From Bugula neritina (lineage: Eukaryota; Animalia; Bryozoa), in assembly GCA_964035545.1 (NCBI GenBank), contig OZ037768.1, positions 12,184,741 through 12,248,740 of the forward strand: a DNA stretch of 64,000 nucleotides, given 5' to 3'. A program made the position numbers and the translations under genes. The notes below the pieces were generated by a model. That model saw only the letters and a list, made by a program, of their open reading frames with translations, was not told where the DNA came from and did no database searches. This document shows, one piece after another, positions 1 through 64,000 of the stretch (position 1 is its first letter; the number at the start of each line of letters is the position of its first letter).

Positions 1-566
1 TACCTGCAAAGTTTCTATGTTCTATGTTCCTTTCTGTGTTCCTATCGTGTCCTTTAATGATTCTGCAGTGGTTGATGATTATCAAGCATAGGTTTTGGTT
101 TTTTCTACAGTTTTTTTTGGGTTTTGAGTCTTTTTCACATAAGGTAGCTAGTTCATTGAACATTTTATAAATCTCTTGCGTTTCAACATCAATTGAATTA
201 CAAATTTCTTACAATTTGTCAATACAATTTTATCTAAATCTTATCTATATGTTTGAACTGATTAATAATCTGTTTGGTTATTTTAAGGTTCAATTCAGAA
301 ATTTTACTTTCTCTGCCAATACTGGAAAGTTTTAATTGACGGCGTGTTCGTATGCTTACTGCAGGTGAACCACTAGTACCAGCAATGTTTGATTTGTTAT
401 TGTCAAGTAAATCAGAAACTTCTTTAGTTGCACCCGAGGCTACTACCTGATTATTGCCCTTCGCAGGCTCTCCAGTTGGCACCACGTCATGCACACCAGT
501 AGAGTCGTTGGCCTCCAGCACCACCACAGCATCTCCAGGCCCCGACATGCCACCAGAAAGACCCAA
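1..566 (-). mobile_element. Decayed gag-like N-terminal region of a probable BEL/Pao-type LTR retrotransposon, running off the window start
   Basis: ORF 234-566 has an RTRRQLKLSSIGRE segment followed by helical sequence, similar to BEL/Pao gag N-termini. It continues with stops/frameshifts and lies downstream of the putative LTR at 1236-1515 on the same strand. No pol domains are visible. Confidence 0.4.
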
Positions 567-982
567 GCCGAGCGCTGGCCACGATACTACGTACGTTATG
601 AGTCAACAATGATAGATGGTTTACAGCTAATTGTGTTCAACCAAATTAAAAAGCTAATTAACCAAAATTAAAACCTAAGATTCTAAATATTGAGACAGGT
701 CAAAATATAAAAGCTCAATAAAGAACTAGACTAAGGGTGATCAATCTCAATACAAAATCTATCAATCTATATTCATGCACAAGTTATAAGCTGATAACCA
801 TTGGCTATGTATTGTCAATCGAGTGTAGTGTGAATGAGTACTTAGTTTACCAGTCAATGACAAACTGATTCAATGTCTGTAAACAATTACCAAATAATAT
901 TGTAAATGTGTTACTTATCAATCTGTTCGTTGCCTCTATTTGTTAGGTCTTGTGATTGAGTTGACTGTGGCGGTATATCCGT

Positions 983-1085
983 TGAGTTGGTTACTGGTGC
1001 AGCTCTTGGGATGCAATTCACTGTGGCTGTAAATCTTTTGAGTTGGTTACTGGTGCAGCTCTTGTGATGCAATTCACTATGGCTG
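983..1085. repeat. Two ~48-bp direct repeats in the putative LTR-element leader
   Basis: ttgagttggttactggtgcagctcttg(g/t)gatgcaattcact(g/a)tggctg at ~983 and ~1038. Confidence 0.85.
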
Positions 1086-1235
1086 GCTCTGTAATATCAC
1101 TGGCCTCACTTAGAGGAAGGTTTCACTGTAGAGTTTTTGTAGAAAAACTCTTAAAACTTCTCTTTGCTATTGTTACACTCATGGAACTGTAGGAAGTGAG
1201 GCAATTTCACTGGTTAATAGTATTGTATTGTACCA

Positions 1236-1515
1236 TGAAACCTGTGGTCTTTAATAAACAACCCCATGATGATACTTGTATAAATGTTGATATCTAAATT
1301 AATATGATTGCTGCTACACAAGGCTTACTAAACCAAACTGACCACTATAAAAATACCATCTACCTTGCTGACTCAAAACCGGTAGCATTGGCTGATTCGA
1401 TCAAGCCATTAATCAGCCCCCCGGTCCCAGAGACGCTACAGCGTTACCCAAAACCAACCCCCTCACTGGTGACAAACATAGGGCCAAAGAGTGGAGCCAT
1501 TAGGCTGGCTTAACA
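1236..1515 (-). mobile_element. Putative 5' LTR (~280 bp)
   Basis: The minus strand starts TGTTAAG at 1515, has ATTAAA near its end, and ends ...GGTTTCA at 1236, followed directly by TGGT (PBS-like start). It begins where LINE ORF1-like sequence stops. The second LTR and TSD are not in the window. Confidence 0.5.
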
Positions 1516-2531
1516 AGCAATATCTAAGTGCAACAAATGAGTTTTCTTTGCAACGGTATTGTTTTTCAGCATCAGATTTTTTGTATTCTCTAATCTGTTC
1601 TCGTAGAGCCCATTCATGGTTTCTTACTTGACACCTGTCCAATTTACAGAAAATATTTTTCTGCTTCAAGCCTGTGTTTACTCGTTTCACAAACTCCCAC
1701 TTTTTAGTCTCATTCTCAAATATGAGCGCTGTTGGTATGGTAACTGGTGTTATCTCTTGTTCATCTTCCTCTGCTTCCAGTCTTTTCTTGCAGCCTAGCC
1801 TGAAAGCCACCAGTAAGGACATCAATTTCTTGAAACACTCTTGTTTCAAAAAGTTGTTCACTTAATTTATGACTTGAGTCCCTTCTTCGGCAATGCCATA
1901 TAAAATTGCATTCAGTTTTTTGTGATTCTGTTATATTCATTTGTTGTTGTCTCTGAATCAATTTTTCTGCATTCTCATTAAATTCAGCTGCAATTTTTAT
2001 ATGAATTTTGTTCTCTTCTAGTTGTTTAGAGTTTTCTGTCCTAATCGCTTTGAGTTCTAAGATTTGGTTATTGCTTAATTTTAGCGCAGCCGCATATGTC
2101 TGTTGCATTTTAGTTATTGATCTTTCAATCACATCTAACTTGTTCATGGTAGTCTTGTGTTAAAGACTTAGTACAGTGTCTGATGAGCTATCTTCAATAT
2201 CGATCCCATCATCAACCCGAGAGATGCACTGGTCGCAGTACCTTCGTACACCATGTTTTCCCAGTTTTTTTATGTTGTTAACATCAGTATTTTGTAGGTC
2301 TTGGCATATACTGTGATACCATATCTTACACCTATCACATCTGATTCAGTTAGTTCTATAGGTCTTAGTTTTTCCTTGACCAAAGGTTACTGTACAATCA
2401 ATCTCCTTACATTTGCCACAGAAGATCTTGTTTTTGTCCTCTTCTTCGCCAACTCGGCTACTATCACTATGAGTATGATTATTATTTATACTTTGAGAGA
2501 AAGATGATTGAGAACTTGGTAGGGGAACCAT
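1516..2531 (-). mobile_element. Degenerate non-LTR retrotransposon ORF1 (CR1/L2-type: PHD finger, coiled coil, C-terminal domain)
   Basis: Reading through stops gives CGKC...(W>*)IRCDRCKIWYHSIC...YCDQC (C4HC3 PHD), then a coiled coil (ORF 1761-2147). After a frameshift it reads AFRLG...PTALIF...IFCKLD...LREQIRE (ORF 1463-1861). No introns, several disablements. Confidence 0.7.
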
Positions 2532-2659
2532 TTCAACTATTTAACTTTAAAACAAAAATGCCCCTAGAACACTGTTTTGAAGCAATAACTACATTGTAAT
2601 TCTATGAATTGTACAAAATAAGTTTTCTAAAGAAGTTTAAATTTTCACGGCCGCTATGT

Positions 2660-2675
2660 TTAACCGGAAGTCCTG
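2660..2675 (+). promoter_or_regulatory. ETS-type motif (ACCGGAAGT) in the probable DAGLB promoter
   Basis: aaccggaagt in a CpG-containing patch ~1 kb upstream of the ATG. A GTGAGT donor at ~2731 and an acceptor just before the ATG suggest non-coding 5' exon(s). Confidence 0.4.
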
Positions 2676-3706
2676 ATCATGGTGAAAATTATGGTCTTAA
2701 CTAAGACCCGTAAAAGTAAATCTAATACTTGTGAGTTGTGGGCCCAGGGGCAGGATTCATTATTTATAACTTGATATACGACAAGTATAACTAACCATAA
2801 TACTGATACAGTGATATTTATAAATCATAAGCCTTGTCAATTTCCCTTGAGTTGTCTATGAAAAAATGACTCTTTGATGATAATTTAATTGATAAAAAAT
2901 AATAATATTTAAAAGAAAATATCTAAGCTCAACAGCTTTTGTTGGCTATCATCAACATGTATAGCACAAAAAATTGTTAGTCCAACATTGCATACGGTGC
3001 AAAATCAAATGTTGTGATTTTTAATGTTTTCTTCTGGGGATTTGAAAGAAAGATAGTATTAATACTTTAGAAATTATCTAAATAGTTAATAAAATAAAAA
3101 ACATGTTTAGAGGAAAATTCCTAAATCAAAGCTCAAAAGGTGTGGGCAAGCTATTGCAGATCAAAAAGCAGGAGTAATGAAGTGCAGGGAATAAACAAAA
3201 AGGACTCAAACTTTCAACACCCAACAAGGCGTTGCAATTATACATGTACAAACGTATCTAGATTCTAATGTAAACTGAAATCATCTTTATTGCAAAATTA
3301 ACTATATAGAGAAAAATGTTTGAGAACGTCTACATAATTGGACCACAGTCTAGAAAATTAAAGTTGTAAACTCATTAAAACATGTTAAGCCTGTATGTCT
3401 TTCTGATCATTAACGCATTTTATTTTGTAGGCTTGACCAAAATCTCACAGAAATGTACCAAATATTGTCCAATTGTTTCAAAGCTTTAAATCTGTTGATA
3501 TAAAAATGTAAGTAAAAAATTATGTTTTGTCAATATTTTGCTACACGTGTATATTATAAATCATGTTATATCTAGGCTGCATTCAGGCGTTGAGAATGCT
3601 ATGCTGTTACCAGATGCCTAATAACTATAAAAGACTAATTGTTAATGAATCAAGCATTTTCAGAATATTTGACCTATTTATTGTAATTTTTAGAAATAAT
3701 TAAATC

Positions 3707-6700
3707 ATGCCAGCTCTTACAGCTTTTAAGAGGCAATGGAATATTGGCAGCGATGATTTTGTGTTCCCTGGAATCGCTATGCTAATAATACGAGGCATTT
3801 GGTAAGGTTACTAAACTTCAAGGGCTGATAGAGTGTTTAATGCAGCGTTACATATTTTGTCTACTAATGTGATGCACTTCCTTAAAGAAGTTTTTTTAGG
3901 TTTGATGAAGCTCAGCTGTTATTTTATAGATTTGATAGCAGTTACGGTTGGTTTATGAAAATTTAAGTAAACTTAGATCTGTAATGTTTTGTAAATTATT
4001 TCTAATTTTTGAAACATAAAAAGTTATCACAAATTAGTTTGAGATTTTTTAAGCTAACGTTTAATGTCTTTAGGATTTTTTAACAAAGCCTAGGAACAAA
4101 TGTAAAGAGCTAAAATTTGAGTCAAGATATAAATATCTGTCTAAACTACACAACAACATAATGTTTCTCATAGCTAAAGCATTTTGAAGAGGACTAAAGC
4201 ATTAGAACAGTTTCTCATAATATTTGAACTTAACTAAATGAGGAAGAGTGTTGGCAATCACATTAGAATACTAAGTCGAAAAAATTGCAGTGATAGTCAC
4301 GTTTTATTTCTTTGGAGCAAGTTCAAATCTCTGTTTTATGGTGCATTTGTATACTGACCTGTTATACGAAATTTGTGAAGCTAGATTTATTTTCAGCTGG
4401 AATGATTCAAGTATATATTTTAGGTTGCTTGTGCTTGTTCTTGTTTATCTTGCTCATCATCAGCATTTCAACTCTTGTAAAGATGGTCAAGTTTTGAATG
4501 CATTCTTCTTTGGAATGATTGGGTTGCTGGCTTCAAAAGTGGTTGTCAACATTTGCTTAATTTATCACAGCTCAAAGGTGAGTCTCTGTCTTGTTTTTGT
4601 TATACCAATTATTATATTTGGTAATCGGCAATATCTTGTTGATTTTTGAAATAAAGAGTCCTATCCTGTGAATTTAAACAATATTTTAGGGAAATATTGC
4701 AGAATGCAGTTTTAGAAGACATGTGGCTCAAGTGTTGTATGTGAAGCTGGCACTGTTTATGATGGAAGTTGTATGGCTGGTTATGGGTACATATTGGGCT
4801 ACATTTGAATACAAGAATTGCGACTTCATTATAGTTGGTACTGTAAGGGCAATGGTTTCACTGGCCTGGATTGGTGTGTTCGTCTTCACAATAATGTTTA
4901 GTAAGTAATATGCTTCTCTATTCCGCCATGTATATACTTGGTTAACTGTATATGCATGCTCGTCTACTCTTGTAATCTGTTAGTATTAATATTAGCTAAG
5001 CTCTTATATTTTACAAGTTGCTTATTTTGTTTGTATTTCAAACAATGTAATATAACATTATTTTATGATACCATTATATAATATTGCTGTCCTTGAAATT
5101 TTGAAAATATTTGTGCTCTTTCAACTGTTTATACCTAGTTGCTTTTCAAAAGTATTTGAAGTCTATAAGGTTTGATTAGTTTTAATTAAATTGCAACACT
5201 ATTGTGGTGACTGGTGAAACATATCATGTGTGTTTTTTATTGTGTTTACTTTGAATAGTTTTCCTGTTCAGTCCATTGGGCAACGATAGTTCGTCTGTGG
5301 ATGACGCGTCTAACATATGGAGAAGAAGATGTCGCCTCATTTGCTGTTCTTTCAGGGCTGACGACTCCCTCACATCAGATGCTTATTCTGATATTGCCAA
5401 ACTCGTGTCTGTGTACTTTCAGGTGAAACAAGTAATAGTGAAACATCTATGGCTTAGTGAATATTGGTGTTTGCCTCATCTATTTTAGGTTTAATTTTCA
5501 TTGAGAGTAAAAAGTGTATCAAAAGATGTTTTGGCTCATGGTTGCTCTTGCCATGTTTTACAAGCATCAGGAATTTTCATAATTTGGAATATAAATTATT
5601 TCACAGTTTTTTACAGCACAGCTACACTTGTAATTCTAAGGATAAGTTTTGTGCATAATTCTACACATGGGTCATTTTACTTAATTTAGTACACACTGGA
5701 TATCTTCAGTTTTTAGCTATTTTTCACAATTTAACTACTATTGGACATGGGTTTTTTGGCCAAAACTAGTAAAACACCAATAAATACACCTAAATAATCA
5801 AAGTTCTTTTTAATTTTGCTTCATTTCCCATTTTTTTCCTAATTATTCAGCTACTTTTGGTTGCGGACCATTATGGTTTTTTTGTAATGGTCCACACTCC
5901 TAATAAGCTAAATATATAAGAAAAAACATGGGAAATCAAGCAAAATTAAGGAGAACCTTAATTGTTTCGGTGTATTTATTTGTGCTTTACTAGTTTTGGG
6001 CAAAAAGCCATGCTCATTACCAGCTAAATTGTGAAAAATAGCTAAAAACTGAAGATATCCAGTGTGTACTAAATTAAGTAAAATGATCCACATTGATTCA
6101 ACTGAACCTTGTACATTAGTGCAGCTAGCTTTTACATGATTCTTATCATTTCACAGTTGAGTAAAGTATAATTTGTTAATTGCCTGTGTTGATAAGTTCA
6201 CTGATGTTGTTCTCCCATTTACTTTGTATTTTATTATGATGTTTAAATCTATTGGAATCTACCCGCTAGTTCTTCAAGGTTTCTTGACCTCATCTTCTGC
6301 TCTATTGAAATGCAGTACCATTACAGGGTTTGGATCTGGTGCCATCAGACATTGCAGCTGGATTGCTGCTAGTTGGTCGCCAACAGAAATCAAGTTATGA
6401 TAATATGGCTACATCCAGCAGTCATCAGTTGTATGGAGATAGACACAACGTACTGGGTAAGTGGAGCAGTTGAATATAAAGAAAGTATTGTTGTAGTAGT
6501 TAATATAATTTGAGAATAATAAATTGTTGGTATTTACTAGATCAGGTTGATAAATGTTTTGTTTGTGAATCTGTAAAGTAACAATGGTAATTGATCAGCA
6601 TTATTAATTTGTATTTTCTCTAAATACACTAAATGCACTGTGTCATGAAATATTTCTATTGCCAGGTATAACTGAGTCACCAGGTTCAACGCCCTTCCAG

Positions 6701-9700
6701 GCAGCCCCATGGATGACAGTACAGAAAGCTTGCAGCGTTATGAAATTTGCTCTGGCAGCTTATGGTTGGCCATTTTATTCCTATAGCCACCTGCCCTTTG
6801 GTTGCTGTGTGTTATGTTGCACGTCACCAAGGTTAGATTTTACATTACTATTCTCACTATTTGTGAGGGCTGTTTACTAAGACTGTACAGTGGAAGCTGG
6901 TAGCATGTATGTTGATGACAGTGTTTTCTGGATTTCTTGTATGACATGTTGTTGGTGTAAAGATGGGTATTACTATAAGCCTGTATATAGATGAAATAAA
7001 AACTCTATTTCGTTCCAAATGTCAAGTATTTGCAAATTTGATGCCTTAGAAAACCATCATAGTGCGTTTCTGAAAAAATTATATGTGCAAAACAAAGTGC
7101 ATTGACTTGGAGATGGAATTATTGCCACCACTATTCTACCCTTCTTGCTTATCTCTAGACAATAAACTGTCCTTGATTCTTCTTAAAAGTTATTCTTTTA
7201 TAAACTAATAAATGCATGCAGGGACATTGCTAATGATTGCAGCTAAACATGTTATATTAGTTCAGCTGGTAGTATCAAGTTTACTCTAAAATAGCGAGTA
7301 TCTGTAGAGCTTTAAATATTTTCCAGGGAAAAAAAGCCTTAAAAGAATAATAATTGAAAATGTAGTAATCTATATTCTAGTTATAATTTAGGGGTTTGAC
7401 TAACAATAGTATAGCATAAAATCTGTGTTAATAGTCTTGTTTCTACAATATTTCATATGTTTTTGAAGTTAAAACTTTATCTTTGGTATTTTATAGATGT
7501 ATTATTAGTATATAGTTTTAATATCAATTCTAATGCTTTTATGTTAAGCATAACAATTAGGTAAGCTCTATCTGTATACCCTAATTTGACACTGTGGTTT
7601 TGAAAGTATGCAGTGGGCTTATATATTATATTTGATGAATTGATCATACAGAGTATCTCTGAGTGAAGATCAGCTGGAAGGGGCTGACTGTTGCAGTTGT
7701 AATCTAGTCAGCATAGAGAAGCATATGGATGAACACAAGTCTTCATGTGACATTCACTATGTGTCTCTCACAAATCAGGTATAACTCTTTCTAGATCAAC
7801 TTGCTAATTTACTAAAAATGCATTAACTTTTTTTTGAGTTTGTTGCATCAATAAAGTTTTTATTTTTAATTTTGAATACAAAAAATTTCAACTTTCGGTC
7901 AATTGTGGCTTATCTTTATAAATTGGGTTACAAGCAGAAAAAAACATTTCTTTCATTTATTCTAAGTTTGTAATCATGTATATAATATATATGTGTATTT
8001 CTACTGTATTTTCCTCCACTGTTTTTATTCTCTATATTAAGTTTTATTGTGTATGGTGCATTGATCTAATTTGTTTTAAATCTATTTAATTTTAGTTATT
8101 TATAAATCCATTCTCTATATTTCTGGATCATGATTTGCGAGCCGTGATTATAGCTATACGGGGTACATTGTCACCAAAGGTAATCTACATTATATGTGCA
8201 TGCGTTTATGTTTAATTTATTATTGCAAATATTTTTTATAAATAATATATCAGACAAAAGTTGATTACGTTATCGCTTTTTTGTTAATTTGTTACGTACA
8301 ACTATCTCTTGTAGTAACTAGACTCAATACTAACCTCAAAGTTGCATTATTTCTGTATTGTAGGATGCCATCGTTGATTTGACTGCTTTTGCTGATATCA
8401 TACATGAAAGTTTTCCTAAATCGTATAAAGCTCATAAAGGAATGATAAAATCTGCTCAAAATCTGTTAGAACGATTAAAAAAAGACAATCTTTTAGGCCG
8501 TGCTTTCAATAATGAGGTGAGACAAAGATTTAAATGTCGGAATACCCAAGGAGTACACAGTTAAGATGTTACTGTGCCATTTTATTTCATATATGAACAA
8601 ATTTTTTAAGTATTGTAGATTTTTTAGATTTGTGTACTCTTTAATATATTATTTGTAGCAAAAAGGTTAAGCAACATATGCGTTTATATTACTTCTAATG
8701 GATGTATGTTGTGAGTAACCTAGTAAATTTGTGTTACACTATCCCCACTCTTTTACAGCATGCCAACTATGATTTAATAGTGTGTGGACATAGTCTAGGA
8801 GGTGGTGTTGCTGCTATATTGTCTATGCTACTGAGACCAGACTATCCTAATGTTCAGTGTATATCTTTCTCACCTCCTGGTGGCTTGCTCAGGTACCTAT
8901 ATTAGTGCGTAAATGGTGTGCTAAAAGTTACCTAATTAGTATTCTAGTTCCATAAGGAATATCCTTGATTAGTGTGTTGTTAGTCTTGTAAGTGTGGTGA
9001 GGGGAGGGGTAATGATGAAGTAACTCTGGATGGATTTATAATAAAGTGTTAGTTTTATTTACTGTAATTATTATGTACGCGGCAGAGTAGTCATACATTT
9101 CTCTACATCACATTTGAAACACAACTCCTTATTAGTATGACCCTCTGTGGAGTTGTCTTACTATTAGTTTGAGTTTCCATCTCTTTGAAACATATTTGGT
9201 AAATTGCTGACCAGGCTTGTGTTGAAGAGGTTTTGTTTGTGATATATTGTTTTAGTGAGGAGGCATACAAGGCATCAATGGAATATACAATGTCTGTAAT
9301 ACTTGGGGATGATTTGGTGCCTAGACTCTCTATACAAACTATGCAAGACTTGAAAGTAGATGTGATGACAGCACTCAATGACTGCCCTTATCCTAAGGTG
9401 AGATTATATATAGTGTTTGTTGATTAACATAGCTCAGCCCAAGTGGAAAACCTTTGGATTCCTCGATTCAGTTGTAGTTTGCACACATACATACAGGCAG
9501 ACCCTTTCTCTCTTGATTTCAATTAACACACATGTTTTTATAGTTCACCACCCACTAAAAGAGCTCAATGCAGGGCAGAGCAAAGTGAATAAAAAGTAGA
9601 GTATGATAAAATTTGATTAAAACATTTTATTACTAATAGTTTAATGTGCTCAACACGCAATTATCATCATCATATATAACATGAATAATGAAATTATCTT

Positions 9701-12700
9701 TTCTACATCTAAGTTTAAACTTCTGAACAAATTTTCTTTGCATTTGTTTTTATAAAATAAACGGAGTCACTGTTTGTTGTGTTTATTGATTCCAAGTAGT
9801 GAGTGTCTTCACTTTACAGTTCCATAATAACATCTTAATGTCATGTACTCATTCCATGACTACTTCCCTCAGCAGACTAAGTTTGATGTTATAAGACGTG
9901 TAAGTTGACACTAGTGTTGCTCATTCTTGCCAGAATATGACTCATGGCCTCATGACATGTACTCTGAACTATGAGCCCATCTCTTGTGCTCTTATCATAA
10001 TTTTCTTCAGCATAATATGTTTTTTGCTAATCTATTGTTTAATTAGAAAAAGGTCAACGGAGCATTTCTCTATGCTGCATTTTGTAACCAAACTTGCAAG
10101 TTTACTTTTTTGATATAAAGGATGGCATGTTTTTATCCCAAATACTTTTGGATCAAGGGTTTAAAGTTGTTTTAATTTACTAAAGCAAAAAAGCAATTTT
10201 TTACACAGTGAAATTTTATTTTGACACCCTCTGCTCGAACCTGCTCCCACCTGACCACCAACGTAGACAGCTTGTCTGTTGCACAGTAACCATACTATGT
10301 GTATAAAACTAGTACTAAAGCAGGCTGGTGTTTCTCGATAAAGGCAACATTTCAAATGCAGAAGTGTAAAAAGTAAATTCAAAATGAGGATAATTTACAC
10401 TTGTTGTATAACTTCTTGGCAGTCTATTCCCATGCTCTTCCTCAAAATCAACAGTTGAAAAATAATCTACAGAATTACAGTTTTTAGTCTGTTGTCAGAA
10501 AGTAGGATTTATATAACTTATGAGACCATCTTCAGTATTTCCTTGTTTACTGGGGGTTCCCCTTTCATTGTTTAGTGCTTTATGCTAACACGTTTCAGCC
10601 ATTACTGGCACCTCAGTATTAGTGAACTTCAGTCAAGACACAATACTATCTGCATGGCGCTATGTTCAAATGAGTTGCTAACTTTTTGAGACTACTAACT
10701 ACTAACCAGCATGTGTTGTTTAGATTTTCTGTTGAGATAAAAAATTAATATTATATGATATGTAAATTATATGTATAATATCCTTGCCTGTGCCACCTAT
10801 AGATATGATGTCGTGTTATATATTTTAGTAAATTGCCATGTTTGCATCTGAGTCCAACATTGTAGATAAAGCAATTCCACTTAGTTGTTACCATTATATA
10901 AAAGTCCAACATGTAAAATTATAATATCTTTTTTCCAAAACTAATAGTTTTAGCCTGGGTGGAAAATGTGTTATTCTAGGCTGTTGAAGTATGTTAAATT
11001 CCATAAATAGTTTGGCAAGTTCTATAAATGGAAAGTTTAGTGGAATTAAAGCTAAAATTTACAAGACAACATGTCCATTAGATTGGGGATTCTCTTATAT
11101 ATTTTTGTAATTGCAAAAACAGATGCTAGCTGGCTTGAAATATATATGTCTAAATTTTTCTTTGATTCCTATATATTTTTCCCTTACAGATTTAATTATT
11201 GTACCAACAAGTTACACCAAGAGTGTTTGATACACTAACTAACATTTTTTATTTTATAATTAAAAATATGTCCTATCTTCAACCATATATGGGTTAATCT
11301 AATAGCGATAGCTTGAAATCTTAAATTTAATTTGCTATATAACGGTGAGAAAGCTATCTTAAGTATAACTACATTTAAACAGCTATTAAAATTTTATCAA
11401 AGCTTTTCTAAATTTTAATTACACTTTTTAATTGTTTGCTGGTAATGTGCCAATAGGAAAAACATGCTGCAAGTCTTTTCTAAGCTCAAAATTTTTTAGT
11501 ATATTATGTGTTCCACATTTTATAGACCTGTACCTTGAATAAGATTGGTGTTGTTAAATTTTCTTTTTCTGTCAGGCAAGACAGCTAATAACTAGTAAAT
11601 AACAAAATAAAGATAATATCTCTATTGTGTTATATAATTTTCTAGTCAACATGCTACTACTCTTAGAGAGATTGTTTCATGCATATTTGAATAGACAGTT
11701 ATATAGGCTTATAGGCATTTGTTGTTATTCATAAGCTTGTAAAATGTTGTAGCTTTGTAAAACTGGTTAAGATCTGCAGCTCAGTATAGATAAGGTGAGC
11801 TGCACATGTGAATATATTGTACTTACAATTCACCTCATCAACACAGTAACATCATCTTCGATTTTAGATTTTATTTACAATATGTAAAATATTAAACAAC
11901 ACTATATATTTGTACTCTTGGTTGTTTTTCATTTGCACTGTAAGTTGTAATAGTCTCGCTGTAAAATTCCTCCACTAGTTTGCAAGTCTTGAGTTGAAAG
12001 TACATAGATATGTATTGTAGAAGTATAGCCTATGGAGCCTTTAGTATTTCTGTTCCTGTAAATAATTCATCTGAAAGTTTCTTTCTTTTCATTCTTTTAT
12101 CTTTGGATGGAAAATAAACATTAAATCCAGGTTACTTTATTACTAGTTTATATTTGCCTTGAGACTTGTCAGCAATTCCTTCAACTGCAGTATTGTCCTT
12201 TCATTCTGTACCTTCTCATCTATGAATGTCCAGCCAAACATAGCAAATACTATAGTTAGTATAAGACTGTACAATACTAAGATATACGCCAAGTTCCTAT
12301 ATATGCTCAGCTTTTTCTGTTGTATATGGAATTCTGTACCCGAATTCTCCATGTCCATCAGCAGTTTCTTTTCAGAGACAGCCATGCTGTACTTGTATCT
12401 GAATGCAATGCTGTCCAAATCTAAAATGACACGATGTTTCATTATCTAGTATGTTATGCCTACTTCATCTGTCACAACAAGATCTGCCTGCCCTTTGCTC
12501 CATAGTCTATAACAATAGAGCAATGCTGAACCCCCCCCCCCCCTTTACTGATTAGACTGGCAGAGGCTATAGTTGAGAATAAACCAATCATTTCTTTTGT
12601 TTCTACCTCTACTGTAGTTTATAGCTTCCCCATTCCAATGCTTGTGAATTTATGCACCTATACAAGTACAAAGATAGTCAACCTTTGTTTTTGCAAATTA

Positions 12701-15700
12701 TACAAGTTTTCACCAGAAGAGAGTTGCTGTTATAACAAGCTGACTGTCTGCTAGCTGACTAATGCATGCTTATCAGAGGTTTTGTATTTACTTTAAAATG
12801 TATAATATTTACCTGTCGAATGTAGGAGTCCTCAAGTAAAATCTAGATAGTTGTTTGCCTAGTTGCTCGTAGCAATGCTTAAATAATATTATTCTTAATA
12901 TTATATTTGAATTGAATGCCTATATGATTCTGTGTGGAAATCTAATGAGTGGAAGCGGCAGCGTACTGTAGCAATATGGAGTGCGGCAGTACTGCTGTAG
13001 ATCATTAACATTGTATCTAGTTACTACATGTAATGCATTAAGAAAACAGCTCTATAATTATGTATTACAGCTAATGAAAGGCATTCTTCTGTAATATGTT
13101 TTTCTTGATAATGAACACTACCCCTCTTCAGTGATGGGCTATCAACTATATTTCTCGTGTTCAAACTGTTACTAGTTCACGTTAGAGTTAATGAAATAAA
13201 ATAGGGTCTCTTTGAAAGACAACTCCTAATATACCAGCCCTTTAATCCTCCATCAGTAGTCTAGAGAATTTCCACAGTTTAGTCCTATTATCTGATTAAG
13301 GACTGTATAAAGTCTAGGAACAGCTGCAGCAACAAGCTCTCCAGTTTCAAGTAAAATAATCTGAGGAAATTAGCTAACTTTAGAAAATAGCTGCTATTTA
13401 GTAACCTAACAAATTCTCTAGAAGCTATGCTAATATGTAGCCTCAGATAGAAGCTGTCATGCAAATTGTTTAAATTACGTTTACTAAGCCTAAAATTATG
13501 TGTCAAGTAGCAGATAAAAGCTATCTTAGTTTCAGACAAGCTGGCAGGTGAAGCTGCTACCCAGTAGATTCTGTACAAGGCTATGTGAAAAGAAGGGAGA
13601 AATAAATTTTTTTAAATAATTGAGTTAGCTTTATCATACATAGATACAATATTATATTATTAAATGAGCAATTTTATTTCCTTGTTGGTACCACAAAATT
13701 TTTTACCTGCTCTACAATAATTATCTTTGAACTTGGTTCATTGAATAAAAATATCCAAGCTGCAGAATATCTGCTAATGTCAAGAAATGATCAAGATTAG
13801 TTTACAATTTGAGTTTAGGCTTGGCAGTGAGAAAGAAAAAACTTTAGCTGTTAATTTATTTCATGCCCTGTAACCCTTAGCTTACTAGTGTTCCCAGTTA
13901 AGAATACCTAGCAATTATCTGAAATAATACTGCACTAGAAACTGAGACAATTAAATATGTTAGAAATTAAAATTCATCACAGTCCTAAGAGATAGTGTTG
14001 GTTTGATGTTATTATAGTGCTCCTTCTATATCTCACTAAATTTCATAGGTCACAAGAAGGGCTTGGACCCTTTTTCGTGGCTTGTGTATGTATGTATGGG
14101 GACAAAATGATATTCTAATATGTCGCAAATTGAGGTTTTGGGACCAGCAACTTAGGGAGATACGGAGGGAGCACTGTATTGATGGTTATGTTTATGATTG
14201 CACGAAATGTTTGCTGCCACAACTACCAGTTGCTGCCTCAGACCTTTCACTGAGCTGTCCCCATTAGGCAAAGCAGCGCTGCCATCCTACCATCGACTTA
14301 TCAAAGTAATCCTAGCTCTTGCCTATTAAGTTGCGTTTATACCTTCACGATTTTCGGTCAAAATTTCAATTTGGCCGGGTTGAAATTTCTCCGAGTTGCA
14401 TTGCATTGTAAAAGCCACTCGTTGAAATTTTTGTACTGTGATAACTTAATCGGCCAATTTTAGAATAGGAGTAATAACTCCTTGTAAACATCGTTATTTA
14501 GTTATTACTTTGGCGATTAGACAACGTACTTATACGGTTATAATTATATAGCCTACGCCTTCTCAATTATCGCTTTTATGCTTTCCGCTTCACTAATTCA
14601 CGACGTTTACAAAGGGCATCAAATAGCTATTATGCGAGTCAAAGTTCAATTTCAGAAAGTGAGCAACCGCATCAATATGATTTCAACGAGTTTAAGTTTG
14701 ACTATAAAGGGGTACCCGGAAAAGCATTATTAACTTAAACTCGGTACTTTTTTCAGCAGAGGTATAAACGCAACTTTATTCTAGTGAATCTGTTTCCACA
14801 GATCAAACCTCGGCAACAATTGAAATGTAATTTATATTATTCCGAGTAGTGATTACTTACCCTTAGTTACTCATGGTGCGTGCTCACTGGTTCATTCCTC
14901 AAACAGCTCTAACTTATCTGCCAGACCTGTGCATGTTATCTTACACCTTACCACAGCCTGGACATATAGCCTGGACCTATAGCTAGCCTACTACTTCATT
15001 TATCTTGAGTTTACTTTCAACTTCTTACCAACCTACTGATAAGTTCTTGTTATAAATACCTGCTTGCTTTCTATATAATATAACATTTTTTATCTCTTAG
15101 TAAATATTTCAGTCTCCTAGCAAGTTGTTATGTTTTGACACTCTAAATTAATGTACTTAGCTTACAATTTACTTTAAATGTTTTTCATCTTCTTTTAAAA
15201 GATAAAATATTATTTTGCAAACCCACGGTTTTAGAGTAGGTTGTTTGTATAACCATATTTCTACTGCATTACTGGATAATTATTTAATAACTATTAAATG
15301 CAACAAAGCAGCAAACTAGCTAATAGCAGAGGTTAGCTAATGGGTTACTGTGGATAGTGGTAGGTAGATCAACACCTCAAATGTGCAAAATCTGAAAATA
15401 GCAATATAACACATATGGGAAACAAGATTGCTAATGAATACTGTGAACTCCTGGTGCATACCATGTCTACCCAGCTAACATGTTATATAGGCAATCTAAT
15501 AGCTAGATACCAAATTTTCAGACCATACTGGGTAGGCCTCAATGTGAATGAATTTTGGAGTTGATGGGCTTAATTTTAACAGCCAATTATTATTTTTGAA
15601 AAACAAATTATTCTGTAAACATAATAAAATCGATTTATTGAATATTGTAGATAAAAACTTGCACCCACTGCATTTGCTATGTTTATAGACAAATTACTCT

Positions 15701-18700
15701 CAGCTTGTTGTCCAGTTTAATATTTATAGTCATGGATAATTTTATTTACCACCAGCTTTTTGTTTCAACATTTTAATTTCTTAATTTTAAAGCTGCTGAA
15801 TTATTTTAAGGTATCACAATCAATCAAATGCTATATTTTCTATAGAAGTTTCTCCTTGATAATCTGTTTTAGTATCAAATATTTTGCTCGCTGCCCTTCA
15901 GAGCTTTCAAATGCAATCGCTGCCTTTTGGATGAAACCGATTCAAGTATGACTCGACCTTTAGTTCATAATGCTCACTCACCACAAAACTCTTACACTAT
16001 TGAAACAATCACCAACTCTGATGTACATGTAAGTATGTTACCCACTTGGCTTTTTTTGCTGCCAACTTTTTGTCCCTGGCAGACTTTGATTTGAGTGGTG
16101 CTGACAGCAGGGATCAAAAGTGTATTGTATGAGAATGCTATGTTATAGCCATAAAGTTTCATTATATTATATGAAGCAGAAAAAAATGTCTTGATTTTCC
16201 CATTGTACTTGGTTGGGTTGAACGCCCTCATTATCTCCCTCCACATTGTATAACTATGTAATATGGCTGGTTAATAGGAGTAGCTCGAGACAAACAGCAA
16301 TTACAGGCAATTTTCAAGAGGCTTATCTGCAAAGTTCATTGAAGGTTGTTTGCTTTTCTCACAGACAGGGGTATAAAATTCCAACAATATTACTGCTCAA
16401 TAGATGTGTATATCTACATTATATTTCCATTAGCAACAACATGTGCCATACAAATGCATAAAGGACAACTCCCAGTGAAACAAAATTTATTGCCTTTGAA
16501 ACCAATACCTGTTTTTCCATACATTTTTCCCCATTTACAATCAATCTACAGGTTGTTTCGTATGTTTCATGCGGATTTTAATGCTATGGCAGCTAGCCTT
16601 AAAAAATGTTTTTCATTATTAGATATTGTGCTTACCTAAACTATTTTACTCAAGGCTAATTTTGCAAATGGCCAATGCTTATGGTTCTCTATTAAACTTG
16701 TATTTGCTTTATGCAGCTTGCCAACTCTATCATATCTCATTGCTCACAAAGTTAAAATGTTAGTTCTTATCTCATGTCATTGATGGTTACAAATTAAACA
16801 AAGCTGGGACTCACAATAAACCACTTAGCTTTGTATTGCCTATGACTTTGCTGTTATTAGACAAACATTCAAGAAGCTGTTGAATCAAGAGATCTGCTCA
16901 GACTCCAGACCCCCTTCTACGCCCCTGGCTGCATCATGTACATCACCTCTGCATCTAACATTGATGATAGGTAATTGTATACATGTGCTAGAGTGAGAAG
17001 GGAAGTCACACACCTTAGTGCTTGTTTATAAGAGCAATTGAAAGCTGTTGTGGGCCTCTCTCCCCAAGACATGGCTTTAAGAACTTCAAAGTAATAATAA
17101 AGTAACATTGACAGAATGTTCTTCTCCACTTGACTATAATAATATTCCACAGAACCTGGTGCAGTGTGTGCCATGCTCAAGGCCAAGGCTATGTTCATTG
17201 AACCATAAAGGCATAAAAAGTTTTTTATGTAGTTTTGAAAATGCTTTCATTGTTTAGTCTTTCATATATTTATGGGTAATTATTAAACTTAACTGGAAAT
17301 TAGCTGTGTAATAATATTCATCACTCATATGTTGGCTGTAAAACTTCTGCTCTTGCCAAGAGTTGACCCCAGACTCTAACTTGCCTGCTAACCATTACGC
17401 TATATCTCTCTCAACACTACGTTGGCAATTTATATTATAGTTTTATAGACTGCTTTAATAACAGAAAAAGCATCGTAACATGTATAGTTATGTGAGATAA
17501 AGCCCAGTTATTGATATTAAAATATCATGAATAGTTTCCTGTAGTTTACTAATTCATAGAAAATTCTAAAAATCCAGACTGTGACAGTCAACTAGTAGTA
17601 GTATTCTAGACATGTTTACAACTAGTAGTAATATTCTAGACATGTATACAACTAGTAGTAGTATTCTAGACATGTTTACAACTAGTAGTAGTATTCTAGA
17701 CATGTATACAACTAGTAGTAGTATTCTAGACATGTTTACAACTAGTAGTAGTATTCTAGACATGTATACAACTAGTAGTAGTATTCTAGACATGTATACA
17801 ACTAGTAGTAATATTCTAGACATGTATGTAACTAGTAGTAATATTCTAGATATGTATATAACTACTAGTAATATTCTAGACATGTATGTAACTAGTAGTA
17901 GTATTCTAGACATGTATATAACTACTAGTAGTATTCTAGACATGTATACAACTAGTAGTAGTATTCTAGACATGTATACAACTAGTAGTAGTATTCTAGA
18001 CATGTATACAACTAGTAGTAGTATTCTAGACATGTATACAACTAGTAGTAGTAATATTCTAGACATGTATACAGCTAGTAGTAGTATTCTAGACATGTAT
18101 GTAACTAGTAGTAATATTCTAGACATGTATATAACTACTAGTAGTATTCTAGACATGTATATAACTAGTAGTAGTATTCTAGACATGTGTACAACTAGTA
18201 GTAGTATTCTAGACATGTATACAACTAGTAGTAGTATTCTAGACATGTATACAACTAGTAGTAGTATTCTAGACATGTATACAACTAGTAGTAGTAATAT
18301 TCTAGACATGTATGTAACTAGTAGTAATATTCTAGACATGCGTTAGCAGTCCTATAGTTTAAGCTTTAGTCGTAAACATATTATGTAGCTAAATTGACCG
18401 TCTTCATATTCAGTGGTAAACTTGATACAAGCAGTAATTATCACATTCTGGCTTACATTTTAGAATTGAGAATAATAAAATCAATTAGAAAATTATTTAC
18501 CCCATCTTCACTCTATTGAAATATATTAGAAGTTATCTTCCATATGTAAGAAATTGATTTTTGTAAGTCAAATTTTTTTTGTATTGATGTTGTGAAAATA
18601 AAAGTGTTCATGTTCTTATTCTCTATTTTTTATTATATTTTATGTAGGCCATGTTGTTCTTCCGAGGAAGAGTATACATGGAGGTGGGCTGGCCAATCAG

Positions 18701-18837
18701 AATTCTTGTTTCTTAAAGTCACTCCTAGAATGGGCGCAGATCACATGCCTAACAATGTTCTTAATGCTCTCACCAAACTGCTCTCTGATACTCCTGACTC
18801 AATCATAGTTGAAAGTCAGCCAACTCTAAATACTTAA
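3707..18837 (+). CDS. DAGLB: Diacylglycerol lipase beta-like (4 TM + lipase class 3 domain), complete, 14 coding exons, 671 aa
   Basis: Exons: 3707-3801, 4424-4577, 4690-4900, 5259-5422, 6327-6456, 6666-6831, 7652-7778, 8096-8179, 8364-8516, 8759-8892, 9256-9397, 15873-16028, 16861-16970, 18648-18837. All GT-AG and phase-consistent, 2016 nt in total. Motifs: MPALTAFKRQWNIGSDDFVFPG, DLVPSDIAAGL, AAYGWP, AIRGTLS, AHKGM, GHSLGGG (catalytic Ser), FSPPGG, GDDLVPR (Asp), PFYAPG, DHMP (His). The short C-terminus favours beta over alpha. Confidence 0.93.
5668..6091. mobile_element. Foldback/MITE with ~170-bp inverted arms (DAGLB intron 4)
   Basis: ggtcattttacttaatttagtacacactggatatcttcagtttttagctatttttcacaattt... 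is mirrored by ...aaattgtgaaaaatagctaaaaactgaagatatccagtgtgtactaaattaagtaaaatgatcc. Confidence 0.85.
12143..12442 (-). CDS. Candidate small single-pass membrane protein (80-99 aa), antisense in DAGLB intron 11
   Basis: ORF has a basic stretch, a ~20-aa hydrophobic segment (LAYILVLYSLILTIVFAMFGW) and an amphipathic/coiled C-terminus. An internal ATG has good context (agcATGG), a possible upstream acceptor sits near 12507, and AATAAA follows the stop directly. No family recognised. Confidence 0.45.
   Translation of the reverse strand: MKHRVILDLDSIAFRYKYSMAVSEKKLLMDMENSGTEFHIQQKKLSIYRNLAYILVLYSLILTIVFAMFGWTFIDEKVQNERTILQLKELLTSLKANIN
14328..14776. mobile_element. MITE with 17-bp TIRs
   Basis: aagttgcgtttatacct ... 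aggtataaacgcaactt are a perfect inverted pair. A diverged copy lies at ~56955-57297. Confidence 0.85.
17590..18340. repeat. 30-bp minisatellite (~25 copies, occasional +3 units)
   Basis: Unit actagtagtagtattctagacatgtataca, in the last DAGLB intron. It explains ORFs 17566-18339 and 17612-18346. Confidence 0.97.
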
Positions 18838-19882
18838 ATATCCAGTTTATGTTATTTCTATCCTGGTCGGTGCTATTTTTATACAATGTGCTTACACTTT
18901 AATCACTGGTTTACTGTATAACAGTTTATTTAGAATTTTCTAGTGCCCTATATATCAAACATTGTACGTGTGTGTTATTATGTACGTTTTTATTTATATT
19001 AACAGTTGATTAATAGGTATGCGGCTTTTATAATTAACTCACTCTGTCTCATTGCTCTTCCTTACATATTGATGCTATTTTTTTATTCTTGACTTTATAA
19101 TCAAAATATTAATTTTCTTTGCAGATGGTTTTTGTTTACTCCTTTCTAACTTTGGTGGAACCGTTCACGCAATATACTAATATATGCAATAGCATGCTGT
19201 ACCAGGAAATCTGGAAATTGTTTTCAAACTGACACAGCATAAGGAACTAGTGTCATTTAGACTGAATGATAGAAAAATAGTAACAAGTATAGTTTGGTAG
19301 TTTGGAGCCCTGCAAAACATATATAACTTACATGACTTGTGTTTGTATGTTATATTGATATTTGCATTTTGATGTTGATGAAAAGGCATAGTTTCATAAA
19401 TTCAATATATTTTATTTAAAAAGAAATTTTAATGGATAAACTCACAAGGTAAAGATGCCAGTTTTCCAAAAAAATTGTTTATAATAACTCATATTTATTC
19501 ATACACTATAGTTAGTATTAGTTCATTAGTCTGCCTATATTGGCTATGAGGAAGTGGTTCAGAAAATAAAGAAACAATATAGTTTAAAATTATGGATAAG
19601 AGAGATTTTAAACAACCAAAACATGCTATAGATGAACTTCAATAAAGGGGCTAACAGAGCACATATATTTTCATGCTTTAGTCAAGAAGCATTTAAATGC
19701 TGGAAGATGGAAATAGAAAAAGAGAAACCTTAATAATTCTATCAAAATGTCACAGAGAAGTTTCCAGATAGGATAGGAGCATCTGTTAACTGTGCAGTTC
19801 ATCTACACATTAGATAGTATTAGCTGTAGTATAGAATGGCTTGTGTAGAATATCTAAAATCCATCTGAATTGAGCTCTAACC

Positions 19883-20927
19883 TCATTCATTTTTCTGAAC
19901 ACAGCAACAGAAAAACTTCAAAATTCTATTTTTTCGATTTTGGTGTGTGACCGGTTCTTGAACAGATTCAAACTCTGCAAAATATAGTTTCTATGTGACA
20001 CATATATAATAATCACTTCTTCACTAACAATGAACTTCTGGCTGAATTAAGAATACTTACCATTATGAGCTTCAATAGATGCTTTAACAGAAGGTGGTGG
20101 TTGTGTCTCCTTGATTGATGGGCTGATTATGTTGAGAGAGTCTCCACAGGCTACTAACATTTCGTTACATTTCGTTACATTCTGCAGAATATATCAAATG
20201 TGTTGCAGTGTGTAATTGTTGGTTTAGAATCAATATTTTAAATTTGTCATAAACTATCTACTAATTTTTTGTTGACAATAGGAATTTCTTGTCGTTTGCC
20301 TATAAATTTTCCTTATTAATGAGCATTGCCAATTAGATATATTAAAACTTTTGTGGATGGATAAAATTGATGAGCTCAATAGGCCCATACTTGTAAACCA
20401 AAACTTTAATGATAATATATTTTAGATATTACTTCAAACATGGACAAGCTGTTAGAATTACATATTATATTTCTATTAACATTTTGCATTCCTCCACATC
20501 TAGTTTCTTTACAACCATTCATTAGCTTTAACATTTACCAGACACACCAGACAAAAGTTTTCCCTCATTAGTTTTTCGGTTCTGAGCAGAACCTTGTTTC
20601 ACAGATCTGTTCTCCTTAACAGCATTTTTTACATTTTGTACAGCAAAAGTTGTGATTCTTACTTTATGAAGGTTACAAATTGCTCTACAAAAAGAATAGA
20701 TATTGCTTATCATCACAACCAATGATTCCTTTAAAGGCAACCAGTAGATAGTTGGCTGCTGTTTCATTCACTGAAATAAATGTGTCTTGCATTTGATTTT
20801 TTGCTAATTCCAGTTTCATATTTTGGTGTGATAGTGCTTTAATCATGCCATGAGTGGTTTGCATCCTCTTTTAACTAAAACCTTTGAGGGGCTTGATAAT
20901 TTTGCAATGCTCAATGTCAGTGTTTGC
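19883..20927 (-). pseudogene. 3' exons of an unidentified, apparently disabled spliced gene
   Basis: Minus-strand exons with canonical sites: one ending at 20539 (G|gtaaat), 20181-20061 (cag|...G|gtaag), and terminal 19974-19883 (EFESVQEPVTHQNRKNRILKFFCCCVQKNE*). A 10-bp tandem duplication at 20161-20180 creates a stop, and a 1-bp frameshift is implied near 20690. Confidence 0.55.
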
Positions 20928-21051
20928 TGCAACATCGAAATGCAAATGATACAATGTGGAAACTTATGGTAAAGATAGTACAAAGTGACATCGTAGAGCC
21001 ATGTAAAGATTCAAACTTAATGTAATATATTGGAAAAGAAAAGGAGAGTAG

Positions 21052-21513
21052 TTAATTAAACATACGCATAATTATCTTTGAACGAAGGTCAAGTTTGTGT
21101 ATTTTAGGGCGAGCTCCAGTTCCTTCAAACGCTTTTAGGAAGTCCTTCAGCTTGATTGGCTTTAAGGCTTGGTAAGATAAAGGAGCTTTTCTTCTGGAAT
21201 TCTTCTCTGGTTCTTGCTGATCTTTTGGATGCGGAGGGGGAACTGATATGTTTGTAGAGGACCTCCGGTGCCAGCAAACACCCGCACATCCGCACTCATT
21301 CCAGGGCCATGTTTCATTATTCTCACTCAGTTGGTTTTTGACTTCATTTTGTTTGCCTGAGCCCAAATCTTTATAAACCAGAGTTTTGTCAAGATTTGCA
21401 ACAGCTGAGAAATTATTTGGTGTAACTTCACAAGAACACAATGGAGTGTGTGTTGAAAGCACCTCTGCTTTCTTTGAATCATTCTCCTTTTTGTCTTTGC
21501 TGCTACCAAACAA
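21052..21513 (-). other. Orphan 153-codon open frame, cut at its 5' side by a repeat insertion
   Basis: Stop-free and more GC-rich than its flanks, with no ATG start. It abuts the element at 21522. Origin (TE fragment or exon) unknown. Confidence 0.35.
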
Positions 21514-21521
21514 GATTTTAT

Positions 21522-21810
21522 AGGTAATAATGGCACAGGTAAAAATGACACAGATAATAATGGCACAAATAAAAAAGTAGGTAAAACTGGCACACTTATA
21601 TTAAATACTTCCAAACCCCAAACCCCAAAAACCCCGCCCGAATCATATAATAATCTTCCACCCCAAAACTCCAACACAAACGCAACCGCCCAAACCCCAA
21701 CATTGAAAATGTATCATTTTTACCCACTTTTCCATTTGTGCCATTATTACCGGTGTCATTTTTACCTGATTACTGATGCTATTTTTACGCACCGTTTTTA
21801 CGGGACACCA
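21522..21810. mobile_element. Non-autonomous element with inverted subterminal repeats and an AAACCCC core
   Basis: ggtaataatggcaca/ggtaaaaatgacac units are mirrored by tgtgccattattacc/gtgtcatttttacc around aaaccccaaacccc repeats. Confidence 0.75.
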
Positions 21811-24800
21811 CCAAATAAATATTCAATAATTCAACACCATTATTTAAAAGTATTTGATGTTGCATTGAGTTGTACTATATTATAACACTCAACATGTAAA
21901 AAGTCTTCAGTATTCAATTTTATAATTGAACTACCAACATCTCAGTATTAATAGATTCACAGAAAATATGTCTGTATGAAACTTATTCTAACTGTTGGAC
22001 TCTGCCTTGGCTGCTCAGAGCTTTCTTTCTCAGCCGAGAATATTGTTTAATGACTAGTCCAAGCTAAATAAAGTTATACAATATCACCTCCCACTTACTG
22101 TAATAAATAATTATCAAACTCAATTAGCTAAATATTTTCCAATAGTGAACTACAGCGAAATTTAAAAAAAATTAAAGCAAAGACATCATATGTATAACAT
22201 TGTCAAATGATAATAATAACAGGAAATTATGTAGCTTGTTATTATCTTTATTGGAGAATAAATCTTACCAGTATAACTCCACTGTCAGGTGAGTGGAAAT
22301 CAGCAGGTGAATCAGATAGCAGAGGAAAATTACAAACATATTTGAATTGAAATTATCAAATATAATCAATATAATGAAAAAATCATGAGAATTCTACATT
22401 TAGTAGCAGCAATAAACTGTTATTTTGTAAACTCAGTAGACACTCAATTAAGGCATCGTTGCGTCACTCATTATATCATCATTCATTATTGAACGTTTTT
22501 TGAATATTTTGTTTTGCTATGTTAACAGCCTAACTAAGTAATTGTAATAATAGAAGACTGAAATGTCTAGATTTAAATGAAGTAAGAAGTTGTAGTGTGC
22601 TAATTTCTTCTCAAAATTTCCCTCTTTGCATATTTAAAAAGAAATATTTTCTAGCTAGATTTATATTGCAGTTTTAGCCAATAATACAATCAACCTTGTG
22701 AAAAGTATAGTTTCAAACAAGCTTTGACTTGTACATCTGCAATACGTGAATCTGAAATATAATTGCATCTGTTAGGCCGTGTCTTTTCAACTCAGATGAC
22801 TTTGTTGAAACATAAAATTAGAGTTTTGAAAGATTTTTGCAGCTGAGGTGGACACCTTTGTTAACATAGTAACAAAATATGCAGAAATAGTATGTTGACT
22901 ACAATACTAGATAGTTGCATATTCAACAGAACTGAATTTATTGTGCTGACTATAAATGTTACCGTTTAATGATTTCATCAGCCCAAGTAACCAGAGTGTG
23001 TTATTGTAGTCTGGTTAGTAAATAGTAAGACTTACTGCAAATGAAATATTATAGTCAGTAATTGCTTTTGGGAAATGTATCCTTCTGGTGATGGAACTAC
23101 TTCAGCAGCTCTATAGAGTTGAACATAAATTATTTGATATAAATTTACAGCTTTTTATGTTTTACTAGCCAAATCTTAAACTACCTAAATTTGTATAGTA
23201 TGTTTTATGAGCACAACTTAGTCATCTTTATAGTAGAACTCACATCAAATTGAAGTTGCCTTCCTACTTCATAATTCTGTACTGTATAAATTACACTAAA
23301 TATGCAATTTATTTTCACGAAGCATAAAAATGGTCGTTTAATATACATGGTGTAGGTGTTGTTAAGCAAAGCACAAACAGAGACATTCTCTCTTGACATC
23401 TCTAGTTGGCTAGTAAACATGGTATGGTGTCTGAGAGCTAAGCACAATTGTAGCTCTCAATAAGGGTAGTACTAAACACACTAGCTGTGACGCCCTCTTT
23501 CTAAGTTGTCTGCCCCTGTATAGGCACATGCCCTCATTGATGATGGTTAAAGTTTAAATGTTGCTCCGATGGCAAAAAATGTGTCGAGGGGGGGGGGGGG
23601 GTATTACTACACAGCTCTAGTATTTGCGTAGCCAGTTTTCAAGTTCAACTCTATCTCTTTAACCTCTACTTCTTTTGAATCCTCCATTCTCATCGTCTTA
23701 GACAATAAGCACAGCGTTTTGGTGTTACATCTGGAATATCTAGGTAATGCTTATTCAAATTCAATGTTCTTGTTCCTTTATCATCTACCTTATCTAGGTC
23801 TATGTTGTCTTTTATCAGCTTTTTAATTACTTCTGTTATATCCTCTGAGAAATTCATATTCGTATCTATAGATTGGGATCCTGCAGCATTAATAATACTT
23901 GTTTTTGCTACTCACTCCAACATGCAACTGCGAGCTCACACTATCCTTACTACAGGTACATTAGAACTAGAGCTTGCTCAAATGTGATGAAATATGTACA
24001 TAAAGTAAATAACCAACCTCAATGGATAGTGACAACAATAATTGTGACACCAGAAAATAGGCAAAAGTTTTTAAATGTGAAGAAGTTTTAGGAAATCAAA
24101 TGAAAAACATAGCTGTAATTATCGTCTATTGTGCTTACTGGTTAGCTAACTTCAAGTTGACACATAGAAGACTTGTGACAAGTACCACAATAAAATAATG
24201 CACTGTATGCTTTATATTTATGCTATTGATTAGTATTTTGACTGCTATGCATTAGTATAGCCAGTTATTACTATAATAATATATACTTTGGAAATAGTTT
24301 TTGTTTGCATAAAATGTTTGTGCTTGTAAATATAGATCTTACATTATTTTATATTGCATGATAAATTTTTACAAAATTATTTAAGTCAATATAATATGCT
24401 AACCTATAGCAGTAATATAGCTGTGTCATTGCGTGTGCTTCAACAGTGGTGGGTTGTGCTTCAAAAGAAGCCGGGCTAATCTATTTGTAACTTAATGTTT
24501 GCCCTTGCACACTTCGAAAATTACCGACAAAACAAAACAAATAGATTCAATTTAAATTGTTACAAATAGTTAAATCAACTCAAATATATGTGCATAGCAA
24601 TATTTAAATAATTGTGCTTATCATATGATATAATATGTGGTGTTAATGAATGTATTATTGTAGGCTATGCATAATTTATGCATATATTATTCAGCGCAGC
24701 AATTAAACTTACATTTAAACATTCTACTGTTTTTAAGTGCTTCACATGTGATTGCTTGAATGCTCTAGAGTTTATAGTCTAAACTCTAGTCTCTAGAGTC

Positions 24801-24879
24801 TAGTAAATAAAGAATACTCAATGGGCTCATCCGGAGCAGCTGCAGTTTGCACAGCAAAACACATCACAAGAATATTATT

Positions 24880-24992
24880 ACCACGTGATTTTGATTGCCC
24901 ACTCAGATTTAAGCGCACGTGTGTTCCGTTTAGTGCAGTTATCTAATCATTGCGCACGTGCATAATTTCGATTTAAAAGGCAGCGGAAAATC
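24880..24992 (+). promoter_or_regulatory. MOV10L1 proximal promoter: three CACGTG E-boxes and a GCGGAAA E2F-like site
   Basis: CACGTG at 24882, 24916 and 24955 (two preceded by GCG), and gcggaaaa at ~24983, 130-230 bp upstream of the ATG in otherwise CpG-poor DNA. Confidence 0.55.
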
Positions 24993-25114
24993 AAATTAAT
25001 ATAAGACTAAGACTGCAAGATTAAGTATCAGTATATGGTGAACCTAATAACTAATGTCTTTTCTCCTGCATTTATATTTATATAAACTAATCATTGATTT
25101 TTACCAACACAAAC

Positions 25115-28100
25115 ATGTTCCGGATTGCTCGAGTCATAATTAATTTTATCTCTGAAACGCTAGCTCAGCCTGAGCAAGATGAAGATCAAGATGTGGAGAC
25201 TCCAGGCCCAGCTCCTTCGGCTTCTAGTTCTAGTTCTAACTTCAAGTTTAGGTCCCAGTCTCACTCTGAGCACAATTTTAATGTAACTAAAAGCGGTAAG
25301 GTTTGAAAATTCAAATCGAAAATCACAATTGCTATACAAATAGAAATACTAATACTAATAGTAATACTAAAGTAATAGTAATAGTAATACTAATACTAAT
25401 ACTGTAATAGTAATACTCATAGTCATAGTAATAAATATAAATTATAATTATAAGTAATGGCTGCTAAGTTCAATTTGATCTTAAAGTTCATTTTTACGAT
25501 GATAAAGATTGAGTTAAATTATTGTTAATGTTATACCTAATCTTATACTTATAGTATCTGCATTGTACTTACCGTTATACTAATACTTATACTTATAGTT
25601 ATGCTACTGAGTATCAGTATGATTACCACTATGGAATTAAATTATAAATACAACGCTAACGGTAACCTAAATTTACAATAAATATTATTAATATAATCAT
25701 TATTATTATTATTATAAAAACTATAACTTATACTTATAGTTATATTTATAGTAAACTAAAAGTAAATCACTAAACGCAGTATTTATATTATAAATTCTGG
25801 TTATAGCATAGTTATAGTAATGCTTTATTTAGTATTATTGTTATTTGTTACTATACCTGTACCTGTACCTATCCCTTGGTCAGGACCACCGTTGGGGTAC
25901 CACTGTTGATCTTGGCAACCAGCTCTCTCCATCCCTTTCTGTTCTCTGTCCTCCTCAAGTTGTCGCTCAGTGTCTTTCTGGTCCACTCTGTGATGTTGTT
26001 CTCCCATCTCTTTTTCTGCCTGCCTCTCCTTCTCCCTCTTTGTACAGTTCCTTGTAGGATTGTCTTGGCAAGTCCTGTGGATCTTGTGACATGCCCATAC
26101 CACTTCAGTTTCCGTCTCTTCACAGTAGTCAAAAGATCTTTGTGATGTCCCACTGCGTTTGTGACTCTATTCCGTACTTCAACATTTGTGATGTGGTCTT
26201 TGTAGGAGATGCCTAGGAACCTGCGGTAGCATCTCATTTCAGTTGCCTGTACTCTCTCCAAATCTGCTGTCAGTGTCCATGACTCACAGGCGTACAAGAA
26301 TATGGAGATGACCAGTGATCGCATCAGTCTGATTTTTGATCTGAGCGTGATATTTCTGTCATTCCAAACAGGCCTCAGTTTTGTCATGGCGGCTGTTGTT
26401 TGCGCGATCCTGGAGAGAATTTCAGGCTTTGATCCTTCATCTGATACGACTGACCCAAGGTACTTGAAGCTCTCGGCAGTTCCAAGTTTCTCGCCATTGA
26501 CTTTGATGTCTGTGTTGATGCCGTCGGTATTGTTGGTCATCAGCTTGGTTTTCTCGGCACTGATCTCCATGTCATACGCTGCTGAGGTTGTGTCCAATCG
26601 CTCTACAAATTTGGCGAGCTCTTGTTCTTCCCCTGCTAGTCAGTCAATGTCGTCGGCAAAACGCAATTTGGTAATTTTTCTGCCTCCAATGCTGACTGTT
26701 CCATTGTGCTCTTCTAGTGCGTCAGTCATGATTCTTTCCAAGAAGATGTTGAAGAGAGTTGGAGAAAGCAAACAGCCTTGTCTAACCCCGATCGTTGTCC
26801 CTAACCAGTCCCCTGTGCTTCTGTTGAGGTAAACTGCGCTGGAGGCCTTGTCATATTGTTGTTTTATGGTGTTGATCAGATTGGCGTTGATGTTATACAT
26901 CCTCATGGTTGCCCACAAAGCTGCATGCTAGACTCTGTTGAAGGCCTTCTTAAAGTCCACAAAGACATGGTAGAGGTTTTGTTGGTGTTGGAGGTACCTC
27001 TCGCACAGTATTCTAAGTTTGAAGATCTGTTCTGTTGTACTGCGCCCTGCTCTGAAACCTGCTTGTTATTCCGCAATGATCTTCTCTGCTTGTGGTTTCA
27101 GTCTGTTCAGCAGGATCTTCAACATGACTTTACTGGGGTGACTTATTAGGCTAATAAGTGCGGTAATTCTGGCACAGCTGTAGGTTGCCTTTCTTGGGGA
27201 GCGTGATCACCAGTGATTGTGTTCATTTGTTACTATAGCTTATAGTAAATGTAATACTAATACCATTGCTATTACTAATAGTTATGCTTAGAGTTATAGT
27301 AATTCAGTAATTGATAACTTCTAGTTAGTAAATGTAATTTATAAACTTAAGTAGGTATAGTATAACCAGAACTTGTAGTAGGCCTACTGCATTTACTATA
27401 AATATAAGTTATATCTCTTATGATAAATATTGTAAATTTAAGTTATACTTAGAATTTAATTTTGTAGTGGTAATAATATGATACCCATAGCCTATAGCGA
27501 TAAGCCATGGCAATAGTCATGATTACGGTACTCATGCTTATACTCGTACTTATAGTAACTCTAGCTTGAATTTAAAGATCATAATTATAATTTAAATGGC
27601 CATCATTTACTTTAGTTTTACTGCTTGCATGACAAATGGCATAATGGAAATAAAATTTTGATTAAATAAGTTCTTGAGTATATTGATTATCATATTAACC
27701 TAATAATTATAATAATAATTTACTTTAGCTTTAAGTAATAATCTCAACAAATGCTTATCATTATTATCATGAAACTTATAAAATTATAATGTATAAGTTG
27801 CAAATTTTTGTAATTTATACATTATAATTTCAACATAAAACGGTGGCTCAGGGTTATAGATGTTGATTTGGGATGTGATTTTTTTATTATCACTATCAGT
27901 AAAATGGATTACTCAACATTTTTACTACAATATACTGTAATGTATATATTGTGAAAATAGATTAATGAATATGACCAGCCATTTTTAATAATTTTCATGA
28001 TACCAATGTAATTCTAATTTTATTTAAATGTTCACTTGTTCTCTAAAATATAAAAAGTAAAACTCAATATTGAATATTTTTTTATTTTAAAATATTTACA

Positions 28101-31100
28101 TAAGTGTGATTTTCCAAGCATCTACACTCTACACTCTACAGCAAGCTTCATAGCTGCAATACTAGTTTAAAGTTTCAATAATCACCATCTCTGTTTATTA
28201 ACCATTGTTTTATCGTGCCTTTGTTGTTTCACCATTTCTACTTGCAGTAAAAGTTATAGTCATTTTATAAAGAAATTTTCGTAATTAGTATTTATATCTT
28301 AGATATTTTCAATTTGACTTTAATAACGACTATTAGATTTAGATATTGACCGACAAAAATTAATAGACCCTTTTCAGAAGTCCCCCCCCCATATCCCCAG
28401 AGTTGTGTCCTCCCAAAGTGACTAGGTTGAACCTTTGTATAAAGAGCAAACTCATTACAAAAGTTAAAGTTTGGCTGCTACCTAAAGTTCTAGTTATGCT
28501 ATAGAATTGTTTTTTTCAGAATTTAGGAGATAGGTATTTTGGTATAGGCACACATATTAACAGTTAAAAATTTTTTTTTAAATATTTCTTCATAGAGAAT
28601 TTTGACAAAAATAAACTTGAAAGCATTTTGGTAATTTTGGTTACTGAGCAATGCTGAAGTGGCACTTTGGCATTGCTCAGCAACCAAGACCACAGAGTTG
28701 AGTTCAAGTTTATTTTGTTCAACAATTTTCATTTTGGAAGGACACAACTCTTTAATTGTAAGGGGGACATTGGGGACCTCTGAAAATGGTCTATTGACCT
28801 ATAAAACATTAGGTTTTGTGTTTTTTTTTGTTTGTTACTTGATATCAATGCATATAAATGTATTTGTCTTTATATAAGGTCAATATACAATCTTGGGAAT
28901 TGATTAATATTTAGTTCATATTTAGTTCTCACCATTGAACCTCTCAGCTATTTTAATTATAACATCCAAAAATGTCACTTCACATTCTTAAAGCCATCAT
29001 CAATAGTTTATGTCTCATACACAGGATTTTTCTACGGTTAATTTTCCTAAGAATTTGTTCTATAATGTTTAAATGTTAATTTTAGCTAGACCTTAGCAGA
29101 ACAGGCCTATGGCCTATAGGTCAATGTAGTCCACTGTTCCAACACAGTTAGTTTAAGGTCATTACTTTCCAGATTCAAGCACTGCTTTATGTTATATATA
29201 AACGGTTTCCAGGGGATAGCTCGAACAGTTTTTGTCTCACATTAACAAATTTTACATGAAAAGATAGCTCTTGCATTCCTCTTTCATATACTTTTTTAAT
29301 TTTTCAATAAAAAATTTTCTGAGAAAGTTGTTGCATAATAAGTAAAATTTTACACCCTCCATGTTCCACTGCTGTAGCACAGGGGATTCATTTTATAAAG
29401 TCTAAAAGTTAAACTTGACATTCCTTGATATGTTTTCTCTAATATACTTTCTTTGTTTTTTGAAATTCTGTTTATGCTCTTCACAATTTGGTAAAAACAT
29501 ACACCATTTTGCAAGTTTCACTGCAATTTTCTAAATTCTTCATATGGTGGTTCTAGCTACGCTCCTGTGACTAATTATAACATTCCTAGTACGTTTGCCG
29601 CTCTGCGCTATCACAATAACATATAGTACCCTCTCGCACAAATTGGCAATCTATTGGATTTCTGCCAATATAATGTTCCCTGTTTTACATTAGCGCTTAG
29701 CTGAATCATCTCACTATGTTACAATAATATATTGAAAATGCCTCAGCACAACATAATTCTTTGTTTGTTTGGCAGAGTTAATTTCAGCTAAATCACTTCA
29801 CTTTGCAGTCTTGTCAGCAGGTGTACTTTCAGTTTCTCTAATTCGCATATGATTATTTTAAGTACATTGTATTCTATAAGATCAATTTAAGGTTTAGTCC
29901 AGTGTTCAGTATCTAATTATTATGCATGTATGTTGTCTTACTGTTGAACAAAAGTTGAAAAAAAACTTTACAATTATAGCCATATTTATTATACATGCGT
30001 AGGATTTGCATAAGTTGATAAAAAAAATTGCAACAAAACAGGGTTGAACCATGACCAACCAACTCCTCGCTGACGCCTCTAACCTCTGGACCACGCAGTC
30101 ATCGATATTACAAACGCGCACTATATGAGTAACTATCATTACATGAATATTTCGCGCGCAAATGGGTTATAATTATTAGGCTGTCAATTGATGCTGATAG
30201 CAGTCAACTGTTGCAATAGTCTCAGGTTACTAGCAAAGCTAATGGTTTTGAACAAATAACCCAAAAGTTTAAAAAATAAGTAGCTTGCGTAATGCTAGCT
30301 ACAAAAACAGGTCTGAAATAGACTGGTAAAGCAAGCTCTTATTGTAGAGTTTGCAGATGTGCTCTAAAATAAAACTTAAACTGTATGCTATTACATAAGT
30401 ATTTGTATGCGAGAGATAAATGGACATTACTGAGTTTCTGGAAAACAACATACTTGAAGTTAACTTTGACAATGGTGTGTTATTTTCATCATACACTAGC
30501 ACAGATAGGGCCTATAGCATAAATCTCTAATCATATGAATCTTTATGAAGCCCACAGCTCATGTAAGGGTGGCAAATGTAATTTGAAACTAAAAATTGTG
30601 TTGCTGCATTGTGTCTAAGGTATATTAGAGAGCAGAATTTGGTTTTACTAGCCTACCCCAACGGCATTCTACAATGCAGCTTATATGCTGGCAGTTGTAA
30701 TAAGTACTGTCAATAGCAAGGTTACTATCACTGCTAGCTCTGTGCAGTATGTAACCTCTTGAATAATTGCGCCAATTTTAAACTCTTGGAAGTTGGCCAA
30801 GTTATCATATCGCAGCCAGCCACCGGAGACAAAGCATCAGAGCTATTCATATAATATTATACTGATGCACTTGGTAGCAGAGTGGCTAATCTAATATAGT
30901 TCATAGTTCAACACCCTTTACTTTGGGAATACAGCCTCTTTTTTTAGGTTTACCTTACAAAGCATGAACATATCTAAACTGATATTCTGATAATTTAGAG
31001 GTACATTTTGAAAACTAGGTTAATTGCACTTGTTTGCACAACAACAATAATAAAATAGATATTACGCAGTATAATAAAAACACACATAATACTATATAAT

Positions 31101-34100
31101 ATATTATAATGATAATAATATAATATTATAAGTACCATTACTGCATTTTATAAATCACATGGTTGCCAAAAAAATGTATCACAAATTTTGTAATTATACA
31201 TCAAAAATAGAACTATAGCTAGGCAGCAGGTTAGAATAGAGTAAATTTTTAAAACTTGAAATCATGATTTGACTATTGTTTTATTTAGGCTAACCAACCT
31301 AGGAATACAAGATTGGGTTTTAGCTGACAGTTTATAACATTTAGCTTTTGAGCCAGCAGCACTGGCACTTGTGAAGTATAGGCAAAGTTAGTGAAGCGAG
31401 ACTAACTAGCACTCAAATACAAGGCATATTGAGACGCAATAACAAGTCAGGAGCGTATAAATTGAAAAGAATGTGGAAGGGGGACTATGTTTTTCAACAA
31501 GCTATAACTTAAACATGAATTGGTTTTTGAAAAAAATAAAAAAGTATATTGGAGAACATAAGTTTCTTTATCTTTTCATATTTTTTTTGTTCCTGTGACA
31601 TTCAACCTGTTCGAGCTATCAGTGGAACATTGTTCATATAGAACATAAAGCACCTGGCAAAGAGCCAGAAAATGAAAAGTGTGACCTTAAACTAACTGTG
31701 AAGGAATTGGCAGTCTTTGATGGAGAAAGAGCATTATCATCTCCCTTTTTGATAGTCTAGTCTTGTAATCATTTTCTTGCAAATTATTATCTACTCTGAT
31801 TATTTTTCACTGATAGGTTTTTAAAAATATATGCAAAAAATAGACATAAAGTTAAAGCTTTTTTCATCATTTTGTCAGTGCATTTTATATGCTGAGCTGA
31901 TAACAGATTGAAATTAATTCAATGAATACAAATGTGACTCTTATTAATTAGTTGTAGGCATAATTTCAATTTACTATCATAATGTTATCATATAAAGCCA
32001 TTATATTTAAGTTCATTTTTAAAGATGCACTGTTTCAATAAAATTTCACATTAGAATATATTGAATATATATTGAATATACATATGTAATATATGTAGTA
32101 CATGTAATACATGTAATATATGAATATTACATGATATCATATTTAAGTTTTGTTTAGTCATGTGTGCAGGTAATTTTGTTAGGTGTGCCTAGTGCTTACT
32201 ATGAGAGAGGAGAGAAGAACCACACTGGTAGAATAACACACTTGTATCAAGACTATGGGCTGATTGATGGCTATATATATTTTAGTAAAGACTGTGTACC
32301 TACTGATGTTTGTTTGCAGGTAAAATCATTCATACATTTTATACTGCCCGTTTGTGGTATCTTTTAATATTTATCATACCCAACAAGCATTTCAGCCTGC
32401 AGTTTTGTAGAATATTTAATTAGATTATTATTTGGTGTGCAATTTTTTTGAAAATGTTATAGCTTCAAAGCTAGATCATGTTAAACTTTTGTCATTCAGA
32501 TAGCAAAATTGGTGTTAAAGGTTTTTTACTAAAGAGCACCTCAAAAGGCATATCTTTTAGTCCACTTTTATTTTACGGTAGTTTAGTATTGGTTTCAGAA
32601 ATTGCGTTTAAACTTTAGCACATACTCGAACTATAGGTATACAGTTCAATTTCCAAAAGGGTTATTACAAAATTATTGCCATAAATCATCAGCCTCTATT
32701 ACTCCTCTGTTCTATTACTATTTAGCTCATGGCAGTCAGTAGTCCTTAAAAGTTCAAATGTTGAGTTTCTACAAATAAAATGTTTATCTGTATGGTATGG
32801 CTGCCATTTTTGGTTTATGTTTAATGTCTTTGAAGCTGAGAAATACAGGTTTAGCTAAATAAGTTTTAGCAGAATACTACTTTACTAACTAAAAAATTTA
32901 CCAACGCTACCAATTAATTTTTAAACATAGAATTGTAATATATACTAATTGCTGCCCCCTAATTGCAATGAATCCGGCTTCAGGTTAATGACACAGTAGA
33001 AGTGAATGCCGTCCGCCAACCCAGACATACTGGTTGGAAAGCGAGTCACATCAATTTGGTAAATGACGAGTGGGACTCTATCAGTGATGTCTATCTAAAA
33101 GTGGGCGTGGTAACCAATCTAACCAATGAAGGGGGAGGAGCTATAAACAATCAGTACAGTTTTACAGCCAACTGTCTTAAGGTATTATTTAGTTTTTCAC
33201 TTATCAATACATGCATCATTTGAATTAAACAATTCAATTGAAAGTAAATAAACGAAAAACATTTTATTTGTTTGTTACTTTATTAATCAAAGTAAAATAA
33301 TATTTCAGACGCCACAGTGATGTCTGAAATATTATTTTACTTGTAAGTAATAAATTGTTTCAGGTATACCTATTTTAGATAAATAATTTTTGTATAAATG
33401 AGTATGAATAAATCATACTCACTACTTTAAATTGAATACCTAACTTAGAAGTTTGTTTGCTGGTCTAGCAAGTACCAAGTTGAGAGATATTTTTTTGCAG
33501 TTTTAAATTTCAATTATAAGCAAAACATGAAGTTATTTATTTAAATATTGAAAGCTTTGGGTAATCTTTGTAGAAAAAACCACTTGAACATTACCTACAA
33601 TAGTCATTCATGCATTAAAATATAAGACATAACTTTTTGGTTACAAAAAGAATTTTTTGCTGCTCTCTATGTAGAAGCATTAAGTTTTGCATTCTAAAAA
33701 AGTAGATGCTATTTTCTATAAGCTTAGGTTTGAATGGATTGAATGTATTTTGTGTAACACTGAATAAGTATTTAAATATAAACTTTTGAAGAACTGGTCA
33801 TTCTGAGTGCATGAAATATACAAGCAGGAAAAGACAACTTTATTTTTTCTGCTTCACATGCCTTCAGTGTGTCATATTTTAACCAATAAAGTATATACTT
33901 TATTTGCATTTTAAACAATTTCTATCTTTTAACCTAAAGTTAGTGTAAGTAGTTGATAAAACTCGGACTTTTAGTGGTACTTGTTTCTTTCTACAGATAA
34001 TGCTAGAACTTGCTATTTTTAATAAATATATAAATTATGAAATACCAACCTTGCCTAGAAGCTGATTGAGTTTGAATTTTAATTATATAACATTGTGTTA

Positions 34101-37100
34101 TGACCCAACTCTCCTCTGTCCTAACTTTCATATTTTAGGATTATACTCCTTGGCGAGGAGATAAGGTTCAGGCCAAGGTTGTAGACAATGGTATGACTCA
34201 GGTCATTGAAACTGTTGAGCCGTATCCTGTTCAGACATACTCAGGTTAGTCGAGTGAATAATAGGTATGTGCATATGTAAGTGTATATAGGTATATAAAC
34301 TTGTGTATATAGATATATTCGTGTATATAGGTATATAAACTTGTGTATATAGTTATATAATTGTATATAGGTATATAAACTTGTGTATATAGGTATATAA
34401 ACTTGTGTATATAGGTATATTCATGTATATAGGTATATAAACTTGTGTATATAGGTATATAAACTTGTGTACATATGTAAGTGTATATAGGTATATAAAC
34501 TTGTGTATATAGATATATAATTGTATATAGGTATATAAACTTGTGTATATAGGTATATAAACTTGTGTATATAGGTATATTCATGTATATAGGTATATAA
34601 ACTTGTGTATATAGGTATATAAACTTGTGTTGAAAAGGTATATGTATAAGTACATATAAAGTATTTAATAGGCATAGTGTGAGTCGTATACATAGTGCTG
34701 TTGAAGTCATAGATCACCTAGTTGTTATATAAATGTTGTAGTTCAATTCACAAGATGCTCAAGTTGTATACCTAATAACTAATCCAAACGGTTATTTCTT
34801 TTCAAAACTTCTAGGCAGGGTGGTAGTAGTTGGACAACGTTTTTGCTTTATTGATGGAGATTTAGCCTTTACCAGAAGCTGTTGTGTTGGGAGTTATGTA
34901 CCCATGAAAGGTGATCTAGTTACTGGCACTATGATAGAATGTGATCAAGGAAGACGCTGGAAACATAGAGCTCTCACTGTGCAGAAAACCATTAGTGACC
35001 CTATAAGTTCACACCCCCTTGAGGCAGGCGATTTCTTCCAGCCGCTGCAACCGCAGTAAGTAAAGAAAGAGCTTTCAAGAAGTTGGTGAATTGCATAATT
35101 GATATTATATTCAGGAAGAATATCATGGCGAGATGCACAGGATTTGTATTTGTAAAAAAAAAAGTTGTGTTGCCTAAAACTAATTATTTGCTCATTTCGG
35201 TTTCCTATTTCACTCCATATTCCCATTTATGGAAGTATGATTTATCTTGAAAACTGGCATGGAAATGAAAAAACATAGCTTTACATTAATGCAAATGAAA
35301 GCATATGAAACTGTGCGATTCAAAAATGTCTACTGACTGTCTAGCTATTAGTGCAGGTTTAGGCTCCTTGTTGGTAAATTAAAATTTATTTATTTACAGG
35401 CCTTTCTTTCTGAACTGCTAAGCATGAGCTTCTGTCTGTTTAATTATGATTCAATATTTTTTGTAGAGATTCTCCGGATAGCAAGATTTCAGTCACTGGC
35501 AATCTTCTCTTCAACAACGTGATTCTAGGCCACCATTCTACTCATACAATATACATCAAGTGAGTCACATACAGATATATACATACTAGTCACATACTAG
35601 TCACATACTAGTCACATACACATACTAGTCACATACACATACTAGTCACACACACATACTAGTCACATACTAGTCACATACACATACTAGTCACATACAC
35701 ATACTAGTCACATACACATACTAGTCACATACACATACTAGTCACATACACATACTAGTCACATACTAGTTACATACTAGTCACATACTAGTCACATATA
35801 CATACTAGTCACATACATATACTAGTCACATACACATACTAGTCACATACACATACTAGTCACATACTAGTCACATACACATACTAGTCACATACACATA
35901 CTAGTCACATACTAGTCACATACACATACTAGTCACATACACATACAAGTCACATACACATACTAGTCACATACACATTCTTCTCATACAATATATGTCA
36001 TTATTAATTTCTTACTGTACATTACTCACCTATTCTTTGTTATCAGAGATTATTTCAAATTACTTTTTTTATTTAGTACGATCTAGTAATCTTCTATTTT
36101 TATTTTATTGGTAAATGTTGTTTTGTGCAATTCAATTATTGACCATCAAGTTTTTCTTAACTAACCACCACACACTAACTACTCCTACCAATTATTATTC
36201 TAACCGCTATAGACTGTGTTTAGGAATGGTGGAAAAGACATGGTGAAGCTCCAAGCAGTCAAACTCCATGATCCTTCTGGAACTCAGTTTACTGTTTCTG
36301 ATGCCAAGTTATTGCTGGACGGTCAGCTTGCCCAGTCCCTACAACATGGTGCTGCTGAGCTCAGCTTACTTCCAGGGATGACCTGCTATTGCAATGTCAC
36401 CTTTACTCCCAGGTAACTGCCGCAGCAACTGTATTATATTATGTCAGTCAACGTTGTTGTTGAAAATATAAATCCGTATAGTTTTCTTTATTTACTAGCA
36501 CTGTTGTTTATATAAATACTGGTTTAAAATGGAGGAATCTTTTCTCTTTGTAGAAATTTCAGGTTTAGAATTCAGGCATTTCAACTATATGCGATTTTAA
36601 ATATTTTATTGTAGAATATAACGTATAAGATTCTGTAGTTTGTGATTATTTGTGTCTTTTTGTAGATGAATTGCTTCATGCTTTACTCATACTAATAATA
36701 CATAACTTCAAACGTTTGTTTTATAATATGGAATACTGGCTGCAGCAATATGTGGAAGGCAGTTGATCAGTTCTTATCGGCTTCTTTAATCTCTCAAGAT
36801 GAGATATTATGTTGTTGAGTTGAAGAAGATGCTACCAGTATCTATACTCAATTTTGGGACAATTCTAATGTCCAAATGCAACAGATTGGATATAATTTAA
36901 TACTATAATATTTATCTGGAAAAGTTTAACAACACATAGAATAGAACAGTAAATTATATGACTGATGGTTTGATGCTCTGTGCCAGTTATGACTAGCCGA
37001 ACCAATGAATGTATTAGTTTGAATTTAGAATTATCTAGAAAGACCTATTTGGCTTGTAAGTTTGCAGTAAAAAGCTTTGACAATGGCTCTTGTTCAATAA

Positions 37101-40100
37101 ATACTTGCACTATATTTGTTATTAAATCACGTTTGGGAATGCTGACATATAGCAAGCACGTAAATGGCGCATAGACACACGGGTTTAGCAATGAGTTTAA
37201 GAGTTGAGTAATGGTGGAAATAAGATGTAGATGCTTATAATAATCTTCAAGTATGATATTTCAACCTTGACCCTAGATGTAATCACGATTGAGTAGAATA
37301 GTGGAATGTTACGAGTAGTTGTACATATTATAGTAGTTACTTGAAGTGGAAGTGGATAGTAAGAGAAGTCAATGTATGTTTGCTTGTAGAAACCTGAAGT
37401 GTGAAGCAGTTTCTACACAAACATTCGCTAAATCTACACAAACCATAAAATTCTGTTACTTTCATTCAGGCAGCAGGTCTGATGTTGTTGACCATCTTGA
37501 GTAGTGAGAATACATTTATTCTAAAGTCTGATTGATCAATAGAATTGATTATTGTTTTGGTTTTAGATATATCGGTGAAGAGAAACAGGGAATAGCAGTG
37601 TTTTTTGATAAGACAATTACTCACATAAGTGTTGTTGGCATATGCACTACAAGCGTGGAAGATTCTCATCAGGCTGTAGCTGCCAGACCACAGCAAAAGT
37701 ATCACCAAGTGAAACACAACATTCCCTTCACAGAAAGCAATCAGCAAACTTTGCCTGGGAGTCGCCCTTCCTTTAGGTATGTTTTAAAATGTGTTTGCTA
37801 TAGAATAGTGTACTTACTGGCTATGCCAATTAGTTTTCCACCAGTATGAGCAGTTATTTAGCAAAAGTTTCTTCCCAGAAACAAATTATATAAACTAATT
37901 TTGATACTATCTATATAATCTTTAAAAGTTTTGTTTTAAAACATCCTATGAAAAATTTAAAATTGGCATGCTCAACTTATACCCAAAAAGGCAGGGTTAT
38001 ATGATATTTCTATAATATCATATAAATAATCCTTTGCTAATTATCCCTACTGTAATCTAATCTATTATGGCACTGGATTACTGACATAGCTGGTGCAGTT
38101 TATTTACATCCATTGCCCTGTGACAGATTATTGATAAATAGTTTGTCTCTAGATGAGCACATAGTTTGTCTGTATCCTGTATTGACTACTCTGTAATTGT
38201 AAGCCAGCTGCAGAGTAGCTTGCTCGAGTACAATAATGATTATTAGTTTGTGTATGTAAGAGACGTAGGAATGAATACTTCACCATGAATAAAGGGCTTA
38301 TTAAAAGCTGGTGTTCCATCGGCAAGTTTAGGTCGCAAGAGTTACAACTCACTAGTTAACCTGAGGATGTTAACAGAACCAAAGCTATTGAAATTTCGCA
38401 GCTAATTTATGGTTGCTTATTAAAGACCCACCCCCCCTCCCCTTGTTCATTGATATCCTCAGAAATATACAAATTATAGTTAGGTATGCCTAGTTTCGGT
38501 CTGTTATAAAGGAATTGATATTCTTCATAGCATGTAAATTGTAAAGTGATCTATATACTTTTCAATATTGTGGTTTTGCAAATTGGGTAATGATTGTAAA
38601 TGTTGCTAGAAGCAGCGCCAGCTGGGGGTGAATTTTTGTAGACATCGTATGGATTTCCAATTCCCCAACGCCAAACTCAGACCCCAAATTCGATGACCAC
38701 CAACTCAGTGCTGCTTCCAGCAAAATTCACTAATTACTTTGCCAAGTATAAGCCTAGTTCTCAAGCTTTATATTTTTCTCTTGCTACTATGCTGAGTTAG
38801 CTAATAATGCCAAGGTCTCCAGCCTAGCTGTGTTCTCTCTTGAAGGCTGTAGGAATCCTGGTTATTTATTACATCAAAGAAATACTTAAATGTTGTTTGA
38901 TTGCTCTATCAGCTTTTTATAGGGTTTATAGTACAAAAACAATAAAAAATAGGTTAAAGTTGCTGTGTTAGCTGTCTTAGATTTGCCTAGACTTGCTGCC
39001 AGCTTATCTTCTATGTCATACTTTGACCCGGCAAATATAACCCTTGTATAGTAAGTTTATATCGAATAAAGTTGTTAAGCTTCGGTTTGTCACAGATGCA
39101 CTCTTGAGGGGGAGGGGGCGAAAATACAATTTTTTTTATATTAGATGTGTATCTGTTGGTTTGAAGTGTGGCAAAGTAAAGGCACATTTTGAACACAAAA
39201 AATTTGAAGAAGTGTTAGAGAGGTAGGGACAATAGTGAAAAAATGAAACAAGCCGGTATTTCAGAGTAGAAATATAGCAAAAGAAGTTATATCCCAAACC
39301 AAAATTTATTAAGAAAATTAAAAAACTTGGGCTATCAAGATTTCTCCACTACTGCATCTAAATGGTCGGAGGCACTTTCTAAATCACCAGATTAGAACCT
39401 CTCACTAGAATATGGAACTTCGCTCTGTATAATATCTTCATATTCTTAGCTAGAACTTATAAATAAGATAATCCTTTGGGAATTCAGATTGAGAACATTC
39501 TATGGATTTCCATTAGATGTAGACATATTAACGAAGATTCTAGAAACAGAGCATTTCCTGTTTGTAAAAAATCATCACAATCTTTAATAGCCAAACAGAT
39601 TATTTTTGCAATTGGACAAACAAGTTATTACTTTGTAAGCGTATTGACAAGACCGGCTAATGACAACATTGTTATGGCAACCATGTGGCTTCAAGGCTTG
39701 TTATGTCACGCAACACAGTTGAAGATGACATTGCTAAATTCAAAGCATCACATGACTGTTGGCTACCCTTCACTGCATCTCTAAGTGACGTATATATATA
39801 GTTCTGCCAGCTACTCCAGGCATTCTACATTCACACTGTTGAGAGCAAGCAGCACACTCAGTAAGTGGCTAGTATTTTGAATGTTTATTATAGAGGTTAC
39901 TTTGTAGTCAAACTCTGCTGCACTGAAGGTTGTTGGTAGAATACTGTTAGTAGTAAGGCATAGGTGCTGTGGCAGAAAAGCTCTAAATCAGTAGATGCCT
40001 GATGCAATATCAATATGTGCTTGTAGCCGGCATTTTGCTTTTAGTTTTAGCTTACAATTATATTATTTTTTATGGGTCGCTTAACTCACTTTACTTTATT

Positions 40101-43100
40101 TGGTATTTGAATATCTTGATTTTCATTTATTTTACAATATTCAAGGAAAAGCATCCAGACATAATTGCTCCTTTGCCACATGTGAATAAGTCCTTCTAGG
40201 ATTCTCACAGCGATAGCTACTGTAAAATAAACTAGTTAAAACAGCAGATTTAATCTTCTGCATTTTGCATTGAATACTATAGTATTAGTGAACCATCTTT
40301 AATTATAAAAAAGCTGTGAGAACAGTTGTAACTAAAATTAGCATAAGTGAGTGACTGGCATATTTTTATTTTTAAAAATGCAATCTGTTTTAAATTAATG
40401 TAGGATAGAGCAATTTTTGAGACTGCAAAATATATAATAGTATCTTTATCTGTTGGCTGTTGTATGTGCTTAAATAACACTAAAATTTAGTAAATTTTGT
40501 AGTTGTAAAGATGGCAGAAATGAAGCTCACATATTTTAATGGCCGTGGCAGAGCTGAGTTAACTCGCCTGCTTTTCACCCAAGCTAAAAGGTCCTTTACT
40601 GATTGCCGAGTTGAGGGAGAGGAATGGACCAAATTGAAACCTTGTAAGAACTGTACTGTAATTATAACAAATAATAAGAGCAAAATATAAATGACTGACA
40701 AAGTTGATTTAGTATGCATCTAAAATTATTATGTAACAATTTATTGGTCAGCTCCTGCTAAATTATACCAGTAAATTCTGCTATTCATTTTTTTCAAGTA
40801 TGTAGGTGATATCTATTGCACTCTTATTGGTTAACTTACCATCTGCTGGCTGTCTTACTTTGTACTGGCCAGCAACGTGGATGGCAGGAAAATGGAGAGA
40901 TATGAATGGATAGCTAGGAGTTTTAGCTAGTAGTGCTAACCCCAAACTAGAGCTTACTTTATATTGCTAACCAAGTTGTAGATGTGAGGATTCAAAGCCT
41001 GCTAGTAGCACGTTATTTCAACTTCTTATTTTAAGATCACAATTTGGATAAAAGACTCGTGCATTTTAAAAGTATCTTTATTTTGTAGCAACTCCTAAAG
41101 GCCAGTTACCAATCTTAGAAGTTGATGGAAAAGTCCTGTGTGAAAGCATGGCAATTGCTAGATTTGTTGCTAAGGAACTAGGTATGTGTTGGTGTACACT
41201 TTGGTGAGGCAGCCTCTAGAGTCTAGACAGCAGCTGTTTAGCTTACATAATAGGAATATTGTTGGTTATTTCTCATTATTAGCCTTTCAATGCAGTACTG
41301 CTACCCATTCGCAACTAGTTTCCAACAGCCAACCTTGATAACAAATTAAAGAGGCTAAGAATTTACTTTTAAATAGGTTCAGATGTTGTCTTATCTGTTT
41401 TGATTGGACATCATTATAAACTCAACATGTTTTTAGGTCTTTTTGGTTCAAGCAATCTTGAAGCTGCTGTCTGTGACATGATGATTGAGTCTGTTAATGA
41501 CATACTTCTCATTTGTGTTGATCGCATGTTTAAAGCCAAGACTGAGGAAGAGAAGGTAAAGCTGGTTATGATTATCAGTTAGTACATACTGACATTGACT
41601 GAGCGTGTAGACATTAGTAGCTTTTTATTGAATTTATTATTCTTATAATGTTGTATAATCTTTTTGAGTTGAATTCTACTTAGTTTATTAAATTAATTTT
41701 TTGTGCCAACATTATTTTCCTAACTATAATTTAAGTTGTTCAGCGCAATTTATTTTTCTGTTATTTTATACACTGTTTAGACTTTAGATGAATATAACAC
41801 AGGCACTGAATAATTAATATTCCAGTGTCTATGTTGCAACTTATGATCAGTAATTTTTTTAATTCGTTTGATGGTTTTAGTGCTACATGTTTATTTATAA
41901 GTATCTAGTCGGAATGAAAGTTTTGCAGCAAATTTATTACAAGAGGCACATTAATATATTTATTAAAAAATTCAGGTTTTTGGACATACACTAGCATGAT
42001 TATATTCAAGCTAACTCTGTGAGACTGAGATTTTACCCTGAATATGATAGTTTTATCTTGTGAAAAAGCTTGGTATATCAATATTTCGATATGAAAAGGT
42101 TGGGACTAAATTAGTATGTCTAGTAGTACACCAACTTTATCTGCAAACAATGTGTGCATCAACTCTATCTGCAGATAATGTGTGCATCAATTCTATCTGC
42201 AGATAGGGTGTGCATCAACTCTATCTGCAGATAATGTGTTCTCCAACTCTATCTGCAAACAGGGTGTACATCAACTCTATCTGCAAACAATATGTGCATC
42301 AACTCTATCTGCAGACAGGGTGTACATCAACTCTATCTGCAAACAGGGTGTGCTTTAACTTCAAACTATTTTTGTTTTTGTTGAATATGAATAACTGAGT
42401 TTTTAGCTGTGTTTGTTGCTTCTTACTATGAGATTTATACTACTGAAATAGTAATTTGCATTATTCTGGTGAAAGTTCTGATGGATTTAGTGACTCTTGG
42501 ACTCCTTATCTCAGATAAATCTGTTAACATGACTCCTTAATCTCTACAAAAATTAATAAACGAAACAAAAAAATTATGGTAACTGGTTTGTGATCCATAT
42601 TTCGCAGGAGAAAAACTTGATCTGAATAGGTCCAGATATTTTGATCAAACTGCTTTTTTTTGCCCAATGATTAAATCTGATTGCAGACTTTATGTTTGTA
42701 GGCTGCATGTGATGAAAAACTTGCTAAAGGACTTGAATGTTTTGAAAAATTTGTTGCTGCTGAAAAGAAAGGAAAATTTGTACTCGGTGATCAGGTTTGT
42801 AGTTTGTAATAGTAGTTGCACTGTTATATTTGTGTAGCTTTGAAATATATTCGTGCATAGAATTCATTAAATTGCTAAATTTCTATGCATATAATGTCTG
42901 CCTAATTTTTTTATAAATTTTGTTTCTTATTTTGTTTTCTTATAAACATGGTTATATACATTTCTTTTGGAACTATTTTTTGTTTAGTGCAAAGCTTACT
43001 GTAGTTATTGCTGTGGTGAAATGTTGGGTTTGTAGGTGTGACTAAACTTCTCAGAGAGCTCTTGCCTAGAAACAAAAGTGATGGTCTTAATGTGATTTTA

Positions 43101-46100
43101 TTCATTGATCTGTACAAAACAGAGCTTATTTTTTACAAAAACCTTTCAAAAAACTGTTTTATATAGGTAAAAATCAATTAGCAGTTTTAGAACCTTTTGT
43201 GAGCAAAAAATGACTTGCCAGTTTACTAATATGCAAAGGCCATGAATATAAATGTAGGCCTATATACACTGCATCACAGTGGCTATACTGAGTAATCTCA
43301 ATACTACAAGCTTGTTCAAGCTAATCATTGTTAACTGTAGTATTCACCTTTATTCTTACATATTCTGTTCGTAGGTTTCCATTGCTGATGTAGCAATATT
43401 TGTTGGCGAAGAATTTGTGTCCAAGTCTCTGCCTCATTTTAAATTGGACTACCCTGCAATAAATTCAGTATCCAAAGAGTTTTCATCGCAGTCCCATATT
43501 GATGAGTACTTGAAGGCAAGGCCAGAGTCTTTGTTTTAAATAAATGATTTTGCCCTAGTCTTTCTAACTTGCATATTTTCAGAGATACTACTAATTGTAC
43601 TTGTAGTAAGTCAGTTATGTTCAGTTTGTTTAAAATTTGAATACCAACTATTGCATTGCTGTTTTTTGAAGTTATTTTACTTGGATTAACAATAAAAATA
43701 TAGATATGATCAAAGAGGTTTGTTGATTATTTTGACTTCATTTGCACTAATTTGTACATTTCCATTAATTATACGGATGCGAGTAGCCCTCCATTCATCT
43801 CAATTAATAACTTGTTGGGTGTATAGAAATAGTTGAGCATTATTAAAGGTTTAGATTCTGAGGGAGTTTACAATCATTTAAATTCGACACGGCCAAGCTA
43901 CTTCAGGGAGCCCTCAGTCCCTATCTTAATGGAGCTCACTAACTTTTTGATGTTAATGGATTCGAGCAGCTTTTCTATATGAAGGCCTCCTCATCTGGCT
44001 ATAGATATAGTCATACCTTTCCTTTTAAGGCAACGTTTCCTGTGACTGCCTAATCCAGAATGATGCTGGAGTATCCTCTCCAAGTTATCCCTTGAATAAA
44101 AATTCCTTGGGTGGGTGTATGTAGGTACGCCATAAATAATAGAATAGCTTATCAGCTCTTTTTGATATTTTGAATGTTTGTCAATAAAAGGTCGTAGTAA
44201 ATATGGGGTTAGTAACTGATAGGATATAAAGCACATTTAATATGTCTAGTGCTACTCAAAATTATCAATTATCTTCAACATAATGTAGACCAACTTGCAA
44301 ACAATATTTTTAATAACCTCGTTGCCGAATAAAAATTTTTACTGTGCTTCAAATGCTGTGTACAATAAGGAATGACGGCATCCTTTATGTTACTCACAGT
44401 ATGAACCAAAAACCTGCAGCAGCTCCTCAATTTGTAAAGCTTCTACTAGGTAAGTATTATGATTAGCCTATATAATCTATTAGCATTTCAGATGAAATAT
44501 TTAAATGCCCTAGGGCCTAGAGTATAAAGATTTAATTGATAAGTTTAATTTTTACATACCATTTAGCAATGTAAAGTTTAAAATTTCAATAGGAACATAT
44601 CTCTGGTTCAGTGTTTTTGCAGGCGTATTTTTAAACATTTTCAACAAATGTCATTCACTTGTGGCTACATGTTTTATCAATTTTTTTGTACTTTACAGTT
44701 TTCCAGCATGACTAATTATAAAGTGATATACTTCAATGGCCGAGGGAGAGCTAAAATCATTTGTCTTACTCTAACTCAAGCAAGTTTTCCGATACTCACC
44801 TACCGGGTGAAGAATAGACCGAAGTAAAACCTTGTAGGTTTTTTAAATATAATAATATATTACAGTGCCTCACGGTGCATTCAGGTCTTTATAATTGAGA
44901 ATATTTCCTTTCATATTTTCAATTAGAATTAACTGAGTCAATAAAAACAACAATTTGAATTTAGTTTTATCTAGAAAGACGTATTTGGCTTGTAAGTTGG
45001 CAGTAAAAAGCTCTGACAATGGCTCTTGTTCAATAAATACTTGCACTATATTTGTTATTAAATCACGTTTGGGAATGCTGACATATAGCAAGCACGTAAA
45101 TGGCGCATAGACACACAGGTTTAGCAATAAGTTTAAGAGTTGAGTAATGGTGGAAATAAGATGTAGATGCTTATAATTATCTTCAAGTATGATATTTCAA
45201 CATTGACCCTAGAATTTAGATGTAATCACGATTGAGTTAGATAGTTGAAAGTGACTGATTGTACATATAATAGTTACTTGAGTGTGTCTGTTAACAACCG
45301 GTTCACTCTGTGATGTTGTATTTCCTGTGCTTATCTGTTGCCATTGAAGTATATTACTAACTACTGAATGTTTTGCTGGCACCCCCTGAACATGCAATGT
45401 GGTTGTTTGAGGATAAACTTCTGTGATTGGAATAATTCATTCAGATTATCAGATCAGTAACACTTAGTATGCTGGTTGTTACTACTATCAATGCTATTAC
45501 ACACTTGACTGGCTGCAGCTGTAGATGATTAACACTCAGAGGCAGCTAGGGTATAGTAAGAGAAGTTAATGCACCTTGGCCTTGCAGAACCCTAGAGTTT
45601 CTATACAAACATTTTTCTTTTCAAAAGGGTTTGTGTAGTTTTTCCTAAACATTGCAGGATATTCATTTTAGTATATTGTATCCATATCCTCTTTAAATCA
45701 GAGTGAAAACTGAAATTTAATAAATTGTAAAAGCTGCATAAATTTGCCATTCCCTAAGCAGAAGTTAGGTGCTACTTGCTATATCCACTAGCATGTTTTC
45801 TTTCAGCTTTACTCAGGCAACTTGTTTTTATGTCATTGGCCATTTTGACCAATAAGAATGCAGTTCTTCTCAAGTGGGGCAGCCTCTACTTAGTGTGTTT
45901 ATTGAAAAGAATTGAATATTATTTTCTTTCTAGAAATATTTGTAAGAAAAGAAGAAATAGCAGTGTTTTTTGATAAGACAATTACTCACATAAGTGTTGT
46001 TGGCATATGCACTACAAGCGTGGAAGATTCTCATCAGGCTGTAGCTGCCAGACCACAGCAAAAGTATCACCAAATGAAACACAATATTCCCTTCACAAAT

Positions 46101-49100
46101 AGCAAGTAGCAAACTTTGCCTGGGAGTTGGCCTTCCTTTAGATATGTTTTAAAAATGCCTATATCAATTAATCTTCCACAAATATAATCAATTTTTTCTA
46201 CTTAGCAAGAATTCGCCCCAGAAAAAACAGTCTATAATGTGATTTTGATACTATTTGTATAACATTTCAAAGTTTTGTCTAAAATAAACAAGATAACTTA
46301 AAATTGGAAAGCTCATTTTGGATCGATCTCAGCGAGATCGATCCAAAATGAGCTTTCCAATTTTAAGTTTTAAGTCTCGCTGAGATCGATCCATGGAGAG
46401 ACGTCAAAGATCGATCTCCATCGATCTGAGCTGGTCGGTCTGTAGAGATCGAACTCAGATCAATCTCAAGGCAATAAGACCATGGAAAGACGAAAGATCT
46501 GAGAAGTAGAAAAAGACTGTTAGCTAAAATGTCATCTGCTAATAAAAATGATAACTTATTGTTAATTACTAAGCAAATTACTTATTAATTACGATAGCCA
46601 CATTTTCAGATGCTAAAACTTTAACTTTCAGTACTATGATTAAGAAAACTCAATTATATAAAACTATAGACGGTAGAAGGTACAAAAAATGGAAGCGTTT
46701 AAATTGACTAATTTAAATGGCTGTTAAAACTTACTTTCATTAGCTATTTGCTGCGTAATTTCAAGCCTAACAATCCTGTAAGTTTATGAATAATCTGCAA
46801 GACAGCTATTAATTTTATATAAGCTGTCAAACTAAAAAATTTAAATTGATTATCGTAAATTGGCTAATTTACTTCACGCTAAAAGATTTGCTGCGTATAG
46901 TTTATAGCTGGCGTTAATTTTTAGACTGCAACAATCTTGTTTTTTGACGGCAGTAGCTTTAATCAGTCAGATGGGTGAGCAAATTATACTATTGAAGTAT
47001 CTTTCACTTAAGAGGAGGTAACTCCGTGTGATCGATCTGACACTCTCATGGAAAAACAATCGATCTGAGCACCTTTCTCAGATTGATCCATGGAAAGCCC
47101 GTGATTGTTGACGAGAACCGTTAATGGCAATGTTGTTAAGTTAAGAGTGTCAACAAGCAAAATTGTCCTTATAATTCCAGAGATGCAAAAGCTTAGGTTT
47201 GTGTATTTAAAACAATATTTTCTCTATAAACCATTTATTGAAAGTTTGTATCACAACAGCACATTGAGGAGTAGTTGAAGGCAAGGCCTAAGATTGCATT
47301 TTAAATAGTTGATCTTGTCCTAGTCTTTCTAACTTTCGTATTTTCAGAGATACATACTAGTTATACTTACAAAAGTCAGCCATGCTCAGTTTACTTAAAA
47401 GTAGTTGCTTTACATAGCTGTTTTTTTAATTTTTTTGGATTACCAATGCAATAAAAATACGGGTATGATTAAAATTGCTTGTTGATTATTTTGATTTCAT
47501 TTGCACCATGTTTTCATTGTTTGAATGACCTGTTTTCATTAATTATAAGAGTGTATTTAGCCCTCCCATTTCTCTCAATTAATGCCGGCCAAGGTTTTAT
47601 TCCAACAAAACTGTTCCATTAATGTATTAGACAATAGACACGGTGGTCGAAATATAGTGTTGAGTGTAGAGACATAGTTATTAGATATTTACACTGCCAA
47701 ACTACTTGAAGAAGCCCCTCGCTCCCTACCGAGAGTAAGCCCGGTAAATTATTTCTTGAGAAATCATTTCTTTGCTGTTTAAACTGCTGCTGTCTCAATG
47801 AATTAGCTCAAGTAGCTTTTCTAGATGAAGGTCTCCTCATCTGTCTATAAATATAGCCATACCTTTCCCTTTAAATCAAAGTTTCCTGTGGCTGTGAATG
47901 CCTAATCTAGGGTCAGGTTATCCTTTTAGTAAAACTTTACTAGAGTGGGTGTAAGTAAGCACCCCATTGATAATAAGATAATTGGACTTATCAGCCCCTT
48001 TTGATATGAATGTTTGCCAATAAAAGGCTGTAGTAAGTTAGCAGCTGATAAGGTATAAAGCACATTTAGTAGAACTATTGTTACTCAAAACTATTGATTA
48101 TCATCAACATAATGAAGGCTAGCTTGCAAACAATATTTTTTCTCAATGCTGATTTGCTGAACAGAAATTTTCATTGTGCACAAAAAGCGTTGATTGCATC
48201 CTTTATGTTACTCGGAGTCTAAACCTAAACCCTGCAACATCTACTAGCAATTCACCAGGTAAGTGTTATGTTTAGCTTATATAACTTACCAGCATCCCAA
48301 ATGACATATAAGAATTTAATATATTATCAGTTTTTCAAATTTAAGTCTCAAGTACTAATAAGTAATGCAAAGGTTTAAAGCTTCAATAATAACTTGCCTT
48401 GTGTTTAGTGATTTTGAGGGTTTTTTATGCAGACATGTTTTCAAGCATGCATATACACTAAATTTCAGCTCAGATACAGTTTCATTTTTTATGACTACAA
48501 ATGTTTATCAGTACTTTTTACTTTACAGTTTTTCAGCATGAGTAATTATAAAGTGATATACTTCAATGGCCGAGGGAGAGCTGAGATCATTCGTCTTACT
48601 CTAACTCAAGCAAAACAAAGTTTTTCTGATACTCGTGTCCAAGGTGAAGAATGGACCAAACTGAAACCTTGTAGGTTTTTTAAATATAATATTGTATCAC
48701 ATGATGCATCCAAGTCTTCTTTATAATTGAGAATATTTCCTCCCATATTTTTTCTCTTCTAGCTACTCCAAAAGGACAACTACCAGTGCTCGAGATTGAT
48801 GGAAAAATGATTTGTGAGAGCATGGCCATAACTCGACATTTGGGTAGAGAGTTAGGTAAGATTTATTCCAAACCATAAAATATTAATTTCTAGTAGCCTT
48901 TTCTCTTAGTGAAATTTATTTAGCTTCCATTTCATTTTGTGTACTCACTCATTGGCTGTACTTTTCTGTTGATCAAAAGGTAATACTAAATGCTTCTCAA
49001 AATTATGCATGATATGAATTTTGTTAGTAATAGGCTTTGGTTAATTTTAAGCTTCATTGTTTTTACACTACTCGTATATGAATCATCACCGGTATATGGC

Positions 49101-52100
49101 TCTGAGCTCTCATAGGTTTTTTAAGTAATATTGTTGGAAGTTGTTTTTGATTTACATGGGAAGAAACATTTAAATTCTAAAACATTCAAAACTATTTTGA
49201 ATGCTTGCTAAAAATTTGTATTAGGTCAAAAAAACCCAGTGCAAATTCTATGCTAATTCAAAAGTTTTCTGTGCATTCTATAGCTTTCATCTAATTGATT
49301 TTGATAAAACTAATTTGCTTTTATGGGCATGACACATAAATAGAGTATAAGGTATAAATTCATTTGTAGGTCTCTATGGGAAAACCAACTTAGAAGCTAC
49401 AACTTGCGATATGGTACTGGAAAGTGTAACCGAAATTATCAATGCATGTGTTACTCGAAAATTTAGAGCTAAAACAGAAGAAGAAATTGTATGTATTAGT
49501 TTATTTCATTCTGTTGTTTAAGTTTTTTAACAGCAAATTTAGACTGAGTTTATTGATTTTTCTATACATTTTTTATAGATCCCAATTATTTTGTGTTTTC
49601 AAAATTAAGGTGGAAAATTGGCGATAAAACTATCTTATTTTCTACTTTTTTACATTAGTCATACAGTTATTCATACTAATGTAGTGTGTATTGCACAGTG
49701 CCACAATATTGTTACCCATCTTTATAAATGCATTGTAGGCTGCAGCTGATGAAAAGATTAATCTTGCTCTTCAGCGTTGTGAGACGTTTTTAGCTCGTAT
49801 AAAACAAGGAAAATATGTGCTTGGCGACCAGGTTTGTATAAGTATTTTATTTTTTTCATATTTGTATCATCATTAAAATGATGTTGCTATGTTTGAAGCT
49901 ACATCTGTGAAAGTCTTGTTAGTTTTCAGGAGCAAGTTACAGTATATAATTGACGCATATATAGTGTTCATGTTGGATATTTTATGTTTTAGGCTTCGAT
50001 TGCTGACATTGCTATATTTGATGTCTGTGATATGGCGAGATGGTCAATGAAATTTATAAATATGGATGCATATACTGTTATGAATGAGATTTCGAACACC
50101 TTTTCTAGCCAGGAGCATATTAAAGCATATGTTTCAGCTCGGCCAGAAACTACTTTTTAAAATTTAATCAACTTCAACCTTATTATCTTGGCTTTTATGC
50201 TCTTTTTGAACACACTTTGTAGAGCATGCTGGAACATAGTAAAGTATCATCTGTGGAGTCATTGCACAATTTCTATTCCTTCCTCTATTTGTGATATAGT
50301 GGTTTACTTACCACATCACTTAATTTAGGTTATCACATTTTTTTTTCAATTTTTTACCAACTATTTAGTTTTATATACTAAAGTCAATAAACAAAATATT
50401 AACAGCTGCATTTCTCACTGATAAAACTCTTCACAGTACATTGAAACGTTTATTTTTCCTAAAAAGTCCACTTTTGAACTGCTTCGCTAGCGTTCATGAA
50501 TAATCACCCATACTATCAGTAGACAAAAAGCATTAATTGCTGCAACATGCATCTTTTGTTAACTAAAACTGCAATTGAAAGAGAGTGGCTTGAAAATGAG
50601 CATTGTAATGCCACATTGTGTGCTCTCTTTCAAAGATTATAATTGCTACTTTTGTGACCTACACTCGTTTATAATAGTCCAATACCAATGAGAAACAAGC
50701 GTAATGCTGGCAATCGACTTTCACTCGGCCCCTGTCCCCTTGCTTCTAAATATGATAATTATAGTGTTTTTCTTGGCATTGCTCTAATATGATTTTAACC
50801 ATAGACCTAGAGTTAGTGAATTGAGGTAGTTAACAGGGTAAATTTGAGCAAGCTGGTCACGAAGCCATGCCTGCTCTAATTGATTACTTTCTTGACTTGG
50901 TCAAGTTTAATTGCAGTCAGTTCAGTCAAAAGTTATCTTCACTATACTTTTTCTGTGCATTATTTTGCTTTGCATTCTTTTGCCCATCCCCCCCTAGACA
51001 CACTTTGCCATATCGTAGGCTGTGATGTAAAATGGCAGCCATTTTAATGTGTCCGGCTGAAGTTCTCAAAGTCCGCTATTGGGTACGATCTATGATAACT
51101 CAATGGACATTAATATCCAATGAGTTGCTTCGAACATCTTCCTGTCCAATAGGAGCTCAATGCAACTTTTTTTATTCAAGCAGTGCTCGGACATTTGTAA
51201 AAATGGCTGACATTTTACGTTGTGGCCTACGGTGCGGCAAAGTGTGTCTAGGGGGATAAAGTTCTCCTCTTGCTTAGCTGTGTTATATTGGTTATGTGTT
51301 ATCTAAGATGTCATTCTATTATTTGTCAAAAGCAAGTTTTCACATTTCTAGATGCATTTGTATGCAATAATTATTCAAATCAGTGTTAATTATGTAAAAT
51401 TTTATGATGTATGATGCATATAAGTTTATTATTTTGTTAATGTAAGTGAAGCCCACACTAAAAATGGACTTCTATATGCTTTAGTTGCTTATATTTGTTT
51501 AATGTCCATAGAAAGCTGTTACATTTCATTCAGTTTAAATGCTAAAATTGTTTACCACCCAAGTTAGCCCAACATTGTGAGTAAGTGTGCATTCTTAGTC
51601 AAACTGATTTTTCTTTAATAAAATGTTAGTGTAGAATTAACAATTATGTAATAAGTAATACATGATTATTAATAGTTGATGATAAAACTAAGTGCAACTA
51701 ATGTGACTACAGTCTGAAAAACTACTCTCTCTTTACCTAAACCTCAAACAGATAACAATGATCAACATGCTACAGTAACAAAGTTTGGCTAAGTCAACAG
51801 AGTCATGGTACTCATATGACTCTGTTGTGTCCAACTCAATGATATTTTTCGTCTTAAAATTGGCTTTGCATTGAATCCTAGTAGTTTAGTTTCTAGTAGA
51901 GAAACTATTGTTTCAGAAGTTTTCTGTACTTGAACAGCTCAGCTGTTCTGCTAAAACCTTTTATCTAAAACCTTAGTCACAAAATCAGCTTTATAAGAAA
52001 AAATATACACCAAGTGGTAGATGATTATAGTGTTGAGATTTGTGCTCATAAAGCTGCTGAAAAGGCCTATAATGTAGAAGCACCAACAAGCGCTACTATA

Positions 52101-55100
52101 AAATATGTACTATATTATGTACTAGTTTATTAATATCTAGGGTTACTGACATTGAGCTAACATTGTATTATAATACATGTAATATAGTTTGCAGTGTAAG
52201 GCAGTTAACATACTGGGTGTCAATTCACTAATTCTCAAATAACATAAGATTAAGGGAAAATCAGTTTATGGTTAGCCCACATGGGACTGCATACAATCTG
52301 AGAGATGTAAAGTTGACATTAATAATGTCCAACCTGTGCTATTAACAGATGTATTGAGAGTATTTGATGGTATTATGGTAACGCTAGTATTTTGTTATTG
52401 ATAATTGATTTAGTGCAATTAGCTAAAAGTACCTTATTTCACCAATATAATATTATTGTATGTTGCAGCAATATGTGTGGTTTCTCACTTGGACGCTTCC
52501 CACTTCCCAGTTCAAGGCTATATTTTTGGTACAATATATATAGTACTTAATATACCTATACATGCCTATATAGCTGTTGTATTGATTGCTAAACATGATC
52601 GAAATAATAATTAATATAAATTATCTGAAATAATATTCCAATTTGTGCGAGACAAAAAAACAGTAATACATTATCTTTAATGAATGTTTATAGTTTTTTA
52701 TAAAATATTTTTTAAGCAACAAGCAGTATAGAAAATGCAAAATTAATAAGTTAATACAGATCAAAGGAATTTATATATGTGCAATTGATCCAAATTTATT
52801 TAAATATTATACATATATTTCAATGATATTCAAATAAATTGCACATAAAATAAGTATATTCATATTGTATCAAAATAAATAAATAGCACCCATGTGGGAA
52901 GCTTCTAAGTGGGAATTTAGCCTAGCGTCTAACTGGGAAGCGTCTAATGGGATGACACCAAATGTGTTGGTTGTTATTTTGAAAATTTCGATAAAGGAAA
53001 TAAGAGTAATTCAAATCATTTCATTGACATGCAGTAATAGCATAAGCCATAATGGCATTAGCCATTTGGTTTTTTTTAATTTTATTTACTGCAGTATCAT
53101 TATCCTTTGCCTTGAGCCTGAATTTTTTTTGTAGAAATATTATTGTAACTTTTGTAAATCATTTTTGCGTATGTGGTTTCATACTGTGGTAGAATTAAAC
53201 GAGGTGAGGTGGTGCCCACATCCCACCTGCTTAGCCAAGGTTCAATAGGAAAGATAAATATAAGTAATATTAGTAGGATGGCATCCTACAGGTTCTATAA
53301 CACTTTCTACGCTTTGAAGTCTTGACTTACATAAGTCTATAAAATTGATATTTCATAATACTGACACATTATGATGTCTAAGAAGCGAATTTATATTGTT
53401 TAGCTGTGTGCTGAATAAATAGCATCAGGCTGTATAACTTTTATATCTAGTTCTTGTATTTCATTACCTGTTAAGATAATGTTTTGTTCTTCACTACTTG
53501 CAATAACAGTATTTCTATAATATTGTCAATAATCAATACCCACAATGCCTTTCTCTACGCCTGGCTGCTCGCGACAACCAGCAAATACCTACGCAGCTGC
53601 AAGTAATAACATTAGTACTGTGTTACAACGCTCAACAACCAGCGCTATCTTCGGCATATCGCTAGCAAAGGTAAGGCCGCTAATGTCTGTTATCTTCTAT
53701 GTCTACGTTTGCTTCTACACAGTACAGCACCTATCGTGTGTATTGAAATATTACAAGTTCGCTAAATGATCTGTTATGTAGTGCATTTTATAACCTGTAT
53801 TATATTTTAATTGCATTTTTTTAGAACTTAGTATGTCTGAGATTAAGCTAACTTATTTCAACACGAGAGGCAGGGCTGAGGTCACTCGACTGATATTCAC
53901 TCAGGCTCAGAGGAAGTTCATTGATAATCGTATTGATAGAGAAGAATGGGCAAAGATGAAGGATTGTAAGTATAGAACAGTTTTAGCTCAAATGTATGAT
54001 GTTTCTTTTGATATTTTTTGCAAGTCACATGTGTATTCATGCTATTTCATTCATGCAGAAAAAGTTTAATTATTGTATTGTTTACACTTTGTGCTGTTCC
54101 ATTTCTGCACGTCATTGTCCTATATTGTGCCGCGCCTGACTTCAGTAGTTCCATTCAATAGTCTTGCTAGTAAAACAGACCAAGTTCTGTAATTTATCTC
54201 ATAGCTGTGTGAGAAAATAGGCTGCTAACACGAAATTATCTATAAGCAGCTTCAATGTGGAGGTGATTGAGTGCAGTAGTTTAAGGTTTTGAACTTAGAG
54301 TTGGGGGTTTAAAGTTTCAACCTAAACCACCAACTCCAAACTCAAGAACCCAAAAATGCTGCACTCAGTCACCCCCAGGTCGGAGCTGCTTATAACTTTT
54401 TCTCAAGCTATATACGCCCTGATGTTACTGCTATGCTTTTAAAAAAAATTTTTTTTGTAGATTTTTTCAAACCTTTTGTTTATTTCATAAAAAATTCCTT
54501 TATGTTTCCTTATGTTTTGTTGGCTAGCAATTGGTCAAGTTATTTTACATTGCATGACGAAACATTTCACAACATGGATAATATATTAGTAATCTGTATG
54601 AAATTGTTGCATACATTATTTGCTAGTATTGCAATGTCTATTTATCACATAATTTTTTGTAAAACTGAGCGGTTCTGTTGCATCATTTTATATTACAACA
54701 TAGTTCTCCATAAATGTCTCAAACATTTAGCTTGAATTATACACACAGTGAAGGCTGCAGTGCTACATTTTGGTAATTATTTAAATTTTGAACTTGAAGA
54801 AAAAATTGCTTTCAGTGAGATGACGCACGACTGTGATGATCTACTAAAAATCGTGCTGTGTAGCTGTTTAAGAGCAATGTCAATAGTCTTGTTTTTATTG
54901 TGACATCCATCTAGAATGTCTGGTAAAGAGATTTATTTTAGACTAATTTAGCAGTACAGATAGCAATTGTCACGTTCTCTACTATTTTCTACACACTTTT
55001 ACCAGTTTCATGAATTTACTTGACTCTTACGTACTTTCATAGCAATTTACTGCCTAGAGTTTTCTCCACTTGACTTTGCAGCTCCTTTTACAGCTACAAT

Positions 55101-58100
55101 ACATTGCATTCTACAAATAAAGTGTTTCTGTAACACCACGTCCAACAAATTCAAATATTGTAATCACTACCTAATATTTTATTTGCTAGCATTACAATGC
55201 ATATTATCACATTGTAGTAGAATATGTATATAATATGTAAATGTTATTCACGCATGCAATCATATATATTTTTTATTTTACCTGTATGTTTAGGAATTTA
55301 GGTAACTCTATAATAAATATTGTCAATATGAATTTTAGCTACTCCGAAGGGACAACTCCCAGTGCTAGAAGTTGATGGTATGATGATATGTGAGAGTGCT
55401 GCCATAGCTAGATTCGCTGCCAGAGAGACAGGTAATTATATTCACACATGTATTCTACCTGCTTGTGTTTCTCTATTCAGCACATGCTATTGAAAACCTT
55501 TCTGTGTTTGTTTAGGACTGTATGGCAGCAACAATATGGAGGCAGCAATATGTGATATGGTTACCGACAGCATTGGTGAAGTGGCGCATGCTGCTCTCAA
55601 TAAGATGTTTTCAGCTAAGACAGAAGATGAAAAAGTATGTTTTTGTGCCTAATCAGACTTTGTTATATTGCTATATGATGTTTTAATAAAAGGCCAGTTT
55701 ATGTTGTTTTTTACTTTTTATGAACCAATAAACCAAGACAGTATTTGTAAGCTAGTATTTCAACAAGGAAATTTGACATGGCTAAACTTTTTTTGGCTTC
55801 CACTTCTTTTCAATTATTTTTCAACTTTTGTAGCATTCAGCCTTTTATTGTCACAAAATTTAAAGCCTGGGTGCCTAAAACATTGTTCAAAGCTAACAAT
55901 TTGAGGTTTTTAAACGAATCTTCAACTGATGCTTTCTTAAGGTTAAAATGGTTTTGCGCCAACTTCTGTCATTTTCTTCAACTAGCTCTAAAGTCATCAG
56001 CTGCAGCTGTATCAACACTAGTACCTTCTTCTTGTCTCCAAACTTCTTATGAGCTTTTTTTAAGTTTTTATGCCTTTTTGTTATAAGAATGCTGCGGATG
56101 AGAAGATTTATGAAAGTCTGAAACCACTGGAAAAGCTGGTAGCTCAGTACAAGAAGGGAACTTATGTCCTCGGTGACAAGGTTAGTATCTGCTCTGAGAG
56201 TTACTGGAGATATTTATGTAGTAGCCTACTCTATAAATGGACTCATTATAATATATATGATCTAACACTATGCTTATTGTTGATAGCAGTTTGCTAGTTT
56301 TTGGCAACTGCAAAATGGCACATTTTAGTAGTAACTCATTACATCACATGTTGCAATGTCGAAAAGTTGGATCATGCTAGCTGTGCTGTGCTGTTGCATA
56401 TTATTACTCTACTTGGTTTAAGATTTTTTTAGTTTAAACATAAGGTGCCACTAAAATAGCTTCGCAGCCATTACACTACATACCTCTTCTACGTTTTTGA
56501 CCGCTCTATGCTATGCCTTGTAGGTTGCTGCACCAGACATTTCACTCTATTCGGTTGTGGCATTCTGCACAGATGCTAACCCTGAGTTTAAGACGGACTC
56601 GATTCCTACTATAGCTGGAATTGCTAAGAGCTTCTCTGAACAGCCTCATATTGCCGCCTACTTGGCCAGCAGACCAAAGACTGAGCACTAATACTCTTGT
56701 TATACTTGTACCAATATAAAATACTAAATATAGAGTGATACTTATTATGACTTATTTTCTCTATGAACAGTTCTCCTAGTACAATAGAAGAGTGTAGTAC
56801 CGATCATATTTTTGTTCATCAATAAATAATAATTTCATGTAACACCAAGACTTATTCAAATCCAACTATAATAGGTAGAACCTAGTTAGTGCTTAGACAA
56901 ATACAATAGCCATATGTCAGCCTAACTTCTTAAATTTGGTTTGTGCCTTCAGTCAGAAATTCAATTTGGCCGAGTTGAAAATTTAATCGAGTTGCATTTG
57001 ATTTTCGATACTTTAATCGGCTAATTTCAGAATAACAATCAAAGGGAATGATAACTCATTGTATATCGTTATTCCTGTTTATGGTTATATTGGCTGCCTT
57101 TCTCAGTTATCGCTTTTATGCTGTCAACTCAGCTAATTCATTACATTTTCAAAGGGCGTCAAATAGCAAGTCATATCTTAATATTCAAAAGTGAGCTTCC
57201 ACATCGATATGATTTCAACGACTTTCAATAAAACTATAAAGGGGTAATCGGACGAGTGATTTTAACTGAAACTTTTTTTAGAAAAGTATAAACGCACTAT
57301 AATAACTGTGGCTGAAATATTATGCTCACAGTTGTGAAATATGTCTGCTGGTTGACAGTTCAAACTTTAGAGGTTTCCTCAAGTCCATTGCTATAAAAGG
57401 ATAAGGGAGTCGGGAATGACCTGAGCTCCTTTCAGCTAATATGCAGTCGGTGGGGCGAGGGGGGTGGGAGGTTAGATTTTATATATTTGTAACATATGTA
57501 TTTGAACCCTTTCAGTCACTGCCGTCTTACTTTTTATGGTTGCTGCAACAGTTTCTATATGGTTTACTGTGAATATTTTATTTTGTAAGAATGGAATAAT
57601 TAAATTAATTTATTGTGTTATTTCTAGATATTTAGGCAGATATTTATGCTGTGCAACATTGGTTGCGGTAGTTATGGTTTGTTCAATAAGTTATTGGGCA
57701 GGTTTTTCTAGAACAGAAAACGCTGTTTGGGAATGTGTTATGAAAGTTTTCAGTTGTCTGTCAATTTATAACATTGTTTGTACTTATCCATTAAATTTGC
57801 AGCCAGTTAGAAACTGCTCATACAATTTCCATGGTTTGATATGAAAGATTTAGATTTAGTCCATCTTAAGTGTTGCAGAGGCTTATTAAAAGCCATACTT
57901 TTATATTCTTAATTTCATATATCTTGACTTTTTCTTATATATTAGTCTGGAAACATTATGTTATTAGGTTGTTGTCTACTTTCTATGTTTTAGTGACTTT
58001 TAGTTGCAATGACAATCGTGCATATTAGTCATGGTTAGTCATTTGCATTGCTCGTTCTATTTGAGTTACACTATTGCTAGACCAAATTGGGTCATAAATA

Positions 58101-60749
58101 ATTAATCTTTTATACTTTTAGAAGGAATCGTCTGCCCAAGAGTCTGCCATATTTTGATGTTCCCAGTCAGCTGAGAAGCTGCATTCTGACAGATACTAAA
58201 GCCTTGAGTAGAAATTATCCGCTCCTAGAACAAGTAAGAGGGGCAAATTGTTTCTTATTTCAATATTTCTTATATCATAGTTTCTTACTTCAAATTTTAA
58301 GGTAACATAATTAAATATTATCTGAAATAATCAATGGTATGCTGGATATTGTAGCTAGAAGTTATATTTTAGTAGAGCGATCCATTAGTTTTATGATAGT
58401 AAATTAGGGTGGGCTGTAGGTTTAAATTTGTTTTATAAACCAGCTGCAACTTCTCATTATTTTACTTACTATGAAGTTTAGATGGTTTATTCTGATGATC
58501 ACTTTAGTTAAATCACATTCTAAACTTTTTTCCATAGTGTAGAATCAGAATGAGTTTTGATCATCATCACCATCATCATTCTATAAATTCAGAAAAATGT
58601 AGCCTATTGTGAATTTTATTTTGTATATTTTAATTTTGATTTAGCCTTTATCACAACAAAACTACACATCAAAGTTTTCTCTTCTGCTACATATTGAAGA
58701 AGTTAGGGCAGAAATAGAAATCCGAAAGTTTGATATTCCAGCTGTAGGTATTTTATTTTATTGGTAGTCAATAAATTGTATTTTGTAATAGTTAGTGGTT
58801 TCATGCAAACAAAAAATATTGACACCACTAAGGATTTTTGGAAGACACTTTAGCAGTAGAGTTACATTTTCAGTTTTTCAAAGCAGTTCTGCTTTTGATA
58901 AACCACAAAATTTCACAAACATTGGATGAGTTCAAACTCAGCCCTTTGTAAATAAAACCGTTTGATTTTTGTTCACTTTGTTTTTCATAATCACTCATGT
59001 GAATTTTTAGCATTTGGGCGTTCTGCATAAGTTGAGTACACTAGGATGTTTAAAAAAGAAGGTTTTTTTTCTCTGGCTATCACACAGTCATACAAAGAGA
59101 AAGGAAGAGGCTAAAAAAGCTGTAGTAATAAATAAATTATACTATTCCGAGCTTTTTATTAGATTAGCTTACTAAGATATAATTACAGCCACTTATCAGT
59201 GTTCCTTGACTGAAATTATTGCTAATAAAAATATGATTTCATTTTAATGACCATGAGTTGTGTTGCTATTACACTAATGTCATCAGATGTCAAATTTCCT
59301 GTACAGATTGATGCTGCAGTGTCCCACTGTTAAACTCTTTATCTTATTGAATACATCTTTGTTTGGTAAACCTATCTGGTGAGATCTTCCATACAGTTCA
59401 CCTTTTCAAAGCGTATTTTAAGGATATAATGTTAATACTAAGGTTATTAGGGTAGACTTTTTTAGTCAAAGCACAAGATTAGAAGATATAGAATATAGCA
59501 AAACAATATGAGTAAGGTAGCAATTTATTTTATTTCGTTGTATAATTTAAACAATCATCATTAATAGTCTTTTGAAAAAGTAACTCGACAGATTGTGAGT
59601 AGGAATTGTATGAAATCATTTAAAAAAATTCATTGTTGATAAATTTTTACTTAACATGAGTAACAGTAAGAATGCCTCCCCTTTTTGTTGTGTGCATCAA
59701 GTTGAAATTTGTAGCCCCTTTATTCTTTTTTGTCCATAAAAAATACAACTGCTTTAGGAAAGAGATTTACATGTTTCAAGGATGTTATTGTATTTTACTA
59801 ACTTTGTTGAATGTAAAAGCGTGGCTGGTGCAGTATTGCTGTACTGTAGTCACCATGTGTCTGTAGGCAGTGTTTGGTAGAAGTAAGGGTTATCTAACTC
59901 TAGAGGTACTTGGACTTCCTGATGGACAGCCAAACCTCATGGTTGGGGATAAACTCTCTGTTAGCATCAACAGTCACATGCAGCCAATAAAGTACGAGGG
60001 ATATATATATGAGGTATGCAAGCTGCTGTGATATTGCAGTAACCAGCTCTCCATTTCTAAAAATGTTCTTTCCATTAGAGTAGTTGTCTTCTCTTATTTA
60101 AAGATTTAATATGTTGGTCCAAAGTGCAAACAACTACAGTATGTAGACATGGTATTTGGTTTTAATGTGAATATTATAACATTATTTCAGATTATCTGTG
60201 ATAAGGTATACGCCAAGTTCCATTCATCATTCCATGATAGCTATAGTGAAGAGGAATGTTATGTAATATTTTACATTAGCAGGTAATAAATATATTTTGA
60301 GCAAGTGATTACAATGGAGTAGGTGACATTTTCATGTATTCCAACATAATGAGAGGAAAACTCTTGAAAGCTTCTGATTTTTTAAGACAGTATTGATGGT
60401 GTTAATACATTGTAGAACTGACGAAAATGTTTTTGTCAAAGTGGTATGTGTGCGTGCGTGTGTATATAAGTAATATCCCACGGGGTTGCCTCTTAAAACT
60501 AACATTCGAATGTAGAATAAATGATCTCTTTTTGTTATTTAAATTAATTGTTATCATAATGACATCCTTTTTAGATCTACTTTAGCCTCCCCGCATGTTA
60601 TAAATTGGTACGTTATGGCTTTACTGTTGATGGAGTTTAACGGATGTTCTTGGAATTTTCGTGTTCTAGAATGTGCATTTTATTCTTCAGAGTTCCGTTT
60701 AGACGAATGCATATGGCTGCTAAGATGATCACTCAAATGGAATGGCCAG
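25115..60749 (+). CDS. MOV10L1: RNA helicase MOV10L1 / Armitage ortholog (piRNA biogenesis), 5' part only (13 exons, ~621 aa); helicase core beyond the window
   Basis: Exons: 25115-25295, 32183-32319, 32984-33181, 34139-34244, 34815-35055, 35467-35559, 36224-36412, 37567-37776, 58122-58233, 58645-58743, 59867-60013, 60191-60282, 60691-60749. All GT-AG with phases in register. Peptides match MOV10L1 as I recall it: MFRIARVIINF; GRITHLYQDYGLIDGYIYFSKD; YVPMKGDLVTGTMIECDQ..WKHRAL (OB-fold repeats); LPKSLPYFDVPSQLRSCI; NYTSKFSLLLHIEE; LTLEVLGLPDGQPNLMVGDKL; YEGYIYE; RVPFRRMH. Confidence 0.9.
25320..25842. repeat. AT-rich degenerate (TAN)n low-complexity tract, resuming at 27238 to ~27800
   Basis: Periodicity of the type aatactaatactaatagtaatact/ttatacttatagt on both sides of the RTE insertion. 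Confidence 0.6.
25856..27224 (-). mobile_element. 5'-truncated RTE-clade LINE (RT domain and C-terminus) with a 13-bp TSD
   Basis: RT motifs GVRQGCLLSPTLFN, LRFADDID, FKYLGS, FLYACESWTL, LKWYGHVTR, GRRRGRQKKRW. The 3' tail is a short (ACAGGT)n. TSD atttgttactata at 25843-25855 and 27225-27237. There is an in-frame TGA after FADDID and a frameshift near 26930. Confidence 0.95.
28362..28795. mobile_element. MITE with ~35-bp imperfect TIRs
   Basis: aatagacccttttcagaagtcccc...cccc versus gggg...ggggacctctgaaaatggtctatt. Confidence 0.75.
29143..31700. mobile_element. ~2.6-kb non-autonomous DNA transposon with ~90-bp imperfect TIRs
   Basis: cacagttagtttaaggtca...gctttatgtt...gatagctcgaacag versus ctgttcgagctatc...aacataaagc...tgaccttaaactaactgtg. 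No transposase ORF inside. Confidence 0.7.
34281..34630. repeat. ~22-bp minisatellite (MOV10L1 intron 4)
   Basis: Unit ttgtgtatataggtatataaac with shorter variants. Confidence 0.95.
35564..35977. repeat. 11/17-bp compound minisatellite (MOV10L1 intron 6)
   Basis: cacatactagt and cacatacacatactagt units, starting directly at the GTGAGT donor. Confidence 0.95.
39725..39860 (+). promoter_or_regulatory. GST-1 promoter and non-coding exon 1: ARE-like motif, TGACGT, TATA, donor at 39861
   Basis: ATGACATTGCtaaatt (RTGACnnnGC plus AT tail) at 39725, tgacg+tatatatata at 39786-39800, Inr-like gcattc at ~39820, and ca|gtaagt donor. Matching acceptor at 40502. Confidence 0.6.
40511..43539 (+). CDS. Glutathione S-transferase, sigma class (GST-1), 200 aa, nested in MOV10L1 intron 8
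   Basis: Exons: 40511-40643, 41089-41181, 41437-41555, 42702-42794, 43375-43539. Motifs KLTYFNGRGRAE, EEWTKLKP, TPKGQLPILEVDG, GDQVSIADV, YLKARP. AATAAA at 43691. Confidence 0.93.
42130..42352. repeat. 28-bp minisatellite (~8 copies) in GST-1 intron 3
   Basis: catcaactctatctgca(g/a)a(t/c)a(at/gg)gtgt(g/a). Confidence 0.93.
44370..44920 (+). pseudogene. Truncated GST-2-like pseudogene (5' UTR exon and first coding exon 44708-44833 only)
   Basis: MTNYKVIYFNGRGRAKIICLTLTQA, then a 5-bp deletion and TGG>TAG relative to 48538-48670. Homology ends mid-intron at ~44920. Confidence 0.9.
45934..46141 (+). pseudogene. Inactivated duplicate of MOV10L1 exon 8
   Basis: The core is identical to ~37591-37710. 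The copy is 208 vs 210 nt, has a nonsense TAG at ~46107, and its donor is mutated GT>AT at 46142. Confidence 0.9.
46295..46369. repeat. Perfect 36-bp inverted repeat with a 3-nt loop
   Basis: aacttaaaattggaaagctcattttggatcgatctc-agc-gagatcgatccaaaatgagctttccaattttaagtt. Confidence 0.97.
46376..47100. mobile_element. Non-autonomous DNA element with GATCGATCT/CATGGAAA subterminal motifs; left end rearranged
   Basis: The motifs cluster at both ends, and the right end reads ctcagattgatccatggaaagccc. The element is absent from the paralogous copy at ~37975. Confidence 0.65.
47242..47304 (+). pseudogene. Remnant of a GST-1 paralog last exon, with 3' UTR homology continuing to ~47520
   Basis: KFVSQQHIEE*LKARPKIAF* versus GST-1 EFSSQSHIDEYLKARPESLF*. 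Downstream DNA aligns with 43540 onward, including AATAAA at 47450. Confidence 0.85.
48538..50160 (+). CDS. Glutathione S-transferase, sigma class (GST-2), 201 aa, nested in MOV10L1 intron 8
   Basis: Exons: 48538-48670, 48763-48855, 49370-49488, 49739-49831, 49993-50160. Motifs YKVIYFNGRGRAE, TPKGQLPVLEIDG, GDQASIADI, YVSARPETTF. UTR-exon donor at 48259, AATAAA at 50386. Confidence 0.93.
50986..51257. mobile_element. MITE with ~65-bp imperfect TIRs
   Basis: ccccctagacacactttgcc...gtaggc...gtaaaatggcagccatttt versus aaaatggctgacattttac...gcctac...ggcaaagtgtgtctaggggg. Confidence 0.85.
52478..52960. mobile_element. Probable MITE with an AT-rich interior
   Basis: cacttggacgcttcccac on the left versus gtgggaagcttctaagtgg and ctgggaagcgtctaatggg on the right. 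Confidence 0.6.
53833..56691 (+). CDS. Glutathione S-transferase, sigma class (GST-3), 201 aa, nested in MOV10L1 intron 8
   Basis: Exons: 53833-53965, 55339-55431, 55516-55634, 56088-56180, 56524-56691. Motifs KLTYFNTRGRAE, TPKGQLPVLEVDG, YVLGDK, YLASRPKTEH. Exon sizes (133/93/119/93/168) equal those of GST-2. UTR-exon donor at 53671, AATAAA at 56821. Confidence 0.93.
54241..54393. mobile_element. Short hairpin MITE in GST-3 intron 1
   Basis: tataagcagcttc...ggtgattgagtgcag versus ctgcactcagtcacc...ggagctgcttata. Confidence 0.7.
56955..57297. mobile_element. Diverged, left-truncated copy of the 14328-14776 MITE
   Basis: Shared blocks: ttcaatttggccg.gttgaaa, ttatcgcttttatgct, atatgatttcaacga, actataaagggta, gtataaacgca. 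Confidence 0.8.
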
Positions 60750-62753
60750 GTTAGTAGTCTGCATGTACCCAGGCAGTGGTAGTTCTACCTACAGAATAGT
60801 GCATGAATCAAAATTTTACATTCTGTTTTGATTCTCACCAGTCAATTTAAATTTAAGGTGTAACTTGGTTCATATCCTCAGATTGTTCTAACTCTCTATC
60901 GAACCCTTACTAGTAAAGCTGATTTATCGACCAAAAATATAATTCTTCAAGTCAGTTGTTAGCTCCTTGCTTGTGGACTTTTAACAAGCAGTACTTCATA
61001 AAATAGGGCAGTTTGGGAAACAAACCAACTTTCCAAACATATTTGAGAAGTTACATAAGAGTAGTAGTAGAAACTATTATATTTTAGTACGTTGGATTTA
61101 CTTAACACAGGCCTTTCCTAGGGTGAGAAGGGGGAGGGGCAGTCACAACATTATAATGCTTCTAGTGCAACTTTTTTGCTATAAAGCATATTTTTTGCTT
61201 GCAGTACCAGATACTATTTTTCAGTTTAAAAGGAGATTTTTATACCTAAAACATTAGAAAATGTGTTGGCGGTCCAGAATTGGCTCATATTTAATTTCCA
61301 GATTTTACAAGAAACAGTTATTGGTTATATATAAATAATTTAAAGCTGCGTTAGACACACTTTGGCTAAATAGGTGACAACTCCAAGTACAAAATGTAAT
61401 GTTTAATTGTTGACACAAATATATGAACAACTATCAGACTTCCAAAGCTGGTAATGAAATGAAACTAATCAAAATTACTTATCTTTATAGAAATGAATGT
61501 TTAAATTTTAATGACCACAGGCCTTTTTCAATATTGCCAATCCCAACAATAATATTTTGGAAAGAGTTGCTAATCAACAGTTTTAATCGTACCCTTCCCT
61601 TTTATTTTCTTCAAATAACTTTGATAGTCTATGACAAGCTTGCTATTATAGAAAAACTACTTCAGGATAATTGTTACAATATATAGTTTTTCTATCTCTA
61701 CTATTATATTACGGTGTGCTGTACTTATCCGTTCAATGATTCTGTTTGAATGAAACATCAATTGAGGTAAATTGGGGGGCTGCTGACAAAAAACATCTTG
61801 TAATTTTTCAGAAAAAAAATTGCATGCTAGGAAATTCACAGAGTTTATAAGAGCATGCATGACTCATGCTGAAATAACTGTTTCTCAAATTACTGTAGTT
61901 AACTCTGATACAAATAAACTTGTTTTTGCTTATCTTTATGCTGTCACTAGTTTAATTTTCTTGAAATTTACTAAATATGTTATAAATACTGGGTCAGCAA
62001 AGGCTTCTTTAGTATACAATGGGAGGAATTTAGCAATCAGTAGAATGAAAAACAAACACAGTGCAACAACCAAAAGTGAAAAGGTACCGGTCATGTGACA
62101 TTACATTATATTCAAACTATAATATTTTTCTAGAGTTTATTTATTTAGAGTTGTCTTACATTGGGATAAGACAACTTACCCTAACAGTTTTTTTTGAAAA
62201 GTGTGACTTTATTGGATCTAGCTTAAACGAGTCATTAGCACTTTTCTTCCCTTTTTAGATGACAATAAATACCGCTAGAATTAAAAGTTCAAGAAAAATG
62301 GTGCTATTTAATTGTATTTAAAGCTATCACCATTTTAAACATTTGTTATTTCATATTTCTATATATATGAATAGTTTAATGATGAAAATACACGTGAAGT
62401 AAATAGTAAAAACCCTACCCGGACGAGTTTAATAGCACAATAATAAATACTCGTAGTAAATTTTAGGCTTATCTGTTCATAAACTCTTGAAGAAATTTTT
62501 TGCTACAATAAACTGACTGAAACTATCTTATACATAAAGCTATTTGTAATAATTATTGATTTTTAATAAAAATGTTACTACCATTTAGTTTTCCCTAGCG
62601 TTTCGTACAAGAATTAATATTTCATAGACTGAATATTAATTACAATTTATGCACTCTCTTTTGCACTTCACGTGTGTAAAAGCAATGCTTATTCAACTAT
62701 TGTTATGGTCTAGTTTATCTAAGCTGTGGTTGGTTGAAATATTTGCTACGCTT

Positions 62754-62830
62754 CTGATTGGCTAGTCTTACAGAGTAGGTCGCTATAGTCCCAGGGTATA
62801 AATAAACTGCAAGCTGCAGGCACTTCATTG
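62754..62830 (+). promoter_or_regulatory. CCAAT (reverse) - TATA - Inr promoter of the 4-TM gene
   Basis: ctgattggct at ~62754, TATAAATA at 62797, and TCATTG Inr at 62825 with its A 30 nt after the TATA start. Confidence 0.7.
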
Positions 62831-62900
62831 ACCCGACATCTACAGCTTAGCTGCTACATTCTATAGATCTGTTCACTGGTTACTTGTTCACTCATCAACT

Positions 62901-63338
62901 ATGGGAAAACTCTTGCTAGTCATAGGCATCTGTCAGATTGCCGTTGGAGTGGTTGTTGTTGGTTTGGTTGGTAAAAGCTACTATGATACGACACAGGCCT
63001 TTGGATCTTCCAAAATTGAGCAGATTAATGCGTTTGGACCAGTATTAATTGGACTGCTAGTTGTAATGAATGGAGTTTTTGGAGTGTTCACAGTATGCTG
63101 CTCAAGTAACAAGAAGATAGATGTGATCTACTTGATGGGTGCAGCAGTAGCTGCTGCTGCCGCTGCTGCCATGGTGTGGATCTACGCACTACGTGTCTAT
63201 GAATGCAGAAATATTTGCCTGTACAACCAGAAAACTCAAGACATTCACGCCACTCTACTTGCCTTCAGTTTGGGGTGCTGTGCTATGAGTGTGTTCGGGA
63301 TGATTGCCTCTTCTCTTGCTATCTGCCGGAAACTATGA
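62901..63338 (+). CDS. Intronless 145-aa four-transmembrane protein, MS4A/CD20-like
   Basis: Four hydrophobic helices. GPVLIGLLVVMNGVFGV resembles MS4A TM2, and there is a Cys pair (CRNIC) in the TM3-TM4 loop. Good start context (actATGG) and a canonical promoter. Confidence 0.8.
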   Translation: MGKLLLVIGICQIAVGVVVVGLVGKSYYDTTQAFGSSKIEQINAFGPVLIGLLVVMNGVFGVFTVCCSSNKKIDVIYLMGAAVAAAAAAAMVWIYALRVYECRNICLYNQKTQDIHATLLAFSLGCCAMSVFGMIASSLAICRKL

Positions 63339-64000
63339 AGTGGTTTACACTCCTCTTATCTTCAATGACTATTAACATAATAATGTTGTAAATCTGGACT
63401 CATGCTGGACTATGAACTGATAAAATGATAAACTCACCTGGAGTTAGTGATAGACACGAAGCTCTGGCAGAAGTTGAGATGAGAGACCTAACATTATTAT
63501 CATAAACTTAGCATTCTATATGATTCTGTACAGCATTGATATATATGCTTCTGTGGCAATAATTAAAAGTCTATTACTAATATTGTTGACTGTAGATTTG
63601 TTTACTGTATTATTATACTAAAGAATCTAATAGGAATTCTGTATTTCAGAAAAGCAGTTACTGAAAAGTTAACTGCGTTATATTTTTGTAAATAAACTAT
63701 TTTATTGAAAGAGGAAAGTTTTAAATGATTTAATAATAGCACACCCACACTTTGTGGCACCCCACCCATAATGACACTATCAGGGTACATCAAAGCACTC
63801 ATGCTATGGTCTTGCTCTCAGTATTTTCTGTCTTCAGAATTTGTGTTAGGAGAGAGAAATGCAATCCGAATAATCTGCACTCTTATAGCATAGATGATTT
63901 TTTATGACGATTAGTGCATCAAAGGGCCTCGTTGTCATATCATGTACTAGGTTTTCTCACTGGGCCTTCTATATATAAACAGTGCTATTGAAACATATTA

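Follow-up and report, generated by a model that had tools for sequence, protein, structure and literature searches.

Three predicted sigma-class GST genes within a conserved intron of a Mov10l1-like helicase gene of Bugula neritina

MOV10L1 of vertebrates and Armitage of Drosophila are SF1 helicases of the piRNA pathway, and S1-like repeats in the N-terminal region distinguish MOV10L1 from MOV10. Both the helicases and genes nested within other genes provide described systems with which the present locus can be compared. A genome-wide survey of mammals found that host/nested pairs involve more than a tenth of genes and that the bias of nested genes towards the opposite orientation is only slight (PMC11694760). 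In the mouse, H13 and Mcts2 form a sense-nested pair, for which interference has been demonstrated (PMC13309782). Here, we analysed a stretch of 64,000 nucleotides from the bryozoan Bugula neritina (contig OZ037768.1, positions 12,184,741 to 12,248,740 of the forward strand), which is hereafter referred to as the window, and in which three intact GST genes lie in one intron of a Mov10l1-like gene, in the orientation of their host. The gene structures, their collinearity, the conserved position of the intron, the history of a duplication and its age, which exceeds that of a species split, are read directly from the DNA. We consider it probable that a sigma GST colonised an old MOV10L1 intron in the sense orientation and then multiplied by tandem duplication to three genes. 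The colonised intron would be the one where the variable N-terminal region gives way to the MOV10 core, bordered by the last exon of the former and the first exon of the latter.

The host gene and its intron 8

The host extends over at least 45 kb, from about 32.2 kb in the window to about 13.5 kb beyond the window end. Its features in the window are the following, with the methods that define them in brackets.

32206-32325, 32975-33184, 34139-34237, 34805-34999 and 35471-35560, + strand: host N-terminal exons, S1-like repeats (profile HMM, tblastn)
36213..36412, + strand: host exon 7, which ends with two spare bases, AG (splice sites, phase)
37567..37776, + strand: host exon 8, 210 nt, phase 2 at both ends (sequence, phase, HMM)
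37777..58121, + strand: host intron 8, 20,345 nt, with the GST array, duplication relics and short dispersed repeats
58122..58233, + strand: host exon 9, start of the conserved MOV10 core (sequence, phase, HMM)
about 58645-58743, 59867-60013 and 60191-60282, + strand: host exons 10-12, Mov-10 helical and beta-barrel domains (Pfam, HMM, splice sites)

Eight Mov10l1-like proteins were used to build a profile HMM, whose matches run collinearly along the host, from position 52 to position 1135. The exons at 32206..35560 match positions 52-308 in order, with E values of 3e-14 to 0.018, and their tblastn matches to Mov10l1-like proteins are also collinear. The S1-like repeats in these exons are weak in Pfam when single exons are searched (15.8 and 14.2 bits), and a genome-wide Pfam search for such repeats has a sensitivity too low even for the split repeats of the window itself; against the Mov10l1 profile, the S1-like exons are found in the correct order with E values of 4.5e-9, 1.2e-6 and 3e-14. 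On the other side of intron 8, the Pfam domains Mov-10_helical (PF21635) and MOV-10_beta-barrel (PF21634) score 27.9 bits on 58651-58752 and 32 bits on 59867-60028, respectively. The gene goes on into the helicase core 0.6-13.5 kb past the window end, where open exons carry the GPPG/TGKT, DE/AGQ and QGQE motifs and AAA_12 matches exons at C4:12260165-12261969. The matches leave no gap over profile positions 687-1135, which corresponds to a complete Upf1-like SF1 helicase core, composed of AAA_11 and AAA_12. The best full-length matches of the host are proteins named 'RNA helicase Mov10l1-like' from a crinoid, Limulus, sea urchins and amphioxus. Neither the first exon of the host nor its start codon was located. 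To judge from these sequence comparisons, the host is orthologous to MOV10L1/Armitage of the piRNA pathway, and its germline, piRNA-related role in Bugula neritina is assumed.

The two exons that border intron 8 could be placed by phase and by position in the profile. Exon 7 has a weak collinear match to positions 307-369 (E 6.7), and both Lytechinus and Limulus have an exon that spans these profile positions. Exon 8 matches positions 372-438 (E 0.8), immediately before positions 443-483, which are matched by exon 9 (E 0.0027); the matches of exons 7 and 8 are individually non-significant and carry weight solely through their exact collinear placement and the matching exon borders. Exon 8 ends with ...CCTTCCTTTAG, followed by GTATGT, and leaves two bases spare, while exon 9 starts at 58122 after ...CTTTTAG. 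Joining the two exons gives AG+A, an Arg codon, and keeps the frame. Furthermore, the border between segments 370-439 and 438-479 in Lytechinus, and between 370-450 and 441-477 in Limulus, matches the border of exons 8 and 9. The intron at this position is 0.3 kb long in the sea urchin and 4.5 kb long in the horseshoe crab, and no gene is called inside either. On this evidence, the 20.3 kb between exons 8 and 9 is one old, positionally conserved intron. An earlier note on this DNA had assigned the flanking exons to MOV10L1 and had joined exon 8 to exon 9 in frame over 20.3 kb; the first claim is confirmed by the collinear profile, the placement in one Mov10l1-like gene and the exon borders shared with orthologues, and the second, at the DNA level, by phase.

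The main alternative is that there are two genes, with exons 1-8 forming a separate gene that has only S1-like repeats and ends soon after 37776, the helicase starting downstream of GST-C, and the GSTs being intergenic. The weak profile matches of exons 7 and 8 would agree with this, as would six further MOV10-like copies found in the genome at C4:6.02-6.16 Mb, which indicate that the MOV10-like family is in flux. However, the frame of exon 9 has no start codon and its acceptor phase fits the end of exon 8, no profile positions are missing between the two exons, the same exon border occurs within single genes of sea urchin and Limulus, and homologous proteins hold both halves in one chain, so that we regard two genes as unlikely. 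The halves are also unlikely to come from different paralogs, which the earlier note had named as grounds for abandoning its reading; both exons place in one Mov10l1-like gene. With the flanks belonging to one gene and the 20.3 kb forming one intron, the splicing of a full-length host mRNA has to bypass 15 coding exons of the GSTs. The earlier note had put the exons to be skipped at about 18, and the 15 coding exons do lie inside the intron.

The three GST genes

The GST exons all occupy the + strand of the interval bounded by 37776 and 58122, and so, at the DNA level, lie wholly within one intron and on the strand of the host. Their coding regions are listed below.

40511-40643, 41089-41181, 41437-41555, 42702-42794 and 43375-43539, + strand: GST-A, five exons, 200 aa
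48538-48670, 48763-48855, 49370-49488, 49739-49831 and 49993-50160, + strand: GST-B, five exons, 201 aa
53833-53965, 55339-55431, 55516-55634, 56088-56180 and 56524-56691, + strand: GST-C, five exons, 201 aa

The three genes share exon lengths of 133/93/119/93/165-168, their introns are all GT-AG, and there are no internal stops, in agreement with the earlier description of three complete sigma GSTs, each of five coding exons, on the + strand between exons 8 and 9. Each gene is also followed by the AATAAA that had been claimed for it, at 43691 (GST-A), 50386 (GST-B) and 56821 (GST-C), which is 152, 226 and 130 nt past the respective stops. Of the 5' UTR exon that the earlier note gave to each GST, a pyrimidine tract with an AG can be seen, 1-8 nt upstream of each ATG. 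Each GST would have its own promoter and a short non-coding leader that is spliced to the AG just before the ATG. No RNA family was found in the window with Rfam.

The GST and helicase searches were run exon by exon, and exons were joined solely for frame checks and for dN/dS. The Pfam domain GST_N was found on exon 2 of GST-A (32.1 bits) and of GST-C (29 bits), with a cut-off of 20.9, and GST_C_3 on exon 5 of GST-C, where 25.4 bits is above the cut-off of 21.6; for exon 5 of GST-A the score of 17 bits is below it. The N-terminus of all three proteins reads K-(L/V)-(T/I)-Y-F-N-x-R-G-R-A-E, in which the Tyr is residue 8 (3/3) and is presumably the catalytic Tyr of the class. The top PDB matches of GST-B exon 1 are the Schistosoma 28-kDa GST, Onchocerca GST1, a sigma-type GST, HPGDS, S-crystallin and Drosophila GST2, with E values of 4e-10 to 1e-6, while the pi and alpha classes in the PDB reach only about 0.003-0.009; this ranking is that of one exon and not of the joined protein. 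The pairwise identity of GST-A, GST-B and GST-C is 50-59%, and dN/dS among them is 0.14-0.33, with dS saturated. By these values, the GSTs are long-lived genes under purifying selection.

Duplication inside the intron

Between GST-A and GST-B, the intron contains relics of both the host and the GSTs.

44708..44838, + strand: decayed first coding exon of GST-B type, frameshifted and interrupted by an in-frame stop (tblastn)
44954..45281, + strand: copy of host intron 7 (of 37018-37344), 91% identical, start of duplication unit 2
45934..46141, + strand: pseudo-exon 8', the inactivated ('dead') duplicate of host exon 8 (sequence comparison)
46344..47084, no strand assigned: high-copy dispersed repeat of about 740 bp, with a word depth of about 50,000 against about 125 in its flanks
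47242..47506, + strand: GST-A-like last-exon relic with an in-frame stop (stub 47242-47301) and its 3' flank (tblastn, blastn)

The exon-1 relic, pseudo-exon 8', the 3' stub and the high-copy repeat are all absent from the earlier note. One DNA contig joins 46343 directly to 47084, and the repeat may be polymorphic.

The first of these relics is followed, to about 44923, by a fragment of a GST-B-like intron 1, and blastn aligned 43962-44919 to 47808-48751 with 70% identity and 43495-43747 to 47260-47506 with 75% identity. In pseudo-exon 8', 2 bp are deleted close to the acceptor, a TAG interrupts the sequence at 46107-46109, and AT replaces GT at the donor. The possibility that the copy serves as an alternative or mutually exclusive exon was considered and rejected, as it is out of frame with exon 7, contains the TAG and lacks a GT donor. 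The host-derived duplicated blocks have just two copies in the 216-Mb genome, by which we also rejected a dispersed repeat as the nature of the blocks at 37.0-38.0 kb and 44.9-46.3 kb. The relics in the intron show that exon 8 and the GSTs were copied together by tandem duplication. One duplication unit began in host intron 7, took in exon 8 and GST-A and reached into intron 1 of GST-B, and its residues are the dead exon-8 copy, the dead first exon of GST-B and the 3' stub of GST-A. Tandem duplication accounts for the shared orientation of the GST copies, which therefore counts as one event.

The duplication could be dated with a sibling species, whose arrangement is deduced from one 1.2-kb contig (L011). 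This contig is orthologous to the dead exon copy, with 91.8% identity over 631 bp, and it has the same flank indels and the same GT-to-AT donor change as pseudo-exon 8'. Since the donor mutation is shared, the arrangement is older than the species split. In the sibling, the dead copy has an open frame and is called as a gene (P0158), the one match of a protein look-up with the exon 8 frame. Look-ups with the exon 9 frame and the duplication-junction frame gave no match, the contigs there being 1-3 kb, and metagenome scans with the last exon of GST-C and the exon 9 frame confirmed no relative; the functional exon 8 of the sibling and both intron borders were not retrieved by protein look-ups or metagenome scans. 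A 118-bp core of pseudo-exon 8', 45956-46073, is identical to 37591-37708 in exon 8, and both window copies differ from L011 at six sites, which points to gene conversion. Read in this way, the core of exon 8 is still homogenised with the dead copy.

Transcription through the array and known nested genes

In the arrangement that we favour, a single old intron colonised by sigma GSTs, the host pre-mRNA would remove the entire 20.3 kb as one intron, and the GSTs and the helicase would be expressed mostly in different cells, soma and germline, respectively, so that collisions would be rare. Computed frames show that no splice from exon 8 to a GST exon keeps the frame and each runs into a stop within 3-37 codons, by which host-GST fusion proteins were rejected; an accidental splice of this kind would give no fusion protein and would probably be a target of decay. 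Intron 8 has 47 AATAAA/ATTAAA hexamers on the + strand. The poly(A) signals that a host transcript has to pass were emphasised earlier and one does follow each GST, but the hexamer density in the intron is just the background of the whole window. As possible consequences of the layout, the earlier note had put forward tissue-exclusive expression, suppression of poly(A) in the germline or transcriptional interference that would link oxidative stress to piRNA capacity.

Transcription of the GSTs, for example under oxidant or xenobiotic stress, could also hinder elongation of the host or prematurely polyadenylate MOV10L1, and so lower piRNA capacity. The sense nesting, with complete terminal exons and AATAAA, is the geometry of the interference at mouse H13/Mcts2 (PMC13309782), and the arrangement predates the species split and is thus at least tolerated. 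However, persistence would be expected just as much if the arrangement were neutral and the genes were expressed in separate tissues, the hexamer density is that of the background, and nested GSTs are missing from this intron in the Mov10l1 orthologues examined in three other phyla, so that the nesting of GSTs is not conserved together with the helicase; in the amphioxus orthologue, the intron that follows holds two antisense TPR genes. We consider such an effect improbable, and less probable still, by analogy with Mcts2 on H13, that GST induction in germ cells would end or mis-splice the MOV10L1 pre-mRNA and that stress would directly cut piRNA capacity. Interference between GST induction and piRNA capacity is at this point a speculation, and the gene-converted dead copy of exon 8 might add a decoy splice acceptor. 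If GST activity did limit the helicase, the stress response would be tied to transposon defence.

An assembly artefact, with the GST cluster misjoined into the helicase gene or the duplicated region mis-collapsed or mis-expanded, is the least probable explanation, and the evidence speaks against the misassembly that the earlier note had allowed for: a diverged tandem duplication with a very high-copy repeat can mislead assemblers, but the duplicated blocks are 60-91% identical and so readily told apart, L011 reproduces the 45.7-46.3 kb stretch, and, in the sole public run holding the stretch, which looks like DNA and independent and was used for the assembly check, unitigs cover all bins with an even depth of about 125, including 43400-48900, with foreign or conflicting joints only at the repeat.

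The nested arrangement is real but ordinary. The view that a same-strand nested layout is unusual was overstated, as the orientation bias is slight and host/nested pairs are common (PMC11694760), and as the orientation of the GSTs is a single event. The locus is nevertheless a clean, datable case of a gene family that settled and expanded inside the intron of an essential germline gene, in which one duplication dragged a host exon along with the GSTs. It also calls for caution in annotation, as automatic gene finding may break the helicase into two genes or call the dead exon copy.

Compared with described systems, the host is similar to MOV10L1/Armitage in having S1-like repeats, the Mov-10 helical and beta-barrel domains and a complete Upf1-like core in the same order, and several of its exon borders are common to echinoderm and chelicerate orthologues. 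The GSTs share with the sigma-class GST / haematopoietic prostaglandin D synthase family the Y-F-N-x-R-G-R-A-E motif with Tyr8, GST_N and GST_C_3, a length of about 200 aa and the ranking of exon 1; they differ in forming a trio of predicted enzymes that are mutually 50-59% identical, with a class set by single exons. As in other host/nested pairs, including H13/Mcts2, complete protein-coding genes occupy a long intron on the 5' side of the host, and the sense orientation raises questions about interference and about polyadenylation within the intron, as it does in H13/Mcts2. However, the nested unit is a tandem array of three multi-exon paralogues and not a single retrogene, and, in contrast to known host/nested pairs, one duplication also copied a host exon.

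The host gene and its intron 8

The window is C4:12184741-12248740 of a eukaryotic genome assembly that has 216 Mb and about 33% GC. Family and class searches for the GSTs and the host gene were made exon by exon, and joined exons were used for frame checks and dN/dS alone. The host has Pfam matches to Mov-10_helical (58651-58752) and MOV-10_beta-barrel (59867-60028), and its AAA_12 exons lie 11.4-13.2 kb past the window end; in the downstream DNA, L003 and L004, the helicase exons are open and bear the usual motifs. A helicase exon was compared with 1.84 billion representatives, and the best full-length matches were source-named "RNA helicase Mov10l1-like". Matches with this name came from a crinoid, Limulus, two sea urchins and amphioxus, and unnamed ones from a jellyfish and a centipede. 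Several Mov10l1-like proteins align collinearly to both flanks of the GST array. A profile of eight such proteins, searched against every open frame on the + strand of the window and a further 20 kb, matches in order across positions 52 to 1135. Around the intron, the matches are:

36219-36410, + strand, host exon 7 (profile positions 307-369, E 6.7)
37571-37771, + strand, host exon 8 (profile positions 372-438, E 0.8)
58126-58248, + strand, host exon 9 (profile positions 443-483)
following exon, + strand (profile positions 478-511)

Exons 7 and 8 are individually weak matches, yet they fill the exact slot between significant neighbours. Both leave two spare bases at the 3' end, which in exon 8 (210 nt) are AG, and exon 9 gives one base. 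The frame of exon 9 contains no start codon. The earlier note had exon 8 joined in frame to exon 9 across 20.3 kb, and this is borne out at the DNA level by the matching phases and the collinear profile positions.

The same profile was applied to three orthologous loci, where the host exon borders recur. The border falls at 370-439/438-479 in Lytechinus, with an intron of about 0.3 kb, and at 370-450/441-477 in Limulus, with an intron of about 4.5 kb. Since these two share the border with the host, intron 8 is evidently an old, positionally conserved intron, here swollen to 20,345 nt. There are no gene calls inside the Mov10l1-like gene of Lytechinus or Limulus. The intron position is common to Lytechinus and Limulus; GSTs inside it are absent there and in amphioxus, which argues that the nesting is lineage-specific. 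In amphioxus (Branchiostoma belcheri, L005), two antisense TPR-repeat genes (14259-19798 and 30840-36806) sit in a 23.8-kb intron of the Mov10l1-like gene, one intron after the GST-bearing position.

Other features were seen near the host or in related sequence. In C4:6020889-6160908, about 6 Mb from the window, the MOV-10 beta-barrel is matched six more times, on both strands and together with AAA_12 helicase exons, an apparent local expansion of MOV10-like genes; several of these matches hold stops, which may merely reflect introns. A 168-aa open frame 3' of host exon 12 (62832-63335, + strand) has several hydrophobic segments and matches no Pfam family; it could belong to an unrelated gene, nested or neighbouring, or be open by chance. 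Downstream host introns contain two long tandem arrays of short units (L003 6747-7818 and 2439-2816). The upstream neighbour gene (4275-9424, + strand) has a class-3 lipase exon (Lipase_3, 8699-8902, 35.3 bits) with a GHSLGG motif.

The three nested GST genes

A tblastn comparison of GST-like open frames with the window found three full five-exon sets on the + strand and two isolated relics. The coding exons, from tblastn and border reading, are:

40511-40643, 41089-41181, 41437-41555, 42702-42794, 43375-43539, + strand, GST-A
48538-48670, 48763-48855, 49370-49488, 49739-49831, 49993-50160, + strand, GST-B
53833-53965, 55339-55431, 55516-55634, 56088-56180, 56524-56691, + strand, GST-C

All 12 introns have GT-AG borders, and the three models, which have exon lengths of 133/93/119/93/165-168 in common and products of 200, 201 and 201 aa, contain no internal stops; the three complete same-strand genes described in the earlier note therefore stand. 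In single-exon searches, exon 2 passes the Pfam cut-off for GST_N, and exon 5 of GST-C that for GST_C_3. In the PDB, GST-B exon 1 finds sigma-class proteins first (Schistosoma 28-kDa GST, HPGDS, S-crystallin and Drosophila GST2). Tyr-8 lies within Y-F-N-x-R-G-R-A-E in all three proteins, which are 50-59% identical in pairs. Synonymous sites are saturated between pairs, and dN/dS is 0.14-0.33; by these measures, the three GSTs are old duplicates retained under purifying selection.

At least 15 sigma-like first exons are found genome-wide. The closest relative beyond intron 8 belongs to this GST subfamily as its fourth member and is on the window's own chromosome, at a distance of 4.7 Mb; its first exon (C4:7562442-7562570, - strand) shares 65% identity with exon 1 of GST-A. 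C1:9.76-9.78 Mb and C3:24.37-24.38 Mb hold further sigma-like clusters.

The AATAAA reported for each GST is indeed present, the first one being 152, 226 and 130 nt past the stops of GST-A, GST-B and GST-C. However, the intron has 47 poly(A) hexamers in 20.3 kb, a density equal to that of the whole window, so the hexamers alone carry no weight. A pyrimidine tract and AG lie 1-8 nt 5' of every GST ATG, and likewise precede the dead first-exon copy described below, which fits a putative spliced non-coding leader on each gene.

A tandem duplication carrying host exon 8

Self-comparison of the window reveals two collinear units, listed here with the relics in them:

37018-37344 (unit 1) and 44954-45281 (unit 2), 91% identity
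37525-37974 (unit 1) and 45892-46315 (unit 2), 77% identity
43495-43747 (unit 1) and 47260-47506 (unit 2), 75% identity
43962-44919 (unit 1) and 47808-48751 (unit 2), 70% identity
44708-44838, + strand, dead GST-B-like first exon with a frameshift and a stop, at the end of unit 1
45934-46141, + strand, copy of host exon 8 in unit 2
47242-47301, + strand, GST-A-like 3' stub containing a stop, in unit 2

A short piece like GST-B intron 1, 3' of the dead first exon, closes unit 1. Unit 2 runs from host intron 7 sequence through the exon 8 copy, the GST-A-like stub and the GST-B upstream region to GST-B. A dispersed repeat as the source of the shared blocks is ruled out, because the stretch 36950-38000 has just two copies in the whole genome, both in the window. 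In the simplest history, the ancestral order would be exon 8, GST-A, GST-B; a tandem duplication would have spanned intron 7 to GST-B intron 1, followed by loss of most of the second GST-A and decay of the pieces left redundant.

The exon 8 copy is dead: 2 bp are missing behind the acceptor, so that it no longer continues the frame of exon 7, a TAG stands at 46107-46109, and the donor reads AT in place of GT. Exon 8 and this copy are 90.5% identical, while the adjoining intron sequence is about 60% identical, and they share a perfect 118-bp run (37591-37708 and 45956-46073) across 8 kb.

Two JGI metagenomes contain contigs with 87-92% identity to the present genome across introns and exons, and the animal in those samples is probably a close relative of a different species. 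A search of proteins with the frame of exon 8 gave one gene call, P0158 (74 aa), carried on L011, a 1228-bp contig of the AY690838-labelled sample. L011 is 91.8% identical to 45693-46320 and 77.8% to 37539-38058. With the dead copy it shares the indels in the flanks and the donor change from GT to AT, and it has a 1-bp frame-breaking deletion of its own. L011 is thus the orthologue of the dead copy, not of exon 8 proper, from which it follows that the duplication, and hence the GSTs beside exon 8, is older than the split of the two species, sibling synteny being known from this one short contig. In the 118-bp core, L011 differs at six sites from the two identical window copies. This points to gene conversion after the split and indicates that conversion between live exon 8 and the pseudo-exon 8 kb away is ongoing. 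Past position 631, L011 resembles 38162-38483, sequence lost from the window's unit 2, where a repeat now sits.

X1, the only run with this part of the window, consists of short DNA contigs. They leave no gap in 43400-48900, and their word depth is even at about 115-130, and about twice that where the duplication copies cross-map. Nothing in X1 contradicts the assembled order over this stretch, its pieces being too short for long-range structure. In the repeat of about 740 bp at 46344-47084, word depth rises to about 50,000, against about 125 in its flanks. In one X1 contig, 46343 is followed by five other letters and then by 47084, which may represent a repeat-free allele. The element is very abundant, and its insertion here may be polymorphic.

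The remaining intron spacer has short dispersed repeats only, and Rfam finds no RNA families in the window. A repeat of about 290 bp lies between GST-C and host exon 9 (57014-57300) and at 14538-14772; its copies, of 75-82% identity, number in the dozens, and contig C8 holds a great many of them. Another, of about 480 bp (52483-52963), occurs over 40 times at 70-77% identity, and its short opposite-strand end matches suggest terminal inverted repeats of a MITE-like element. Elsewhere in the window are a long tandem array of 30-bp units (17585-18343) and a reverse-transcriptase-bearing retroelement fragment (25825-27149, - strand; RVT_1 at 26643-26918, - strand, 36.3 bits), where GC is raised to 0.378.

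Proposed working and comparison with known nested genes

Each GST would be an independent transcription unit, and the host pre-mRNA would lose all 20.3 kb as a single intron. In computed frames, splicing exon 8 into any GST exon breaks the frame and meets a stop within 3-37 codons, so no fusion protein is expected. Expression in separate tissues would be the simplest way for host and GSTs both to work. By analogy with H13/Mcts2, interference of the GSTs with the host is possible (PMC13309782). The GSTs multiplied where they stood, so their common orientation counts as one event with roughly even odds. What is added to the earlier note is the tandem duplication that copied a host exon, with its relics. 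Several genes within one intron are also known from Drosophila dunce and from human NF1, with OMG, EVI2A and EVI2B.
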